A program made the position numbers and the translations under genes. Shown piece by piece: positions 1 through 64,000 of a stretch of 64,000 nt of DNA. Source of the DNA: a virus; the IMG/VR virus record IMGVR_UViG_3300032431_000004, positions 1 to 64,000 of that record; one strand, given 5' to 3'. The stretch's first letter is position 1. The number at the start of each line of letters is the position of its first letter. Below the pieces are notes generated by a model. The model was not told the origin of the DNA. It worked only from the letters and a program-made list of their open reading frames with translations, and searched no databases.

Positions 1-244
1 TGCGGTGAACGTCTTGCAGCTCTGCAATTGATTGGTGTTTCCCTTTCAGGTTGTCCCACACATTGCGAATCGTGGTTGAATCAACGCCGTGCTTCCCTTG
101 CAAATACTTTTCGGTTTGAGCCAGTGTCTTGCTACCTTCTAACACCAGTACATGCATCTCATGCTCAATTTTGGAATACAACGCGGCGGTTGCGTCTAAG
201 AATGGGGCGAGATGGTCAGGTAACTTGGTGCAGTATGTAGGCAT
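1..244 (-). CDS. tnpB: IS200/IS605-family TnpB-related protein, N-terminal part (runs off window)
   Basis: Own translation from ATG at 244: MPTYCTKLPDHLAPFLDATAALYSKIEHEMH...YLQGKHGVDSTTIRNVWDNLKGKHQSIAELQ, resembling N-termini of cyanobacterial TnpB-related proteins; divergent RHH gene typical of these elements. Confidence 0.6.
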   Translation of the reverse strand, partial: MPTYCTKLPDHLAPFLDATAALYSKIEHEMHVLVLEGSKTLAQTEKYLQGKHGVDSTTIRNVWDNLKGKHQSIAELQDVHR

Positions 245-286
245 ATATCTATGATAGCATATATGTGTGGTCAATGTGTGGACAAA

Positions 287-436
287 ATGAAAGGGAAGCT
301 GAATTTAAGGATTGAAGTTTCTAGGCTTGAGAAGTTACATAGAGTAGCAGAAGATCGTAAGAAGACGATGACTCAGTTGATTCAAGATTGGATAGATCAG
401 CTACCTAGTCCTGAAAAAGTCCCTGAAATAGTTTGA
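287..436 (+). CDS. Ribbon-helix-helix small DNA-binding protein, divergent from tnpB
   Basis: KLNLRIEVSRLEKLHRVAEDRKKTMTQLIQDWIDQLP fits RHH beta-alpha-alpha pattern. Confidence 0.65.
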   Translation: MKGKLNLRIEVSRLEKLHRVAEDRKKTMTQLIQDWIDQLPSPEKVPEIV

Positions 437-585
437 GATCTTACCCGCTTATTAGCGGTGCTGCACGTATCCGATCGCCCATAAGAACGAGATTCGTTTA
501 GCGGCTCCGCTAGTCAGCAATCAGGAACACCGCCAGCGCTGAGGTTGGATGGGGCGATCTGCAAGCAGCGCTTCGCTATCGGCAT

Positions 586-834
586 TTAGCCACTAAATGG
601 TTTTGAGCCGATCGCCGCTGCAAGATGCGTTTTTATTTCAGAGGATATCAAGCCGTATAGCCTAACTGACTCTACGCCTCCAGGGAAGCTGCGATCAATA
701 GCCCCCGTTACCTGCTCAGTTGAATAGCCCTCTTTGATAGCTGCCTTGCAGATGGACTCTATGAGTGCGAGCATTGCCAGCTCAACGCTGACAGTTTCAA
801 CAATCTTTGTAGCGATATCGTTTGGGTCACTCAT
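586..834 (-). CDS. Hypothetical protein coupled to XRE gene
   Basis: ATG at 834 overlaps end of XRE gene, preceded by GGAGG. Confidence 0.55.
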   Translation of the reverse strand: MSDPNDIATKIVETVSVELAMLALIESICKAAIKEGYSTEQVTGAIDRSFPGGVESVRLYGLISSEIKTHLAAAIGSKPFSG

Positions 835-1051
835 GGCGATCGCCCTCCTGCAAATAAAACATTTCCCCAAGCTCAACTTTAAAGAACCGACAGACGGTTT
901 CAGCCGTTCCATTATCCAGGCGGCTGAACTTGTTGTGGTACAGTCTCCCGACAATCGTAGGGCTTAGTCCAGTCCTGCCAGCTACCTGCTGCTGCGTTAG
1001 TCGCTGCGCAGCCATTAGATCTTTAATTCTGCATTTCATTGCCATACCCAA
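827..1051 (-). CDS. XRE/Cro-CI family HTH regulator (candidate repressor)
   Basis: LTQQQVAGRTGLSPTIVGRLYHNKFSRLD...VCRFFKVELGEMF, HTH_26-like. Confidence 0.85.
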   Translation of the reverse strand: MGMAMKCRIKDLMAAQRLTQQQVAGRTGLSPTIVGRLYHNKFSRLDNGTAETVCRFFKVELGEMFYLQEGDRHE

Positions 1052-1064
1052 GCTCTATAAGTAC

Positions 1065-1146
1065 ACGTTATTACTTTACTCAACATCTGTCAACACATAG
1101 CTGTTAGCATTAATGTATTGACAGCTAGCTAGTAACAGGCTATAAC
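1065..1146. promoter_or_regulatory. Divergent sigma70-type promoters (candidate genetic switch)
   Basis: + strand TTGACA (1118-1123), 17 bp, TATAAC (1141-1146); - strand TTGACA (1093-1088), 17 bp, TAACGT. Confidence 0.6.
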
Positions 1147-2062
1147 TATAAGAGACAGGCAAGCACCACTGAGATTTCATGAGACACCTGACCGTTCTAC
1201 TAATCGTCCTTCTAGCAGCATTACCCGCGATCGCCAACAGCGGAACTTCCTACGAGCCACCTGTAGAAGGTGGGCCAGCCGCAAGCCAAGGGAGCGGCAC
1301 CCGATAGACTTCTCTACTCAGTTCGGTTCACCAATTACCTAAAAGCAAAAAGCATGTCAGACGCAACCGTTAAGCCAATCATTCCAGTCGTAAAAAGTCA
1401 GTCAGTGGTGATCAATCACCGCCCTGAAGCCAGTCTTGCTAACCGCCCCGCACCTACACGGGTTGCTGGCTTCAGTATCGACTAGGTTTCAAGTCACAGG
1501 GCGGCTTCATACGCTGCCCTAAAACGATCGCAAACACAGAAAAATAAAATGCCAGTAACACAAGAAAACAGAAAAACAATTACCCTCTCAGGCAACTACT
1601 GGAGACAGCTAGTAGAAGCAGGAATGCCAGCGCAGGGAAATGAGTCTGAGGCGACGGCACAAGCGATCGCACGCTGGGACTCTGAACACGTCCCATTGAA
1701 CCCCCTACAGCAGGCATTGGTAGAGGCATGGCGATCGCAGGTCATCGCAGCTGGCCTATGGCGGACGGGACTAGGCGGATACAACAATACGGGAGCGACA
1801 TGATCACACAAGAAAAGAACCACCTACTCAGCCCCGGCAGCCCGCAGGTGGTAAACGCTAAAGCAATGCAGTCTAGAAGGGCGATCGTTAAAGCTGGGGA
1901 AGGCGAACGAGCGATCGCCCTCTACCGAAAAGTAGTCAGCGGAGAACGGCTACTCGTTAATTACGTTGCCAGCCATCTGAGCTTTGAGGTGATGGACGTA
2001 AACATCCGTGATGGGCTTTGCTTATCTAATGACTGGGCGTTCATCTGTAGCTGGCAAGAAAA

Positions 2063-2557
2063 TTGCCCCTTCTAATTCCACCCCGCTCTACCGGGCAAAA
2101 AGCGATCACACCCACAAAAGGAAAGATGATGGAACCTACTTTAAGCAGCTTTGAGCAACGGATTAAAGACTCTGTAGACGCGCACAGCGCGGAGGCAGAA
2201 CGCAAGTCAATGATCCGTGAGGCTCAAGCGTTAGTCAAACGGCTGGATGCGTTAAAGGCAGATGACATTGACCTCAAAGACTTCGCTAGTCGCGCTGCTG
2301 AGAGCCTAGACAGGGTTGTAGAGCAGATGGAAGCGATCGCGCTCGCCACTAAGCCGCCCACAGAGTTTGAGTGGGACAAGAATTACTCCTTTGACGTTAT
2401 GAGCGGAGGCTGCGTGCTCACATCCGTAACGGTTAACCCGTTCTGTGACACGCGATTGTGCAAGGCTGAGTGGGCAGATGTCAGAAGAAAAGAGTATCTT
2501 TTGCAGGCGATCGCACGCAAGAAGTTTGTAGAGTCTATTTCAATTGAGCCTGCGTAA
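2063..2557 (+). CDS. Hypothetical protein
   Basis: Long ORF in early operon; true start probably the internal MMEPT. Confidence 0.55.
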   Translation: MPLLIPPRSTGQKAITPTKGKMMEPTLSSFEQRIKDSVDAHSAEAERKSMIREAQALVKRLDALKADDIDLKDFASRAAESLDRVVEQMEAIALATKPPTEFEWDKNYSFDVMSGGCVLTSVTVNPFCDTRLCKAEWADVRRKEYLLQAIARKKFVESISIEPA

Positions 2558-2661
2558 GGCACCGTTTCCTTGCCATTCCCTATGGTAAATTGATCGGGAG
2601 GGATGCGACTCACACAACGCATAAAGTCAAAATCAACCAAATTAAAACAGGACAAGCAGAC

Positions 2662-3681
2662 ATGCTAGCTTACGTCTACAATCTCGATGCTTTCCCCCAC
2701 ATCACAATGAAAGAGCTTCCATCAGGCAGAAGCTTGATCGGCAAAAAAATTCTTTCTGAGTCAGAATTTCAGCAGTTTGAGGCGCTTATCGCCTATCTCC
2801 CACCCACGGAGACGCTGAACACCCAGGAAGTTTTGCTAGTCATGGCAGACTCCAACGGAGTTCTAGAGCGCGTCTACGCGCCTGCTCTGTTTGCCACAGA
2901 AGAAGGTAGCATCATCCTGCGTGTTGGCTCTAATACTTGGCCTGTTACGCAGGAACCGGGCAAATTCAGCGTTGGCAGCCTGACTGGCTACCTGAATGTG
3001 GAAATGAAAGAAAACCTCAAAGAAGAGCAATACATGCTCGTTTCTGTCAACTTCTCCGATGATGCTGATACTGCCAGCTTCAGCATTGGGGTTCGACTTT
3101 CCCAAGAATCGGAGTTGACTCAGGTGCAGCTGCAAAAGCTATTCGCCAAAGGTGGATCGATTGTCCCTCACCTGATGGTTGCTGGCACCGGTGGCACCGG
3201 TGGCGATGTTGGGAAGATGCATGAGCTAGGCGTCGGGGAATACGCGCTCACAGATATTGAGCAAGTAGAAATCGCTGGCAAGCCTGCCAAAGATGGCAAG
3301 CCTGAAGAGCAGCCCCGGACTAGCTGGATTTTGGAACTGGAGACAGGCGATCGCGTCTGGGCAAAGGGTACTATCATCCGGCTGCTCAAGGACGACAGCA
3401 GCAGCAGCTGGATCAAAACCTGTGTGAGGCTGGCTAAAGCAACGGTTGAGGACACGAAGACTGGCTTCAAGCTCAGTCTTGCCACCCCACACACTTTGAA
3501 AATCTCAAACATTGTTGAGATGACCAGGGGCTTTTCAGTCACTTGTCAGATTGTTGAGCGTGCGCCACTCGGAGTTCCTGTACTGCCTAGTGTTGGCGTA
3601 GCCGCGATCGCGCCCGTAGTGCCTCAAAGGCAACTGGTAGGCAACACCCCTTCTGGCAGTTTTGAGGACATTCCCTTTTAA
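2662..3681 (+). CDS. Putative ssDNA-binding / recombination protein
   Basis: Acidic-aromatic C-terminus FEDIPF as in SSB-type tails; directly upstream of replication genes. Confidence 0.45.
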   Translation: MLAYVYNLDAFPHITMKELPSGRSLIGKKILSESEFQQFEALIAYLPPTETLNTQEVLLVMADSNGVLERVYAPALFATEEGSIILRVGSNTWPVTQEPGKFSVGSLTGYLNVEMKENLKEEQYMLVSVNFSDDADTASFSIGVRLSQESELTQVQLQKLFAKGGSIVPHLMVAGTGGTGGDVGKMHELGVGEYALTDIEQVEIAGKPAKDGKPEEQPRTSWILELETGDRVWAKGTIIRLLKDDSSSSWIKTCVRLAKATVEDTKTGFKLSLATPHTLKISNIVEMTRGFSVTCQIVERAPLGVPVLPSVGVAAIAPVVPQRQLVGNTPSGSFEDIPF

Positions 3682-3756
3682 TTGAGTCAAAAAAAATGGA
3701 GTAGAGATTGGCGTCTCTACTCCATAATCAACTGCAACCAAAAAGCGAGAACTAAT

Positions 3757-5118
3757 ATGCTTCAGACTGACGACCCTACCAGCGGGAATGTCCTGCGACC
3801 AAATTTCAGAAACTCTAATACAGAAATCTTACCAGGTTTTACGCCCAACACGCAGCAATCGGAAGCGATCGCACGCATTGGCGATTTTTTGGCAGGCAGC
3901 GATCGCCTGTACCTGCTTTTCGGTTACGCAGGTACAGGGAAAACCACAACGATTCAGGCAGCCGTTAGTGGACTGAGGGCTAAAGGAGACAGCAGGCGAA
4001 TCGTCTTCACTGCCTTCAGTAATAAGGCAACCAAGGTTTTACAGCGGATGGTTGACCGCTGGCAGCTAAACATTGAGTGCATTACAGTTTGCAAGTTGCT
4101 GGGATTGAAACCCCAGATCGACGAGTCCACCGGCAGGCAAATTTTCAAACCAGACTACGGTGTTGAAAATGCATTCAGCCAATTCGACCTAGTGGTAATT
4201 GATGAATGCTCCATGCTCAACGAAGAGATTTGGCAGCTCGTCACTGATGAACTGGGAACGCTATTCAGGGAGCGAGAAACACAAGTCGTCTGCATGGGTG
4301 ACCCAGCTCAGCTGCCGCCCGTCAATGAAGCGCAGTCCCCATGTTTCGGATCCGTGCTTGAGCAGTTTCAGCTTACAGAGGTTGTCCGGTACGGAGGCGC
4401 GATCGCCCTTTTGGCTGAGCAAGTGCGGCTGAATCTCGACACGCCTGGGCTGGTAGACATGGAGACTGACATGACAAGCGATCGCACAGAGGGCGTCTGC
4501 GTCGGGACTCCAGCCCAGTGGGAAAGTATGCTAGTTCAGGCATTCACCTCTGAGAAGGCGAAGCAAAACCCTGATTATGTTCGGGCGCTTTGCTATACGA
4601 ATCGTCGAGTGGATGCGGTTAACGCAGCGATCCGCTGTGCGCTCTATGGTAAGGACGCTTCTCGGTTCGTGACGGGCGAGCGGCTGGTAGCTGATTCTCC
4701 CTACATGGTAAAGAACTCAGTTTTGCTGGCAACATCGGCAGAGTGTGAAGTTCTAGAAGTCAGAGCAGGCCGGTCTGATGGCTGGAATATTTGGAGTTTG
4801 AGGGCAATCAGCGATAGTGAAGACCAAAAAATCGTTATTGTCGAGATATTGCATGAGTCAGAGTTTGAACGATTCGAAAAAACCTGCGGAGATCTGGCTA
4901 AATCGAAAAACTGGAAAGGCTTCTGGGATCTAAAGCAGCGATTTGGGCAGCTAAAATATTCCTACTGTTTGACAGTCCACAAAGCCCAAGGTTCCACCTT
5001 CGAAAACGTCTTCGCAGATGTCAATAACCTCCTGACTAACCGAACAGTCCGTGAACGTAATCAGCTGCTCTACGTGGCTGCTACACGAGCCTCCAAGCGT
5101 TTATTTCTAAGCTGCTAG
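3757..5118 (+). CDS. SF1B helicase, Dda/RecD-like
   Basis: GYAGTGKTT, IDECSM, GDPAQLPPV, TVHKAQGSTF, LLYVAATRA. Confidence 0.9.
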   Translation: MLQTDDPTSGNVLRPNFRNSNTEILPGFTPNTQQSEAIARIGDFLAGSDRLYLLFGYAGTGKTTTIQAAVSGLRAKGDSRRIVFTAFSNKATKVLQRMVDRWQLNIECITVCKLLGLKPQIDESTGRQIFKPDYGVENAFSQFDLVVIDECSMLNEEIWQLVTDELGTLFRERETQVVCMGDPAQLPPVNEAQSPCFGSVLEQFQLTEVVRYGGAIALLAEQVRLNLDTPGLVDMETDMTSDRTEGVCVGTPAQWESMLVQAFTSEKAKQNPDYVRALCYTNRRVDAVNAAIRCALYGKDASRFVTGERLVADSPYMVKNSVLLATSAECEVLEVRAGRSDGWNIWSLRAISDSEDQKIVIVEILHESEFERFEKTCGDLAKSKNWKGFWDLKQRFGQLKYSYCLTVHKAQGSTFENVFADVNNLLTNRTVRERNQLLYVAATRASKRLFLSC

Positions 5119-5154
5119 ACTTTCTTGCTTCCGAAAACCTTACTGAGTTTGCTC

Positions 5155-7872
5155 ATGACCTGGCTATCTTCTTCAAAAAATAATCCTTGCCCAGTTTGCG
5201 CCCGCACCAAAGACGCTGACTGCGGATGGACTACCGACCTACGGATGGTACTCTGCCACACCCGCGCCAACACTTCAAGCGCGATCGCACAGCCAGCCGA
5301 TCGAGTAGGTAGTTACACTTTCACAGGAAAGATCGAAAATAACGGATTTTGCGATCGCGCTATCTATTGTTTAAAAGATGACTGGGTAAAGCCAGCACGG
5401 CAGGTGAGTAGCAAGCCCACCTATTACAGCTATCCCAGCGCCGGGGCTTCACCGCTAGCCCGTGTAGCAAGGTTGGACACTGCCACAGGTAAGAAGATCT
5501 GGCAGGAATATTGGGACGGTACGGGCTGGCAAAAAGGCTTGCCTGACGAGATAAAGGCTCAAATTCATCTATACCGGATTGACAATCCAATCAATCAAAA
5601 AGCGATCGCCCGTGGGCTGCCACTGAGGATTGTTGAGGGTGAAAAGACTGCTGACGCCCTGCTAGAAATTGGGATGGCCGCCACTACCTCCATCGGTGGC
5701 GCTGGCAAGTGGCGTCACTATGGCGGGGCGCACGGCAACTACTCAGCAGACCTTGATGGCGCTGTACTTGTTTTGTGCCCCGATCGCGATCGCGCTGGGG
5801 TAGAACACTGTCAGGACATCGCTTCTGATTACTACTCCTGTAAATGGTTGTACGCCGCCCCTGATAGCCCTAGCTGGCGCTGTTATCAGATCGGCACTGG
5901 CTATGACCTTGCTGATTGGATTGACGACCTCAAGGCTAGCGGGCTGAGTGCTGATGAGGTTTATAACACCATTTCTGGAGCTACTGAATCATCTGCTAGA
6001 GATTTTGAAGTCAACTTCACTGAGGCTGAAGAGGGTAAAAAGTCATCTGTCAACGTGACTGGCAGCAACGCTGTTGACAGCCAAAGCTCAGGTGCGGTAA
6101 GCATCATAGATACTTTGGCAGCTGTCACTGACATTCTGGGAAGAGCGGCTGCTGACTGGCAGGAAACAAACTGGCTCGCTGAGCTAGAAGCTAAGTCGCA
6201 GATAAAAGGGAAGGCATTCTGGCAAATGGTCAGCCAGAAAAAAGCACAGATTGATGACGTGCTACCAGAAGATGTCAGCAGGCTGGAGAAGCTGATTGAC
6301 TGGAGCCAGTCGGAGCTTAACTGGTCGGATGTGCTGCCAGACTTAGCCCCATTCTTGATCCACGATGCGCAAACATTAGGCATTGACCCTGTGTCTATTT
6401 GGCAGTATCTATTGCCTGCGGTGCTGTCTCTAGCGGGTAAAAAGGCAGAGCTTGATTTGGGCACTCACAAGATTCCTAGCATCGCCTGGACATGCACTGT
6501 AGCTGAATCAGGCACAGGCAAAACCCGCGCTGAAAAGCTGGTTATTGAGCCGCTGAAGAAGTTGCAGGAGCAAGAACACAAACGCTTTAAGCTTGACACT
6601 GAAGCCTATGCGATCGCGCTTAAGGCTGGCGACGATGCTTCTAAGCCGGAGCCAGAAAAGAAATTGCTATTCCAAGTTGCTACCATCCAAGCTGTAATGT
6701 GCAGACTAGCTGAGCAGGGTGACAACGGCACCCTATGGTCTAGGGATGAAATCGCTGGATTGTTTAAATCCCTGAATCAGTTTTCAGGTGGTAAAGACTC
6801 AGAGGGGCTGGAATGTTTGTTAGACCTGTGGGATGGCTCATCCATCCAAACTGATCGGGTCAATGCTGAGGATTCGTACTTTATCCCATCTACTCGAATG
6901 TCTATTAGTGGAGGTATTCAGCCTGGTATCTACCGACGCATCTTTAAAGATCCTGACGATGCTCAAGGTATGGCAGCGAGATTTTTGTTTGCAATCCCCA
7001 AAGAAGGGACAGCCAAAAGATCTAGGGGGAAGCAACTTCTCCCTATGATTTTGCCGCCGCTGTATCAGTCGATCGCTGATGCTGACTTTGGTGAAATTCG
7101 CCCTACTGATGCCGCTGCCGACATGTACGATGACGCCTATGAATATTACGGCAACGAAGCTAGGAAGTGCCAACACGCAGGCATCCGCGCATGGTTGCGT
7201 AAACTCTCAGCTCAAGTTGGTCGGATTGCTCTGGGACTGCACATTATTGAATGTGCCTTCAACGAAACCAAGCGTGCCGATGTGCTGACTGTTGAAACGA
7301 TGGAACGGGCGATCGCATTTGCCAATTACTACCGGGCGTCGTTTGAGTGGCTACAGGAGAATGCTGCTGAGAGCGCTGACATCAGTAGTATTCTTACCCG
7401 TATTTGGGACAAGGGACTAACAGAGAACGGAATCACCCCTAGAGATGCCTATCGTGCCAACAGAGCGCTGTCAGAGAAGGCAAGGGAGATGAATCGCACG
7501 GCAGCCGCCTACACCATTGACTTGTTCACTCGACTGGTTGAACTAGGTCGGGGGCGAATTGAACGCAACGGTAGGCATATCCGCTTCTACTCAATCCCAG
7601 CTAGCAATACTAAGAATGCCGCGACGGTGTGCCACGAGGCTGAAATCATTGCTCAGAGCGAACCGCAGCTGTCGCCAGTGCTGCTGCCAGTCATGTTGAC
7701 AAACGCAAATAATGGTAATGGCAACGGCAAAGCTAAGGGATTTCAATCCTCAGTAAAAAGCTCAAAGCCAGATCCGCAGGCCGCGATCGCACAACTTCTA
7801 GCAGCTCGTAGAAACCCCGTCCCTGTAGCTGCTGCCGTCCCTGCCGAAACTTCAGAGAGGTACGGATTCTAA
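5155..7872 (+). CDS. Primase-replication protein: Zn finger, TOPRIM, DUF3987 P-loop domain
   Basis: CPVC..DC Zn finger; IVEGEKTADAL and CPDRDRAG TOPRIM; AESGTGKT, RDEIAG, ISGGIQP, GMAARFLF of DUF3987. Confidence 0.85.
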   Translation: MTWLSSSKNNPCPVCARTKDADCGWTTDLRMVLCHTRANTSSAIAQPADRVGSYTFTGKIENNGFCDRAIYCLKDDWVKPARQVSSKPTYYSYPSAGASPLARVARLDTATGKKIWQEYWDGTGWQKGLPDEIKAQIHLYRIDNPINQKAIARGLPLRIVEGEKTADALLEIGMAATTSIGGAGKWRHYGGAHGNYSADLDGAVLVLCPDRDRAGVEHCQDIASDYYSCKWLYAAPDSPSWRCYQIGTGYDLADWIDDLKASGLSADEVYNTISGATESSARDFEVNFTEAEEGKKSSVNVTGSNAVDSQSSGAVSIIDTLAAVTDILGRAAADWQETNWLAELEAKSQIKGKAFWQMVSQKKAQIDDVLPEDVSRLEKLIDWSQSELNWSDVLPDLAPFLIHDAQTLGIDPVSIWQYLLPAVLSLAGKKAELDLGTHKIPSIAWTCTVAESGTGKTRAEKLVIEPLKKLQEQEHKRFKLDTEAYAIALKAGDDASKPEPEKKLLFQVATIQAVMCRLAEQGDNGTLWSRDEIAGLFKSLNQFSGGKDSEGLECLLDLWDGSSIQTDRVNAEDSYFIPSTRMSISGGIQPGIYRRIFKDPDDAQGMAARFLFAIPKEGTAKRSRGKQLLPMILPPLYQSIADADFGEIRPTDAAADMYDDAYEYYGNEARKCQHAGIRAWLRKLSAQVGRIALGLHIIECAFNETKRADVLTVETMERAIAFANYYRASFEWLQENAAESADISSILTRIWDKGLTENGITPRDAYRANRALSEKAREMNRTAAAYTIDLFTRLVELGRGRIERNGRHIRFYSIPASNTKNAATVCHEAEIIAQSEPQLSPVLLPVMLTNANNGNGNGKAKGFQSSVKSSKPDPQAAIAQLLAARRNPVPVAAAVPAETSERYGF

Positions 7873-9737
7873 TGGTGGTAGAAAAGAAAAGATACAACCG
7901 AAAAGCTGCGATCGCGGCTGAGCCTGAATGGTCACAATTCCAGCAAAACATTTACAAGCGGGTTGAGTCTGGCAGCGGCAATCTGCGTGTCGGTGCCGTC
8001 GCGGGTTCTGGCAAGACTACGGTACTTTGCGGGATCGCCAACAGACTACCGTCTACGGCAAAGGTTTCAGTACTGGCATTCAGTAAGGACGTCGTTGAGG
8101 CATTAAAGAAACGTCTACCCAGTCGGATCACCGTCGCCACTCCTTATGGCATGGGGCTATCAATCCTGACCCGGCACTTCTATCAGGAGGGTTCGATAAC
8201 GGTAGAGGAGCATAAATACAGGAAAATCTCTAGGAAACTAATTGATGGTTTAGACCTGTCCAGCTTGGCGATCGCTGACAAGGCTGCGACTAAGCAGATT
8301 AAAAAAGATCTGAGCAACTTCCTGAATCGGCTGATTGCAGGGTGTCAAGCCACGTTGTCTGAACCGACGATAGAGAGTCTAAAACATCTGATTGACTATT
8401 ACGTCATCGAATCACCCATCGGAGCCGCTCTAGCCATTCCATTAGTAGCTGAGGCTCTAAAAGCTGGTGAGCTGATGGCACATCAGCAGCGGATCGTAGA
8501 CTTTGGTGATCAGCTTTGGCTACCGCATATATGGGATTTGCGCCCAGCCCCTAGAGATTGGGTGCTGCTAGATGAAGTGCAGGACGCCAGCCCTGCTCAG
8601 CTAGCCCTCTACAAAGCTCTGTTAGGAGATACCGGAAGGGCGATCGCGGTTGGTGATGAATTTCAGGCTATCCAAGGGTTCGCATTTGCTTCTCCTGCCA
8701 TGTGGGGGAAGGTAGCAACTGAGCTAAACGCAGAAACGTTACCCCTGTCAGTTTGCTATCGTTGCCCATCGTCTCATCTGAATCTGGCGCGGGCAATTGT
8801 GTCAGGTATCCAAGCCAGACCGGGCGCTCCGGTAGGCGAACTTGAGGTTGTTGCACCATCTGAAATTAAAGGGATGGCCCAGGCGGGCGACATGATCCTT
8901 TCAAGGTTCACCGCTCCACTGATTGCACTATGTTTGCGGCTGATTGTTTCTGGCATTCAAGCACGGGTGAGAGGCCGTGACATTGGCGCTCAATTAGTGG
9001 CACTAGCTGAGCAATGCGGCAGCGGGCCGTACTCATGCTTTGCTGATGCTGCTAGCCGTTACTGCCTTCCCAAAATACAAGAGCTTAGGGATAACGACGA
9101 GAACCAGGCTGCTGATAGCCTAGAAGACCGCTACAGCGCGATCGCGGCCTGCCATCAGGAATTCGGCGACCAGTGCGCAACAATGCAGCAGTTCACTACC
9201 AAGATCGCTGCATTGTTCACTGACGATAAAGCCTCGGTGATCCTGTCAACAATCCACAGAGCAAAAGGGGATGAAGCCGACAGAGTGTTTTTATTGGGAG
9301 TCAACAGCCTCCCTTATCTAGAAAAGGTTGGGCAAGAATGGCAAGAACAGCAGGAATGGAATCTACTTTATGTCGCCCTGACCCGCGCTAAAAAGTCACT
9401 CTTCCTAGTGCCACTTCCCAGGAAGCAAGACAAAATATCCATAGATGAGCTACTGGCGCTCCCTTATGGCGGGTTGCCAATAACTCCAGTGGCATACACA
9501 ACGCAGCTGACAAGCGCGATCGCCCCCACTGAAGCTATCGAAACTGTATGGATGCCCGCTATAGGCGATCGCGTTCACAAGAGATTTCAGGAAGGCTGGA
9601 ACGGCAGTGCCGTACTACTGACAGCAGATGGGCGGGTTGAGGTTCTATGGGATTACGATCCCTTCCCCCTAACCTGCAAATCGGCTGATTTACGCCCATA
9701 CTCAGAAAAGTTTCAGAAGTCGTTTCAGGAAGCTTAA
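7872..9737 (+). CDS. SF1A UvrD/Rep-like helicase
   Basis: AVAGSGKTT, LDEVQD, VGDEFQAIQGF, STIHRAKGDE, LLYVALTRAK. Confidence 0.9.
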   Translation: MVVEKKRYNRKAAIAAEPEWSQFQQNIYKRVESGSGNLRVGAVAGSGKTTVLCGIANRLPSTAKVSVLAFSKDVVEALKKRLPSRITVATPYGMGLSILTRHFYQEGSITVEEHKYRKISRKLIDGLDLSSLAIADKAATKQIKKDLSNFLNRLIAGCQATLSEPTIESLKHLIDYYVIESPIGAALAIPLVAEALKAGELMAHQQRIVDFGDQLWLPHIWDLRPAPRDWVLLDEVQDASPAQLALYKALLGDTGRAIAVGDEFQAIQGFAFASPAMWGKVATELNAETLPLSVCYRCPSSHLNLARAIVSGIQARPGAPVGELEVVAPSEIKGMAQAGDMILSRFTAPLIALCLRLIVSGIQARVRGRDIGAQLVALAEQCGSGPYSCFADAASRYCLPKIQELRDNDENQAADSLEDRYSAIAACHQEFGDQCATMQQFTTKIAALFTDDKASVILSTIHRAKGDEADRVFLLGVNSLPYLEKVGQEWQEQQEWNLLYVALTRAKKSLFLVPLPRKQDKISIDELLALPYGGLPITPVAYTTQLTSAIAPTEAIETVWMPAIGDRVHKRFQEGWNGSAVLLTADGRVEVLWDYDPFPLTCKSADLRPYSEKFQKSFQEA

Positions 9738-9927
9738 AGATGGAATTTGAACAACTCAGGGCAGCAAAGGTGAGGGAGTTGATCGGCTTAGTTAACAAGC
9801 TATCGCGGCTAACCCCCCTAGACGATTGCATTGCACTACTGGAAAGCGCGATCGCACAGCAGCAGGGTAAGGCACGGCAGCGGGCACGGCGAAAAGAGAA
9901 GCCAGAAATTAACGATTGGAGAATCTA

Positions 9928-10824
9928 ATGAAAAGCGCATTTTCGTATTATGGCGGCAAATCAAAAATGGCACGCCACATCGTTCCCCTACTGAACGAGA
10001 TTCCCCACACCGTATATTGTGAGCCGTTTTGCGGCGGCGCGTCGGTACTCTTTGCCAAAGAAAAGCGCTCGGTTAGCTGTAATCACGATTACCGAGAAGT
10101 CATCAACGATACGAATGATTGGGTAATTACGTTTTACCGTGTTGCCAAACTGCAAAAGGATGAGCTGCTGAGGTTGATTGACGCCACCCTCTACAGCCAA
10201 AGTGATCACGCCAAAGCTAAGACGATTTTGAAAACGTCAGCAGAGCATGATGACTTAACAGTCGCATGGGCATTTTATGTGCAGGCTCAAATGTCTTTTT
10301 CTAATCAGCTTTTTACAGGATGGGGCACTGGTGTCACAAGTCGAAACCAAGCGGCTACCTGGGACAATCAAAAGCGATCGCTAGAAGCTGCGCTAGACAG
10401 GCTCTCAGAGGTGCATATCTCAAGTGAGGATGCTATCAGGTGTCTTGAGCGCTGGTCGTCCCCACATTCCTTATTCTTTGTCGATCCGCCATATATCGGC
10501 ACCGACCAGGGGCACTATGGCGGCTACACTGCTGACGATTGGCAAAACCTGTGTGACGCCCTAGACAATTGCAACTCTTCCTATGTCCTCAGCTGCTACC
10601 CACAGGAGGTAGAACCTAAATCCGCACAGCAACGCATTGAAGCGCCTACCCTTTGCTCAGCAAGTGGCAAAGGAAAAGTAGGGGCAGATAGGGGCACCTT
10701 CAGGACAGCAGATGAGATGGGCGATCGCGAGCGTACTGAGGTGCTGTGGGTATGCGATCGATCTAGCGGTATCCGGCCTGATTTGATCAATATCGCAAGA
10801 CTAGAGCAGCTTTCGTTCCTGTGA
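9928..10824 (+). CDS. DNA adenine methyltransferase (Dam/D12 class)
   Basis: YYGGKSKMA, EPFCGGASV, EVIND, FVDPPY. Confidence 0.9.
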   Translation: MKSAFSYYGGKSKMARHIVPLLNEIPHTVYCEPFCGGASVLFAKEKRSVSCNHDYREVINDTNDWVITFYRVAKLQKDELLRLIDATLYSQSDHAKAKTILKTSAEHDDLTVAWAFYVQAQMSFSNQLFTGWGTGVTSRNQAATWDNQKRSLEAALDRLSEVHISSEDAIRCLERWSSPHSLFFVDPPYIGTDQGHYGGYTADDWQNLCDALDNCNSSYVLSCYPQEVEPKSAQQRIEAPTLCSASGKGKVGADRGTFRTADEMGDRERTEVLWVCDRSSGIRPDLINIARLEQLSFL

Positions 10825-11083
10825 AGCTTCCGCATAGTTGCCAACGTTTCCAACGTTTAACGTTAGAATAACGACAGCTATAAGGAGAGAATTATGGAAG
10901 ACACGGTAGATGGGGTAGTAATAAGCGCGGCTGAAATGGCCGCGATCGCGCTGGTCATGCATCTGCGATGGAAGCAATCGCAAGCTTTACGCCTTGGCAC
11001 TGTGGCAGATCGCCCGCCAATGGAGTCGTTTGAGGATTGGCTGAAAGCGATCGCGGGTTCGGCAGTAATAAAGGAAGAGACTA

Positions 11084-11578
11084 ATGGATAGTTCCGAAAC
11101 CAGTGAAGTATTGCTCAAGCTGGTTGAGCAATGGAGATCTACCGGAGGTTTGACAAGCGACATTCCTGCTAGTTTATCGTTTGATGATTGGCTGAACGTG
11201 ATTGCATTCTGTCAGGAAGTGCTTGAGTTGGAATTCCCTGCGATCATCGTAGATGAAAAGCTTGAACCTTTTAGTGCCTGCCCATTTTGCGGGGGCAAAG
11301 ACCAAGTTTTTTTAGACAATGACAAACGTGATACCGGGACTTCATACGGTTACTACGTCAAATGCTCCTGCGGTGCGGAAGGTGCGGTTGGTGTAGACAA
11401 GTCAGAAGCGGCGGCATTGTGGAATAAGCGATCAGAAACGCCCGCGATCGCGATAGGAGATGACAGGCGGCTTAGCGACAGTCAAAACAAAGCGATCGCT
11501 TTTCTAGGAACTTGCTCTGCTCAGCAACAAGCTCAAATGATGGATGGCCACAAGTTTAGGATAGAAACCAATGAATAA
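11084..11578 (+). CDS. Lar-like (restriction alleviation) Zn-finger protein
   Basis: CPFCGG...YYVKCSCGAEG...EAAALWNKR. Confidence 0.65.
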   Translation: MDSSETSEVLLKLVEQWRSTGGLTSDIPASLSFDDWLNVIAFCQEVLELEFPAIIVDEKLEPFSACPFCGGKDQVFLDNDKRDTGTSYGYYVKCSCGAEGAVGVDKSEAAALWNKRSETPAIAIGDDRRLSDSQNKAIAFLGTCSAQQQAQMMDGHKFRIETNE

Positions 11579-11939
11579 TTCCGAAGCAACCAAACTCAAA
11601 GCACCCTCATCCAATAGAGATCCTTTACAAGAGCTGAGAGAAGCGGGGCTGCACATTTACCTATTTGGCGGGTTCTGCCCTGTGCAGTGTGAGGCTACGT
11701 TGCCATCTGGCAAGGCACTTTACTTCCGATCGCGTGGGGAATGTTGGGAGTTGACGATCGCGCCCACAAGATTAGGCGCTGTGAGTGGTGACAACGCATC
11801 CCTTAGCATCTCGTCAGAGTACGGGACTGAACAGTTTGAGGCTGGCTACATGCCACTAGAAACGGCAGCTGACATAATCCTCACCGCGATCGCACTTTAT
11901 CGATTGTCGTCTGGCAAAGGAGTAGCTAGCCATGAGTAA
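11571..11939 (+). CDS. Hypothetical protein, paralog of next gene
   Basis: Shares PLQ.L..AGL, C.ATLP.GK..YF and LETAAD.IL..IALY.LSSGKG with 11932-12267. Confidence 0.7.
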   Translation: MNNSEATKLKAPSSNRDPLQELREAGLHIYLFGGFCPVQCEATLPSGKALYFRSRGECWELTIAPTRLGAVSGDNASLSISSEYGTEQFEAGYMPLETAADIILTAIALYRLSSGKGVASHE

Positions 11940-12267
11940 CCCTAAAGCCAGCGCGATCGCTAGAAGCCCTTTACAAAGGCTGCAAGACGCAGGGCTTGTA
12001 GTCGTTGGATTCGTTGGGTTTGACCCTATCATTTGTGACGCCACTCTACCGGATGGCAAAAACATTTATTTTACAGCGTGGGAATATAGCTGGGAGCTAA
12101 AGATCACAGAATGGAACATGGCTTCTCTGGATTCCCTTTTTAACCTTGAGGTTTCATACCCAGAATATTCCGTAGAAAAGTTGATGTCGTTAGAAACTGC
12201 GGCAGATTTAATCCTTGCCTCAATCGCCCTCTATCAACTGTCGTCCGGCAAAGGGGCGATCGCATGA
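11932..12267 (+). CDS. Hypothetical protein, tandem paralog
   Basis: See previous gene; overlapping start/stop. Confidence 0.7.
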   Translation: MSNPKASAIARSPLQRLQDAGLVVVGFVGFDPIICDATLPDGKNIYFTAWEYSWELKITEWNMASLDSLFNLEVSYPEYSVEKLMSLETAADLILASIALYQLSSGKGAIA

Positions 12268-12569
12268 GCTGGGCAACAAGATCAAGGAAAGTCCTGCTAG
12301 AGATTGCGGCCGCGAATCCTCAGCAGCAAGGGGAATCCCTAGAGGACTGGAGCAAGCGGATGAAGAGAGCGATCGTAGATGGCTACCCATTTATGCAGAG
12401 AGGCGGGTTTGCGTATCAGCATTGGTGCCGCGAGAGGTCGGTAGTCTTGCGCGAGCTGGGCATCGTAGCGGGATTGCCTAAAAAGGGAAGTAGGGCGATC
12501 GCAGAGCTGGCAGCCATGCCCCACACTGGACAGCTGAATCTATTGGATGTAGGAGATAGAAATGAGTAG
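12264..12569 (+). CDS. Hypothetical protein
   Basis: ATGA-coupled; YPF.QRGGFAYQHWC..R motif. Confidence 0.6.
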   Translation: MSWATRSRKVLLEIAAANPQQQGESLEDWSKRMKRAIVDGYPFMQRGGFAYQHWCRERSVVLRELGIVAGLPKKGSRAIAELAAMPHTGQLNLLDVGDRNE

Positions 12570-13824
12570 GGAACTAGAGTCATGGTTCAGCGGCGGCGGG
12601 CTAGCTGACATAGGGTATGCGGAGGCTGGCCTTACCCCGACCTTTGCCGTAGAGCTTGACGACGCGATCGCCAGTGTGTACCGGGCAAACCTTAACGATC
12701 ATTGCCTGACTGCTGACGTTCGCAATGTCGAATTGTACGGCACCACAAGGTTCTGGTTTCACGTTTCGCCGCCTTGCACTAATGCGTCGGTAGCGAAAAC
12801 GAATGGTGGTGAAACTGAGCTAGACATTCAGCTAGCGCGGGCGATAGTGCGGGGCATTGAACGGCGATCGCCCTGGTTCAGTCTGGAGAATGTATGGGGC
12901 TATCGAACGTTTGAAAGCTTCAGGCTGATCCTAGAAGCCTTGTCTAACAATGGATACAATCTGGCGTACTGGCATCTGAATAGTGCTAATTACGGAGTGC
13001 CACAGACTAGGAAGCGGCTAATCCTGTGCGCGAGCAGAGTAAAACGGGTTGTTCAGCCTCACCCTACCCATGCCAAAGCCCCTGACCTATTTGCACTGCC
13101 TTGGGTCGGTTGGTATGAAGCGATCGCGGATTTGGTGCCCACACTACCAGAGACTCAATTTGCAAAATGGCAGCTTGAACGGTTGCCAGAAGAGCTGAGA
13201 GCAATCACGGCACTGGATCAAAATCTAAAAACCTGTCTCGTTGAGACTAAGAATTCTAATCGGCAATGGGGCAAAGGATACCGTGTTGGCAATCTGCCAC
13301 GGGAGTTACTGATTGGTGATCAGCGCAGCAATGGGGGGCGATCGCTTTCAATCCGTAATGAGGATCAGCCGTGCTACACAGTTGAGGCTTCTAAAAGCGG
13401 CGTTCATGCTGGCAGGGCGTTACTAATTGAAGGGACTGAGCAGCGGCGCACAACGGTGTCGCATCGAGGGGAGCTAGAACCATCGTTCACTATCAAGGCA
13501 TCGATCCACAAGTCTTCTACTCGGGCATACATCCCTGAACCTTTCATGGTTGATGGGCTTGCCAACAATCGCGGGGCTTCGGTAACGATTGTGACAGGCG
13601 ATCGCCCTTCCTATACCGTTAAAGCCTCAGCCTATAAGCAGGCATCGCGGGCATACATCCCTAACGGTAGGGTCGTTACAATCACCCCTGAATGCCTCGC
13701 ACGGTTTCAGTCAGTGCCCAGTTGGTATCGGCTATCTGGTAAGGCTTCGCTGGATTGCAAGGTACTGGGTAACGGATTCCCTTGCTTACTGGCTCAGGCA
13801 TTAGTTGAGGCACAAAAGCTATGA
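12562..13824 (+). CDS. DNA cytosine-C5 methyltransferase with repeated variable region
   Basis: FSGGG (motif I), SPPC (IV), ENV (VI), PQTRKR (VIII), ARFQSVP (IX), LGNG (X). Confidence 0.9.
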   Translation: MSRELESWFSGGGLADIGYAEAGLTPTFAVELDDAIASVYRANLNDHCLTADVRNVELYGTTRFWFHVSPPCTNASVAKTNGGETELDIQLARAIVRGIERRSPWFSLENVWGYRTFESFRLILEALSNNGYNLAYWHLNSANYGVPQTRKRLILCASRVKRVVQPHPTHAKAPDLFALPWVGWYEAIADLVPTLPETQFAKWQLERLPEELRAITALDQNLKTCLVETKNSNRQWGKGYRVGNLPRELLIGDQRSNGGRSLSIRNEDQPCYTVEASKSGVHAGRALLIEGTEQRRTTVSHRGELEPSFTIKASIHKSSTRAYIPEPFMVDGLANNRGASVTIVTGDRPSYTVKASAYKQASRAYIPNGRVVTITPECLARFQSVPSWYRLSGKASLDCKVLGNGFPCLLAQALVEAQKL

Positions 13825-14324
13825 AGGAAATTAGCGTCCTGTTTGTAGATCCCGCGCTGGCATCCCTTGGATGGGCTGTCATCAGCGGGAATTCTCACAG
13901 CTTCAAGATGATTGACTTTGGAGTAGTCGTAACCCCAGCAGGGATGCCACTGGGCGATCGCCTTTCCATAGTTCGGCAAGATGTACTAGAGCTGCTAGAG
14001 CTGCACAAGCCTACTGTCGTTGGCTATGAAAAGCCATTCTTTTCTGGCAAGAATACTAATGCCGCGATTGTGCAAAATGCGATCGGGGTAATGCTCTCTG
14101 CGATGGCCGACGCTGGTTATCCAAGTCCCGTAGAACTGAAGCCATCGCAAATCAAATTGGCGATCGCGGGTAGCGGGAAGGCTGAAAAAGTTGAAGTTAG
14201 GGCGGCAGTCCTTGAGCTGTTTGGATTGACCCACCAAAAAGGGACGAAGGATGACGCCTACGATGCAGCAGCGGGTGCGGCGGCGGTGATGCAAAACTAT
14301 TTTTTATTTGAGGCAGCGACATGA
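13821..14324 (+). CDS. ruvC: RuvC Holliday junction resolvase
   Basis: VDPALASLGWAV, YEKPFF, PSQIKLAIAGSGKAEK, DDAYDA. Confidence 0.9.
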   Translation: MKEISVLFVDPALASLGWAVISGNSHSFKMIDFGVVVTPAGMPLGDRLSIVRQDVLELLELHKPTVVGYEKPFFSGKNTNAAIVQNAIGVMLSAMADAGYPSPVELKPSQIKLAIAGSGKAEKVEVRAAVLELFGLTHQKGTKDDAYDAAAGAAAVMQNYFLFEAAT

Positions 14325-15105
14325 GTAAGTTTTTAGTTCAGTTTGCAGACGACGAAGGATTGGGAAGTGAGAACGAGGTTGAAGCCTCTGACCATCAAGG
14401 TGCCGCGATCGCATTTGTTGAAAAGAATTGTGATTCAGAAACCCATGAAGCACTGCTAGAAACTCCTGAGTACATACTCGTTTCTCGCGGCAGCGGCGAA
14501 CCTGTGAGATTTCAAGTGACTTCCGAAGTCAGCTATCAGTTCTATGCAAACGAGGCTTGAAAACATGAATATTACTCTTGAGCAACTAGAAGCGGCGTTG
14601 GCAGTTCTAGCAAAAGACCATCGGTTCCAAGGTTCAGAAGTCAGGCTTCATAACACTAGGCTGTTGAGGATGCTGGGCAAACCACTAACGGCTGCTGAAG
14701 AACTGGCGATCGCTGAATCTCGCCGTCGCGCTGTAAACGCAATGGTGTCGCCATCCTTTGTAGTAGGGAGCGATCGCACATGATCTACACCATTACAAAA
14801 TCAATTGCTGCTATCAAGGTAAGCCCAGCGGTGTCATCAGCAGTCCGACTAAAAATAGAGAATGGGTTTCGACTGGCAGAAGTTTACTTGGCAGATGTGG
14901 CTACCCATCATTTCATTGCTGGCTCCTACACTCCCGTTGAAACTTTCACCATGTTTCAAATGGTTGACGAAACTGCCACTGATGCTGACATAGAGATGGT
15001 TCGACAGATCTTGCAGAAGCATGAAGAAGAAGACGCAGCCAGTCAGCTTAGGATGGCACGGCACAGAGAGCAAATGAGTTTAGACATGGGCATGGGAGGT
15101 GACGT

Positions 15106-15408
15106 ATGACGGCAGCACATGATGAATTGCGATCGCAGATAAACGCGATCGCACTGCGGACACAGAAGTTAGAGGATGCGATAGCGAAGCGCTGCTTGCA
15201 GATTGAGACTGACAAGTTTCTGCCAATTTCCGTTTGCTACAGGCGGTTAGGCTACCGAAATTCAACCCATTTCAGAAACGCTGTCTACGCAGATGAGCAG
15301 CGAATGTCAGAAGGGAAGACGCCCAATCATTTTCCGCAGGGCGCTATCCAGAAGCGGGGTGGTAGATGGTTCGTAGATGTCAAAGCAGTAATGGAGTCGA
15401 AAACATGA
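15106..15408 (+). CDS. Small DNA-binding (excisionase-like) protein
   Basis: ISVCYRRLGY...GRWFVDV; similar to next ORF. Confidence 0.4.
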   Translation: MTAAHDELRSQINAIALRTQKLEDAIAKRCLQIETDKFLPISVCYRRLGYRNSTHFRNAVYADEQRMSEGKTPNHFPQGAIQKRGGRWFVDVKAVMESKT

Positions 15409-15575
15409 ACGAGCAGTTCAAATCAGTGGCAGCCTGCTACCGCACATTAGGATACGCAAGACAGGAAGATTTGAGGCAGGATATCCGCTCAAAGCGACTG
15501 CCAGAAGGGAGCTATGCGATTGTAAACGATCGCTATTTCGTAGACGTTCAAGCGGTACAAGAGGCACAAGCATGA
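15405..15575 (+). CDS. Small DNA-binding protein, paralog of previous
   Basis: VAACYRTLGY...DRYFVDV; ATGA coupling. Confidence 0.4.
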   Translation: MNEQFKSVAACYRTLGYARQEDLRQDIRSKRLPEGSYAIVNDRYFVDVQAVQEAQA

Positions 15576-16213
15576 CACATTCAGCAACGACGGCAAAGAG
15601 CGATCGCCAGCCATTAGATCGCTATGATTCTCCTGAGTGGATGCCAGATGTATTGTTCTATGAACTCCCAGGATTTCCTAGTGACACGGTATTTTTTGAG
15701 TGCTGCAAGGAGGGTGGGTCAATCTCAAAAACAATTCTTGATCACGGATACCAGGTCATCACCGCAGACATTGACCCAAATACTGATCCTGACTTTGTTT
15801 TAGACATGACTAAGCCGGATTCCTGGGATGCGCTACCCCACTTTGATTACGTAATCACCAATCCACCTTTTTGTGATGCTGATGCCATCGTAGGCATGGC
15901 AATCCCTAGGGCTAAAGGAGTGATGATGTTACTGCGTAAGACTTGGGATGAGCCAACAGTCATCCGCTACGAACTGCTAGAAAAACACCCTTGGACAAAC
16001 AAGATTTGCTTGCCTCGCTATAAGTTCACGAGGTCTAAAGATCCGTCTACCGGGCTGAGAACTGGCAATTGGCAGACAGATTCAACGCCGATCGACTGGT
16101 TCATGTGGATGCCAAGCATGGGTATCCCCACCATGAGCGTCTACTCCGAAGACAAGATAAACAAATTTTCTCGATACACTGCTAACCCCGACAGGGAGGG
16201 CGATCGCAAATGA
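15572..16213 (+). CDS. Phage amino-methyltransferase (NPPF type)
   Basis: DRYDSPEW, ITADID, VITNPPF; SAM motif degenerate (ECCKEGGS). Confidence 0.75.
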   Translation: MTHSATTAKSDRQPLDRYDSPEWMPDVLFYELPGFPSDTVFFECCKEGGSISKTILDHGYQVITADIDPNTDPDFVLDMTKPDSWDALPHFDYVITNPPFCDADAIVGMAIPRAKGVMMLLRKTWDEPTVIRYELLEKHPWTNKICLPRYKFTRSKDPSTGLRTGNWQTDSTPIDWFMWMPSMGIPTMSVYSEDKINKFSRYTANPDREGDRK

Positions 16214-16632
16214 ACCCCGAAACCCAAGCAAAGACAACATTGAACGTAGCCAACCTCAAGACGACCAAGATTGGGATCAGGTGCGATCGCGCTTCCTTCC
16301 TAGGCAACCCATTCGATATGGAACGCGAGGCAGATAGAGCCAGTGTTTGTGACGGTTTCAGAAAGTATCTGTGGGCAGTCGTTGGGCATGGGCGATCGCC
16401 TGTAGACGCCGCCAACGCCATCGCAGCCAGTATGGGGTTACAGATGTCAGCAAAGTGGCGATCGCCCACTACAGGCCAATTCCTAGCGGCTCTAGAGCAA
16501 GTGGAGCTAGCACCGGACGGAACTAAGCTACTTTGCTGGTGTAGCCCCCTGCGGTGCCACTGCGATGAGTACGTGAACTATCGGGCATGGGTTGAGCAAA
16601 CTATTGAGGGCAACAGCGACCATGAATCCTAA
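16210..16632 (+). CDS. DUF4326-like protein
   Basis: DRASFLGNPF and LLCWCSPLRCHCD. Confidence 0.75.
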   Translation: MNPETQAKTTLNVANLKTTKIGIRCDRASFLGNPFDMEREADRASVCDGFRKYLWAVVGHGRSPVDAANAIAASMGLQMSAKWRSPTTGQFLAALEQVELAPDGTKLLCWCSPLRCHCDEYVNYRAWVEQTIEGNSDHES

Positions 16633-17170
16633 TCTTGACAATTCTTGGATACAAACCTATACAGGGAAGGCTTTTTTCCCGCTAAGCCCTGAAACCGAAG
16701 ATATCGACATCATTGATATTGCTTGGGCGCTATCAATGCAGTGCAGGTATGCAGGGCATTGCAAACGGTTCTACAGCGTTGCCGAGCATTCAGTCCTAAT
16801 TTCCCGCGCTGTCCCACTGGAAGACAGGTTGATAGGCTTGCTGCATGACGCTTCTGAGGCTTATTTGGTTGACATCCCACGGCCTATCAAATGGGCAATG
16901 GGTGGGTACGCAGGATACGAAGCCACTCTGATGAATGCGATCGCTATCCGCTTTGGCTTGCGCGATGTCACAACCGAGGCTGTTAAGGATGCTGACGCTC
17001 GGATACTGCACAACGAACGAGCTGCACTAATGCCAGGGGGCGATCGGGACTGGACTATCCCTGGCGAGCCACTGCCCAATATCAAGGTGATAGGACGAAG
17101 CCCTCCCGGTGCTTTTGAATTGTTTATGGCAGAGTTTAGGCATCTTACTGAGGAGGGCGATCGCGCTTAA
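16622..17170 (+). CDS. HD-domain phosphohydrolase (YfdR / 5'-deoxynucleotidase-like)
   Basis: IQTYTGK, DIAWALS..CRYAGH, YSVAEHS, LLHDASEAY. Confidence 0.85.
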   Translation: MNPNLDNSWIQTYTGKAFFPLSPETEDIDIIDIAWALSMQCRYAGHCKRFYSVAEHSVLISRAVPLEDRLIGLLHDASEAYLVDIPRPIKWAMGGYAGYEATLMNAIAIRFGLRDVTTEAVKDADARILHNERAALMPGGDRDWTIPGEPLPNIKVIGRSPPGAFELFMAEFRHLTEEGDRA

Positions 17171-17191
17171 TCGTCTGACATTGCTTCCACC

Positions 17192-17219
17192 GCGCACAGC
17201 CGGGATTGGCGACCCGGCA
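17192..17219 (+). promoter_or_regulatory. Conserved leader hairpin motif, copy 1
   Basis: GCGCACAGCCGGGATTGGCGACCCGGCA; similar copies at 17485, 17776 and 61761 (-). Confidence 0.6.
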
Positions 17220-17484
17220 CCCACTACACCCACTAAAAAATGAACTCAACAACTCCTTTAATTCCCCAGATGATAGAGATAATCACGAGACTTCACTCCA
17301 GAGTCTCAGATAGAGACCTGCTACGCCACCTGGCAGACGCCCTAGACGCCTTAGAATGCGCTGGCGATCGCCTCAACGAGATAGAAGCCGAAGAAGACGC
17401 CAGAGCGAGTGCTGACCCTCTAGACGATGGCGATCGCGCATACGACGCCTAGGTAGACAACCTGCTAACGGGCTGAGATTCAGA

Positions 17485-17509
17485 GCGCGCAGCCGGGAGT
17501 AGCGCCCGA
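17485..17509 (+). promoter_or_regulatory. Conserved leader hairpin motif, copy 2
   Basis: GCGCGCAGCCGGGAGTAGCGCCCGA upstream of gene at 17532. Confidence 0.55.
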
Positions 17510-17531
17510 TACACACCTACTAAGGAACGCC

Positions 17532-17774
17532 ATGACAACTGTTATTGATTTCATCGAAGCAACATTGGCTTTATGTGGAGAGTGGGAGAAGGGCGATCGC
17601 CTTCCACCCGATGACGAAATAGTTTCTAGGCTGCTTGGGGAGATCGGCGTTTTTGAGCAAGAGATTAGAAGCCTAGACTTGAGCGATCTGGTCGGCGCGA
17701 GGCTGGCGGTTCCAGATGCCTTAATGCTGCTGGCGTCGCTCAAAAACAGGATACAAGCGATCGCACTAGGATGA
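17532..17774 (+). CDS. Hypothetical protein, tandem duplicate with 17824-18105
   Basis: MTTVIDFIEATLALC vs MTTAIEFIEEALVLC; leader also duplicated. Confidence 0.7.
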   Translation: MTTVIDFIEATLALCGEWEKGDRLPPDDEIVSRLLGEIGVFEQEIRSLDLSDLVGARLAVPDALMLLASLKNRIQAIALG

Positions 17775-17775
17775 A

Positions 17776-17803
17776 GCGCGCAGCCGGGAGTAGCGTCCCG
17801 GCA
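17776..17803 (+). promoter_or_regulatory. Conserved leader hairpin motif, copy 3
   Basis: GCGCGCAGCCGGGAGTAGCGTCCCGGCA. Confidence 0.6.
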
Positions 17804-17823
17804 TTCCACTACCAAGGAACTCC

Positions 17824-18105
17824 ATGACAACCGCTATTGAGTTTATTGAAGAAGCATTAGTTTTGTGTGACGGGTGGGAGGATGGCAATCCGCCTAGCGA
17901 CAAAAGCATCTCTGAGCTACTTGGAAAGATTGACACCGTTCACAGAGGGCTGAAAAGGACAGATATGGAGAGCAGGAGCGCGATCGATCAGTATGTGACC
18001 CCAGGCGTCCTAAATCGGCTGGCATCGCTGAAAATCAGGGTACGCTGCATCGCACCGCTAGAAGAGAGCGGCTGGCAAGAAAACGAACGGCAGGGTGAAG
18101 CCTAG
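17824..18105 (+). CDS. Hypothetical protein, tandem duplicate
   Basis: Paralog of 17532-17774. Confidence 0.7.
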   Translation: MTTAIEFIEEALVLCDGWEDGNPPSDKSISELLGKIDTVHRGLKRTDMESRSAIDQYVTPGVLNRLASLKIRVRCIAPLEESGWQENERQGEA

Positions 18106-18212
18106 ATCTGACGCACTCCCTATCCGTTCCCAAAAAAAACTTTGCCCAGCCCCTTGACAACGCCCGTATCTTTTGGCATACTAAAGAAGACAGCCGAAGA
18201 AAGGAGATCCCG

Positions 18213-18440
18213 ATGACCAACTCAGCCGCCCAGACCGCCGCCCAGACCGATCGCCAGCCTCGCGCCGACCTGATCGGGAGGTACCTCGGCCTCGCACCTC
18301 AGCCCCAAGCGCAGAACAGCGATCGCGCCGTAGCCCTAGCGATCCTGCTAGAGGAAATTCAGGACAGCGGAGACGCCGTTCTCCTGTTCCAGGTCGCCGA
18401 GATGGCGCTCGGGATGGGCAAGCGCCTCGCCGGCTGCTAG
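18213..18440 (+). CDS. Small GC-rich accessory gene with own promoter
   Basis: TTGACA-17-CATACT at 18154-18182, AAGGAG RBS, hairpin after stop. Confidence 0.6.
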   Translation: MTNSAAQTAAQTDRQPRADLIGRYLGLAPQPQAQNSDRAVALAILLEEIQDSGDAVLLFQVAEMALGMGKRLAGC

Positions 18441-18514
18441 AAGCCAGCCCCGGTGGTCATCGGACTGCTGGGGCGATCGCGCATCAGTCCAAACAGCTAG
18501 CGAAAAACAGAAAA

Positions 18515-18913
18515 ATGATCAACCCTAAAATTACAAAGCCCTGCGCAGACTGCCCATTCAGGAGATCCGTAGCCTTCCCTATCGGAGTAGAAAGGCGATC
18601 GCAAATTGCTGAATCCCTCGGGAACGATTGGCACACGTTCCCATGCCACAAAAGCACGTTCGATAAAGACGGCGAACCCCTACCAGACAGCGCACATCGC
18701 CATTGCACCGGGGCAATGATGGTGCTAGAGCAGTGCGATCGCCCTAACATTGCCATGAGGATTGCTCGGCTGGAGAAGCTGTATCATCCCGACAATCTAG
18801 AGGATTGGGGCGATATCTTTGAGAGCTTTGAAGACTTCATTGAAGCATCCCCGGATTTCGACTTTGAAGATCCTGACTTTGACGGTTTAGAGGTAGAAGA
18901 AGAAACATGGTAA
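18515..18913 (+). CDS. Cys/His-rich phage protein
   Basis: PCADCPFRR, FPCHKS, HCTGA. Confidence 0.6.
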   Translation: MINPKITKPCADCPFRRSVAFPIGVERRSQIAESLGNDWHTFPCHKSTFDKDGEPLPDSAHRHCTGAMMVLEQCDRPNIAMRIARLEKLYHPDNLEDWGDIFESFEDFIEASPDFDFEDPDFDGLEVEEETW

Positions 18914-19207
18914 TCAACTGCCCACACTGCAATCGAACAAGCAAAGGATAAATCTGATGACTTTGGAAACTTCGACCAACTTAGAAGATGTTTTAGACAT
19001 TCGACCTGCCGGAGGCGTTTCAAGCCTTGAGGGTGGATTCAGGATTGGATGGTTTAAAGACAAAGAGCTGCCAGGAATTTGCTTGGCAATAAATAGACGA
19101 GGCGAGGTTTTTGCTAGGTTCATGAAAGACGAAACCGTTCATCATGCAAAAAACCTATCAAGAGCAGAGTCAGAAGCGATTTCTGGCATCAAACTATTGC
19201 ATCTTGG

Positions 19208-19441
19208 GTGGGAGCTTTGAACTGCCCACACTGCAAAAGCGATCGCATGACCAAGTACGGCTTCACCACATCAGGCCGTCAAATCTGGCGTTGCTCTGCC
19301 TGCGCCAAAGATACCAGCGGCAACCCCACAGGCAGGCCGTTAAAGTCGGTGGGGAAGTGTCCCAACTGTGGGAGCGATCGCACTCGCAAAACATGCGGCA
19401 GGGGACGCTGCAAAGCCTGTGGGAAGACTTGGAAGCTCTAG
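19208..19441 (+). CDS. Double Zn-ribbon protein (InsA N-terminus-like)
   Basis: CPHCKS..MTKYG...GRQIWRCSAC, plus a second CPNC..CKAC. Confidence 0.6.
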   Translation: MGALNCPHCKSDRMTKYGFTTSGRQIWRCSACAKDTSGNPTGRPLKSVGKCPNCGSDRTRKTCGRGRCKACGKTWKL

Positions 19442-20259
19442 GGAACGTACCCGATCGCCGTGTTAAACGTATCCATTCGGCTTCTGAAACTGGCATTCTG
19501 GGCTGTTGATTGGGCGGCACCAATATGAGCCATCGACAGTTGGTGATTACCTTGCCCGGTTAGTGCTCCGTTATTGCTACGGGCTAGGAGAAGAAACGTA
19601 ACACTTGATCTTCCTGCCGAGCTAACTGTACTTTCTAGCTCAGTGGCACCTCTCCTAGACGTTATCCCCGCACTACTAGCCCTGCTAATAGAGCAATAGC
19701 TGTTATCAGTTGGCACTACTGTAGAAGACACTTGACTATCGGTTCCATTAGAGTTCAATCTATTGAGAGTAGTAGTGTTGTTTGTTGCGACTCCTATAGA
19801 TGTATTTGTAACGTTTCCAGCATTTACACATCCCATCAAAAACCTAAGAGACGTAGTAGCGGTGCTTATCCTTCTCACTAAGCAACCCATAGAAGCATTG
19901 TCTTGAGTAAAATTTATTCCATCTAAAGGTGCCCAATTTGTATTTATAAGTCCTGTGGTAGTATTCCCCTGCCATCCCTGCCTTCTGACGAATGTCGGCG
20001 GCGTTGCACCCTCACTAGCGGCGTTTTGCCGACTCACAACGCACCGCAAAGAATCTGGTGCATTGTCCCCAAAATGAAGTAGATAGAGCCTGTCAAAAGA
20101 CAATATCCCATCAGCCGCAAAACCCCCTAGCAGCGCGTCAAGAGCCTGCCTCTCAGCCGTGCTATAGTTGCCCGTTGCAACATCTAGCCAAGCCTGGGTA
20201 TCAGCCCTGAAGCTGGCTATAGTGGGGTAATGGAAGATTGCGCGTACGGTTGGGAGCAT
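19438..20259 (-). CDS. Putative virion receptor-binding / lectin-fold protein
   Basis: Beta-rich T/S/N/G composition; last gene of leftward virion cluster. Confidence 0.5.
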   Translation of the reverse strand: MLPTVRAIFHYPTIASFRADTQAWLDVATGNYSTAERQALDALLGGFAADGILSFDRLYLLHFGDNAPDSLRCVVSRQNAASEGATPPTFVRRQGWQGNTTTGLINTNWAPLDGINFTQDNASMGCLVRRISTATTSLRFLMGCVNAGNVTNTSIGVATNNTTTLNRLNSNGTDSQVSSTVVPTDNSYCSISRASSAGITSRRGATELESTVSSAGRSSVTFLLLARSNNGALTGQGNHQLSMAHIGAAQSTAQNASFRSRMDTFNTAIGYVP

Positions 20260-20676
20260 TTAGAGTTTCACAATAGGCGCGATCGCCCCTGTCCAATCGT
20301 TCTGAGGATCTTTTGCAGTACTAGCGATCGCACCTATTGCCGCAACGAATGCGTGATACTTTGCCGCATTGAAGTGCAGGCCAGCAAGATCCTCGTTAGT
20401 GATAACGCGATCGCCATTCAGGAAATAGCCCTTTTTCAACCCCACCAAAAGATAGGCGTCAATCCTGCCCAGCAGCTCAGTAGCCGCCAGCCCGATCTCT
20501 GCTCCCTTCTGGCAATGCGATCGCTTGTCGTTTACGGTTGCCTGCGTGTTTTGGTCAAGTTGTTCTTGGTTCAGTGTCATGGTTAGGCAAAAATAGTTGG
20601 GCGTGGTTTGCGGGAATTGGCTAGCTTGTCGAATCGCTTCAGAAACTCTTCGGCAGAGTCGGCCTTTGCAATGCAC
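20260..20676 (-). CDS. Hypothetical protein (true start probably MTLNQ)
   Basis: Stop abuts start of 19438-20259. Confidence 0.5.
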   Translation of the reverse strand: MHCKGRLCRRVSEAIRQASQFPQTTPNYFCLTMTLNQEQLDQNTQATVNDKRSHCQKGAEIGLAATELLGRIDAYLLVGLKKGYFLNGDRVITNEDLAGLHFNAAKYHAFVAAIGAIASTAKDPQNDWTGAIAPIVKL

Positions 20677-20760
20677 TCAGCTGGAATGCTGCCATCCGCG
20701 TCAAGAGGGCGATCGAATATATAGGCAACGAATTTGGGGTTTGACATTATTTCTCCAGTT

Positions 20761-21225
20761 TTAAGCGGCGGTGTCGCCAGTGATTCGATACAGATTTGCG
20801 GCCATCCCAGGGAGTATCGAGATAGGGGAGTCCATTAACGCTGTCTTGAACTGGTTTCGGGCATTCCTAACCGTTGTACCAGCCCCTTGAACTATCGTGA
20901 CTTGCCCGGTGGATGATGGAACAATTATGCAATTAAATCCGGTAGGCAGCCCACTTGGGATTGTTACGCTGATTGCAGTTGAGGCACTAAACACCTTTTG
21001 CTTCCCCATGTCGGCGGCAACGAATGTGTAGGTAGTCCCGGCAACCTCTTCTGAAACGATCGCATAATTTTGGATCCCTTGAGCGTTGAACCCTTGAGCG
21101 GCGGTGATTGCGGTTAGGATTTGCTGAGCTGCTAGCTGCGATCGCGCTGCCGCTGCATCAGCGGATTCCGCCAAAGCCTTCCCTAGCGCGGTTATTGCCC
21201 AGTCTGAAATCTGTTTGAATCTCAT
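20761..21225 (-). CDS. Tail-fibre-like protein
   Basis: ALGKALAESADAAAARSQL and TYTFVAADMGK...VTIPSGLPTGFNC...GQVTI typical of fibre modules. Confidence 0.6.
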   Translation of the reverse strand: MRFKQISDWAITALGKALAESADAAAARSQLAAQQILTAITAAQGFNAQGIQNYAIVSEEVAGTTYTFVAADMGKQKVFSASTAISVTIPSGLPTGFNCIIVPSSTGQVTIVQGAGTTVRNARNQFKTALMDSPISILPGMAANLYRITGDTAA

Positions 21226-21236
21226 AGGTTAACGGC

Positions 21237-21947
21237 TCAAGAGAAGTAGCGGGCGGTGACGCGATCAGCAACCTCTAATGGAAATCCAGCATTTGCAGCC
21301 GACCAGGTGATAGTGAGGCCAGAGAGGGAGAATGCAGCGGCAGCACCGCCAAAGGTGTCGAACTGTTGCCCATTAACGTAAAGCCTCAAATTGGCTATAT
21401 TCAGTGGGGTAAACCCAAGGTTGGCCACGGTGTTTAGCGCCGTAACTGTCAGCCGTTCGCCCCGTGGCGTTCCACTCCCACCCCCTGCTCCGGCAGGGTC
21501 GTTGGAGATATTGCGCGCACTGACAGCGATCGCGGCATCCGCTGGAAACCTTGCGAAGTCAAACCTGTAACTAAACTCAATATCGATCGCCGCTGCTGGC
21601 ATGGAGTGAGCCGTTTCGACACCAGCTATCAGAGAGAAGTAGGTCAGGGTGTAGACGCCGCCCGCCTCGGTGATTCGGCCAAATACCTCGTTCCCACTTG
21701 CATCAGTTAGTTTGAGCTTGCTTGTGCCGCCGTAAATCTCGGTGCGGTTGTTGGCTCCGGTTACAATCACTCCGATCGTATTGGAACCCCCTAGCGGCTG
21801 CACCGGAACCGACACCCCGCCTTCGCCAGCGGTAGACAGGGCAGTACCGATGGCAGTGGTGAGGACTCCGCTGGTGCCGCTGGCAGAAAATCCGTTCACT
21901 CGAACGGATGCACTCTGCGGCTTGATAATCTGTTTGGCTGGAATCAT
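21237..21947 (-). CDS. Putative virion structural protein
   Basis: G/A/T-rich; C-terminal LRLYVNGQ...GLTITW...DRVTARY beta module. Confidence 0.55.
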   Translation of the reverse strand: MIPAKQIIKPQSASVRVNGFSASGTSGVLTTAIGTALSTAGEGGVSVPVQPLGGSNTIGVIVTGANNRTEIYGGTSKLKLTDASGNEVFGRITEAGGVYTLTYFSLIAGVETAHSMPAAAIDIEFSYRFDFARFPADAAIAVSARNISNDPAGAGGGSGTPRGERLTVTALNTVANLGFTPLNIANLRLYVNGQQFDTFGGAAAAFSLSGLTITWSAANAGFPLEVADRVTARYFS

Positions 21948-21956
21948 AGCTAGCTC

Positions 21957-22871
21957 CTATTGGTAAAAAACTTCAAACTCGTCTGACGTTTCAAGCTGCA
22001 CTCGATTTTGCCAGTTAAGTATCGCCCCGTTGATGGTGTAATCGAGCGCGAACCTCGCCTTTACCCCATTCAAGAAAAGATAACTCAACTGCGGAGATGC
22101 GGGCACTGCCGCTAGCGTGAAAACTGTCTGCCCATTTGAAGGCGTAAAAACTGTTCGATTCAGTACAACTACATTGACAGCCAGACTGGCATTGTACTGG
22201 TAGAAAACTTCAAATTCGTCCGTTACCTGAAGCTGTACTCGATTTTGCCAATTAACGTTAGCGCCATTGACTGTGTAATCGAGCGCGAACCTCATCTTTA
22301 CCCCATTCAGGAAAAGATAGCTCAACTGTGGCGATACGGGCACCTCAGCTAAGGTGAAAACGGTTTGACCATTTGACAGCGTGAAAACTTCCCTAGTGGA
22401 ACTAATGCCACCGCCACCGCCTCCGGTGATCAGTCCAGGATGAGCCGCTAGATTGGCATTATGGGTAGCGATCGCACCATCAACAACACCAGACAACCAC
22501 GCAGGGATAGGGTCAGGCGGCGCACCGGGGATGACAGGCGGCACTACACCCCACTGGGTAATCGTCCCGACAACCGTCACCTGCCCACTAAAAAACTTAT
22601 CGCGATCGCCACCCGGCGACTCCAGCAGCACATCGTAGGCATGGCTACTGCTGGGCCTTATGTTGGTTAGCGATCGCCCTAGTTCAAGTCTGACATCTCC
22701 ATCTGGCTGAACCGTGGCTAATGGTTCAGCCAGCAAGACGCCAGCCGCATCTCTAATTTGGCAGCGGGCACCCCAGCTTGCGTCAGGCAATGGCAAAACA
22801 GGGGGCGTTAGGGTTTGCTCCCAATCCGTCCTTTGATGAATGATTAATTTTGCCGCTGTAGTTTTCGACAC
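21957..22871 (-). CDS. Putative virion protein with two tandem ~65-aa beta domains
   Basis: SNGQTVFTLA..P.SPQLSYLFLNGVK.RFALDYT.NGA..NWQNRVQL...DEFEVFYQ occurs twice. Confidence 0.65.
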   Translation of the reverse strand: MSKTTAAKLIIHQRTDWEQTLTPPVLPLPDASWGARCQIRDAAGVLLAEPLATVQPDGDVRLELGRSLTNIRPSSSHAYDVLLESPGGDRDKFFSGQVTVVGTITQWGVVPPVIPGAPPDPIPAWLSGVVDGAIATHNANLAAHPGLITGGGGGGISSTREVFTLSNGQTVFTLAEVPVSPQLSYLFLNGVKMRFALDYTVNGANVNWQNRVQLQVTDEFEVFYQYNASLAVNVVVLNRTVFTPSNGQTVFTLAAVPASPQLSYLFLNGVKARFALDYTINGAILNWQNRVQLETSDEFEVFYQ

Positions 22872-23187
22872 TCGCTACAGATAGGTTAGGGGAGCGCGAT
22901 CGCCCCTAGCAAAGCCCCCAAAAGCGATCGCATGTAGAGAATAACCGAAATCGTAGAGAGCGGCGAAAAATGGGCGATAGGATGGCGATAGCGATCGCAT
23001 GTACGCGTTTGTAACCATTACTAGGCAACGGTTACAGCAGTCAAACAGCTTCCTGAGTACGCGTTACTAGAACCTGTTGCAAGGTCAAACACCTTGCAAG
23101 TAGAGAGCCTTTAGAATCGCTAGAATCCCTTGTAGCTCAACGCTTGCCCCTTGCAACCTAGAGAGAACAGGGCAGCCAGAAGGCAGG

Positions 23188-23318
23188 TAAAAACAGGCAG
23201 TGTCATGTTGACTGTCATACTTTTGGCAACACATTCTAAGCCTTGCTGAGCATGAGTTAGAAGCCTGCCGTCGCAGCGTCACTGACATCTAGTAGTTTTA
23301 GGTTTGCTGCCAAAGACT
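23188..23318 (-). repeat. Dispersed inverted-arm element, half copy E1
   Basis: TAAAAACAGGCAGTGTCATGTTGACTGTCATACTTTTGGCAACA...TGCCGTCGCAGCGTCA. Confidence 0.85.
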
Positions 23319-23586
23319 TAAGATGGCAGCGATCGCCCATGTTAGGAAAAAAGGAATGCTTGCAGGCTTCTGGTTTTGCTTCAATAGCTATCTAGACTGG
23401 CATCGGTTAATGGTTCAGGCGTACAACCAGTCGTTTAATCAGTTCAAATTTTTCAGATGCTTAGGGCAAACCGAATGGTTGACTTGAGGCAGCAATCGGC
23501 AGGCAGCGCTGCGCGATCGCCCATAGCTTCATTTTCTTTAGCCGCCTGATTTGGGCGGCTTTCCTTTGGGCGATCGCGTTTTTCGC

Positions 23587-23888
23587 TAAAAGTAGGCAGT
23601 GTCATGTTGACTGTCATACTTTTGGCAACATACTCTAACCCATACTCAGTAAAGCTTAGACACCTGCCGTCGCACTGTCATTGGCATTAAGAGTTTTAGA
23701 TTCTGAGATTAGGATTATCTCTAAGAAGATTAGATATTTAATTCAGTGAATTAATAACTCTGAATCCTCTCCTATTTTGAAATCAGAAAAATCAATGACA
23801 GTGCGACGGCAGGCATCTAAGCCATATATACCAAGGCTTTAAGTGTGTTGCCAATTTGTTGACTGTCACGTAGACACTGCCTGTTTTT
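23587..23888 (-). repeat. Dispersed ~300-bp inverted-arm element, full copy E2
   Basis: AGGCAGTGTC...GACACTGCCT ends, ~95-bp imperfect inverted arms, AT-rich palindromic centre. Confidence 0.9.
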
Positions 23889-23907
23889 TTGGGGATTCTA
23901 GCAGCTG

Positions 23908-24083
23908 AGACTACCCCTAAAAAGACTCAGGTATTTAATCCAATAGATTGAATACCTGAGTCTTCCCTTATTTTGAAATCGTAAAAGTCAATGACGCTGC
24001 GACGGGAGGTGTCTAACCCATACTCAGCAATACTTTAACCCTGTTGCCAAAACAATGACAGTCACGTAGACACTGCCTGTTTT
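23908..24083 (-). repeat. Dispersed element, half copy with central hairpin E3
   Basis: AAGACTCAGGTATTTAATC-5 nt-GATTGAATACCTGAGTCTT, then arm ending GACACTGCCTGTTTT. Confidence 0.85.
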
Positions 24084-24104
24084 CCCAGAATGCCACCGGC
24101 TAAA

Positions 24105-24626
24105 TCAGCTATTCAAATAATCTGCCAAAAGCTGATTCAGTTCATCCCTGACGCCTGGGTACAGATCCCCATTAGCATCAACAGGCAGGAATGGCCGCGC
24201 CGGAACACTTGCCCTCGGTGCCCCAAAGTTATGAATAGCTCCTAGATCGTAGCGACCGACTTTTTGAGCAGTGCCCACTTCAGCAGCATTATTAGTGGCA
24301 CGGGAGTACAGTGAATTGAAAAGCGCCCCAGACCATTGCAGCTTCAGTTTGCCGCCAGCTTTAGGCGCTCCCCTGGTGTTTGTACCTTTTCGCTTCTTAC
24401 GGCTGCTGTAGCCCTCCTTATAGCGTCTGTACCGATCGCTTAATTCTGCCCACGGTTTTCCAGCGGCACCGGGAGCGCGTTGATTTTTGAATGCCCTGAC
24501 AGCTTCAGCCTCAAGGTAATTCGCCCACGCTTTGTAAAGTGGCTGAGGTTTTCTGATTTTGGCGATCGTTTCCGATAGAATGCGATCGCCCGTGAGTTGG
24601 GATACATCAAATTCAAAGGTTGACAT
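24105..24626 (-). CDS. Mu gpG-like virion morphogenesis protein
   Basis: PWAELS, LQWSGALFNSL, AIHNFGAP..VPARPFL. Confidence 0.85.
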   Translation of the reverse strand: MSTFEFDVSQLTGDRILSETIAKIRKPQPLYKAWANYLEAEAVRAFKNQRAPGAAGKPWAELSDRYRRYKEGYSSRKKRKGTNTRGAPKAGGKLKLQWSGALFNSLYSRATNNAAEVGTAQKVGRYDLGAIHNFGAPRASVPARPFLPVDANGDLYPGVRDELNQLLADYLNS

Positions 24627-24633
24627 GCTGACC

Positions 24634-25320
24634 TCAGAGTAGTGGTTCTGATTTTCCTTCCCAATCCCCACAGGTGCTACCGTCTACCCCGGTAGGGTGC
24701 ATGGCACAGACAAGTTTGTTGCCGCCATAGGACTGCCCGTGGTAGTTGGTGCAGCCATCGCAGGCGATCGGCTTAGAAGGATTGAGGGACTGAACGGCTC
24801 GCGTCCACTCATCTCTACGTGCTTGGGGAAATCTTCTAGTACTAAACTCTTCTATTAAGTTCATCATTGATAGATCGTTTGATCTTAATTCGTCAATTGA
24901 TAAAACTGTCAGGGAACGCCCAGCACTACGAGAGTCAGCTTCCCCGATACCTAGAGAAGCGCCAACGATGCCAACCCCATAGACATCGCTGCCCAGTGAT
25001 TCCCCGGCTGCTAGTGCGATCGCCTGCTGCCTTGCGGCGTATTGACTAGACCTTCCAAAAAACCTATCTCTTGCCAGTTCAAACTCAGGGCGGTACTGCC
25101 TGTATATGCGAGGCACCAATCGGAACCCGTCTAGGAACCCGAACCACTCAACTGCCCCTGTGCAAAATAGATCAAAGAATTCGCGGTAGGAAGGCAGTTC
25201 AAGCCGATCGCACGAGATCTGTATGTGACTGTCCACTCTCCTGTTATCCCTGACACCCTTCGATGAAAGCAGCTCAGCTACTATTTCCACAATCGCCATT
25301 TTTTCAACATCTAAGGACAT
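24634..25320 (-). CDS. Accessory protein with C-terminal Cys/His domain
   Basis: ACDGCTNYHG...LVCAMHPTG....CGDW, shared with 30863-31441. Confidence 0.6.
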   Translation of the reverse strand: MSLDVEKMAIVEIVAELLSSKGVRDNRRVDSHIQISCDRLELPSYREFFDLFCTGAVEWFGFLDGFRLVPRIYRQYRPEFELARDRFFGRSSQYAARQQAIALAAGESLGSDVYGVGIVGASLGIGEADSRSAGRSLTVLSIDELRSNDLSMMNLIEEFSTRRFPQARRDEWTRAVQSLNPSKPIACDGCTNYHGQSYGGNKLVCAMHPTGVDGSTCGDWEGKSEPLL

Positions 25321-25366
25321 AGGATTTCCTATAGGGTAGACTTCCCCCTATCCTACCAGCGCGCCA

Positions 25367-26116
25367 TCAGCTTGCAGGCAGGCTGCCATTGGCAAAACCA
25401 GCATTAACCCGATCGCGCTCTTGAGCTATCTGAGCGGCGATAGTAGGCGGCGATCGCGCAATGACTGCCTCAATAATCTCAGCCCGTTTTGCTGCTGATG
25501 TCGTTCCCGGCGCATAATCAAACCCAGGATCAGGCTCGATCGACTGACCTGCTATCTGATCGCCCCGCTTCAGCACGCTCACTTCTAAGTTTTCAGATAA
25601 AAGCGATCGCACTGACAGGCTGATATATCGGCATGAGCAGCCGTAGCCATTTGGCAATGACATGGGCACGTCTTGAGCCGGGAACACCGTACCGTCTAAC
25701 GCTATGTGGGTAGGCCGTGGGTGCGTTGCGCCTCCGTGGATAAGCTGCCGATACGGTTGCAGCCGCACAACGTCAGGGTCAGTCTGCTGTTGCTCCCGGC
25801 CAGCCCCGTACGACATTTTTAGATTGGTGTTGTAAATGACATTGGCTCTCCATGATTTGTTCCCAACCCAGTCGCCAGCTATCTTCTCAAACTCTGCGCG
25901 GAATTCGTCAGGCCGTTGCCCTAAAGCGATCGCCCTATCCAATGCTGCCCTGATGCCAGACAATAAATCGCCCTTGGCACCGGCAACAACAAAAAAGGCG
26001 TCATGCTGATCGTCCGTAATGTCTCGCCAGGTATCGGTGCCAAGGTTAATTTTGTCAAGAAGATAGGCGATCGCTTCAGGGTATGGCTTGGTAGCGTAGG
26101 CCGAATTACTCAGCAT
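25367..26116 (-). CDS. Mu gpF-like minor head protein
   Basis: AFFVVAGA, IYNTNLKMSYGAGR, RPTHIALDG, PNGYGCSC. Confidence 0.9.
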   Translation of the reverse strand: MLSNSAYATKPYPEAIAYLLDKINLGTDTWRDITDDQHDAFFVVAGAKGDLLSGIRAALDRAIALGQRPDEFRAEFEKIAGDWVGNKSWRANVIYNTNLKMSYGAGREQQQTDPDVVRLQPYRQLIHGGATHPRPTHIALDGTVFPAQDVPMSLPNGYGCSCRYISLSVRSLLSENLEVSVLKRGDQIAGQSIEPDPGFDYAPGTTSAAKRAEIIEAVIARSPPTIAAQIAQERDRVNAGFANGSLPAS

Positions 26117-27767
26117 CTTCCTGTGCCTCAAAGATGCCGGCTAGCCGACTGCTAAACATTGCCTCAGCCATAATTTCGGTTAGCGCGTCGCCATCCAAGT
26201 CAGGGAACGCTTGGTCTAATGAGTCCCTGAATTCTCTCAGACTGCCCGCACTATCAAGGCGCGATCGCACTTCTTCTAGCATTCGCTCAAACTGTGGCTC
26301 CGCTTTTTGCCGTAGCCGTTCAGTAAACTTGTCGATGGTATTTGATGGTGCAGAAAATTGAGCTGTTGCCGGCGCGATTTCTGGGGCTGGCCTGTCAGGA
26401 GTAATGGCGATCGCGGTTTCTTCAGGCAACCCGAATACATTGATGAGTACCTGTATGGCATTATCCCTAGGCAACGTATTGTCAGTAAGGAAGTTCAGCA
26501 GCGATTGGGTTCCAATCTGGCCTAGCCCTTGGTAAAGCGGCGCTGGCTGGTCAACAATTGGGCTGCCATCAGCGGCGATCGCAGGGGCTTGGATATCGGT
26601 GAATCCGTCGCCATAAGTAGTTTTTACGTACTCTGCCTTCGGCCTGTATCCCCATGAAAGGATTTCAGTATCCCGTATGGCCTGCGCATTTAGGTCAGGA
26701 CGATCGGTGATTTTTCTCCATACTCTAGGCGGCGCTGCTGATGGATAATTTATCAGCGATAGATTCCTGATCCAACCACGGTTAGCGCTATGGCAAATTA
26801 AGTCAGAATCCGATTGGATAATATCGGTTCTCACTTGGTGCAGCATCTCGCCTTTATCCACCCCGCCTGCACCTTCGAGCGTCATCGTTTGCCCTAAAAT
26901 CAGCTTGGCGATCGCCCTATCCCAATAGCCTAAGAACGCCTGATAGTCGCCAGCGCCCGACCGTGTGGCTTCTAATAGTTCAATCATCATGCCTTCAGGA
27001 ATAACGATTGCGCTGTCGGTATGACATGCCCGTACAGCCTGCAAGAGCACTTGCTTTTCTGCGTCTGTGGCAGCTTTAGAGTGTTTCCCAATGGGCGTAG
27101 GCTGTCCAAACTTTTCAAGGTATACTGCCCAAAATTTGCCGCCGTTTTTCTTGAACCACACGCACCAGTAGATTACGGATGCCAGCCCCCTACCATAGGG
27201 ATCGTCATCGTTATCCCCACCGGTGCGGAAGTACCACCATTTGCCTGGGTAAAGGGTTTCTACATCTTCACCTTCCCAGCTTTCCCAAGTGATCAAACGA
27301 AGGCGGCCATCTTTATCAAACCGGAAGCGGCGTTGTTTCCTGACTTTGATCTTGTCAGGGTAAACGAGATCGCCATCCTTTTCCAATAGAAGTTCAGATA
27401 CCGCATAGCCATAGTGAACGGCATACTGAATTTTTTTATTAACGTCATCCCATGCAATATGGTTCAGGACTTCTTTGAGCCAGTCAGCGGCAACATCATC
27501 TATATCGCTACTTCCCCCAGCTTCTACTTCCCACGGGTGCGCTATTAACGCATTCTGCCGCTGCTCATAGCCAGCTAGAACCTGATGGTCCTCTAGAAGC
27601 TTTTCATAAATTTCTAGACGGTAGCCATTCTCTGCAAGGACGCGATCGTCAGGAAAATCCAGTTCCCCGGCATAGCGGCGCGTCAGATCCTTGCTGCGTG
27701 GCGCTACCTCTACACCTAATGCTGGCGCTGCTGAGATTGATCCATTCGTAGTGGAGGAGGTGAACAT
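26106..27767 (-). CDS. Portal protein (DUF935, Mu gp29-like)
   Basis: PYGRGL, FWAVYLEKFGQPTPIGK, IAKLILGQTMT. Confidence 0.9.
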   Translation of the reverse strand: MFTSSTTNGSISAAPALGVEVAPRSKDLTRRYAGELDFPDDRVLAENGYRLEIYEKLLEDHQVLAGYEQRQNALIAHPWEVEAGGSSDIDDVAADWLKEVLNHIAWDDVNKKIQYAVHYGYAVSELLLEKDGDLVYPDKIKVRKQRRFRFDKDGRLRLITWESWEGEDVETLYPGKWWYFRTGGDNDDDPYGRGLASVIYWCVWFKKNGGKFWAVYLEKFGQPTPIGKHSKAATDAEKQVLLQAVRACHTDSAIVIPEGMMIELLEATRSGAGDYQAFLGYWDRAIAKLILGQTMTLEGAGGVDKGEMLHQVRTDIIQSDSDLICHSANRGWIRNLSLINYPSAAPPRVWRKITDRPDLNAQAIRDTEILSWGYRPKAEYVKTTYGDGFTDIQAPAIAADGSPIVDQPAPLYQGLGQIGTQSLLNFLTDNTLPRDNAIQVLINVFGLPEETAIAITPDRPAPEIAPATAQFSAPSNTIDKFTERLRQKAEPQFERMLEEVRSRLDSAGSLREFRDSLDQAFPDLDGDALTEIMAEAMFSSRLAGIFEAQEDAE

Positions 27768-28508
27768 GGGCGATCGCGCTTAATTTGCCCCAAGAATAAC
27801 CCAGATACAAAAAACCACTCCTTGCTTGCATGCGGTAGGAGTGGTTTTGAAATGTCGCAAACACAAAAAGGAGACCCTTGAAATCCCTTGCCAATAGTCT
27901 AGCGCAAGGGGAGGGGATTGCCTTTAGCAGGGCAGCGTTGCCTTAGCGCGGTTAGAGGCTGCGATCGCTACTGCGGCTACGAACCTGTGAGCAAAATATC
28001 TCTCGGTAATCCCTGGCAAATAAGCTGCCATCAAAAAAATATAGCTAGCGTCATACGGATTATCGTCTAGCCAGACTCGCAGTCTAAAGAGTGGTTCACC
28101 TTCGCGCTCTTCATAAATTACTCTGCAATCATCACCCCAATCAGGTTTGGAAGTTTTAATGTTGTGCAGAATCTTGTCAGCAATCAACTGGGCTTCAATC
28201 GTTTTGCCTCCTTTGGTTTTGCGATCGCGTCAAGCCAAACAAGCCGTAAGTACGGTGCGCTTAGCGATTCTGGAATCTGTTTGTCAATTGAGTTAAACCA
28301 TCTCTGGGCCAGTTCATCTGTAGAAACATATCGCCATTGGAGCGGCACGAAGTTCAAATGATTTGAATGGTTAAACTTCACCCACCCACGCATCCCGTGA
28401 ATGCTGAAATCAATGAGGTAACGCGCCAATTCAGTATTGACACCGTGTCCTTTGACCTCAACCAAAGCCCCTGCGACAGGCAGCCGATCGGCAGTATTAC
28501 GCCATTGC

Positions 28509-28709
28509 TCAACGTTCATTCTTTTCTCTCCGCTCACGCCTACTTTTCCTTTTCCGTTCTGCTGGCGTCATGGGCTGATCACCCACCATTGGCCGTCCCC
28601 TAGGGGAAGGGTTCTCATTGATTACTCGATGGCAGGCAGGGCAGCGCCATCGCTGATACCCCGCCTTGTCTTTGCCCCAGCGATGACTGGGGCGATCGCA
28701 GTGTTCCAT
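28509..28709 (-). CDS. Zn-ribbon protein (InsA-like) with basic tail
   Basis: WGKDKAGYQRWRCPAC...GRP...MTPAERKRKSR. Confidence 0.6.
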   Translation of the reverse strand: MEHCDRPSHRWGKDKAGYQRWRCPACHRVINENPSPRGRPMVGDQPMTPAERKRKSRRERREKNER

Positions 28710-28987
28710 TTTTACTCCGCTGACATAGCGATCGCGCTTTTGATATCAGCATCGCTAAACCCCCGCTTCCGCCCTTCTGCAAATATTCTGGCTTGATATG
28801 CCGCATCGGTCTGGTCACTGAGGTCAACACCAGAGTCTAGGATTTTAGAGATAATTTCGTTCAGGATTTCAGTGGGATTAAGTTTCATCGTTTTTGCCTT
28901 TTGCTGCTTACTTTTATAGTATGTCACAAAAAGAGTGGGAATAGTGGGAAGTTTCATATTGACTGCGTGAAGATGTGCGATCGCGCT

Positions 28988-29287
28988 TAAAAGAGGCAGT
29001 GTCAACATGACTGTCATACTTTTGGCAACACACTCTAAGACTTACTGAGTATGGGCTAGACACCTGCCGTCGCACTGTCATTGGCATTAAGAGTTTTAGG
29101 TTTACTGCCAGAGTTCCCACTAAAAAGATTCAGGCATTTAATCTCAGCAGATTAAATGCCTGAATCTTCTCCTATTCTGAAATCACAAAAGTATGTGACG
29201 CTGTGACAGCAGCCTTCTAAGGTATACGTATCAGGGCTTTAGGTATGTTGCCAAAACAATGACAGTCATGTTGACACAACGCTTTTA
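28988..29287 (-). repeat. Dispersed ~300-bp inverted-arm element, full copy E4
   Basis: Same arms; perfect 20-bp central inverted repeat at 29125-29168. Confidence 0.9.
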
Positions 29288-29289
29288 TC

Positions 29290-30117
29290 CTACCGAGATC
29301 CGGTCAAGCTCCACTGGTGCCGTTGTGCGCCAGTTCCCCTGCGCTCTACCTTGCCTTCCCGTTGCAAAACTTTCAGAACCCTGTAGACATAGGTGTGTGA
29401 AAGTTTTACCTCACCTACGATTTTGTCAGACTGGGACTGTCCTGAGCTGAGAGCGTTCAGCACTTTTCGCTTTGCATCTTCTCCTACGTAGCCAGATTCT
29501 CCAATCGTTCTGGACTTCTTGACTGGCGAAGCGCTACTTGCCGATCGCATTCCCTGCGTTGGCTGAGCCACTGCCTGAGCCAGCATGAGCTTGGCCTTCT
29601 CAAGATCAATCTCTGCCAGTCTGACGTCCAGTTCCTTCAGTCTGACCTGATTGTCAACCAATGGCGGCTGAGGACTGGCTGTGGGCATCCACCCGGTCTT
29701 TGAATGAATAAGAGTTCGCAAACCAACCCCGCTGCTCAGTAAGAGCGATCGCTTTGCTTCCTTGGTTTGATCCTTTGGAGCGGCAAAGCAGGCGTAGTAG
29801 CTAATCATCGCTGAGCAGAAAACGTCAGGCAAGATTTCTGACCCATAAGGATCGGAGCTGTTTACTACTGGCAAAGCAATACCAGCAAAGCTTTTTAGGC
29901 ATTCTGGGAGGTCGTTGCTTATCGGGTCAGAAGATCGGATCTTTTGCACCCAGTAGCTAATCGAAGGCTGAGATTTACCTACAAAACGACCTAGGCCACG
30001 ATGGCTCATACCAGAACGACCGCTCAGCCGCTCGGTATAGTATTCAATCCCATCTTCCACAAACTTGATGAAATCGCCGCTCTCAGGTGCATTAAGCAAT
30101 TGGATTTGTGCAGACAT
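29290..30117 (-). CDS. Antirepressor-like protein with C-terminal winged HTH
   Basis: N-domain GIEYYT...SGMSHRGLGRFVG homologous to 45350-46120; C-terminal SQSDKIVGEVKLSHTYVYRVLKVL..EGKVER. Confidence 0.6.
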   Translation of the reverse strand: MSAQIQLLNAPESGDFIKFVEDGIEYYTERLSGRSGMSHRGLGRFVGKSQPSISYWVQKIRSSDPISNDLPECLKSFAGIALPVVNSSDPYGSEILPDVFCSAMISYYACFAAPKDQTKEAKRSLLLSSGVGLRTLIHSKTGWMPTASPQPPLVDNQVRLKELDVRLAEIDLEKAKLMLAQAVAQPTQGMRSASSASPVKKSRTIGESGYVGEDAKRKVLNALSSGQSQSDKIVGEVKLSHTYVYRVLKVLQREGKVERRGTGAQRHQWSLTGSR

Positions 30118-30178
30118 AGCTAAAACTTGGTAAGTGATGCTACTATCATAGCATGAAGTATTTACTTTGAGGTTACTC

Positions 30179-30319
30179 ATGACTACCAAAAAGCACGCGA
30201 TCGCAGCCTATCTAGACGAAAAGGAAGTTGAGTTCTTATGTGCGATCGCATTGGAGTGGGGATGCAGCATGTCTGCCGCCATCAAAAGGCTAATTAGAGA
30301 GAAGGCGAAGGAGGGTTGA
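30179..30319 (+). CDS. CopG/RHH-like small protein (46 aa, not in ORF track)
   Basis: Own translation MTTKKHAIAAYLDEKEVEFLCAIALEWGCSMSAAIKRLIRE; GAGG RBS. Confidence 0.55.
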   Translation: MTTKKHAIAAYLDEKEVEFLCAIALEWGCSMSAAIKRLIREKAKEG

Positions 30320-30340
30320 ATAGTCAGGCTGACTGACATC

Positions 30341-30455
30341 ATTTCAAAATCACAAAAGTCTGTGACGCTGTGACAACACAACTCTAGTGTATACATACCA
30401 ATACTTTAGGTGTGTTGCCAAACTAATGACAGTCATGTTGACACTGCCTGTTTTT
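30341..30455 (-). repeat. Dispersed element, half copy E5
   Basis: GTGACGCTGTGACA...TGTTGCCAAACTAATGACAGTCATGTTGACACTGCCTGTTTTT. Confidence 0.85.
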
Positions 30456-30460
30456 CACCT

Positions 30461-30500
30461 AAAAACCCCCTCAGAGAAACTGTTCTCTGAGGGGGTTTTT
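30461..30500. terminator. Bidirectional intrinsic terminator
   Basis: AAAAACCCCCTCAGAGAA-loop-TTCTCTGAGGGGGTTTTT. Confidence 0.8.
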
Positions 30501-30862
30501 GCGATCGCCCTTGGCATTAATCCAGTAATCGCGTTTCAGCAATTTCTACCCTTAGCCACTCTGATGGGTTCGGGTAGCTTGGGTGCTCAAGGTGCTTTGC
30601 TTTGCAGGCTCTCAGGTAGCTAGCGATCGCGCTTGTGGCACCTTCCTTCGTTTTGGCGATCGCTTGCCATGTTCCCCGATCAAGAGTGCTGCGCCCAAAC
30701 TGACACTCAGCTGACCATACTGATGTCTCTACCGGGCTAACCAAAGTCCAGTAGGCAAAGCTGTCAGACCAGCCTTCCTGAATCTCTACGGCTTCCTTGG
30801 AGAGCTTGCAGTCTTCCAATTTCGTGCTGACTTCCATTTTTCAGTATCCTTTCTAAATTGTA

Positions 30863-31441
30863 TTAGGCATAGTCATTGCAAAATTCCCCATTCCCGCTGG
30901 GATGCACGGCACACACAGTCAGCACATTTCCAATTTTTGCCCCAAAGAAGTAGTGGCAGTCATGGCAGATGGCAGGAATAGCAATGGAAGGAGGAGAAGA
31001 GGTAAAGGCAGCGGAAGGATTATATTTGACCGCACTTCCTCGAATTTTCTTATACGATACATAGCCGCGTGCCTGAATCGTCGTGTCCATGTAGGTCAAG
31101 ATCCTTCTAGCAATTTCAGCGATCACATATTTTGGCGATCCTTGAAGGTTCTCAAAAATGTCAAGATCTACGCAGTATTTAAATCCCACGGAACCATCTT
31201 CAGGATCTAGTCCAGGCTGGCGTGCCACGGCACTTAAGACAGCCGTTCTGGGACTCATTGAGTTGTAGACTTCTGACGAGCAGAAAGACCGAACTCTTAT
31301 CTCCCACTCCGTCCGAAGTCTTTTCATTTCACTCTGCACTTCTGCCGCAAGCTGGCTGCTTGACATCAAAGCCATTTGAATTGCCCTCCTAAATGTGTCT
31401 GCACTTCCTAGCATAGATGCTACCGCGATCGCACGTCCCAA
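30863..31441 (-). CDS. Accessory protein with C-terminal Cys/His domain
   Basis: ICHDCHYFFG...VCAVHPSG...CNDY. Confidence 0.55.
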   Translation of the reverse strand: MGRAIAVASMLGSADTFRRAIQMALMSSSQLAAEVQSEMKRLRTEWEIRVRSFCSSEVYNSMSPRTAVLSAVARQPGLDPEDGSVGFKYCVDLDIFENLQGSPKYVIAEIARRILTYMDTTIQARGYVSYKKIRGSAVKYNPSAAFTSSPPSIAIPAICHDCHYFFGAKIGNVLTVCAVHPSGNGEFCNDYA

Positions 31442-31748
31442 GCATTCATCTGCGAGTCAAGTGGAGCAAGCCTTTTGATTTCTGCGTTTTCAAAACGCAG
31501 AAATCAAAACCTAAAAGGTGGGCTTGTGTTACCACCTTTTAGGTTTTGGCGCTGAAACATAATCCCTGCAAAGGTTTGATTGCGATACCACACTGCCTAA
31601 ACTGCGCTCTAGTCGGTAGCGATCGCCATCTATAGCCCGCAATGCTATACACTTTACGCATATAGCCCTCCTTGGGGCTTGGAAGGGGCAAAACTCACCT
31701 AGCGGTTCAAGCATCGGGTGAGTTTTGTTTTGGCAACACAAATTTGTT

Positions 31749-33272
31749 TCAATACCCCCTCATGCCACTATCACCACCATAGCCGCCAGCGCCCACCCGC
31801 TTACCTGCACTCAGGAACTCTATGGGCGCGCCTTCTTGCAGAGAGGCATACCAGGCGAGGCAACAAGCGATCGCACTATCTCCATGCCGCTGTCCGCCGT
31901 CATTGCCCTTACTCCTGCCATCCTTTACCCGAGGGATGCCGCCGATCATTTGAATGTCACGATGATCTTGTAGCCAGTCAGCAGACTGAGGGATTGTAAT
32001 CTTCCTATCCTCTAGGGCAGCTTTATATTTTGGGAACCATTCCCCATAGAACTTTGCTGACAGGTGCAATTGGGCGATACGGCCTGTGCCATATTTCAGC
32101 ATTGCTGCCTCTGCCAGAAATCCTCCGTTACCGCCTGCGTCAAACGCGCCAAACATGAACCGAGGCAACCGATCGCATAACCATACCAAAATCTGCTTCT
32201 GTTGCTCAAAGGGCACGTTGCGCAGCTCTAGGGCGAACGGGCAAACCCTCACCAGATTGTCAGCTAATTGCAGCGGCATGAGTACCGTGAGGTCACCCGA
32301 TCGCCCAAAGTCTTCGCCTAAATACGATCGCCATTCAGGCTCCAGTCGGTGCAGGTATGGTGCTACTGAATCTTGTAGCCAGTCGTCTACATGCGCGATG
32401 CGATCGGCTTCACTCCATAGCGCAAAATCTGAATCCAGTGAAAGTTTCAAAACTGGGATGGCTTCATTCATGCACTGTTCAATCACTGCTCTGGGGATGT
32501 AGGTGCCTCCACTTCTAGCAGGGATGCAATCCAGCTCTTGTGAGGCGCGATCGGCATAGTTAGCATAGATACGCTCAACAAAGCTAACCTCGCTCTCTGA
32601 TGACCATGCGGTGCCACTGGAGAGGCAGATCCGTTGGTACAGGCCATCTGCGATCGCTTCCCTGAATGTGGTGAAATGCCTTGAGTATGGCAGCCTACCA
32701 GCTAGCACTTCTAGTTCCAACCGATAATAGTCGTTGTCCACTCCGTTATAGGTAGTTATGAGTCTCAGATCGCCACCCCAGATCTGAAGGGCTAGTGACG
32801 CCTCAACGACTAACGGAAGGATCCCTTCATCTAAGAACGCTGCTTCATCCACAATGATTCTGCCTTTGCGCCCACGGAGTTTCCTGGGTGTGCCCGCGAT
32901 CGCTTCTATTTCATGCCCGCTGTCAAAGTAAATGCGAAAAACTAGGATCGACTTTTCTTCATCACCCCGCCTGAACACTTCGTCCTTGGTTAGGAAAACT
33001 TCAGACTCAGAAATTTGCGACACAACTAGGTCATAAGCCCGCGCCCACGCTGCACAGTCTTTAATGAACTGCCTGGTAATGTCTTTGTCGTAACAGATGT
33101 AGGTTACGTTCATTCCACCCGCTGACTTAGAGCAAGCAGCAGTGAGGGCGGCGTCGGCGGCTTCAGTCCAGCTGATTCCTATCCGGCGCGGCTTGGTAAA
33201 CATTTTCACCTCAGAGCGATCGCTTAGCCAGCGATGCTGAGCAGGTAGGAATAGTGGTGGGCGACTAGCCAT
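31749..33272 (-). CDS. terL: Terminase large subunit (Mu gp28-like)
   Basis: KPRRIGISW, LRGRKGRIIVDEAAF, GEDFGRSGDL, HGDSAIA. Confidence 0.92.
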   Translation of the reverse strand: MASRPPLFLPAQHRWLSDRSEVKMFTKPRRIGISWTEAADAALTAACSKSAGGMNVTYICYDKDITRQFIKDCAAWARAYDLVVSQISESEVFLTKDEVFRRGDEEKSILVFRIYFDSGHEIEAIAGTPRKLRGRKGRIIVDEAAFLDEGILPLVVEASLALQIWGGDLRLITTYNGVDNDYYRLELEVLAGRLPYSRHFTTFREAIADGLYQRICLSSGTAWSSESEVSFVERIYANYADRASQELDCIPARSGGTYIPRAVIEQCMNEAIPVLKLSLDSDFALWSEADRIAHVDDWLQDSVAPYLHRLEPEWRSYLGEDFGRSGDLTVLMPLQLADNLVRVCPFALELRNVPFEQQKQILVWLCDRLPRFMFGAFDAGGNGGFLAEAAMLKYGTGRIAQLHLSAKFYGEWFPKYKAALEDRKITIPQSADWLQDHRDIQMIGGIPRVKDGRSKGNDGGQRHGDSAIACCLAWYASLQEGAPIEFLSAGKRVGAGGYGGDSGMRGY

Positions 33273-33281
33273 ACTATAGAG

Positions 33282-33587
33282 ATGTGTTGGAAGAGAGGGA
33301 CATTTTCAATGAGCAAGGCAATGAGATACCTGAAACAGATTGACAAAAAGCGATCTGCAAGCAGCGCTACGCTATCGCACCTAGGAAGGATGTCACCACC
33401 GACAGAACCCGTCCATGTGGCACCTGTCCTAATATCTACAACTAGATGGGCGGATACTCGTACTGATCCAGCGCAAGATCTCAGGGACGTTTGGCAAACA
33501 ATGAGAGAATATAATGCCGTCGCGGATTATCACAAGGCTCAAAAGATTCTTGAGTATATCGAAAAAAGATCTGCTCGCTCTAAGTAA
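33282..33587 (+). CDS. Hypothetical gene in opposite orientation between terS candidate and terL
   Basis: ORF fills the gap exactly. Confidence 0.4.
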   Translation: MCWKRGTFSMSKAMRYLKQIDKKRSASSATLSHLGRMSPPTEPVHVAPVLISTTRWADTRTDPAQDLRDVWQTMREYNAVADYHKAQKILEYIEKRSARSK

Positions 33588-34407
33588 CAATCTCCCAAAC
33601 CCTCCTCATAGTTTCATCACGGCTCTCCTGCCCCAGCCCGCGTGAATCGTCGCCACCCTCAGCCGATCGCATTTCCGGCTTTTCATCTTTGTCTATCTGC
33701 TTTTGTTTGAGCGCGTACGCCTGAAGCGCTTGGAGTCTGCGAGATTCGGCACCGATCAGACTCATGCGCGTGCGGGTAACTTCTAGAATCTCACTCATCA
33801 GTTCAGATTCAGGGCACCCAAGCGCGATCGCTTTTAGTAGGTCATTCGTTTTCTTGGCTACAGTAGCCATGTCCTTTTCCCGATATGCCTCAGACATCTC
33901 CTTACTAATTTGCCTCAGCCGTCCCCAGTGTTTAGCGCTAGGTTCTCCATCGTTCATTCGTTTTAAGAGGCTGCGAGAAAACGTATTCATTAGGGCAATG
34001 TCTCTCCGCATCCCTAGCAGCTCACCATCTGCGATCGCGTCTTCATACCCTGGCTGCATGGCACCGGGCAGAGCGTCGGTATAGTGCCCTTCATGAATCA
34101 TTCCCGGTGGGCGGTGCAAATCTTGCGCGATCGCTTCTATCGCACCCATTGACAAACTTGGGATAGAATTTGCCAGCACTATAGGCGGAGGCGGCAGCGG
34201 TGGCGAAACATGTTTTACTGGTTTCGGCTCACGCGCTTTTAGTGTTTTAGATTGATCCTCTATCCATTTAGCTTTGCCAGCTACAACCCTAAGCCTAGAG
34301 TAGGATGGAGCGTTTTCGTCACCAGTTTCCTCACGGCTTAAATCTTTAAGCTCAACCTTATTATTGATGAAAAAACGGTACAAAGAAGCCCAGTCTATTT
34401 CAGCCAT
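33580..34407 (-). CDS. Putative terminase small subunit
   Basis: Position upstream of terL, helical; preceded by the GGYTATTCT motif. Confidence 0.5.
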   Translation of the reverse strand: MAEIDWASLYRFFINNKVELKDLSREETGDENAPSYSRLRVVAGKAKWIEDQSKTLKAREPKPVKHVSPPLPPPPIVLANSIPSLSMGAIEAIAQDLHRPPGMIHEGHYTDALPGAMQPGYEDAIADGELLGMRRDIALMNTFSRSLLKRMNDGEPSAKHWGRLRQISKEMSEAYREKDMATVAKKTNDLLKAIALGCPESELMSEILEVTRTRMSLIGAESRRLQALQAYALKQKQIDKDEKPEMRSAEGGDDSRGLGQESRDETMRRVWEIVT

Positions 34408-35038
34408 GTTTCGCACTTAAAACACGAAACCAGAATAACCGAAACACGAAAAGATGCCTAAAACACGATCGCCGCCTTCAGTCCATAGGCGGCGATCGTC
34501 AATTTATTCTATGGGCGATCGCTAGTCTTCCTTTTCAAAAGGTTCAACCTCCAAAATATATAGCGGATACTCTAGCCACCCAAAAGATAAGGACGGCTGC
34601 AATGTCACTATAAGAATTTTCAGTGCGTCCCATAGGGTAGCTGGCCTTACCTTGAACTGTGGCTCCGCGCAGACAATGTTGCAAGATTTATCACTTTTCA
34701 CTTTTTCCAAAAGCTCTTCCATTTTTTCTTTTTCAAAGCTGGCGCGATCGCCTTCCCCGTTGCTATGTCTGCTGGCTAGGTATTCTAACTCGTGTTTTTC
34801 TTGGATGGCTCGTACATCCGCCTCGCTCCTCAGTAGTGATGCATAGCCTAGGAAAGTTTGCCTTATTGCTCTGTTAGCGTCCTTTGAGGTTACAAAACTG
34901 TCAGACCAATCAAAAGTACCCATAGGAAATCTCCGCTTTTTTCAATTGTCGCATGCAGCGCTCCGCTATCGCCTATAGGGGAGTAGCACATTTTTTTAGA
35001 TTTGGGCTATTCTATGCGCAACTGTTTGATGAGAAACT

Positions 35039-36187
35039 GTGAAACCGATCCCCATCCTTGCCATTGGCACTCGATTTGCAAATAACGGCATCAGCTACAA
35101 ATTCTCTCAGGAGGATTTGGAAGCGATCGCCGCATCGTTCAACGCGTCAAAGCCAAAGGTTCCGTTTGTCGCTGGTCATGCTAGCGATGAGCCGGGGTTT
35201 GGGCAGCCTGACGAGTTGGCGGTGAAGGATGGGGTTTTACATGCCACTCAGTATCAGGTGAACCCGGTCTTTAGGGCGATCGTCAATACTGGCGAATTGT
35301 CTGGGGTATCGGTGAAGGTTCGCACCCCTAGCCACCCTGACAATAAAACGGGAACCTATGAGCTAAAACACATTGCCTTTTTAGGCCGGACTGAGGCGGC
35401 TGATCCTAGCTTGGTTGCTGCATTTTCCCGTGAAGCGATCGACCTAGCGCAGCCTGAAGAGATTGAGTTCTCATCGTTTTTAGATTTGAATGATCGACCG
35501 ATTTTAGAGGCACCTACAGAGGCAAGCATGACTACAGACATTAAGACTGAGTCGATCGCACCAGTAGCCACCCCGGCTGCCACTCCTACAGAGGCATCCC
35601 CTCAGATGAATGAATTATTGGAAAAGTTGCAGGCTTTAAGCGGGCGACTATCGGTAACTGAATTTGCACAGTTTATGGAAACTGTGAAACCTCCAGCTCC
35701 GGTTTCAGTTCCGGCCCCGATTCCAGAAACTCCTATCGTTGCCCCTGTCGATACGTCTGCCTTAGACGCGATGAGACTGGAATTAGACGCGGCAAATATC
35801 GCGTTATCAGATCTACGGACTAAGGATGCTGCCTTTAGCCGTGCGCAGGCAGTGAGGCCAACAATGGACAAGTTGGTAGAGCGGGGCTATGGCGGCGAGG
35901 TAGCTGGCCTTACTGCCATGTTCTCGGCGATGACAGACGATCAAGAGATTGCATTCTCTAGCCCCGCTGGCGAAGTGAAGGCGTCACAGACTGAGCTGCT
36001 AAAGGCTTTTCTTGAGCGATTGCCGTCGCGCATCACGCTTGGTGGTGAGGTGGCAGGTGGTGAGGTTGCTGAATTCTCCAAGATGAGTCCAGCAGATATC
36101 TCTAAGGCGATCGACAAATACCGTGAGAAGAATCCTACGGCCAGTCCAGGGGAAGCCCTTTCAGCTCTACGAAAAGGAGGCATGTAA
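35039..36187 (+). CDS. Mu gpI-like prohead protease / scaffold
   Basis: VPFVAGH, VSVK, LKHIAFLG; coiled-coil C-terminal scaffold. Confidence 0.8.
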   Translation: MKPIPILAIGTRFANNGISYKFSQEDLEAIAASFNASKPKVPFVAGHASDEPGFGQPDELAVKDGVLHATQYQVNPVFRAIVNTGELSGVSVKVRTPSHPDNKTGTYELKHIAFLGRTEAADPSLVAAFSREAIDLAQPEEIEFSSFLDLNDRPILEAPTEASMTTDIKTESIAPVATPAATPTEASPQMNELLEKLQALSGRLSVTEFAQFMETVKPPAPVSVPAPIPETPIVAPVDTSALDAMRLELDAANIALSDLRTKDAAFSRAQAVRPTMDKLVERGYGGEVAGLTAMFSAMTDDQEIAFSSPAGEVKASQTELLKAFLERLPSRITLGGEVAGGEVAEFSKMSPADISKAIDKYREKNPTASPGEALSALRKGGM

Positions 36188-36553
36188 ATGTCAAAACGCA
36201 ATTACGAATTGGTAAAAGCCTACGCACCGGGCGCGGCTTTTGGCAGATATTTGATCATGAAATTTTCAGCACCAAATACTGTAGTCGTTGGGGCGGCTGC
36301 TACCGATATCCTGATCGGCGTCTCAACTGATATTGACACGGCAGCAACCGATGTTGTTGGCGATGTCGTTCGTGACGGCATTGCTCCCGTATTTTATGGC
36401 GGCACTGTTGCTGTGGGCGATCGCCTGACATCAAACGGAGTGGGAAGGGCGATCGCTACCGTTACAGCAGGTAATTTTTTCATTGGCATTGCTGAGGTGG
36501 CTGGTGTCACTGGCGATATTGGTTCTGTCAAGATCGCATCTGGCTACGTTTAA
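36188..36553 (+). CDS. Capsid decoration/cement protein (DUF2190-like)
   Basis: GIAPVFYGGTVAVGDRLTSNGVGRAI; lies between protease and capsid. Confidence 0.75.
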   Translation: MSKRNYELVKAYAPGAAFGRYLIMKFSAPNTVVVGAAATDILIGVSTDIDTAATDVVGDVVRDGIAPVFYGGTVAVGDRLTSNGVGRAIATVTAGNFFIGIAEVAGVTGDIGSVKIASGYV

Positions 36554-36639
36554 GCACTGTTGGAACGCCCTAGGTTAGCCCCCAAGGTTTGTCCCAGACA
36601 GCTATTGCAGCTCATCTGTTCAAAACTAAGGGTTCCAAA

Positions 36640-37599
36640 ATGCCTCTCTCTGCCTATCCAATTGATCCGCAGCTCACTGGACTGTTGATCAGCCACATGA
36701 ATATGCCGACTGATTACATTGCAAATACGATCGCGCCTTACCGCCCGGTGGCAGCGCGATTGTTTGAATGGGATCAGTTCAACATTGATGAAATGTTTAC
36801 ACCCCAGGGCGGCGCTGTTGGGCGGCTGTCTAAAACTGATGACGTAACTTTTGGAGCAACTCGACTCACGTCATCAACGGCAAATTACGCGCTTAGCTCT
36901 CCTGTACCGTTTGAAGATATCAACAGTCAAGATGTTGGTGTCGGCTACGACGTTTTGAGCCGACACACTGAAGGACTGTCAGCATTGATCCAATTGGATC
37001 GAGAGGTTCGTGTAGCTGCAAGGGTTCAGAACCTCGCTACCTATCCAGCGTCACAGCGGGTCACTCTGTCGGGTACATCTCAGTGGAGTGACTACACTAA
37101 CAGCGATCCACTGACCAGTATGCTGACAGCGCTTGACATCCCTCTGCTTCGGCCTAACACGATGATAATGTCACAGTCTACGTGGACAATCCTACGCAGA
37201 CATCCAAGACTGGTACAAGCGTCTAAGCCAGCGTCGGTGTCGGGTCAGGGCACTATTTCTCTTGCTGAGCTAGCAGAGGTTCTTGAGATTGATCAAATAC
37301 TTCTTGGCAAGGCACGGAGAAACACTGCTAAGCCTGGACAGCCCGCAGTGATGGGGCGTCTATGGGGTAAAGGTGTAGCTGCTGTCTACATCAACCCAGC
37401 GGCACAGCTGCAAGGTGTAGCTACCGAACCGACATTCATGCTGACGCCTCGGTTTGGGACTCCAGTAACGAATCAAGAGCCTGTCGCTCCTGGGCAGATG
37501 GGCATGTACGGCGGCATTCGGGTAACGGCTGGCGAATCGGTTGCTGAGCTGGTTCAGTCCACTCAGGGCGCTTACTACTGGGAGGCAGCAGTCGCCTAA
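36640..37599 (+). CDS. Major capsid protein
   Basis: DPQLTGL..., IQLDREVRVA, QWSDYTNSDP, RPNTMIM; synteny. Confidence 0.85.
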   Translation: MPLSAYPIDPQLTGLLISHMNMPTDYIANTIAPYRPVAARLFEWDQFNIDEMFTPQGGAVGRLSKTDDVTFGATRLTSSTANYALSSPVPFEDINSQDVGVGYDVLSRHTEGLSALIQLDREVRVAARVQNLATYPASQRVTLSGTSQWSDYTNSDPLTSMLTALDIPLLRPNTMIMSQSTWTILRRHPRLVQASKPASVSGQGTISLAELAEVLEIDQILLGKARRNTAKPGQPAVMGRLWGKGVAAVYINPAAQLQGVATEPTFMLTPRFGTPVTNQEPVAPGQMGMYGGIRVTAGESVAELVQSTQGAYYWEAAVA

Positions 37600-37814
37600 T
37601 GAAATTCATTCTCGCTGACAGTCTGGAGCGCGATCAAATCCTTTACTCCCCTGGCGAGTTCATTGAACTAGATGAGGAGAAGGATAAAAGCGCGATCGCA
37701 TCTTTCAAAGCGCTTGGGGTGATTAAAGACCTTCCGCAGGCACCGGAGATCAAAACCGCCAAAAATGCCACCAAGCCGACTCCCGAAGTTCTGCCCAAGC
37801 CAGCAGCTAAATAA
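37599..37814 (+). CDS. Small head-associated protein
   Basis: YSPGEFIEL motif; position after capsid gene. Confidence 0.6.
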   Translation: MKFILADSLERDQILYSPGEFIELDEEKDKSAIASFKALGVIKDLPQAPEIKTAKNATKPTPEVLPKPAAK

Positions 37815-38239
37815 TGATTTACGCCACCGTAACCGACATGACAACAGCGTTTGGGTTCGACGAAATCCTCGAACTCAGCACCCTTGATGACGCGGCAGCT
37901 CAATCTATTGACGCTGCTGTAATCGAAGGTGCGATCGCTGATGCTAGCGGGCTAATCAATGGCTACCTACAAGGGAGGTATACGTTGCCGCTGCTGGTTA
38001 TTCCTGCCATGTTACGGCGCATCTGCTGTGATATTGCCCGGTACTATCTCCATCGGATTGCACCGTCTGAGGACGTTTTAGAACGGTATAAAAGCGCTCT
38101 AAAACTGCTGAGTGAAATCGGCACCGGGCGGGTTGATCTAGGGCTAGCGGTTGCGGACTCACCAGCTGCGGTGGGTGGTCTGCCCATCTTTGTCGCTGGC
38201 GATCGCATTTTTACTGCTGCTAATTTGCAGAGATATTGA
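37814..38239 (+). CDS. Mu gp36-like head-tail adaptor (DUF1320)
   Basis: YATVTDM, AIADASGLINGYLQGRY.LPL, CCDIARYYL. Confidence 0.9.
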   Translation: MIYATVTDMTTAFGFDEILELSTLDDAAAQSIDAAVIEGAIADASGLINGYLQGRYTLPLLVIPAMLRRICCDIARYYLHRIAPSEDVLERYKSALKLLSEIGTGRVDLGLAVADSPAAVGGLPIFVAGDRIFTAANLQRY

Positions 38240-38679
38240 TGACTGAGTTTGATCCGGTAGAACAACTAATCATTGAACGGTTGCTCAGTGAAATGGGCAC
38301 CGATTTTAATGTGATGTCGTTCACCTATGATCTTTCAGCTGTGGCTAAACCAGTTGCTCGGGCAACCATTTTGATTGGGCATAAAGGCGATCGGCTAGCG
38401 GCACCGAATCGGCTTGACCCGTTACCACGGGCGATCGCGCAGCAACGGGTGGTGAGTTATGAAACCATCATTCGGTTTCAGGATTTACGCACTAATCTGC
38501 GCGTCAAGCCATTCGCCGATCGCATCCAAAATGCACTGACAGGCTTCTCGCCTTCCCCACCGCCTGCAACATTCATGTATCAGGTGCAGGGCGGGTTTGT
38601 ACCTGTTTCAGATGGGCTGCTACTCTATGCCCAGATCTTTGAATTCTCGTCTCCCTATCAACAATTGAAGGCTATCTAA
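38236..38679 (+). CDS. Tail terminator / Mu gp37-like neck protein
   Basis: Synteny; IQNALTGF.P. Confidence 0.55.
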   Translation: MMTEFDPVEQLIIERLLSEMGTDFNVMSFTYDLSAVAKPVARATILIGHKGDRLAAPNRLDPLPRAIAQQRVVSYETIIRFQDLRTNLRVKPFADRIQNALTGFSPSPPPATFMYQVQGGFVPVSDGLLLYAQIFEFSSPYQQLKAI

Positions 38680-39419
38680 TGGCATTACTTTATGGGATTG
38701 GATCTTTCGACTTTCTCACTCTTGGCCTTACGCCAGAACGCTTGCTACCAGTTGAGCCGATGGAGTTTACGTTGGCGGGTGAAAGCACTAGCAAAACCTC
38801 CACTAAATTCAAAGATGGCATCTTGGTAACTGCGGGAACGGCTCAGGCTGGAGAGACTTTTACTCTGACGATTGGGATTGAGGCGGTGAACTGGCTATCG
38901 TTGCAATTTGCTTATGGTGAACTTGCAGGCACTACCGCTAGCATCGCACTGCCAACCCTCAAGTATGCTACGATTCCCGCCCTAACCCCGTTTGAGATTA
39001 TTGATACGGATCTGACGTCCTTGATTGTTTACGCAACGAACTTGGCAAGTGGAATCCCACTGACTCGTGTTGTTGGAGTACCTGCGGCGTCAGGAGAATT
39101 CCAAGTAGTGACGGGCACAACTAGATTAATCTTCCACTCTTCTGACGCTGGAAAAGCGATCGCGTATCGTACGTTCAAAGCGTATACGAATGTTTCAACC
39201 ATCGGGGTTGAGGCAGTTGCTACAACCCTGTCAAATTTCCAATTCAGCGGAGTTTGCTACAACGACGAAGAAAAATACGAGCTGGTCATCCCCAGAATGG
39301 GGAAAACGAACATCCCTTCGCTGGGCATTTCTGATGTTACGAAATTGGACGTTGAATTCCAGCTGGCGCTAACGGGTTCTAACCGTAAAGTATTCCAGCT
39401 GATCAAGCTACCTGCCTAA
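38679..39419 (+). CDS. Tail tube (major tail) protein
   Basis: Synteny, beta-rich composition; no sheath gene present. Confidence 0.65.
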   Translation: MALLYGIGSFDFLTLGLTPERLLPVEPMEFTLAGESTSKTSTKFKDGILVTAGTAQAGETFTLTIGIEAVNWLSLQFAYGELAGTTASIALPTLKYATIPALTPFEIIDTDLTSLIVYATNLASGIPLTRVVGVPAASGEFQVVTGTTRLIFHSSDAGKAIAYRTFKAYTNVSTIGVEAVATTLSNFQFSGVCYNDEEKYELVIPRMGKTNIPSLGISDVTKLDVEFQLALTGSNRKVFQLIKLPA

Positions 39420-40060
39420 TGTATCTGGAATTCTCGCCACGAGCTGAGTTTGTAGATCGACTTGGCATTACCCGTCGCGTTGCCCTGTGTTCCCTCATAG
39501 GGCAACAAGAGTTCTTTGAGCGCATCACTGAAATAGCCAGCCTGTTAGGTGATGCTGATGCTGGCGAAAGCTGGCAGGAGCTATATGCGAAAAGCGATCG
39601 CTTTCAATTTCTGTCTAAACGATGCCTTGAGCTAAATGGCATCGATCCTGAATGGCTAACTCTAAACGACCTAGAACCCCTACTAATTGGTCAGGGGGAT
39701 GAGCCGGGGTGGCTAGTAACGCTCAACACCCCTAAGCCTGCCGAAGGCAAGGAGAGGGGGCAAAAGGATAGTGCATCACTAGCTGAGATTGTGGCCGCGA
39801 TTGGTTCAATGACTGGCTCAATTGAAGAGGGTTTGAGGCTGGTAGCGACATTGCCAGCCCCGGTGCTATTGGAGATTCTAGAGGCACGGGTAGACCAAAC
39901 GCGATCGCCAGAAGAGAAACAAAAGGCAGACTTTAAGAAACGCAAGCCCGACCTCCTGAAGGCGCTGAAGGAAGTTCAGGAGCGCCACAAAGCTGAATAT
40001 CTAGCAGGAATGAACGATGGTAGCCAACACGACAGCGGTGATCCGGCTCAGCCTCAATAG
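39419..40060 (+). CDS. Tail assembly chaperone
   Basis: Between tube and tape-measure genes. Confidence 0.55.
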   Translation: MYLEFSPRAEFVDRLGITRRVALCSLIGQQEFFERITEIASLLGDADAGESWQELYAKSDRFQFLSKRCLELNGIDPEWLTLNDLEPLLIGQGDEPGWLVTLNTPKPAEGKERGQKDSASLAEIVAAIGSMTGSIEEGLRLVATLPAPVLLEILEARVDQTRSPEEKQKADFKKRKPDLLKALKEVQERHKAEYLAGMNDGSQHDSGDPAQPQ

Positions 40061-43000
40061 CGATGCTGTCGATCGTGATGCAAAGGCATTAGCGGAGAGC
40101 CTGAAACGGACGCTTGGCAGTATCAAAATAAACAGTAAGCTAATCGATCTGGGCAATGCACCGGATGAGATTACGCGGCTAACTGCCAGCATTAAACAGC
40201 TTCAGTCAGCATCGGCAGATCCAAAGGCAGCTGCTCAGCTTCAAAAAGAAGCGCAGATCTTGCAAGAGCAGCTGCGCTATAAAAAAGAACTGGCTGCCAT
40301 TGAGGGGGCGGGTTTTGGGACTGAAGATGCTGCAAATGCGCGGGCACTGGCGGCTGAACTTAGTAAGTTAAACCTCCAAAAGATTGCCTCTGACTTTGAC
40401 AAGCTAGGGAACGCAGCGGCTACGGCGGCGGCAAAGGCGAAGGCGATTGAAAACAGTAGCCAGAATACATCTGCGCTGGCGACATCGCTAAACCGTAGCT
40501 TCACAGCAGCTCAGCAGTTTGCAGGCGGGTTAGGGCTGACAGCTCAGAAGGCCAATGAAGCGATCGCCAAACTGAGGGAATTGGATACGGTTGGCGCTAC
40601 CAATGCCCAAAAATTTGCGGTATTGAACAAAGAGCTTGGCATCACGCAACAGCAATTTGGATCACTCAATAGTGCAGCACTGCAAACCAGGGAAGGGTTG
40701 ACGGCAGTTGCAGGTGGTGCGGCTGCGATCGCGGCTGGCATTGCCGGGGTATTCGTTAAAGGCACTCAAGAATTTTTAGCATTTGACAATGCAATCCGTC
40801 AGTCTGGCGTCATTAGTGGGAGTCTAGGGACACCTCAGTTTGAAGCGCTAAGGGCAGAAGTTGAGCGGTTAGGGATCGCAACGACAAAGACCCCGGCTCA
40901 AATTGCTGAAATGAGTATCAGCCTTAGCCGCGCTGGCTTCACTGCTGAAGAAACGTCTGTGGCGCTTGCGGGGATTGTTCAAGCTTCAGAAGCTACCGGG
41001 GAGAACCTTGAGGTCGTTGGCGATATTATTTCAAGGACAGTACGGACGTTTAGCAAAGATATTGGGGAAACGCAAGATGTAGCCGACTTGCTAGTTCAAA
41101 CGGCTAACTCTACAAATACCTCTGTCCGGAGTCTAGGGGAATCCCTCTCCTATGTGGGAACTTCTGCGGCAACCAGCAACCAGCCGTTAGACGATACGTT
41201 AATTCTTTTGGGTCTGCTAGGGGATGTTGGACTAACCGGAAGTGCAGCCGGAACAACACTTGCAGAAACGATAGAAAGGCTTAAAATTGCTAGCGCCGGT
41301 GCGGAAACTGAGTTCAGCGGATTGGTGCGAGGAAGCGCAAAGGCGTCGCAGGCTTTTAACGTTATTGGAGCTTCAGCACGAAATACAGACGGCAGCATGA
41401 AGTCGGTGCTTGAAATCTTGCCTGAGATAAAAGCTAATTTAGCTGGCTTATCTCAGGTTGATCGGGATGTTGTCACAAAAGCGTTATTTGGGACTCAAGG
41501 GGCTAGAACTGTCAATGCGTTTCTTGCAGCCACTCCTGAACGCATCGCGGCTGTAACAGAAGAAGTCAAGAACTACAGCGGGGCATCCGCTAACGCCAGC
41601 GAAGAACTAAGACAGGGACTAGGAGGGGCAATCAATCTATTTACAGGCTCCCTCAGTGCAGCGGCTACAGAAGCGGGGCAATTTGTAGCAGTAGGTTTAG
41701 AGCCTGTAGTCAGGGCGGCAACTGGACTTCTAAATACGTTCCTTGGACTGCCAGCGCCCATCCAAGGATTTATCCTTGCCACTACCGCGCTGACAGGCGC
41801 GATCGCCGCTGCTGTTGCGGTTATTGCCACCTATCAGCTGCTAAATATCCAGCTATTAGCAGTGCAGGCCGCAGAAACCTTAGCGATGATTGCAACTACA
41901 ATTGCTACGAAAGGGGCGACGGCGGCGCAGCTGCTTTTTAATACTCAGATATCAATCACGCAGGCTAGGTTGATTGCTACTAGGGCAGCTTTGGCTGTAG
42001 GAGCGATCGCAAAATTAGCTTTTGCGGCAGCAACCGGTGGAGCTGCTGGGGCAATGGGAGCCTTTGCCGCTTCACTTGCTGCTGTAGCGCCTTTACTGAT
42101 CGTGATAGCGGCTGGCATTGCTGGCATTAAGTTTGCTCAGTATGCCAATGAATTAAGAGAAGCTAACGACGCGATCGCCCAATCGTCAACATCAGTAGAA
42201 TCTGCCAGCACAGAAGCATTCGCCGCAGCAAATCGCACTAAGGCAGCTACCGACAAATTAAATGAAGCAAGGTTGTCGGGGCAATCGGTTACCCAAAGCG
42301 AACTGGACGACGCAAAGAAGCTGACTGAAGCCAATGACGCCAGACTAAAGGGACTGCAGGAACAGCTTAAGCAGGTTGAAGCGATCTCCGTAGCCGGTGG
42401 GAGTGACGAGCAAAAAGCCAGTCAAGACGCGCTGACACAAACCATTAAAACTAGTATTGGGGCGCTTGAAGGGCAAAACAAAAAGCTAAAAGAATCGATC
42501 GGGTTAAGGGAAGGAGTTACTGATAGCATCGAAAGCCTGTCAGCAGGGTATGACGAACAACTTTCTGAACTTGAAAGGTTCAATCAGCAGAGAGAGCTTA
42601 GCGCTACCGAAGCCTTAGCCGCTGGCAATATCACAGAAGAGAAAGCCCGCGCTGACAACCTTATTGCTGAGCAGAATTATTTATCGCAGCGGATCGCGCT
42701 AAACGAATCAAAGCTTGCTGAGTTAGAAGCTGCTAGAGGCTCCGCAACTGACGCAGAATCACTCAAAAAAGCAGGTGAAGAAATTGTAAAAGTTGAAGCA
42801 ACTATCGCGGGCGATCGCCTGAAGGTTGCTCAAAACTCATTGGCGGAAAGGCGGCGGCTGCAAGAGGAAGAGGTGAAGGAATTGGCGATCGCTGAAACCG
42901 AAGCTCAAACAGCGATCGCAACCGCACGAGCGTCTGGCAGCATCACCGATGGAGAAGCTAACATTCGTAGGCTAGCGGCAACACGCGATCGCATTGCTGG

Positions 43001-44630
43001 TGAGCTAGCCCTTGAAATAAAAGGCTCGGCAGATAAACAAAAGATTGCTCAACTTGAATTGCAATTAGTTGAGAACGCAGCGGCACAACAAGAGGCTGTT
43101 GAGGCTGAATCCCTGAACCGCATTGCCAAAGCGACCCAGGAAGCTAACCGGCAGATTGAAGCATCGCAGAACGAACGGATTGCAGCCGTCAAGCAAGCTC
43201 AATTAGATGGCGTTGCTACTGAGGAGGAAGCTGCTAGGCAGATTGCTGACATCCAACGCAGCGGCACCGGGGAAAAGGTACAGGCAGTTGAGGATGAACT
43301 AGCAGCCCTAAGGGCGGCGCGGGCGGCGGGTACTGTTGATACTGAAACCGGAGCTGAAAAGGAAGCTGAGTTGATTCAGCAACTAGGCCAGCTCAGCCTA
43401 CAGCGATTAGATGACGAACTGGCTGCCAGAAAGGCTGTGCAGGAAGAGGCGATCGCAGCCATCCAACGGGAACTAGCCGCAAGCGATCGCGCTGCTGGAC
43501 GCAAGATAGCAGGGCTAGAGCGGCAGGTAGCGGCGCAACAGCAGGTAGAGGCATCGTTACAGCGTCAGTCTGATTTACTGTCGTCTCAGGCCAGCCTATC
43601 GCAAGCACTGAGCAATCTAGACCAGGTGCGATCGCAATCCTCAGTTGATAGATTCAGCCGTGCGCTTGAAATCCAGCAACGGCTCAATAGTGGAGAAGTA
43701 GAATCGGCACAGGTACAGCGGGCATTGCAGCAAGAACTATCGGGGCTAGGGGTTAGCCGTGGAGCAAGTGAGCTGAGCATTATTCGCCAGCGTCAAGCTG
43801 AAGAGGATCGGCTTGCTGCAATCCAACGGGTTGCCCTTTCTGCTAGACAGACTCAGGAACGGGCATCACTTGAGCTTGAAACTAGACGCAATCAGCTGGT
43901 ATCGCAACGTGCGGTTGTGGAGTCGCAGATCGCTGAAATTCAGGCACGGCAGAATCAAAATACTGCACAGGCATCGTTAAGGGAAGCACAGGTAACAGGC
44001 AATGCTGACCAGATAGCGGCGGCACAAGCTGATGTCGAATTAGCGCAGCAGTCTACCGACCTAGCAGGTCAATCACGGCTGATTGCTCAAGAGAATGCTA
44101 CAGCACAAGCCGCGATCGCTACCAATGCCAATGCTGCCTTACTCGCTCAACAAGCGGCTGAGTTGGTGCAAACTAGGGCAGCTGAGCAAGCAAGGCAATA
44201 TGCTCAAGCATTGGCAGCGGCAGAGGCAAGTAGCGCAGGTATCGCTAGGAATCTAAGCGGCGGCACACCACAGGCACGGCGCGATGGTGGTGGCGTGAAA
44301 GCTGGCGCTCCTTACTTGGTTGGGGAAGCTGGCCCTGAGCTGATTACCCCTAGGCGTAGCGGATGGGTGTGGACGGCGCAACAAACTGCTGAAATGCTAA
44401 AGGCAAGTGTACCCAAAAGTTTTACAGGCGGGGTAGCGATCGCGCCTGCGTCTAACCCAACATTGCCACTGCTCAAAGAAATTAGAGGGCTGCGAGCTGA
44501 CCTAAAAGCGTTAGATCGCCCACAACAAAACAATAACTTCACATTGGTAAACGAAGAAGACCCGTACGACAAAGTGGTCAAGACCGCCAGTGCATTGCTG
44601 AGGGGGCGGATTCAGAGCTTGGGGTTGTGA
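40017..44630 (+). CDS. Tape measure protein (TP901-type core)
   Basis: 1537 aa, Ala-rich helical; TANSTNTSVRSLGESLSYVG, GSAAGT, LFG.QG; C-terminal RRDGG...YLVGEAGPEL. Confidence 0.92.
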   Translation: MVANTTAVIRLSLNSDAVDRDAKALAESLKRTLGSIKINSKLIDLGNAPDEITRLTASIKQLQSASADPKAAAQLQKEAQILQEQLRYKKELAAIEGAGFGTEDAANARALAAELSKLNLQKIASDFDKLGNAAATAAAKAKAIENSSQNTSALATSLNRSFTAAQQFAGGLGLTAQKANEAIAKLRELDTVGATNAQKFAVLNKELGITQQQFGSLNSAALQTREGLTAVAGGAAAIAAGIAGVFVKGTQEFLAFDNAIRQSGVISGSLGTPQFEALRAEVERLGIATTKTPAQIAEMSISLSRAGFTAEETSVALAGIVQASEATGENLEVVGDIISRTVRTFSKDIGETQDVADLLVQTANSTNTSVRSLGESLSYVGTSAATSNQPLDDTLILLGLLGDVGLTGSAAGTTLAETIERLKIASAGAETEFSGLVRGSAKASQAFNVIGASARNTDGSMKSVLEILPEIKANLAGLSQVDRDVVTKALFGTQGARTVNAFLAATPERIAAVTEEVKNYSGASANASEELRQGLGGAINLFTGSLSAAATEAGQFVAVGLEPVVRAATGLLNTFLGLPAPIQGFILATTALTGAIAAAVAVIATYQLLNIQLLAVQAAETLAMIATTIATKGATAAQLLFNTQISITQARLIATRAALAVGAIAKLAFAAATGGAAGAMGAFAASLAAVAPLLIVIAAGIAGIKFAQYANELREANDAIAQSSTSVESASTEAFAAANRTKAATDKLNEARLSGQSVTQSELDDAKKLTEANDARLKGLQEQLKQVEAISVAGGSDEQKASQDALTQTIKTSIGALEGQNKKLKESIGLREGVTDSIESLSAGYDEQLSELERFNQQRELSATEALAAGNITEEKARADNLIAEQNYLSQRIALNESKLAELEAARGSATDAESLKKAGEEIVKVEATIAGDRLKVAQNSLAERRRLQEEEVKELAIAETEAQTAIATARASGSITDGEANIRRLAATRDRIAGELALEIKGSADKQKIAQLELQLVENAAAQQEAVEAESLNRIAKATQEANRQIEASQNERIAAVKQAQLDGVATEEEAARQIADIQRSGTGEKVQAVEDELAALRAARAAGTVDTETGAEKEAELIQQLGQLSLQRLDDELAARKAVQEEAIAAIQRELAASDRAAGRKIAGLERQVAAQQQVEASLQRQSDLLSSQASLSQALSNLDQVRSQSSVDRFSRALEIQQRLNSGEVESAQVQRALQQELSGLGVSRGASELSIIRQRQAEEDRLAAIQRVALSARQTQERASLELETRRNQLVSQRAVVESQIAEIQARQNQNTAQASLREAQVTGNADQIAAAQADVELAQQSTDLAGQSRLIAQENATAQAAIATNANAALLAQQAAELVQTRAAEQARQYAQALAAAEASSAGIARNLSGGTPQARRDGGGVKAGAPYLVGEAGPELITPRRSGWVWTAQQTAEMLKASVPKSFTGGVAIAPASNPTLPLLKEIRGLRADLKALDRPQQNNNFTLVNEEDPYDKVVKTASALLRGRIQSLGL

Positions 44631-44688
44631 AGGCGACGAAACTTGCGATCGTCCCTTTGCTACTTACTCGTAAACTAGTAGAATAAAT

Positions 44689-44756
44689 AAACACGATGGG
44701 TATCGAACAACCTCGCCAACGCGAGGCTACGGCGTAAGCCTAGACCCATCGTGTTT
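44689..44756. other. Closed stem-loop with internal hairpins (candidate structured RNA)
   Basis: AAACACGATGGGT / ACCCATCGTGTTT perfect 13-bp stem enclosing CCTCGC-CAAC-GCGAGG. Confidence 0.5.
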
Positions 44757-45129
44757 GTGTTTTTATAACTAATTGAACCAATCTTCAGTAAAAAACGGGT
44801 GTTCGATGGCCAGGGCTGAATCCTCATTGGTAAAGGGTTTTAGTGTTTTATTGGTCACGATTTTGGCTGTTCATTGGCCACGCACTTCCACCCATTTTGG
44901 TAGGCAAAGAAATGGCCTCTTTTGACTCAACTTGTGGCAGCGCGGCGATCGCAATTAATATCGGCTAAATTGAGGCAACCCCTAGCCCCAAAAGATATGA
45001 AACTTGCGATCGCACGTCAGCTAGCACCGGGCGGCGTTACACAGATTGAGTGGCCTGTCGATATTCAGCCGCAAACCGGGACGGCGATCGCGCTTGATTC
45101 GGTTGAGGTCTGGTAGGGCGATGTTTAAA

Positions 45130-45226
45130 GTAGAAACCCCCTAACTTCACTGCTAGGGGGTTTCTTTGATGAGTTGAGTTGAAGAGAGTGGAGAAGAGCT
45201 GAGTCGGGCTGAGGCGCGTCGTTCCC
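45130..45226 (-). ncRNA. Candidate small RNA A: (CUC-NN)x10 array plus terminator
   Basis: -10 TATATT (45234-45229), GGGAAC start, period-5 array, CAUCAAAGAAACCCCC hairpin with U tract. Confidence 0.65.
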
Positions 45227-45236
45227 TTAATATAGC

Positions 45237-45333
45237 AAAACCCCCAGCCGTTAAGCCAGGGGTTCTTTGATGAGACGAAACGTGATGAGCCGAGAGGAGT
45301 CGAGGAGAGTCGAGCAGAGAGGAGCCGTTCCCC
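45237..45333 (-). ncRNA. Candidate small RNA B: (CUC-NN)x11 array plus terminator
   Basis: -10 TAGGAT (45340-45335), GGGAAC start, period-5 array, CAUCAAAGAACCCC hairpin with UUUU. Confidence 0.65.
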
Positions 45334-45349
45334 TATCCTACCTTAAACA

Positions 45350-46120
45350 TCAGGTCAGATCCATTTCCATCTGCCAGCCATCACCATAGAATTCATTGCA
45401 CAATGCCCTGAAATTATCCTTTGACCCTCTAGACAGCCCCATGAAGGTGTCTAGCCTGACCACGTGGGGAGCAAGCCTATCACGGATCTCTTCTGGTAGG
45501 AATTGGTGAATCTTGTGCCTGCGAATCCCATTCTGAGGAGGGTTTAGCTGGTTGATTTTTGCCTTTTCTTCAGCCGTCATCCAACTGTAGACAAACTTCC
45601 AATAGCCACTGCCGCCAAACCAGCCAAAAAACGGACGGCAAAATTTAGGATCAAAGAAGATCTCCCACGGCGCGGCTTCATCCAAGATGCGATCGATTGA
45701 CCGATGCGATTCTGGGGCTGATATGTACCGCTCTGGTAACCATCCCGTCTGAGTTTGGATGTAGGAGGTCAAGCCAATGTTGACAGTCGCAGGCAGAACG
45801 TCTTGAGCCTTTTCCCTTCCCTCAAACGCATAGTGTTGGATGACTGCCGCGCAAAAGTCTGACGGCCAAGCGCTGATTTTCCCACCATTCTTTGCGAACT
45901 TGGTACGCAGGTCTAAAGCTTTGCCTGTAAACGGTTCTAGAGATCTAGATACCTTTTTGGTACGCAGCGATTCTAGGAGTTTTCGGATGCTCCCTTCACT
46001 AACTCCACAGGCTCTAGCTATACCCCGCTGGCTCATGAAGGAAGCCCCGGTAGCTACAACCGTAAAATACTCAACACCATTGATTTCTGATTTCAAAAAC
46101 TCTAAGCTTGTTACAGCCAT
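45350..46120 (-). CDS. P63C-domain protein (antirepressor-like)
   Basis: PWEIFFDPKF...INQLNPP..GIRRHKIHQFL; N-domain shared with 29290-30117. Confidence 0.75.
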   Translation of the reverse strand: MAVTSLEFLKSEINGVEYFTVVATGASFMSQRGIARACGVSEGSIRKLLESLRTKKVSRSLEPFTGKALDLRTKFAKNGGKISAWPSDFCAAVIQHYAFEGREKAQDVLPATVNIGLTSYIQTQTGWLPERYISAPESHRSIDRILDEAAPWEIFFDPKFCRPFFGWFGGSGYWKFVYSWMTAEEKAKINQLNPPQNGIRRHKIHQFLPEEIRDRLAPHVVRLDTFMGLSRGSKDNFRALCNEFYGDGWQMEMDLT

Positions 46121-46259
46121 CGGTCTACCTCTACTAGATTGTGGTCAGCGATCGCACCAAGGTAACAACTCAGTGCGATCGCGCTTCTCTAATTATATGC
46201 TGAAATCTCCCTCTGGCATTACCGCTAGGGGGATTTCTACTTTAAAGCCAATTACCCTC

Positions 46260-46563
46260 TAAAAACAGGCAGTGTCTACATGACAGTCAACAAATTGGCA
46301 ACACACTTAAAGCCTTGGTATATATAGGTTAGATGCCTGCCGTCGCACCGTCACAGACTTTTCTGATTTCAAAATAGAACAGGATTTAGAGTTATTAATT
46401 CAGTAAAATAAATATCTAATCCTCTTAGAGGTAATCCTTGGCAGCAAACCTAAAACTACTAGATGCCAGTGACGCTGCGACGGGAGGCATCAAGCCTGTG
46501 CTGAGTATGGGTTTAACCCTGTTGCCAAATCCATGACAGTCAACATGACACTGCCCCCTTTTA
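46260..46563 (+). repeat. Dispersed ~300-bp inverted-arm element, full copy E6
   Basis: TAAAAACAGGCAGTGTCTACATGACAGTCA...TGACAGTCAACATGACACTGCC; orientation reversed relative to E2 and E4. Confidence 0.9.
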
Positions 46564-46652
46564 GCCAAAATGCGATCTGCAAACAGCGCTTCGCGATCGC
46601 CCATAGCCTCCAACTGGAATATAGTGGAAAGCGATCGCGCTTTTGAGGCAAC

Positions 46653-47159
46653 ATGGCACGCTGGCAAGTCAGGATTAGGCAACCCGCATCGGCCACCCCG
46701 GTCATCCCTGAACTGGTGTTGGACACTTTTGGGGAAGATGGCTATAACCGATCGCAGATTCAGCAGGTGAACCTCAGAGACTTCACGGTTGGCGGATCAG
46801 CCATCATCAGCGGTGCCACGTATCCCTATCGCTACACATGGGCGATCGCGTGTCAGGTTTCAGAAGATGACGCGCTGCAATTGGAGGCGCTGGTAATTTG
46901 GCAAGACAAGCGATATGCCGCAGGGTTAGACGGGCGACTGAGGTTGATAGATGAGGTAGAGCTTTTGCCACCAGAAGCCGCGCCACATTCCAAAACGCTC
47001 ATTGCTCCTGAAACGAATTCCTATGGGTTTCTCCGTGGGTTTGGCAGCTTCAATGTGAAAATAAGCCTACCTGATAGCCACAAGACTCATGTGGGGAGAA
47101 GTGCTGAGGATGGCCTACCAGTGAAGCTGCTTCAGTTCAGTGCGGTAGAGTTGCCCTGA
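46653..47159 (+). CDS. Putative distal-tail-like protein
   Basis: First + strand gene of this size after the tape-measure gene; beta-rich. Confidence 0.45.
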   Translation: MARWQVRIRQPASATPVIPELVLDTFGEDGYNRSQIQQVNLRDFTVGGSAIISGATYPYRYTWAIACQVSEDDALQLEALVIWQDKRYAAGLDGRLRLIDEVELLPPEAAPHSKTLIAPETNSYGFLRGFGSFNVKISLPDSHKTHVGRSAEDGLPVKLLQFSAVELP

Positions 47160-47199
47160 TGGGCTATTGTGAATAGGAATTTAATGAGGTTTTCTATAT

Positions 47200-47826
47200 A
47201 TGCTGAGTAGTCCTGAAAATATTCAAACGACTGAGGAATGGATCGCTCAACTCTCAGAGGCTACCGGGAAGAGCTTTGAGATAGTGGGAGATATTCTCTT
47301 AAGGACGATGCGGACGTTTTACAAAGAAATTGGAGAAACCTATTTACTAGCTGATCAGCTAGTTGCGGTGATCAGCTCAACCAATACCTCAATCTTAGGA
47401 TTGGGTGAGTCCTTAGCTTTCGTAGGGCCGATTGCTGCCCTTATGAACCAGCCACTAGATGACGTTCTAATCCTGCTAGGTCTGCTGGGAGATGCTGGCA
47501 TTGAGGGGAGTATGGCGGGCATAGGCTTGATGGCTGTCTTAAATCGACTTCAAGTTACGTCGGCAGCGGCAGAACCAGAATCCATTAAGAGAACTTTTGA
47601 TATCGTCAGCGCTTCTGCCAAGAATAGCGACGGATCAATGAGATCCGTTTTAGAAATACTTCCAGAGCTTCGGGGAAGCATTGGCAAGCTATGGCAAGCT
47701 GAGCAAGGCATTTTGATGGAGGCATTGTTTGGGGTAGAAGGCGCACCAGTTTTTCAGGCATTGTTCAATACAACTCCAGAACATGTCGCGATCGTTACCA
47801 GTCGAGTCAAGAGCGCTGGCAGGTAG
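47200..47826 (+). CDS. Stand-alone copy of the tape-measure core domain
   Basis: Collinear with TMP nt ~40989-41574 (EATGKSFEIVGDI vs EATGENLEVVGDI; NSDGSMRSVLEILPE vs NTDGSMKSVLEILPE). Confidence 0.85.
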   Translation: MLSSPENIQTTEEWIAQLSEATGKSFEIVGDILLRTMRTFYKEIGETYLLADQLVAVISSTNTSILGLGESLAFVGPIAALMNQPLDDVLILLGLLGDAGIEGSMAGIGLMAVLNRLQVTSAAAEPESIKRTFDIVSASAKNSDGSMRSVLEILPELRGSIGKLWQAEQGILMEALFGVEGAPVFQALFNTTPEHVAIVTSRVKSAGR

Positions 47827-47893
47827 CCGCACCTGAACACCGAAGGAGAGTAGTGGGTTATTCTGAATGGAAATTTAACGAGGTTTCTTACGT

Positions 47894-48289
47894 ATGCTGA
47901 GCAGTTCTGGAGAGAATTTAGACGCCGCTGAAATGGTCGTTGCCAGTCAGATCAGGATAGTAGATGAGCTACAGCAAAAAGCGATCGCAGATCCGCTGAA
48001 TATTAATATTGCCACAGCTTTGAGCGCCCATTCTGCTACGCTCTCTTCGCTGTGGAGCATGATTTTTGTTAGGGGGGAGGAACTGGCGATGGAGCTGAGT
48101 AATGAGGGTTATCCCTTGGCAGAAGCCCCGAGACTAAATGGCGAGGTTCTACAATCACGGAGCGATGGCGGTTCAATACCTGCGGACTTCCCTCTCAGGC
48201 TAGGAGAGTCTGGCCCCGAGTTATTCTATCCTTGGGAGCGCTTATCTACTGGTGAAATTGGCATTGTCAAAAATATTTCATGGGGCTAA
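47894..48289 (+). CDS. Small protein carrying the TMP C-terminal motif
   Basis: QSRSDGG...LRLGESGPELFYP vs TMP QARRDGG...YLVGEAGPELITP. Confidence 0.65.
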   Translation: MLSSSGENLDAAEMVVASQIRIVDELQQKAIADPLNINIATALSAHSATLSSLWSMIFVRGEELAMELSNEGYPLAEAPRLNGEVLQSRSDGGSIPADFPLRLGESGPELFYPWERLSTGEIGIVKNISWG

Positions 48290-48529
48290 ACCGATGGGTA
48301 TCGAAAACACAAGCAAGCCGACAGGTGAAAACGATCGCATTTGGAGAGGCCACATCGTTAGCCTAGGCAAGGAATATCAGCGCTGTGAGTCTTCAGGCGC
48401 AAGGGATATTTGGTATTGGCGGTTCGTTTTAGACGTTGCCACTTGGGCACTTGACCAATGCAATAAGCGATTGAGCGCACCGGTACTCAGAACATGGCAT
48501 TATCAAAAAGAATTGAAACGCGATCGCAC

Positions 48530-49069
48530 ATGAAATATTTTCTTGACACCGAATTTATTGAAGACGGCACCACTATTGACTTGATCAGCATTGGTCTGGT
48601 GTGTGAGGACGGGCGGGAATTCTACGCCGAAAACTCTAGCGCCGACCTTTCAAAGGCTGGGGAATGGGTGGAAGCGAATGTGTTGCCGTTGCTTTGGTCT
48701 AGAAGCGCAGACAAGGAAAAAGCAAGCCTGTGGAGCCGTGATGGCGTGGCTGGCGGATTGCTGACCCACAAAGAGATAGGCTCGGCAATTCGGCTGTTCA
48801 TACCGGAAGATGACAAGCCTGAGTTTTGGGCTTATTACGCAGACTATGACTGGGTAGCCTTTTGCCAGCTATTCGGAACAATGATGGATTTGCCAGATGG
48901 ATTTCCTATGTACTGTCGCGATATCAAGCAATGGTGCGACCAGCTTGGCAGCCCTGATCTGCCTAAGCAGGATGGGACAGAACACAATGCTCTTGAGGAT
49001 GCCCAGTGGACATTAGAGGCTTGGGAATTCTTGAACGCAATTGACCTAACCCCTAATGTCACTCCTTAA
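48530..49069 (+). CDS. DEDDh 3'-5' exoribonuclease (Rv2179c-like)
   Basis: FLDTEFIEDG.TIDLISIG, YYADYDWV, HNALEDA. Confidence 0.88.
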   Translation: MKYFLDTEFIEDGTTIDLISIGLVCEDGREFYAENSSADLSKAGEWVEANVLPLLWSRSADKEKASLWSRDGVAGGLLTHKEIGSAIRLFIPEDDKPEFWAYYADYDWVAFCQLFGTMMDLPDGFPMYCRDIKQWCDQLGSPDLPKQDGTEHNALEDAQWTLEAWEFLNAIDLTPNVTP

Positions 49070-51113
49070 CCAGCTTGCCCGTAACTGCACAGTATCGATC
49101 GCCTATGCCAACGGCACGGGTAGCCTCAGTGTGACTGCTCAGCTAATCGATCTGGTGGTTAGCAACTCCCACTTAGATGAGAGCGGGCTGATAAAGGTCA
49201 CGGGGAAGCTGACGCTAGCAGGCCGGAGGGTGGTCGGATTCAGTGAAGAGCTAGACCCACGCATAAACCGTAGTCGGTGGCTGCGCGGCAATCGAATCAC
49301 TGTGCAGATAGCTGATAGTACCGGGGCGCTCGTTCCACATCCTAGAGGGGCGCTGCGTATCCTCAAGACACCGCCGCCGCCATCGCTTGACGGTGGCAAC
49401 TTAGAAATCGAAGTAGGTTGCGATCTTACCTACTTTGATAGCCCTGGGTTGCCAGAGAGCAATATTGACGCATCGCCAACCTTCCCTGCTGTCTTGACAC
49501 GGGCGATCGCAATCAATTACCTAGCTGACAAGATTGGCGCGCCATTACTGATTGATAGCATCCCTGAATATCCGCTGGCTTATCTACCGTCTGACCTTGA
49601 CGGCAGCCGCATCGCTCAAATGGGCGGGCTAGCATTTGTAGCCGGTTATGTGCTGTGGATGGATGGCGATCGCGCCTTGAGGGCAACGCGGATAGATGTA
49701 GAGCGATCGCCTGACTATACCTACTCAGCAATATTAGACGCCAGCAGTTTTGAATTTCGGCCTGCCGACGAAACCACGGCAGAAAACGTAACGGTAGTTG
49801 CCCCGATGGCAACGCGAACAATATTTGAGGTAGATCCCCCTCGCACCGACACAACCGAAGAGGGCAACTATAAAGAAACTGTCACGACTTCGATCAATGG
49901 CGACGTCTATTTTGTGGAAAGCAGGAAACAGCTAAAAGATTTATTCCCTACTATTTACCCGAATAATCGGGCAATGGCGATCGCCTCTACCACAACCAGG
50001 TCAGAATCGTATTCAACTGAGATGAGGTTAGACAGTGAAGAGGAGATGACGCGATCGCCCCAGGGCGTAGTACTGCCAACATTATTTCCCGGCAGCACTA
50101 CGCTGATTGATTCTGAACGAACTGTTACAAATTACGAATATCAGAACGGGGCAACCTACAAAATCTCAGTGTTGAGCTATCGCCCTGCTGGGGTAGCATT
50201 CCCATTTGATCCGCTCTACCCGGTGCCGACTGCATTGGTGTTGGTAGAAACGGATGTAAAACGATGGGATGTTTTCCGAGATGGGTATCAGCTGACGCAA
50301 ACTAAATTAGATTTGACTACTCGCAAATCAGAAGCCACTACCGATTACAGCTCAACCGAATACACGCCGCCAGCGCCAAAGTACAAAAAGGCAGATTATG
50401 ACCAAGAAGAAACTCCTACTGCGGGCGGCGCTGAATTTGAGCAGGATGGCGGCACGGATAGCGGGCTAGGGCGATCGCGTGTCTACAGCGTGACAGGCTC
50501 CATCAGCAGCCCTCAGCAGGCCGTAGAGCTAGCCAAAACGTTAGGACAAATCCTCTATGCCAGAGGATACCCCGTGAGTTGGTCAACTGCCATCCCTGAC
50601 ACGATGCTCTCCAGCTATAGCCCTCTGAGGGTGTGGAAGTGGATAGATCCTAACTGCACATCGCGGTATATGGCAGATGGTGACGCATTTGCGATCGCGC
50701 CTGATGAGGCTACATTTGCCGCTGATGGCTTGTTCCTAGGCACTGAGAATACACCGGGGGTTGTTGATCCACCCTATCGGTTCAAGCTAAAAGGGACGCT
50801 GGCGATCGGCTCGTCTTCAGTATTTGACCTGTCAGTGGTAGAGGATGCGTTGCTACTGGGCACCGTGGCGATCGGCTCGTCTTCAGTATTTGATCTGTCG
50901 GTTGTAACAGCTGCCGGGATGTCTGGCGTATTGGCGATCGGCAGCTCTAGCACGTTTGACCTGTCGGTTACGGAACCATCTGTACTGATTGGGTCAATGG
51001 CTTCTGAGACGACAGCAACCTTTGATTTATCTGCTACGCAACCACCTCCGCTACTTGGAGTGATGGCTTCTGAAACGACAGCGACGTTTGACCTGTCTGC
51101 TACGCAACCTTAA
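49056..51113 (+). CDS. Tail hub / minor tail protein with C-terminal repeats
   Basis: Synteny; G.LAIGSSS.FDLSV x3 and MASETTATFDLSATQP x2. Confidence 0.6.
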   Translation: MSLLNQLARNCTVSIAYANGTGSLSVTAQLIDLVVSNSHLDESGLIKVTGKLTLAGRRVVGFSEELDPRINRSRWLRGNRITVQIADSTGALVPHPRGALRILKTPPPPSLDGGNLEIEVGCDLTYFDSPGLPESNIDASPTFPAVLTRAIAINYLADKIGAPLLIDSIPEYPLAYLPSDLDGSRIAQMGGLAFVAGYVLWMDGDRALRATRIDVERSPDYTYSAILDASSFEFRPADETTAENVTVVAPMATRTIFEVDPPRTDTTEEGNYKETVTTSINGDVYFVESRKQLKDLFPTIYPNNRAMAIASTTTRSESYSTEMRLDSEEEMTRSPQGVVLPTLFPGSTTLIDSERTVTNYEYQNGATYKISVLSYRPAGVAFPFDPLYPVPTALVLVETDVKRWDVFRDGYQLTQTKLDLTTRKSEATTDYSSTEYTPPAPKYKKADYDQEETPTAGGAEFEQDGGTDSGLGRSRVYSVTGSISSPQQAVELAKTLGQILYARGYPVSWSTAIPDTMLSSYSPLRVWKWIDPNCTSRYMADGDAFAIAPDEATFAADGLFLGTENTPGVVDPPYRFKLKGTLAIGSSSVFDLSVVEDALLLGTVAIGSSSVFDLSVVTAAGMSGVLAIGSSSTFDLSVTEPSVLIGSMASETTATFDLSATQPPPLLGVMASETTATFDLSATQP

Positions 51114-51130
51114 AGAGGAGTATTGACACA

Positions 51131-51985
51131 ATGCCTAGCTCGATTTCTGGATTTCTCGCAGGTGAATTATTACGTCTAGTTTTCAACAATTTTGGTGGGC
51201 ACGAACCTCTTCCAACTATTTATATTGAGCTTCTGACAGCAGCCCCCAACAACTATTTTTATGGTGGAGGTAGCATACAAGGTTCAAGCCTTAGCAGGCT
51301 AGCGATCGCCAACAATTCAACTAATTTCCCATCAGCCTCAACAATTGGATTGGTAACGCAAAAAGTTAATGGAACCACACTAAGTTTTGGCACGGCTGGC
51401 AGCGCCCTGTCTTTTGTAGGCTTTGGCTTTTATGATTCTGCTACAGGTGGCACATGGCTTGGAGGTGGAAGCTTCACGGTGCCATTAGATTTTGCGTCAG
51501 GAGTAGCTGTGACGATCGCCCCTGGAGGCGTTGCTATTGGCATCAACACCGCTAGCGCAGGGGGCTGCTCAGGCTATGTATGCCGTAGAATGCTAGACCT
51601 AGCTTTTGGAGCTGTAGCCTATACTAAACCGAGTAATTTTGGCGCATATTTCACAACCGCGCCAAACTACGCTACTGGTGCGGGTGGTGTTGAGGCGGCA
51701 GGCGGCGGATATTCCCGTGTCGAAACTACTGGGGCAGGCGGCATCAATGACGGTAATGAACAGATTTTTGCATCTTCATCACTTCCGATTGACTCTAATA
51801 TCATTTTTGCAAATCCCACAGCTGACCAAGGCACAGCAGTAGCGGGTGGAATATTCGATGCTGCTAGCGGAGGGAATCTGTTATGCGGTGGAGATCTTGC
51901 AGTGCCAAGAAACCTAGTTTCAGGATCTACTGGCGTTTTCTTTGAAGTGTATTCAATCCAAGTAAGAATCTTGTCTGTAGATTAA
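51131..51985 (+). CDS. Tail fibre-type protein with two internal repeats
   Basis: LL.LVF...IYIELLTAAP...GFYDSATGG module present twice. Confidence 0.7.
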   Translation: MPSSISGFLAGELLRLVFNNFGGHEPLPTIYIELLTAAPNNYFYGGGSIQGSSLSRLAIANNSTNFPSASTIGLVTQKVNGTTLSFGTAGSALSFVGFGFYDSATGGTWLGGGSFTVPLDFASGVAVTIAPGGVAIGINTASAGGCSGYVCRRMLDLAFGAVAYTKPSNFGAYFTTAPNYATGAGGVEAAGGGYSRVETTGAGGINDGNEQIFASSSLPIDSNIIFANPTADQGTAVAGGIFDAASGGNLLCGGDLAVPRNLVSGSTGVFFEVYSIQVRILSVD

Positions 51986-51994
51986 CCGGAGATA

Positions 51995-52849
51995 TTGACC
52001 ATGCCAAGCGCGATCGCACGTACACTGTCGGGATCTCTTCTAAATCATGTATTTGGGAATACTGCCTACACCCCGCTGGGCACCATTCATGTAGCGGTGC
52101 TGACAACCAGCGCATCCGACTGGACAGTGGGCACCGGGGCAGTGCAGGCAGCTGGCGTTGCTAGAGTTGCGCTCGTCAATAATTTGACCAACTTCCCGGC
52201 AGCGGTAACGGCTGGCACCCTGACCAGCAAAGGTAACGGAATAGCGATCGCATTCGGGAACGCCCCGGCGAACCTAAGCCTAGTTGGATTTGCCCTGTAC
52301 AGCGCGGCTAGTGCAGGGGTATGGCTAGGGGGTGGGACGCTAAATGCACCGCTAGCAGTATCTAGCGGCAGCCCGATTAGGTTTGATGCTGGCACCATGA
52401 CGATCCGAGGGAGTTCAAGTGCGGGCGAACCGAGCGGGTTCCTTTTCCGCAGGCTATTAGATCTTGCTTTTGGTTCTGCCGCTTATGCAGCGCCGGCTAA
52501 TATATTTGGAGCGTATTACACTACCGCACCAAGCAACGCTACAGGCACAGGTGGTATTGAGCCAGGTGTAGGAGCATATGCCAGAGTGAGCAGAGCAAAT
52601 AACACAACCAACTTCCCTAGCGCTACTGGCGGCACTGTGGCCACCAAAACTTGTGCTACTGACATTGCGTTCCCAAATCCAACGGCTCCACAGGGCACCG
52701 CAGTAGCAGGCGGACTGATTGATGCTGCTACTGCGGGGAATCTATTATGGTCAGGAGCTTTGGTTAGCAATCGGGTAGTTAGCACCACCACCACTGAGGT
52801 CAAATTTACTGCAAATACGATCGCACTTAATATCACCCCGGTATCGTAA
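51995..52849 (+). CDS. Tail fibre-type protein, paralog of previous
   Basis: LLNHVFGNTAYT...FPNPTAPQGTAVAGGLIDAATAGNLL. Confidence 0.7.
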   Translation: MTMPSAIARTLSGSLLNHVFGNTAYTPLGTIHVAVLTTSASDWTVGTGAVQAAGVARVALVNNLTNFPAAVTAGTLTSKGNGIAIAFGNAPANLSLVGFALYSAASAGVWLGGGTLNAPLAVSSGSPIRFDAGTMTIRGSSSAGEPSGFLFRRLLDLAFGSAAYAAPANIFGAYYTTAPSNATGTGGIEPGVGAYARVSRANNTTNFPSATGGTVATKTCATDIAFPNPTAPQGTAVAGGLIDAATAGNLLWSGALVSNRVVSTTTTEVKFTANTIALNITPVS

Positions 52850-53112
52850 TGACTGACTTAGCGCGACAACGATTAGAGCAAAGCCGCGCCAATTACTTGG
52901 CAGCTTTCCAGACCAGAGAAGAGCAGCGATTGACTCAACGACAAATCGCGATCGCCTATCAGGGGTTCGATAGGGGTAGTCATAAGGCCAAAACTTTCGA
53001 TGGCGGCACAGTGGAGATTGAACCACTGTTTAACGGCAGCGCTCAAGTCGGTGAACTACTGGCAGGGGTGCGATCGGGTAACAAAATATTAGCCATTGGG
53101 AAGAGTCAATGA
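52849..53112 (+). CDS. Small tail-associated protein
   Basis: N-terminus MTDLARQRLEQSR resembles that of 53347-54477. Confidence 0.55.
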   Translation: MTDLARQRLEQSRANYLAAFQTREEQRLTQRQIAIAYQGFDRGSHKAKTFDGGTVEIEPLFNGSAQVGELLAGVRSGNKILAIGKSQ

Positions 53113-53346
53113 ACGATTTCAGCGGATTAAAGCAAAAACTAATTGACGAGGGGAAGCTGGAAGAGTTTGCAGAAGCTTGCATCCGCTTTTGCTATGCAAC
53201 TCCAGATGGGGAGCCAGTTGCTCACTTGTCCCTTACAGCTATAGATCTAGACCCCCAAGGCAGCATCGAAGCTGCCGAACTGATAACAGCAATCGTATTC
53301 CTGACAAAAGAACAAGTTATTTTGATTGGGCTGAAGGTGCTAGCGC

Positions 53347-54477
53347 ATGACTGATCTCGCACGGCGCAAACTTGACCAAGGGCGCGATCGCTATCTCCAG
53401 CGCCTAGCCAGACAGTCAGCATCTCCGCAGCCGCCATCCTACCTAGGCGCTGGCAATGAGGAGGGCAACCCCCTACTGGCAACACCGGGCGGCACTCCTA
53501 CTCAGTACGGGCGACAGCTATCATCGGGCAGCATTAGGAATGGGGAAGAGGTTGCGGTATTCAGGGGCGATCGCATTAGCCGGACTGTTGGGCGCAATCG
53601 CATTGTGAGGGATGAAGATGAAGACGCCGCGATCGTGCCTACTGAGCTGGCATGGGTGATGTTCTATGAGAATGGGATACCAAGCCCAGCAGGTGTCAGA
53701 TATATCTATGAATTTTATGTAGGAGGCATCTGCCCTACCTTACTAGCATTTGAGATTAACGAATTCCCTCCATTCAGTAGAGAGTTTACCCGTGAACGCT
53801 ACATGGAGTATGCCCTAGCGCTAGAAGATAGGGGGGCAGTTCTAGAGATCCGGCTTGGGCGTTTATACCCGTTTGGATTGCAGCCTGGGGCTAGCCCTCC
53901 TGATCCCGTCCCTAGCGATGCCCTGCCAGAACTTGGTGTTTTTTCAGCCCAAGTGCTTGATCCTAATTCTGATTACTATCGATACGTGAGTAGGAGAGCC
54001 TTTCTGATCACTCGCGATGGGATTGTTACTGAAATCCCTCCAGGCACTAGCGAAGCTATTGGGGCTTGGGAATATGAACGCCGTGAGTATCTTATTAATT
54101 GGCAACCATTAGATCCTACGCCTGTCGCGCTAACTGACTTTTGTGCCCAAAATCTTTTGCAGCCCGGTAGTGAAAACAACTATTACAAAGGGAAGCTGAC
54201 TGTACCAAGGTTTAACCCCCCTGCTCTTGGCGAACAAATAATCTTATCTAGAAGATTCACCAGTAATGCGGTAGAGACTGCGCTTATCACGAATCTCAAT
54301 CCACCGCCTGAGGTCACCATTTACTTATGCGCTGCGAATCTCGAAACCTCTCCAACAGAATGCCAAGCCACGGTTACTCAGGTAAAACCGTTCGTCATTA
54401 CTCGGCCTGACTTCATTCTGAGTTTCTTCGCCGGTGGTCAGTACAGGTTTCTAATATCAGGCAATTTAGCAAGCTGA
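53347..54477 (+). CDS. Putative tail-tip / receptor-binding protein
   Basis: N-terminus MTDLARRKLDQGR; last gene of tail operon. Confidence 0.5.
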   Translation: MTDLARRKLDQGRDRYLQRLARQSASPQPPSYLGAGNEEGNPLLATPGGTPTQYGRQLSSGSIRNGEEVAVFRGDRISRTVGRNRIVRDEDEDAAIVPTELAWVMFYENGIPSPAGVRYIYEFYVGGICPTLLAFEINEFPPFSREFTRERYMEYALALEDRGAVLEIRLGRLYPFGLQPGASPPDPVPSDALPELGVFSAQVLDPNSDYYRYVSRRAFLITRDGIVTEIPPGTSEAIGAWEYERREYLINWQPLDPTPVALTDFCAQNLLQPGSENNYYKGKLTVPRFNPPALGEQIILSRRFTSNAVETALITNLNPPPEVTIYLCAANLETSPTECQATVTQVKPFVITRPDFILSFFAGGQYRFLISGNLAS

Positions 54478-54917
54478 GAAATCGCCCTATCCGCTGGCTT
54501 GACATGCGATCGCACTTGGCATTCCGGCATCGCTAATACCCACTTTCAGCCGATACTCTTCAATTTGCGCTGGCGTGGCTTCACCCAATATGTCTAGTCG
54601 GTTCATGCCGGGGCTGGCAACAATTCCAAATGGGTTGCCGCCTTTGGTGAACTTTGGCGATCGTGCTAGCACGTATACAGAGCAATGGTAGACGGTGCCT
54701 CTCTTGAGCGGTTCAGGGCTTAATGTGATTGCCCGATAGTCATAGTTGTTCCGATCTACCACATATAGCCATTGCCGATAATTGGCAATCTTTAACTTTT
54801 GACCCGACCCGGCAACTGTCAGTAAGGGCATATTGCTTTTGATCGATAGCTACTCCGGCTCAAGAATAGCCTAGGTTGGGGCTGGTAGCGATATTGGGCG
54901 CTGATGGGCGATCGCTT

Positions 54918-56294
54918 TTAGACGTGCCCGACTAGCACTGCATTGACACCTGTAAGCGCTTCCCACCTTTCCAGGATCACGGTGCAATAGAGGTCGCTCA
55001 GCTCAAAGCCGTAGACGGTGCGATCGCCTTCCATCTGTTGAGCTGCGATTAAGCTCATGCCGCTGCCTAGGAATGGGTCAAAGATTAGATCGTCGGGCTT
55101 GCCATATTTCTCAAAGCACCATTCAGCAAGCGCGATCGGCTTTTGGGTTGGGTGAACTCTTTTTTGTCCATGCTCTGAAGCCTTTAAGCAGCCATTCCAC
55201 ATGTGACGAAAGATGCGTACAGACGTGGGCTGGTTTGTCCATGCTAATTCAGCATCGGCAAAGTCCCCAGAGTTTTCTTTGTCCCAAATTAGCCAGCAAC
55301 TAGAGTCTGGCAGTGCGCTTGAAAAGTGATTAGCTCCCCACCAAAACTGGTTAGGCATTGAGCGAAGGAGGTTGAAGGCGGCGATCGCGGTTTTGGTTGA
55401 ATCGTCACCAATGACAGCTGGACGAGGGATGCTTTGGATCGGCTTCTTCGAGAGAGAAGAAGCCGATCCAAAGGGCTTTGCTCTGTCCTTCATTGGGTCA
55501 AACTTCATTCCGTACGGAGGATCAGCCCACACCATCCCCACCGCCCGATCGCCCAGCAACTTCTTAACATTCCCCTCATCAGTCGAATCACCGCAGCAGA
55601 TCCGGTGCCGCCCCAATTGCCAGATCTCACCCAACTTTACGCGACTGGCGATCGCGCCTTCGTCTGCTGCATCTAGCAGGTCTGCGATCGCCTCCTCATC
55701 CTCTTCCTGTGGGATGCCTTCCCCCTCTGCCTCTAACTCTTCATACCTCAGCAGGGCATCTAAGTAATCGCCATCAAAACCAATCGGCAAAGAATCCTCA
55801 TCAGCCAGCCCTTCTAATTGCTTAGAGAAGCCAGAGTCAAACATCTTGGCGATATCGTGGGCGCTGAAATCGCTACCCGCCATGGTCAGAATGTTGTGAG
55901 AAAAGCCAAACGCTTCAGCTTGCTTCTCTGACAATGCATCAACTCCAAACTTCACAGGTACAACCCATTCGCCATCAGCCTTGAGTGTGCCGATCCCTTT
56001 GGGTGGATCTTCACCCTGCTGTCTCATCAACGCTAGTCGGAATAGGAGAGCCTTAGTTCGTCCGTTACCGTAGACAAACCCACCTTCACCGCCATTTAGG
56101 TTGCTATCCCACTTAGCACAATCGGCATACCCATAGGACGCGATTGCTTCATCCAACATCTGAAGGTCATGCAACTTTGCATTATCCTTCCAAAGCTGCA
56201 AGTCGAGATCGAACGCTGGCAAGGGCACGTAGCGGATGTGTAGAACATCGCCATCAACGGCTGAGTGGTTAACTGAAGATTCTAGTATCGACAT
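54918..56294 (-). CDS. N4/N6 DNA methyltransferase (beta class) with ParB-like N-terminus
   Basis: WKDNAKLHD, GNGR; CGDST, ADPPYG, HPTQKP, DPFLGSG. Confidence 0.9.
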   Translation of the reverse strand: MSILESSVNHSAVDGDVLHIRYVPLPAFDLDLQLWKDNAKLHDLQMLDEAIASYGYADCAKWDSNLNGGEGGFVYGNGRTKALLFRLALMRQQGEDPPKGIGTLKADGEWVVPVKFGVDALSEKQAEAFGFSHNILTMAGSDFSAHDIAKMFDSGFSKQLEGLADEDSLPIGFDGDYLDALLRYEELEAEGEGIPQEEDEEAIADLLDAADEGAIASRVKLGEIWQLGRHRICCGDSTDEGNVKKLLGDRAVGMVWADPPYGMKFDPMKDRAKPFGSASSLSKKPIQSIPRPAVIGDDSTKTAIAAFNLLRSMPNQFWWGANHFSSALPDSSCWLIWDKENSGDFADAELAWTNQPTSVRIFRHMWNGCLKASEHGQKRVHPTQKPIALAEWCFEKYGKPDDLIFDPFLGSGMSLIAAQQMEGDRTVYGFELSDLYCTVILERWEALTGVNAVLVGHV

Positions 56295-56373
56295 CTTGGG
56301 GAAATATTTTAGCTAAAGTTTAGCGCGGTTGCCTATACGTTTGGGCTAAACTTTATGCAAACCCTACAACCAT

Positions 56374-56790
56374 ATGGAACCTACTGATATTGACTCAATC
56401 GCGCTTCGAGTTGATGCTCTAGAAAAATCGCAAGATGCGGCAGCCCAAATCGACACACAGCAGCAGGCACTAATTCAAAGTCTCTCTGAGGTGATTGGTC
56501 AGCTAGCTGCTGAAAAGCAGGCCGCAAAAGCGGAAGCTAGTCTTGGTCAGAAGCTAATGGGATCTTTGATTTTTACCATTATATTACTGGGATTTAGCAT
56601 AGATCCCAGTACCACACGCATCAAAAGTGAAGGGGCTGAAGTTGGGCTGCGAGAAGTCCCTTGGGGCGTTTCAGCAGGCTGCTTACTAGCGATCGCAGTA
56701 GTAGTTTTGAACCAAGAACAAACGGATAGAGGGATTGCGGTACTGGCAAGCATCAGAGGTCTAGCGGTCATCCACAAAGGCAACGGCTGA
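56374..56790 (+). CDS. Holin-like membrane protein
   Basis: Two hydrophobic segments; directly upstream of endolysin. Confidence 0.5.
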   Translation: MEPTDIDSIALRVDALEKSQDAAAQIDTQQQALIQSLSEVIGQLAAEKQAAKAEASLGQKLMGSLIFTIILLGFSIDPSTTRIKSEGAEVGLREVPWGVSAGCLLAIAVVVLNQEQTDRGIAVLASIRGLAVIHKGNG

Positions 56791-56806
56791 TTCAGGAAAA
56801 AGGCAA

Positions 56807-57553
56807 ATGGCAACACTCCACATCATAAAGTCAACCTGGTTAAAACAGGCCGCTGTTCAGTCATCAGGGCTGTCAGACGGCAATAAATACGCCGCTAGCG
56901 CAGGTCAGACCTTTGAGCTGGCCAGCTTTGAGTCAATTGAGGATCTGTCAAAAAATGATGGGGACAGCCATGTCAAAATTTTCTTAGCTGAGCCAGTTAA
57001 AGAAAAAAGGACATGGTATGTTTTCCAGCGTGACGTTGCCATCATGGATGGCGATCGCGTTTTGTTCCCGTCGCCTGAAGACGATGAACGTACCGCCAAC
57101 CGTAAGCTGGCGATCGCGCATGACTATTCAGGAATTGTCTTGTGGCTACCCGGTGGGCGAAAGGTTCACTCTGACGAGCCGATTATTAAGTCTGGCAATT
57201 TCTCATGGGGTGAAGCTAGCCACGGCGGCGAGCGCATCCCTAAAGACAAGCAGACGGTAGAACGTATAGTCAAGCTGGCGATCGCGCTTCAGGACGCTAG
57301 GGCGGCTATCGGTAGACCGTTCCGAATTACCTCATGGTATAGACCAGAGCCGTTCAACTCACGGGTGGGCGGGGCATCGCGATCGCAGCATCTAAATGGC
57401 GGTGCCGTAGACATTGTGGTTGAGGGCTACAGTGGCGCTCAACTGGCAAGGAAGATCAAACCATTCTGGCCTGGTGGCGTTGGGATCTATCCCGGTAACC
57501 GTAAACATATTCTGCACTTGGATATCGGAACTAAACGATCTTGGGGAGTCTAA
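56807..57553 (+). CDS. Endolysin, peptidase M15A
   Basis: ITSWYRP..N.RVGGASRSQHL.G.AVDI...LHLD. Confidence 0.9.
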   Translation: MATLHIIKSTWLKQAAVQSSGLSDGNKYAASAGQTFELASFESIEDLSKNDGDSHVKIFLAEPVKEKRTWYVFQRDVAIMDGDRVLFPSPEDDERTANRKLAIAHDYSGIVLWLPGGRKVHSDEPIIKSGNFSWGEASHGGERIPKDKQTVERIVKLAIALQDARAAIGRPFRITSWYRPEPFNSRVGGASRSQHLNGGAVDIVVEGYSGAQLARKIKPFWPGGVGIYPGNRKHILHLDIGTKRSWGV

Positions 57554-57845
57554 AAACAGGCAGTGTCTACGTGACTGACATGCTTTTGGCAACACACTTA
57601 AAGCCTTGGTATATATGGACTAGACACCTGCCGTCGCACTGTCATTGGTTTTTCTGATTTCAAAATAGGAGAGGATTCAGACTTATTAATTCACTGAATT
57701 AAATATTCAGATCTCTTAAGGGTGATCCTAGGCAGCAAACCTAAAACTACTAGATGCCAATGACGGTGCGACGACAGGTGTCTAACGCATACTCAGTACA
57801 GGTTTGAGTATGTTGCCAAAAGTATGTCAGTCAACATGACACTGC
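57551..57845 (+). repeat. Dispersed ~300-bp inverted-arm element, full copy E7
   Basis: Begins at the endolysin TAA: TAAAAACAGGCAGTGTCTACGTGAC...GTCAACATGACACTGC. Confidence 0.9.
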
Positions 57846-57866
57846 ACTAATTCAGGGGGTTTCTAA

Positions 57867-58202
57867 GTGGATCAACTACTTTGCCATTTTTGGGGCGACT
57901 TCATGACCCAGACATCTTGGATGGCGCTGACAAAATACGAGCGAGGGCTTAGGGGTTGGTTACCAGCGATCGCCCACGGCATTATTTACACCTGTTGGTT
58001 CCTACTTTTAACTCAGGACGTGCGATCGCTTTTAATCATCGGGGTGACTCATATCGTGATTGATCACTACCGGGTTGCTGGATGGTGGGCGCGGCTGATC
58101 AACTGGGAATGGGTCAGCCCTCAGCCCGTCATCCCCCTTTGGTGCATGGTCGTAATTGACCAAACGATGCATTTAACGATCAACTATCTGGCGCTGAGAT
58201 AA
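57867..58202 (+). CDS. DUF3307 membrane protein
   Basis: H..GDF..Q..WMA..K, H...Y, H..ID, DQ..H. Confidence 0.8.
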   Translation: MDQLLCHFWGDFMTQTSWMALTKYERGLRGWLPAIAHGIIYTCWFLLLTQDVRSLLIIGVTHIVIDHYRVAGWWARLINWEWVSPQPVIPLWCMVVIDQTMHLTINYLALR

Positions 58203-58745
58203 ATGTTCTCAAGAAAAAAGAAGGAGCAACCGAAAAGGGATGACTCAAATTACATTTATTTTGAATCAGATCTGGCGTTCCCTGCGGCGGCGGGTAAGTC
58301 GCGCCATGCATTGGCGGCATACCGAATCAGCGATCGCACCCGATATTTACTACCAACTAAATCAGAAAATCAGGGCATCATTGCGGCAGCACTGTCGGCT
58401 GAGCGTCGGGCTGAAAGGCGATCGCTTATAGAAGAGCTGTTTTACGGCACGCCAACCCACGGTGTCAGCTTCACCGCTGCCTTCAGCTTCCCAGTCAGAA
58501 GCACCACCATTTTTGCTTATGGGCTGAGGCTAGCAACTCCCGGCTATGATTCCAATGCGATCGCCCGTGGAGTTTGCAAGTTTTTGCAATGGCAGGCGGG
58601 CGAACTGAGGATAGATCGGTTGCTTTTCCAAGGTGAGTTGAGCATCCCTGAAGCGGATTTACTTCGAGCAAACCACGCAATAGTGAAGATATTTTGGCTA
58701 AGCGCGATCGCTTCAAAATATGCGTCAATCATTGGCAGCCGCTAG
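58203..58745 (+). CDS. Hypothetical protein
   Basis: Abuts DUF3307 stop and overlaps pilin gene. Confidence 0.6.
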   Translation: MFSRKKKEQPKRDDSNYIYFESDLAFPAAAGKSRHALAAYRISDRTRYLLPTKSENQGIIAAALSAERRAERRSLIEELFYGTPTHGVSFTAAFSFPVRSTTIFAYGLRLATPGYDSNAIARGVCKFLQWQAGELRIDRLLFQGELSIPEADLLRANHAIVKIFWLSAIASKYASIIGSR

Positions 58746-59200
58746 GGTTTACGCTAATAGAGCAACTGGCCGCGATCCTGATAGTTGCGGTGTTGAGCGC
58801 GATCGCATTGCCTTCCTACCTGAATCAGAAGGATAAGGCGGAAGTTGCCCACGCTACCTTAATTGCTCAGTCGTTCGTTGTCCCTTTGCTGGAATATCGC
58901 CTGATGCATGGCAATTTCCCTCCTGACGTTAATGCCAATGTTGCCCCTGTGGGGTTAGAGGATGTCTGGGTCAATGGGTCAGCAGCTCCATTGCGATCGC
59001 CGTTCGACTATGAACACCACGGACTAGGGAACGGCGGTGGGGATGGCATGGGGCAATGCCTCATAATGATTACCTGGTTTGGCAAAAACCAGATTAGAGA
59101 TCCCGCAACATCGGTTTACAGCGCGATCGCCAGTGGGGATGATGTGATTATCAGGGTGGCTACTTACGATTGCGACCAACCACGTAGGAGTATTCGCTAA
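58694..59200 (+). CDS. Type IV pilin-like protein
   Basis: G|FTLIE...ILIVAVLSAIALPSY class III signal peptide; C-terminal Cys pair. Confidence 0.85.
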   Translation: MAKRDRFKICVNHWQPLGFTLIEQLAAILIVAVLSAIALPSYLNQKDKAEVAHATLIAQSFVVPLLEYRLMHGNFPPDVNANVAPVGLEDVWVNGSAAPLRSPFDYEHHGLGNGGGDGMGQCLIMITWFGKNQIRDPATSVYSAIASGDDVIIRVATYDCDQPRRSIR

Positions 59201-59926
59201 ATGCTGTTAGACGATATTGAGGCTGCCATCTCCACCGATAACGGTAGCTTATTGCTGCACTACCAGCCGCTCAAAAAGTTGCCAGATCTGGACAAGCCAC
59301 CGCTCTTTTTTGAAGCACTCGTTAGAATGAAGAACGGCAAAAAGATTGCCCCTGCCAGCAATTTCATTACTGCGGTGCTACACAATCCATCGCTGGCGAT
59401 GCGACTAGATGAATGGGTGCTGAGGTCTGTAGCGGCGCAAATGCGGACGGACGACTTTAGATATGCCGTGAACGTTACCCCGGCGTCCCTACACCAGCCT
59501 GGGTTTCTTCACCTGGTAAAGGACATATTTGAGGACATTCCGAAGCATAGGCTGGTGATTGAGGTGATTGAAACCAGCCAGCTACACGAGGAAGCGATCG
59601 CATGTGTCAAGGATCTGAATGAACGGTTTTGCACCTACCTTGACGACGTAGGTGAGGGGTGGTCAAATCTGAGGGCGATCGCTAATCTGTCTGTTTCCGG
59701 CTTAAAAATCCACGGGCGCTACATTTCTAATATGTCTGCCTACAAAAAACATCGGGCAATCGTAGGCGGCGTCTTTGACATCTGCCAGAGCCTTCAGCTG
59801 GAATGTGTGTGTGAATGGGTAGAGACTCCGTTAGAAGTTACATCCGTAGCGCTAAGGGCGGCAGACTACCCATTCCTGAAGCTGTACCTACAGGGCTATG
59901 AGATTGGGAGGCCAGAGGCTAAGTAG
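59201..59926 (+). CDS. Stand-alone EAL-domain protein (c-di-GMP phosphodiesterase-like)
   Basis: LHYQP, EALVR, VN, IEVIE, LDDVGEG, LKI, EWVE, QGY. Confidence 0.88.
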   Translation: MLLDDIEAAISTDNGSLLLHYQPLKKLPDLDKPPLFFEALVRMKNGKKIAPASNFITAVLHNPSLAMRLDEWVLRSVAAQMRTDDFRYAVNVTPASLHQPGFLHLVKDIFEDIPKHRLVIEVIETSQLHEEAIACVKDLNERFCTYLDDVGEGWSNLRAIANLSVSGLKIHGRYISNMSAYKKHRAIVGGVFDICQSLQLECVCEWVETPLEVTSVALRAADYPFLKLYLQGYEIGRPEAK

Positions 59927-59945
59927 TGGCGCATTCAGCCTAAGC

Positions 59946-59978
59946 AAAAAGAAGCCCCGCCAATACGATGCGGGGCTG
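59946..59978. terminator. Terminator hairpin between convergent operons
   Basis: AAAAAGAAGCCCCGC-loop-GCGGGGCT. Confidence 0.65.
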
Positions 59979-61014
59979 TCTGTGTGCGTGTCGCTAGTAT
60001 TCTAGCGTTGATTTAGTCTGTCAGGACTCTGACAATTCCATCGAGAGAGTGCTTTTTAGCAAGTTTAATCAGGTCTTTAGTAAGGTCTGAACTCCTCTTC
60101 AGACCTTTTACTTTCATAGCAATTACTTCTTTACTTGCTATGACATCGGAGGGATGGTTCAGAACGCAAAAATCGGGATGGACTTCCTGGACTGACTGCG
60201 CGGTCATCAGCTTCACTGGATGAATTGATTGCAGCAACGCTTGGGCTAAGGCTGCGTTTTCATTTTCTGCGCGGTGAAACGATGGGTTAACCGTGACCCC
60301 GTTAACGCTGAAACCTAAGATTACAAGGTAGTCTTTCATGTGCGATCGCCTTTCAATTCTTTAATCAATTGCTCCGCTACGATTAACCGCGCTGAACAGT
60401 CTGCGAACTTGTAGCCACGGTTCCACCAAAGATGTTCATCAAACCAATGATAGTCGTCATCGTAAGGGCATTGTCTGTCATTTCCCTCCTTCGATGCTGC
60501 GTTGCAGCCTTCGTCAAACCACGTTTCAATTTTTGTGCTTTCACTGACAAGCGCGATTGGCTTAAACCCTTCAGCCATGACCCCCGACCAGTCAGACTGA
60601 CCCTGACCCCACCGCACAATTAGGCAGCTAATGTTGTCATGCCCAACTATATAGGCAGACTCTACCGTTACCACGAAGCTTGGCTCCCACCCTCTTGAAA
60701 TAAGGTGGGTTAGGGTTTGCGCGTCTATCGGACTGAGCTTCCCCTTGGTGCCGACAGGGTACTTTAGCTGCAACGCTTGTTCTTGGGTGAATTGATTAGT
60801 CACGTGTGATCACCTCTCGTGATTCTTTCAAAAAGGCTCGAAATGTAAAGCAGGAATAGCGGCACGAATGGCATACAAAGGATTGTGACTGCCCACCAAG
60901 GAACCAGGACTCCAAACGCTAACAGCGCGGAGCTGGTAATTTTCCCGATAAAATACGCATTTGCGATCACAACGAACCCGGCTGCAACGACAATAGCTAA
61001 AAGCTTAGGTGTTC

Positions 61015-61458
61015 TCATGGGTGATCGCCTTCCAAGTTTTCCACTAATTCAAATCTTCCACCAATACCGACTCTCAACCAATCGACCTCAGATGAGATTG
61101 CACATGACCTACCACGGCCATGAGGATTAGAATCGGCAACTAATCCCTGAGAAAAGATCTCATCCCTCAGCCCACCGTGTGACGGGCATTCCCAGCCCAT
61201 TACTTCTAAATGGTTCCACAGGTTTTGACACTCTGGACAGGTAGAAAACGCGCTCCATTCGCCTTCCCATAACCCCTTTGCCCGCCAGTAATGTTCACCG
61301 GGCGCGATCGCCTTTTGACATTCGCAGCACCGATGGTATTTTCTGGCCTTTACAGGCTTCGATTCGTATACGTCTGGCCCTTGCTGATCACACATTGCGA
61401 TCGCCCTCCTGCGTTGGTTGGGTAAACGAACTGACCTCCTCCCGATCCGCCATGCCAA
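61015..61458 (-). CDS. Cys-rich phage protein (true start probably MCDQQ)
   Basis: ARKYHRCCEC...I.PGE.Y....G.WEG......TCPEC. Confidence 0.6.
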   Translation of the reverse strand: MAWRIGRRSVRLPNQRRRAIAMCDQQGPDVYESKPVKARKYHRCCECQKAIAPGEHYWRAKGLWEGEWSAFSTCPECQNLWNHLEVMGWECPSHGGLRDEIFSQGLVADSNPHGRGRSCAISSEVDWLRVGIGGRFELVENLEGDHP

Positions 61459-61760
61459 CCTGTCTTTTTACCTTCATGCCATGGCCTTCAAGCATCTGGG
61501 CAGTTGCTTCCGCCACCTCTGCTAGGGAATAATTTGAATCCACAACGACATCAAACACCTTTTGACTGGAGTACATGGAGAGAGACCTTACAAATGGGTG
61601 AACCTTTAACCCCTGCATATCTTTCAGGACGTCTTGATCTAGAACTCGGGCAAACGCAACTTTTACTAAGCCATTGTTTTGTGAGGTTGTGACAGTAGCA
61701 GAAGAGACGGGCTGAATCGAATCAAAATTGATAGTCATAGGGAAATCTCAGTAGGTAGAA

Positions 61761-61788
61761 TGCCGGGGCGCTCCTCCCGGCTGTGCGC
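61761..61788 (-). promoter_or_regulatory. Conserved leader hairpin motif, copy 4
   Basis: Reverse complement GCGCACAGCCGGGAGGAGCGCCCCGGCA upstream of gene starting at 61738. Confidence 0.6.
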
Positions 61789-61813
61789 TGTGGAGCTGGC
61801 AATTATGGGAGTT

Positions 61814-62146
61814 CTACTTTGGGCGATCGCCCTCTACAGTTTCATCCCAATCTGGTTGCCCGCCATGCCATCGTTTCATCCAAGCCCGTTTCAGCGAGTT
61901 CAGATCTAAATGTGACTTTTCTACGGCACCTGCCTTGACAGCCTTAGCCCGCTTGGATGGAGTCAGATCGTAATGGGGCACAACTGAACGCTGGAAATAT
62001 TCGCGCTTCAGCCCGATTGACTTTGCAAATGCGTGTAGCTCGTCTAGGTTTTCGTCACATAAAAGGTGGCACCATTGATTGCCATGCCGCCGCGCTTGAT
62101 CGTTTCTTGGGGTAGCCGTAAACTGAACATCAACGTATATAGCCAT
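61814..62146 (-). CDS. DUF4031 protein
   Basis: IYVD, WCHL, ELHAFAKSIGLKREYFQ, PHYDL...KRAKAVKAGA. Confidence 0.85.
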   Translation of the reverse strand: MAIYVDVQFTATPRNDQARRHGNQWCHLLCDENLDELHAFAKSIGLKREYFQRSVVPHYDLTPSKRAKAVKAGAVEKSHLDLNSLKRAWMKRWHGGQPDWDETVEGDRPK

Positions 62147-63149
62147 TTTCTCTGCCCTCTACCTGCTCAATTTCAGCCAACCTCACACGCGATCGCCTTC
62201 CAGTAACAGGTAAAGCCCAGCCAGCGTGATTGCATCTCCAACATCAAAATAAGCTTTGTCGTTTGACTTAGACATTTCCACAAGCCGATCGCCGTCTAGG
62301 TCATAAAGGAAAGCAACGAGGCGAACCCACAAGCCTTTGAACGGAGTCACTACTAGCTTGTACTTACTTGTCTTGGTTACGCTGTTGCAATACTCTTCCG
62401 CAAATACCATGAAATCATCAATCGAAACTTTTTCGACATAGCCAGAATGCACAACGGAAGGATTGATCTTTTTAGCAATTCCCATAGCTGACGCGATCGC
62501 CATTTTCTTGGTAGCCGAAGACTCAGAGGTGGCGATGCTTGAAAATACCTCTTTCGTTATGGAACTGGACAAGTCAATGTGCTGCAAAATTTCTTTAGTG
62601 TTCATTCCAAATTTTCCTTCTGGTTGGTTAATTCAATCTCAGCCACAATTAATTCAGCGCGGCTGGCCATCCCCAGCAGGGCTAGCCAGATTACATCAGC
62701 TTGGGTGATGCCCCGTTGTAGCGCGATCGCCCTGCACAACCCCCTAGCCTGTGGAGTTACCACAGTTAGCCGCACTCCTGCGTTATGGAGGGAGTTAGGA
62801 TCGCGGCTATTGTATCCGCCCTTGTTAGCTGTCAATTGGCTCCTTGCAGGCTTTCGTATGCCTTCGTCACTAACTGAGCTGAGATGGCGATCGCTGTTCC
62901 TTGGTGAGAGTGGTGACCGTCTTGCGGCTTCAGCGAGAGCTTGATGGATGCGGTAATCGCGTCCTCAATCGCTGCTTCCATAGAATGAGAAAACGCAGCC
63001 ATAGATGTAGTGACAGAGCCTACCTCTGTTGGGCTAAAGCGTTTTGTAGCTGTCACTGATACTGCGTAAAGTTGCATGTTTTCTTTTCCTGTGCGGGCTA
63101 TACAAACTAATGTACCGCAAAGGATGAACCGTTGTCAACAGTTTATTTC

Positions 63150-63515
63150 CTACAAGCTCAGCAGTCTATAGCCCATCGCCAAAATCTCTACAGTTTCACT
63201 CTTCTGATGGTTGCCCAGTACCGGGCTGTCAAGGTCTTTGACCCAATGCTGATTAGAGTGCAAGTCTCCGTGGCAATCTTGACAAACTGGGAATACGTCA
63301 AGCCCTGGCAATTCACGGCCTGCGATCGCGCCGTAGCTATCTTGATAGCGAATATGATGAACCTCCACCGATGGTCGGCAGAGGCAGTAACAGCAGGTTC
63401 CTTTTGTGGAACGATGGGCGATCGCGCATATCTGTTTCCAGTAGCGATCATCATAGCGATCATCGAAGGTAACTTTTTTTAGTTTGAGATTAAGCGATCG
63501 TTTTTTATACCCCAT
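63150..63515 (-). CDS. HNH endonuclease
   Basis: CCYC....VEVHH..Y...VCQDCH..LH. Confidence 0.75.
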   Translation of the reverse strand: MGYKKRSLNLKLKKVTFDDRYDDRYWKQICAIAHRSTKGTCCYCLCRPSVEVHHIRYQDSYGAIAGRELPGLDVFPVCQDCHGDLHSNQHWVKDLDSPVLGNHQKSETVEILAMGYRLLSL

Positions 63516-64000
63516 TACTTTTCTTCTTATCGATCAATGCCCTCAGCAAATTAGCGGCTTCATCGGTGAGCGGCTGTTTGGTGTACTTCTGCCAAAACTT
63601 TTTTAGTTCTGATGTGGTGAGCTGACGCCCTGCCTTTTTTTCAGCATCAGCAATGCCAGCATAGAGATCGCCTTGCTTTAGGTCTACGTCTGGAGTAGTC
63701 AGGGAAGGTTTGGGGATGGCAGTAAAAGTAGGCTCGGGGATAGTTGGTTCTGGAGCTTCTGGCTCATCCATTCCATAGACAATCTCTTCATTGCTTTGGT
63801 TGAGTGTCCCACGATCAATTTCAGGTTGTGAATCGGGATACTGAGGAAGGAAGACTAGCCGCCAGCCGCTTGCTAAATTAGTCAAGGCAATTACCCGGTT
63901 AGGGTCAAACGTGTTGCCATTCAGGTAATCATTGAACTGAGTCGCCAGCCGATCTCTGGCCTGCACGTTATCAACGATGCTGCGTGCCCCTGACAGTGCT
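63505..64000 (-). CDS. Hypothetical protein, C-terminal part (5' end outside window)
   Basis: Open frame extends to the window edge. Confidence 0.5.
   Translation of the reverse strand, partial: ALSGARSIVDNVQARDRLATQFNDYLNGNTFDPNRVIALTNLASGWRLVFLPQYPDSQPEIDRGTLNQSNEEIVYGMDEPEAPEPTIPEPTFTAIPKPSLTTPDVDLKQGDLYAGIADAEKKAGRQLTTSELKKFWQKYTKQPLTDEAANLLRALIDKKKSNGV

Follow-up and report, generated by a model that had tools for sequence, protein, structure and literature searches.

The record analysed, from a virus of cyanobacteria, is 74,823 bp (about 75 kb) long, and the window is its first 64,000 nucleotides. The phage portal is Mu gp29-like, and the phage is not T4-like. Within the record, a non-coding palindromic module of about 300 bp occurs in seven full and three partial copies. 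Four full and three half copies lie in the window, where the sequence-only reading had placed them, and all 11 of their arms were recovered; three extra full copies (E8, E9 and E10) lie past it, at 68833-69140, 70829-71128 and 72685-72992. The repeat family is real, and its arm motif was found 11 times in the window, whereas 100 shuffles gave an expectation of 0.00.

Copies of the element and their neighbouring genes

The leftmost copies form a nested group on the + strand. Half copy h1 (23188-23318) consists of a left arm (23189-23288) and the first ~30 nt of a centre; its arm matched the nhmmer arm model at E=6e-29 and the other arms at 80-85% by BLAST, and it forms an inverted repeat (I11) with 23982-24083. 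Copies h1 and h3 (23908-24083, centre plus right arm 23985-24083) are the two halves of a split element, with h1 as its outer left half, and together they bracket full element E2 (23584-23890; left arm 23588-23687, right arm 23790-23888), which has an AT-rich centre of 24% GC. The h3 copy starts straight after the E2 right arm and has a 19-bp palindrome in its centre (23922-23964). Between h1 and E2 lies a small, variable + strand cassette (23319-23583) with an ORF of 54 aa (23323-23487) and, on the + strand, a terminator-like hairpin (23540-23560); relatives have a version of ~270-300 bp or one of ~690 bp, as given by the h1-E2 spacing in L036, L043, L045, L047 and L063.

Full element E4 (28984-29290, + strand; left arm 28989-29087, right arm 29190-29286) has a perfect apical palindrome of ~20 bp (29125-29168; centre z=-10.6), and immediately left of it are a promoter-like site and a small ORF on the - strand. 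On its right is a cassette (29290-30340, - strand) with the gene of a 299-aa protein, which showed a weak C-terminal winged-helix match and whose ORF ends 3 nt from E4. This cassette is bracketed, in direct orientation, by the E4 right arm and that of h5 (30341-30455, + strand), a lone right arm (30356-30454; nhmmer E=2.8e-22) followed at ~30460-30510 by a strong bidirectional terminator-like hairpin.

Elements E6 and E7 have the opposite (-) orientation. E6 (46258-46566; right-arm type 46261-46360, left-arm type 46463-46562) sits between divergently transcribed genes, a cargo gene on the - strand (45350-46120) and a gene on the + strand (46653-47159), and cargo on the cargo-gene side differs in relatives L044 and L055. 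E7 (57548-57852; arms 57552-57650 and 57754-57852) overlaps the endolysin ORF (56807-57553), which ends in the terminal CTAAAA of the element with its stop codon inside; this, with the ORF end beside E4, bears out the claim that several copies begin at or just after a stop codon. E2, E4 and E7 abut gene 3' ends, and no separate terminator was seen for E4 or E7. E8, E9 and E10 each lie between a strong canonical terminator and a sigma70-like promoter. Since E8-E10 lie between terminators and promoters and E6 between divergent genes, four of the seven full copies are probably in untranscribed gaps.

The sequence-only reading had also proposed that copies are co-oriented with transcription. E2 and E4 do point opposite to E6 and E7. 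However, E8-E10 are oriented like E2 among + strand genes, and E6 lies between divergent genes, so that the polarity rule does not hold for the complete set of seven full copies.

Anatomy of arms and centre

The arms, about 95-100 bp long, face each other across an AT-rich centre of ~110 bp (24-29% GC), as had been described, and element centres account for six of the genome's seven most AT-rich 80-bp windows. Alignment of 58 arms from 29 elements showed that 32 of 93 positions were identical in all arms and that the other 61 varied. Each arm is an ordered series of invariant boxes with variable spacers between them, some of them flipped: GC.GTGTC, N5, GAC.G.CA, N5, TTGGCAACA, a variable mini-palindrome of ~25 nt, TTAGA and TG..GTC.CA-NN-GTCA. 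The basal stem is GC-rich and 9 bp long, flanked by a conserved A-run and T-run, and at these runs the element has the same sharp ends in no fewer than five unrelated flank contexts. Only the E4 locus has a perfect apical hairpin, and E8-E10 lack one.

The two arms of an element do not co-evolve. At variable sites, the similarity of same-element arms was 0.568, against 0.556 for arms from different loci (permutation p=0.27), while left arms were more like other left arms (0.72). Of the arm-arm mismatches, 490 were non-wobble, 128 were wobble on the top strand and 146 were wobble on the bottom strand. Flipped variable boxes occurred in 3 of the 29 left arms and in 8 of the 29 right arms; such a flip abolishes pairing with the partner arm, and such copies nonetheless persist.

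Recombination and cassette exchange at the copies

Relatives at 85-93% identity differ by cassettes whose junctions fall within an arm. The 1.17-kb cassette that separates the E4 right arm from h5 is missing in relative L031, and the alignment places the crossover inside the arm. In the cassette array at E8-E10, the cargo between the three elements is different in nearly every relative. Exchange between loci was also seen, because the copy of L033 at the E10 locus is E7-like, closer to E7 than to E10. The cassette absence in L031, the cargo variation at E8-E10 and the E7-like copy of L033 support the suggestion that the elements are recombination sites for accessory genes. Copies are themselves mosaic: all four allele combinations were present in 105 of 210 block pairs, and boxes were individually flipped. 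The claimed shuffling of sub-blocks thus holds, and together with the flips it supports the view that recombination is ongoing.

Orthologous elements were conserved to the same degree as flanking coding DNA (84-93%). Many indels between relatives lie away from elements, for example at 34482-34977, 47211-47850 and 48528-49033, so the elements are not the sole exchange points. The set of relatives comprised 37 contigs, all chosen for carrying the motif, and the association of elements with breakpoints is therefore biased.

Interpretation and known systems

Our preferred reading, held tentatively, is that the element may be a lineage-specific, non-coding boundary module that docks a protein at the DNA level and acts as a cassette-exchange junction. 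The most likely role of the boxes is to bind a sequence-specific protein in a symmetric arrangement about the AT-rich core, which would melt readily and tend to form cruciforms; we infer both the binding and the identity of the binder. The module lies between transcription units, after a terminator and ahead of a promoter, and would serve as portable homology because it is repeated. Homologous recombination and gene conversion between copies would let accessory cassettes be inserted, deleted and swapped, and the same processes would keep reshuffling the blocks of the module. Melting, cruciform cutting or replication initiation might make the sites recombinogenic. Against this docking reading, an RNA role may exist at E2, E4 and E7, which abut gene 3' ends. 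Moreover, homology alone needs no invariant boxes, so service as a recombination linker may be secondary to a different main role, for example as a replication origin.

The idea that every copy serves as a replication origin, or at least as a site where the phage's own initiator loads, fits the anatomy, although we judge it unlikely. Opposed arrays of initiator sites would flank a DNA-unwinding centre, the C-terminal winged helix of the 915-aa primase-helicase would bind both arms and melt the AT-rich core, and recombination at the copies would follow fork initiation. The anatomy resembles the published origins of self-loading helicases in SaPIs, in which 6-12 iterons are split around an AT-rich centre, with at least two oppositely directed iterons per side, and Rep carries a winged-helix domain at its C terminus (PMC9371898). 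No DNA polymerase was found among the ORFs searched, but the phage does encode an initiator-like DUF3987 primase-helicase, related to 'Primase 2' proteins of cyanobacterial plasmids. Its C-terminal domain is predicted to be a winged helix (pLDDT 85-89 over model residues ~52-124), and the top PDB matches of the model were all winged-helix DNA binders, Orc1/Cdc6 included; however, these fold matches were weak (best Foldseek E=9e-3) and are silent on which DNA is bound. The two best sub-threshold matches to the arm model genome-wide are candidate box clusters inside the primase-helicase gene, at 6048-6133 (+ strand, model positions 14-100) and 7668-7701 (- strand), and they form an inverted pair (I23, 34 nt, 85%), but neither is individually significant (E=0.098 and 0.24). 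The position in untranscribed gaps, the indifference to orientation and the extreme AT content of the centres are compatible with origins. SPP1 oriL/oriR and HSV oriS/oriL are further iteron-type origins of self-loading helicases. However, we know of no described phage origin set with nearly as many members as the seven full copies here, three of which lie within 4 kb, and a nested cluster occupies less than 900 bp. None of the full copies is next to the putative initiator gene or other replication genes, and the arms of ~100 bp contain five different boxes, not one repeated iteron, with left and right arms of distinct types.

Mobilisation in trans of a MITE-, PATE- or REPIN-like palindrome, by an enzyme whose insertions create no target duplication, is an improbable explanation of the element. 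Typical of MITEs are target-site duplications, ends derived from a transposase and high abundance in the host chromosome. The element is like Correia/NEMIS-type MITEs in being intergenic, 100-300 bp long, bordered by long inverted ends and located at gene borders; it is also a discrete unit with sharp ends, and its inverted arms have sub-terminal repeated boxes. However, no target-site duplication was visible at the element flanks, and no transposase, integrase or RAYT was present among the scanned ORFs of this apparently near-complete genome, in agreement with what had been noticed from the letters; nor were transposase-derived ends found. Two independent box patterns revealed no true copy in 185,579 prokaryote genomes, and neither INPHARED nor 80 loci with related portals gave an element match. 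All loci were occupied in every relative examined, with no empty site. Element depth was several-fold the flank depth in metagenome contigs, which would fit mobility, as would the E7-like copy of L033, but gene conversion explains between-locus exchange equally well. A TnpB/Cas12f-like gene stands beside the E6 copy in relative L044, but it has its own, different 124-nt inverted repeats. A non-autonomous mobile element in the classical form of a MITE is disfavoured by the lack of a target-site duplication, a transposase and a host copy. Integron attC sites and Vibrio VCRs are likewise imperfect palindromes, located where cassettes end in tandem arrays of promoter-less or single-gene cassettes, but neither an IntI integrase nor an R''/L''-L'/R' core (GTTRRRY) is present here, element orientation relative to the cassettes varies, and the cassettes have their own promoters.

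Quite improbable, too, is a transcript of ~300 nt that folds as a long rod-like hairpin for bidirectional termination, mRNA 3'-end protection or RNase III cutting. Predicted folds are very stable (-130 and -116 kcal/mol, with z=-13.5 for E2 and -9.6 for E6), the basal stem between A-run and T-run is like that of bidirectional terminators, E4 and E7 come after stop codons and have no other terminator close by, and the E4-locus apical stem has mirrored substitutions between orthologues. However, covarying pairs were few, with no covariation beyond invariant columns, and an element's own arms were no more complementary than foreign arms. The long-hairpin RNA is disfavoured by this and by the mainly non-wobble mismatches without strand bias, the flipped boxes, the inconsistent orientation relative to genes, the four of seven copies that are probably untranscribed and an Rfam search of the elements that gave no match.

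It is very unlikely that the element is a structural DNA site with a centromere-like role in partition, a target of gyrase or a nucleoid protein, or the operator through which a phage regulator, for example an RHH or winged-helix protein of an adjoining cassette, acts genome-wide: the symmetric multi-box arms around a bendable AT-rich centre, the multiple copies dispersed over the genome, comparable to the dispersed centromere sites of N15, and the DNA-binding proteins whose genes neighbour several copies (RHH paralogues, MarR-like and TrmB-like winged helices, HTH_36) would fit, but neither ParA nor ParB was found, and the adjoining regulators are cargo that varies between relatives, with no link to the invariant boxes. 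Dispersed gyrase/IHF sites are also known from BIMEs (PMC2817692).

For the protein-docking boundary module, the closest parallels, in effect, would be PeSL or BIME repeats. The element is like REPs and BIMEs in consisting of extragenic palindromic units of alternating orientation, mosaics of few motif types, at gene 3' ends or between operons and without target duplications, and BIMEs are thought to bind proteins (PMC2817692, PMC3333891). In contrast, REPs are 20-40 bp long, have hundreds of chromosomal copies and are accompanied by a RAYT transposase (PMC2817692, PMC3333891), whereas the present unit has 300 bp, 7-10 copies, one phage lineage and no RAYT found. The PeSL (promoter-early stem-loop) cassettes of T4-type phages are small composites of promoter and terminator stem-loop (PMC2839356, PMC4122927). 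They have no sequence similarity to the element, which belongs to a phage that is not T4-like, and here promoter and terminator lie outside the 300-bp palindromic module, which itself has no convincing promoter and no canonical terminator. PeSLs and the element are alike as dispersed, conserved intergenic phage repeats that border non-essential ORFan genes, and copy-copy recombination accounts for insertions, deletions and replacements among close relatives. At E8-E10, the repeated unit also includes a terminator and a sigma70-like promoter.

Copies and arm structure of the element

The sequence-only reading had listed four full and three half copies of an inverted-arm element of about 300 bp. 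All seven copies of this palindromic, non-coding element came up again in repeat detection, in BLAST searches and with an nhmmer model of the arm. The full copies in the window lie at 23584..23890 (E2), 28984..29290 (E4), 46258..46566 (E6) and 57548..57852 (E7), and the partial copies at 23188..23318 (h1), 23908..24083 (h3) and 30341..30455 (h5). A relaxed arm motif was found 11 times in the window, against 0.00 expected from shuffles. In the whole record 17 arms were significant (all E <= 3e-22), which gave seven full and three partial copies; the full elements E8 (68833-69140), E9 (70829-71128) and E10 (72685-72992) lie outside the window. Partial copies h1, made of a left arm and the start of the centre, and h3, made of centre and right arm, jointly enclose E2 and a 265-bp cassette.

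The arms were compared in an alignment (A2) of 29 full elements; the record supplied seven, and the other 22 came from contigs of its lineage in metagenomes. In the arm-centred register, 32 of the 93 positions were invariant in all 58 arms. The invariant boxes of the first half follow the order GC.GTGTC, N5, GAC.G.CA, N5 and TTGGCAACA; in the second half, a variable mini-palindrome of about 25 nt is followed by TTAGA, N4 and TG..GTC.CA-NN-GTCA. An A-run stands at the outer end of every arm. The arms (about 95-100 bp) form terminal inverted repeats that are 67-84% alike within one element, and they face each other across a centre of about 110 bp with a GC content of 24-29%. Such centres made up six of the seven most AT-rich 80-bp windows, the genome mean being 50 +/- 6% GC.

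The earlier suggestion that sub-blocks are shuffled between copies was upheld in this alignment. Each block had few discrete alleles, almost freely combined, and all four combinations of the two commonest alleles were present in 105 of the 210 block pairs. The variable box was physically inverted on the left in 3 of the 29 copies and on the right in 8, and the N5 alleles ATGTT and AACAT are mutual reverse complements.

Cassette exchange at the element

Recombination was the only activity of the element for which direct evidence was obtained. The ORFan genes flanked by the element varied by indels or replacements among close relatives, as expected from the proposal that the copies are recombination sites for accessory genes. 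In relative L031, a single element was present where the record has E4, a 1.17-kb cassette and h5; within its right arm, E4-like sequence gives way to h5-like sequence (alignment A3). Contig UViG_3300027850_000025 contained extra cargo bracketed by additional partial left arms and a repeated E4 flank. The h1-E2 spacer among relatives was either about 270-300 bp or about 690 bp.

In the E8-E10 array, each repeated unit runs from terminator through element and promoter to cargo, and units 1 and 2 end with an RHH gene. The two RHH-like paralogues, at 69915-70250 and 72294-72620 of the record (L007:2583-2918 and L004:1102-1428), are about 110 aa long and 60% identical, with a C-terminal RHH-like motif. 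These paralogues were also seen to belong to the conserved right-hand flank used in cargo exchange. The array had two units, not three, in L029 and L030, and its cargo was unrelated in L053, L057, L059, L060 and L062. The element at the E10 locus of L033 shared 90.5% identity with E7, against only about 77-83% with E10, and this E7-like copy indicates probable gene conversion between loci. In relatives, a T5orf172 (GIY-YIG-related) plus SH3 protein lies beside an E7-like copy at the E10 locus (L049:827-1567 and L033:1955-2695).

The cargo beside the elements included antirepressor-like, T5orf172 plus SH3, DUF3560, STIV-B116-like, winged-helix and TnpB/Cas12f-like proteins. A winged-helix protein of 296 aa stands next to E10 and one of 299 aa next to E4; the idea that these two are paralogues was rejected. 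At the E6 locus of relative contig Ga0105049_10095886 (L044:556-2815), a 51-aa RHH-like ORF is accompanied by a truncated ORF (at least 611 aa) that continues past the end of the contig and encodes a Cas12f1-like TNB domain (TnpB/Cas12f-like, PF07282, E=1.8e-7). This pair has inverted repeats of its own, 124 nt long, on either side (603-726 and 2687-2810, 82%), and its counterpart in the window is a 256-aa HTH protein. Many indels among relatives were located away from elements, which argues against an exclusive role in exchange.

Our preferred, though still tentative, reading is that the element is a protein-docking, easily melted boundary module that is also a cassette-exchange junction. A sequence-specific protein would read the invariant boxes; these boxes call for such a reader, since homology-driven recombination alone requires none. 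The module would serve as an exchange junction because it is repeated.

The promoter early stem-loops (PeSLs) of T4-type phages are the closest known system in effect (PMC2839356, PMC4122927). Like PeSLs, the present elements flank variable ORFan genes that undergo indels and replacements between close relatives. However, PeSLs are small promoter-terminator composites (PMC2839356, PMC4122927), whereas promoter and terminator lie outside the 300-bp palindrome here, with canonical ones external at E8-E10. REP/BIME sequences are short, chromosomal, very numerous and tied to RAYT (Y1) transposases (PMC2817692). The element resembles them as an extragenic mosaic of palindromic units, but differs in its 300-bp unit and in that no RAYT was found. 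Unlike integron attC sites, it has no R/L core sites, and no IntI integrase was found. The present elements are much larger than PeSLs and differently built, and they occur in a freshwater or microbial-mat cyanophage lineage with a Mu-like head module. To our knowledge, T4-type phages, with their PeSLs, have provided most of the characterised cases of dispersed intergenic repeats behind modular shuffling. The family is worth study for its strict box conservation without co-evolution of the arms, its individually flipped boxes and a core that is the most meltable DNA of the genome. It offers a tractable case for asking by what means phages establish and retain 'plug-in' sites for accessory genes, and for asking whether such sites double as origins. 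The elements would also provide defined landing sites for cyanophage engineering and mark the lineage in metagenomes, where the repeats now break assemblies.

Replication origin, RNA and DNA as alternatives

It is also conceivable, with a rather low probability, that the phage's own initiator acts as the docking protein, which would make the element a replication origin. In anatomy alone, the element fits an iteron-type origin: conserved boxes in mirror order face each other across an AT-rich centre (24-29% GC). SaPI origins have oppositely pointing iterons on either side of an AT-rich centre and are served by a Rep with a C-terminal winged helix, and the anatomy of the element matches such published self-loading-helicase origins (PMC9371898). 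In the 915-aa DUF3987 primase-helicase of the phage, the C-terminal domain is predicted to form a winged helix (pLDDT 85-89 there), and the top PDB matches of the modelled domain were all winged-helix DNA binders, with weak scores. The two best sub-threshold matches of the arm model in the genome, both marginal (E=0.098 and 0.24), fall within the primase-helicase gene as an inverted pair of 34 nt (85%, window 6048-6081 and 7668-7701). Both copies read TGTCAAC(G/A)TGACTGGCAGCA.. and resemble arm boxes 1-3 minus about one helical turn; this pair may mark an origin within the initiator gene. However, the copy number of the element is far above that of known origin sets, copies stand in tandem, and left and right arms are distinct types. 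That every copy is a working portable origin, at which the winged-helix-bearing primase-helicase would load as a helicase, is a shade more doubtful still. If it were true, a 75-kb phage would fire from at least seven origins, a cassette between two copies could loop out by recombination as a self-replicating, packageable mini-circle, and gene mobility would be coupled directly to replication.

The position of the copies relative to genes bears on the form in which the element works. E8, E9 and E10 each have a strong canonical terminator about 15-25 bp upstream and a sigma70-like promoter (e.g. TTGACT-17-TATATT) about 40-90 bp downstream. E6 is flanked by a cargo gene on the - strand and another gene on the + strand, and in relatives L044 and L055 a different E6-side cargo is again transcribed away from the element. 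A + strand terminator-like hairpin precedes E2, and h5 adjoins a strong bidirectional terminator-like hairpin. E4 directly follows a stop codon, as does E7, which supplies the endolysin TAA as had been noted earlier. From the terminator/promoter and divergent-gene positions, untranscribed spacers probably account for four or more of the seven full copies. The copies had been described as co-oriented with transcription, but this rule did not extend to the whole record. E8-E10 are in + orientation among + strand genes and E6 has the direction of its - strand neighbour, whereas E2 and E4 are + among - strand genes and E7 is - with + strand genes around it; the rule arose because only four copies had been seen. 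Two candidate internal promoters, TTGACT-16-CATACT and the hand-read TTGGCA-18-TATATA, were rejected since the -10 was not conserved, and no consistent promoter was found within the element. Small ORFs starting from the left arm (MTVNMTLP...) were rejected as genes, their downstream parts being unrelated.

A long-hairpin RNA, also suggested earlier, was disfavoured. Single-strand folding was very stable (z=-13.5 and -9.6), which follows from the mirror arrangement of the invariant boxes. At the 61 variable positions, the similarity between the two arms of one element (0.568) was not significantly above that of arms taken from different loci (0.556; permutation p=0.27), and left arms were closer to other left arms (0.72). 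Most arm-arm mismatches were non-wobble (490), with 128 wobble mismatches on one strand and 146 on the other; neither strand behaves as a selected RNA would. The flipped boxes turn pairing partners into direct repeats, and copies with flips still persist. Nearly all pairs were invariant in RNAalifold. An apical hairpin was perfect at the E4 locus only (z about -10 to -12), with mirrored substitutions among orthologues, and was absent at E8-E10 and several other copies; its covariation was rejected as a general feature, being found solely in the E4/h3 type. A search of the window with Rfam 15 at gathering thresholds gave no match. When E6 was searched at E<=5, the matches that overlapped it were all noise-level hits to generic models of long-hairpin miRNA precursors, and a SymR match (E=0.87) lay outside the E6 element. 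The lack of arm co-evolution and the untranscribed positions point to double-stranded DNA as the functional form.

The carrying virus and the distribution of the element

The virus record, of which the window forms bases 1-64000, is 74,823 bp long; it has a GC content of 50% and contains the HIP1 octamer GCGATCGC 213 times in 74.8 kb (about 2.8 per kb over the whole record); HIP1 abundance is a signature of cyanobacterial genomes. This HIP1-rich record also encodes at least five DNA methyltransferases. Relatives of the primase-helicase were nearly all cyanobacterial, cyanobacterial plasmids included, which fits a cyanobacterial host. Among the identified genes are those for a Dda-like helicase, the 915-aa primase-helicase, a UvrD-like helicase, a RuvC-like resolvase (13821-14324), a large terminase, a portal like Mu gp29, a head protease and an endolysin; a 1537-aa ORF occupies 40017-44630. 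The portal (window 26106-27767) is Mu gp29-like (DUF935), and the adjoining minor head protein is Mu-like too. These Mu-like head genes coexist with the primase-helicase replication module, and no MuA-type transposase was found. Tandem repeats were seen in coding DNA: a 195-nt unit in two copies (81%) at window 21958-22389 within a 304-aa ORF (21957-22871), and several copies of a 66-nt unit at window 50786-51109 within a 685-aa ORF (49056-51113). A tRNA/tmRNA search gave no match. Relative contig L030 (8590-9270) links record position 73962 to position 472 across 233 bp and does not have the 211-aa ORF at 73972-74607 (compared with record positions 73962-74823 and 1-1153). Since L030 joins the right end to the left end, the record is probably near-complete and circularly permuted; it is labelled linear, and its completeness was estimated at 78% by CheckV.

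The search for the element elsewhere used two box patterns. The first, of 23 bases, had no match in 185,579 prokaryote genomes (GTDB), among which the true host may be unsampled, and elsewhere it matched one further IMG/VR contig and 37 contigs from metagenomes. The second, independent pattern gave two GTDB matches, one in a MAG of Pseudomonadota and one in a MAG of Sphingomonadales; neither had BLAST similarity to the element, and both were dismissed as chance. A distant blastn search of INPHARED gave no match. In the 37 relative contigs the flanks were 85-93% identical to the record, with elements at the same loci. Every orthologous locus in them was occupied; this absence of empty sites is a weak point, since the contigs were selected through the motif itself. 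Contigs of four DNA runs broke within the repeat and gave no empty site and no informative joint. Relatives sought through the endolysin (L064-L066, in records G001-G003) had no element, and G001 and G002 also lacked HIP1 sites over their whole records and are not true relatives. Single-protein queries with the neck protein and with the portal yielded no relative in IMG/VR. The arm model had no match in 80 loci (1.18 Mb) that a portal profile had picked up; these more distant phages with related portals are without the element. The lineage came from freshwater and microbial-mat metagenomes. From the genome, metagenome and portal-locus searches, the element family appears confined to one phage lineage.

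Homology between copies ended sharply at the A-run/T-run in at least five unrelated flank contexts, and the flanks of the seven full and three half copies showed no target-site duplication and no direct repeat beyond it. No transposase, integrase or RAYT was found among about 90 ORFs with PHROGs and Pfam, no Y1 or HUH protein in ORF scans, and no tyrosine recombinase; the GTTRRRY/RYYYAAC core is absent from the element ends. The earlier idea of a non-autonomous mobile element is therefore disfavoured in its classical form: terminal inverted repeats are present but, unlike a classical MITE, the element has no target-site duplication, no parent transposase or integrase was found, and GTDB held no true match.

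A second, small repeat family was also observed, a HIP1-containing quasi-palindrome, GCGATC.GCA..CAGCGCT.CGCGATCGC, with copies at window 554-592, 15177-15203, 23492-23530, 33350-33388 and 46572-46610. Two of these quasi-palindromes stand immediately outside a left arm, one at E2 and the other at E6, and their orientations with respect to the element are opposite.

Follow-up and report, generated by a model that had tools for sequence, protein, structure and literature searches.

The window analysed here is a 64,000-nt stretch of an IMG/VR phage record from a freshwater metagenome (run X1), and on the minus strand of its positions 45130–45340 lie two units of ~95 nt, each made up of a TAnnAT-type box, a GGGAAC start, a tract of CUC-NN repeats and a hairpin. 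Immediately upstream of them, also on the minus strand (45350–46120), is a gene for a 256-aa KilA-N/winged-helix-like DNA-binding protein. The units were first picked out in a sequence-only reading of the window, and on our inspection the letters and coordinates that it gave for both on the minus strand proved exact. We delimited the units with a register-aware parse and treat each as a candidate solo vrRNA, vrRNAs being the guide RNAs of the VIPR systems considered below. Unit B (45237–45333, minus strand, ~97 nt) has a GGGG-AAC leader and is preceded by a -10-like box, TAGGAT (45335–45340, minus strand), that can be read directly from the sequence; its G-run GGGG (45333–45330) is followed by a repeat tract consisting of AAC, which begins at 45329, and 11 NN positions among CUC-type triplets (45329–45272), and then by a tail (45271–45237) that runs AUCAAAGAACCCC...GGGGGUUUU (in full AUCAAAGAACCCCUGGCUUAACGGCUGGGGGUUUU), that is, AUCAAAGAACCCC, a hairpin and UUUU. 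Unit A (45134–45226, minus strand, ~93 nt) has a GGG-AAC leader, with the G-run GGG at 45226–45224, AAC beginning at 45223, and a -10-like box, TATATT (45229–45234, minus strand), at the same offset from the G-run as in the other units; its repeat tract of AAC and 10 NN positions (45223–45171) leads into a tail (45170–45134) running AUCAAAGAAACCCCC...GGGGGUUU, which comprises AUCAAAGAAACCCCC, a hairpin and UUU. Both units share the linker CUCAUCAAAGAA(A)CCCC followed by a 13–14-bp hairpin, an arrangement conserved in six units of a related metagenomic locus, L189. In the predicted fold of unit B the repeat tract is unstructured and the terminal hairpin has 13 bp; the hairpin of unit A has 14 bp, with a fold z-score of -3.4 against shuffles, and its sequence is unlike that of unit B, the stem being kept. 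Folds of this kind, with an unstructured pyrimidine tract and then a strong terminal hairpin, fit a reading of the units as vrRNAs.

The period-5 CTC pattern is far beyond chance in the window. There were 13 window matches to CTCNNCTCNNCTCNNCTC (four phased CTC triplets, at most one mismatch), 12 of them inside the two units, and dinucleotide-preserving shuffles searched with the same pattern and tolerance gave a mean of 0.32 matches and a maximum of 3; a triplet-agnostic period-5 detector found these two arrays alone in the whole 74.8-kb record to which the window belongs. Over the 19 repeats examined for information content the three triplet positions carry 1.51, 1.12 and 2.00 bits and the two NN positions 0.07 and 0.06 bits, the two units together using 12 of the 16 possible dinucleotides. 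The third triplet position is an invariant C in both units, and the 5-nt phase is kept without indel breaks. The sequence-only reading had called the triplet nearly invariant, which is right as to the strong bias of the triplet relative to NN and goes too far as to the triplets themselves, 5 of 21 of which deviate: unit B has CAC and UUC, unit A has CGC, CCC and UUC. The contrast that it drew with slippage is real, as stretches with six phased CTC triplets elsewhere in IMG/VR (n = 118) are almost all CTCTT, CTCTA or CTCTG runs holding 1–3 distinct NN; based on this low diversity, set against the diverse NN of the window, we ruled out a microsatellite. A CRISPR array was also ruled out, there being just two units of about 105 nt with an internal period of 5 nt. 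An Rfam search matched the two units to no family at its gathering score, and the sub-threshold chance matches (rnk, His leaders) were driven by the terminator hairpins.

When the two window units were aligned with the six of L189, a TAnnAT-type box was present 1–3 nt ahead of the G-run in all eight (TAGGAT, TATATT, TAGGAT, TATAAT, TATAAT, TAAGAT, TATGAT and TATGAT), and a -10-like box also precedes the units in other CUC-type loci. Based on this conservation ahead of every related unit, we infer that the -10-like boxes act as promoters, and the conserved boxes and terminators support a model in which each unit probably has a -10 promoter of its own and yields a discrete ~95-nt RNA. Among public sequencing runs, no RNA run containing the locus was listed. 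A generic sigma-70 and terminator scan with strict rules called neither the unit promoters nor the minus-strand terminators; in the case of the promoters this was because they have no -35 match.

Guide RNAs with this kind of architecture are known from VIPR, and the sequence-only reading had named a viral RAMP/Cas7-like system of that name with GGY-NN guides, which is indeed a published one (10.64898/2026.04.26.720920; 10.64898/2026.04.26.720927). Its vrRNAs are ~100 nt long, with 9–16 YNNGG repeats and then an invariant structured tail, and lie in tandem beside vipr, which encodes a minimal Cas7-like RAMP and is adjoined by an accessory gene, vap; the systems are found mostly in phages and prophages, and their NN dinucleotides pair with dsDNA with every third target base skipped (10.64898/2026.04.26.720920). 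One Vipr protomer is bound per repeat, and each GGY is sequestered by two adjacent protomers (10.64898/2026.04.26.720927). The proposal made from the sequence of the window, that the triplets are a protein scaffold and the NN positions carry non-contiguous targeting information, describes how VIPR works in these two studies and by analogy may hold for the window units. Each RNA of the window has 10–11 period-5 units with three conserved and two hypervariable positions, as compared with the ~9–16 expected of vrRNAs, and in both a conserved structured 3' tail follows the repeat tract. The canonical GGY triplet is found on neither strand, the RNA strand reading CUC and the other strand GAG. We file the CUC units as a variant of VIPR, not as canonical, because the VIPR literature accepts "a related consensus" in place of GGY (10.64898/2026.04.26.720920) and because a language-model survey reported 21 non-GGY period-5 clusters (GAC, CAC, WGT, TGH), each beside a Vipr-like fold (10.64898/2026.10.21.760802). 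Neither CUC/NN nor GAG/NN is named in the text of the VIPR preprints cited here.

Searches with the 256-aa protein identified no Pfam family above threshold, with a weak match to HTH_36 (Pfam) and a weak match to BstA (PHROGs), and placed it in a small cyanobacterial family of 26 clusters. Its AlphaFold model (pLDDT 79) has an N-terminal KilA-N/APSES/winged-helix-like domain, for which the best matches were 4ye7 (Z 5.9, 95 residues), DdrC and Mbp1, and a helical C-terminal half; the model had no RRM or RAMP match. We found a period-5 array at 0 of 39 loci encoding homologues of this protein at ≤48% identity, its closest homologues, P0001 and P0002, being 95% and 71% identical. The sequence-only reading had named this upstream neighbor, as a P63C protein, among possible effectors of the RNAs; the predicted KilA-N/winged-helix-like DNA-binding domain with helices and no RRM, together with the 0 of 39 homologue loci bearing an array, led us to reject it in that role.

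A scan of metagenome contigs with a tail-specific pattern (linker plus hairpin) identified L189, a locus of 2.5 kb with three units, a 243-aa gene and three more units, all on one strand. The L189 units have the same GGGGAAC leader as those of the window, a -10 box before each, near-identical tails and 7–14 repeats; 60 of their 61 triplets are exactly CUC, 15 of the 16 possible NN are used, and these NN differ both from those of the window and among the L189 units themselves. The tail of unit B agrees with that of the last L189 unit (2328–2400) at 31 of 35 positions, and both window units have 72–80% identity to both L189 arrays. The place of the 256-aa gene corresponds to that of the 243-aa gene in L189, and as only the C-terminal ~80 aa are shared between the two products, the embedded gene has been exchanged. 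The promoter and 5' region of the 256-aa gene (46112–46219, minus strand) is homologous to the L189 interval that separates array 1 from the 243-aa gene, with 88% identity over 95 nt between window positions 46205–46112 and L189 positions 1268–1362, and it includes a sigma-70-like promoter with a 10/12 match at 46219–46192 on the minus strand. Homology of the cassette to L189 begins only past the position of array 1, and by this sequence comparison the cassette (the promoter region, the KilA-N-like gene and the two units) is a partial copy of an L189-type locus, corresponding to its distal half. In other metagenomes, copies of the 256-aa gene with 93–96% identity diverge from the window at exactly 45337, where the unit B promoter begins, and beyond this point run into an unrelated hairpin; based on this exact point of divergence we consider the RNA units to be a separable module. 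Run X7 contains L189-like array sequence. A blastn search of the cassette against 50,697 phage records gave no match, and scans of IMG/VR with a leader-plus-linker pattern and with the hairpin gave chance matches or none.

A leader-plus-repeat scan of IMG/VR identified a second relative, L194, on a viral contig of 82.5 kb in which the cyanobacterial HIP1 palindrome is abundant. Its units, at least five in number, follow this layout in a more degenerate form, and the array starts right at the stop codon that ends an operon of two genes, for proteins of 195 and 165 aa. L189 has a pair homologous to this operon: one ORF, truncated at its 5' end, shares 56% identity with the 195-aa protein, and the other, of 182 aa, is a relative of the 165-aa one. 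As a single sequence, the 195-aa protein had a sole match, to PDB 36pp "SUSP1 Vipr protein" (E-value 0.005), and a 26-sequence profile of it identified the same entry at an E-value of 1.1e-7, the next match being at 0.08; it has 30% identity to SUSP1 Vipr (195 aa) over 92 residues that include the G-loop. A Foldseek search with its AlphaFold model (pLDDT 84, pTM 0.79) identified Cas7, Csm3 and Cmr4 (type VII, III-A and III-B) with an E-value of 1.4e-8 and a probability of 1.00, and an independent aligner gave Z scores of 11.1 (rmsd 3.5, 157 residues) and 10.9. Judged by profile matches and predicted structure, then, the 195-aa protein, whose family comprises 1,856 clusters, is a Vipr homologue with a Cas7 (RAMP) fold.

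CUC-NN arrays lie directly 3' of Vipr homologues in L189, L194/L196, L197, L198, L220, L229 and L235, and the distance between array and vipr in these seven CUC-type VIPR loci is within about 0.5–2 kb. In L189, L194/L196, L197, L220, L229 and L235 the arrays come just after a vipr-vap operon, a vap-type protein of 165–182 aa being encoded 3' of vipr in six of the seven loci; L196, L197, L220, L229 and L235 each have vipr, vap and tandem units of 8–18 repeats with their own -10 boxes, and in L198 a 16-repeat array stands right after vipr, with no vap matched by tblastn. As arrays of the L189 and L194 type stand beside Vipr genes, we identify the window units as vrRNAs of VIPR. Two of the checks proposed in the sequence-only reading came out in its favor, in that homologous loci (L189 and its relatives) combine conserved triplets with different NN and a protein family (Vipr, together with vap) co-occurs with the related arrays; a third, for gapped target matches, found none above controls. 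The suggestion that a CUC scaffold would be a different variant of VIPR agrees with the presence of CUC-NN arrays of the same architecture adjoining Vipr homologues in seven loci.

A survey of 80 IMG/VR loci encoding this Vipr clade (52–100% identity) found period-5 arrays with diverse NN in 64, and the triplets among these 64 were GGC (39), CGC (12), CTC (6), GAC (4), GTT (2) and GTC (1), which shows that CUC is one among several scaffold triplets used by closely related Viprs. G-loop residues were ruled out as the determinant of the triplet, as the RFRPR motif occurs with GGC, CGC, CTC and GTT alike; that the G-loop motif does not track the triplet, and that the GGY feature is missing from the window, count against the vrRNA reading. 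In all 64 array-bearing loci the array lies on the vipr strand. As all arrays are on this strand, where those related to the window read CTC, we take the RNA of the window to be CUC-NN and not GAG-NN.

The phage record is linear, 74.8 kb long and 78% complete by CheckV. We identified no Vipr in it by tblastn, profile search or six-frame hmmsearch (best E-value of 1), and the same HMM recovered its positive controls in L194 (3e-108), the L189 fragment (1.5e-34) and SUSP1 Vipr (1.8e-9); SUSP1 Vipr used as a single query matched nothing in the record, and tblastn with vap queries from CUC-type loci gave no match there. The remark in the sequence-only reading that the window has no RAMP-like ORF, so that an effector would have to lie elsewhere, therefore extends to the whole 74.8-kb record, with working controls. 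Arrays with no Vipr within 20 kb are considered solo under a published working definition (10.64898/2026.10.15.759431), and satellites and VIPR-null phages are reported in the same study to carry such solo vrRNAs, which use Vipr in trans and have tails in common with VIPR-positive phages. The window units have no Vipr in 74.8 kb of a record that is 78% complete, and a tail like that of the VIPR-positive relative L189. As the record has neither vipr nor vap and the order of elements in the cassette follows that of the distal half of L189, with which it is collinear, we regard the units as solo vrRNAs, and our main reading, to which we give a probability of roughly 0.78, is that they are solo vrRNAs of a CUC-type VIPR of cyanobacteria and cyanophages that act only with a Vipr supplied in trans, as redirectors or as decoys.

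Each unit would give a ~95-nt RNA with a GGGGAAC leader, 10–11 CUC-NN repeats and a conserved tail with a hairpin terminator. If binding follows the solved SUSP1 complex, each repeat would take up a single Vipr protomer, with CUC sequestered between adjacent protomers and NN left exposed; the NN dinucleotides may then pair with dsDNA in a gapped register (NN-x-NN-x...), that is, under a 1-nt skip rule, and the bound filament may silence transcription. Vipr itself would come in trans from a VIPR-positive element of the L189 type that is co-resident or co-infecting, and the solo units would either redirect this Vipr to targets chosen by the phage or titrate it as decoys.

The incompleteness of the record counts against the solo reading and leads to the alternative that survives best, namely that the phage has a complete VIPR, with the vipr-vap operon in the ~22% of its genome beyond the sequenced record, the units being ordinary cis guides. 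The linear record, 78% complete by CheckV, leaves room for such an operon, and the vrRNAs of SUSP1 flank the protein genes on both sides. However, arrays lie within about 0.5–2 kb of vipr in 7 of 7 CUC-type loci, whereas the cassette is in the middle of the contig, with over 10 kb of the record on either side; in addition, its homology to L189 starts only past the array 1 position, and the published solo criterion asks for no Vipr within 20 kb. We consider cis guides unlikely on these grounds.

Another possibility is that the units are a decaying, non-functional VIPR remnant that was carried along with the KilA-N-like gene after recombination. The cassette copies only part of a larger locus and has no vipr or vap, and the window triplets are more degenerate than those of L189 (5 of 21 deviating from CUC, as opposed to 1 of 61), which also counts against the vrRNA reading in general. 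Degeneracy of this order is, however, not peculiar to the window, as arrays beside intact vipr in L194 and L220 are equally degenerate and the GGY units of SUSP1 are degenerate themselves. Both units moreover keep the -10 box, leader, 10–11 phased repeats, invariant C, linker and stable hairpin, and their 5-nt phase is unbroken by indels, features that make decay quite improbable in our view. Bacillus TRAP binds 11 (G/U)AG repeats with 2–3-nt spacers, and the plus strand, on which GAG-NN occurs 10–11 times, resembles TRAP sites, with hairpins that could terminate on either strand; yet a non-VIPR origin of the units, as a sponge for a CU-binding protein or a plus-strand TRAP-like (GAG-NN)x11 leader, has very little to recommend it, as the GAG-NN tract runs antisense into ORF 45350–46120 with no regulated gene downstream (on which ground a TRAP-binding leader was ruled out), homologous arrays are always on the vipr strand (CTC), it is on the minus strand that the -10 boxes and leaders are conserved, and no protein family other than Vipr with vap co-occurs.

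Under the solo vrRNA reading the NN dinucleotides would specify targets, which we sought with gapped patterns. In the window's own genome, under skip rules of 0–3, no gapped target rose above shuffled controls (all p ≥ 0.08), and in 304 kb of cyanobacterial and cyanophage loci nothing exceeded the controls, with one nominal p of 0.04 among 32 tests that belonged to an L189 guide. For unit A, the 411 kb of Vipr loci yielded p values of 0.01–0.06 under three skip rules at once; this is attributable to its A-rich composition, and no target was accepted. Among 401 sampled cyanobacterial genomes unit B had 2 matches with ≤3 mismatches, as compared with ~8 for the reversed control, and unit A had matches in numbers similar to the control, none with fewer than two mismatches; an exact 9-unit gapped pattern had 0 matches in IMG/VR.

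Descriptions of VIPR go back no further than 2026, and its code is characterized for GGY scaffolds in enterobacterial and Pseudomonas phages. As the kind of system has already been published in preprints of that year, we regard our finding as a well-supported extension and not as a new principle. What is new here is the all-pyrimidine CUC scaffold (not named in the text of those papers), the cyanophage setting, and evidence that a solo cassette came about when part of a VIPR locus was copied. The use of at least six scaffold triplets among closely related Viprs bears on how the protein reads RNA and on orthogonal VIPR tools; the CUC scaffold is relevant to RNA recognition because the published Vipr contacts go to syn-guanines. 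Solo vrRNAs are guides without their protein that are used in conflicts between mobile elements, a phenomenon that the window extends to another phylum; solo guides may plausibly originate when a VIPR locus is copied in part along with the gene embedded in it. More tentatively, and with considerable doubt, we speculate that CUC/NN is an orthogonal VIPR specificity class with a purine-free scaffold, in a clade that has switched its triplet repeatedly (GGC, CGC, CUC, GAC, GUU, GUC), and that the window holds a mobile guide cassette (a swappable KilA-N-like gene with solo vrRNAs) copied from the VIPR locus of a rival so as to hijack or jam the rival's Vipr.

Among known systems, one point of comparison is the Cas7 backbone of Class 1 CRISPR complexes, in which there is likewise one RAMP subunit per guide repeat length and a thumb that periodically interrupts pairing, and the model of the CUC-type Vipr aligns to Csm3, Cmr4 and Cas7 of these complexes. 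VIPR differs in having a period of 5 nt of which 2 are read, in contrast to 6 nt with 5 read in CRISPR, and in lacking repeats and spacers of the CRISPR kind, processing by Cas6 and adaptation genes. The arrays of the language-model survey (10.64898/2026.10.21.760802) are similar to those of the window in their non-GGY triplet and ~10 period-5 repeats, and a Vipr-like fold lies beside them; GAC and further triplets also turned up, independently, in our own survey of a single Vipr clade. In Escherichia phage SUSP1, the Type II VIPR comprises vipr (YP_009199429), vap1 and four vrRNAs (10.64898/2026.04.26.720920; PDB 36pp), and on our direct reading of the locus a short leader, (GGU-NN)x12-14, a hairpin tail and a U-run are repeated about every 115 nt. 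As in SUSP1, the window has tandem ~100-nt units with period-5 repeats (10–14 per unit across the two systems) and a conserved hairpin tail, and the arrays of its CUC-type relatives adjoin a 195-aa Cas7-like protein and a small accessory gene. The differences are an all-pyrimidine CUC triplet in place of GGY, a tail that looks to be a simple hairpin terminator, no pseudoknot being evident, and a cyanobacterial host; in addition, the CUC-type Vipr has only ~30% identity to that of SUSP1, over the C-terminal halves, and the window itself is without vipr and vap. Another parallel is with the solo vrRNAs of E. coli satellites and VIPR-null phages of the SUSP1 family, which also have no Vipr on the contig and a tail like that of a relative, a Vipr in trans being implied. 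Redirection and decoy action by solo vrRNAs are experimental findings for the E. coli satellites (10.64898/2026.10.15.759431), whereas for the window units we identified no decoy or competitor target. The window units also differ in triplet class and host, are carried by a large tailed-phage contig and not by a satellite, and, unlike the E. coli examples, are accompanied by a KilA-N-like gene in what is a partially copied VIPR locus.

The 243-aa gene of L189 (L189:1354-2085), a metagenome contig carrying vipr-vap and two CUC-NN arrays, is embedded between its vrRNA arrays, and the window's 256-aa gene (45350-46120, - strand) occupies the same slot. The DNA upstream of the two genes is 88% identical, and the proteins share their C-terminal ~80 residues while having different N-terminal DNA-binding domains; this slot looks like a swappable cargo position within VIPR loci. 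The protein may be either an additional vap-like accessory or an unrelated moron. The 256-aa protein also gave a weak PHROG match to the BstA abortive-infection protein. A tblastn search identified a paralogue of its N-terminal domain elsewhere in the window, at 29683-30075 on the - strand (31% identity over 133 residues, E-value of 5e-13), within a 299-aa ORF (29290-30189).

The cassette comprises the 256-aa gene, its promoter region and the two candidate vrRNA units. Past the stop codon of the relatives of the 256-aa gene in other metagenomes (runs X2 and X4), an unrelated hairpin (GCAATCC...GGATTGC) replaces unit B, so that the gene-vrRNA module junction (window 45337) is a recombination point. 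The cassette is itself bounded by similar hairpins in inverted orientation, at 46208-46233 (+ strand) and 45128-45165, both of which end GGGGGTTTCTACTTT when read outwards; the hairpin on the right overlaps the promoter predicted for the 256-aa gene (46219-46192). Beyond the cassette, at 47200-47826 and 47894-48289 (+ strand), a 208-aa ORF matched PhageMin_Tail (E-value of 8e-23) and the PHROG tape measure family (5e-28), even though the complete 1537-aa tape-measure gene stops at 44630; just past the VIPR-derived cassette there is thus a stand-alone copy of a fragment of that gene. The tail-gene region holds a 191-aa ORF (48494-49069, + strand) of the Rv2179c-like 3'-5' exoribonuclease family (Pfam, 2e-17; PHROG "Rnase H", 7e-60).

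The IMG/VR Vipr loci L196-L275 belong to one clade, in which identity to each other's representative is 52-65%. Their adjoining arrays do not share a single fixed triplet: it is GGC in 39 loci, CGC in 12, CTC in six, GAC in four, GTT in two and GTC in one, with no array detected in 16. The Vipr G-loop motif in these loci is mostly G-R-F-R-P-R and does not track the triplet; scaffold specificity is thus determined elsewhere.

Low-diversity (CTCTT/CTCTC)n pentanucleotide runs ending CTC-TA were also seen in IMG/VR (L013, L029, L045, L080, L087 and other loci), with iteron-like direct repeats (...GGTTCAAC...) beginning immediately after them at intervals of about 11 nt. This combination recurs in many unrelated viral contigs in IMG/VR and may represent an origin or regulatory region; such runs with their iteron-like repeats do not resemble vrRNAs.
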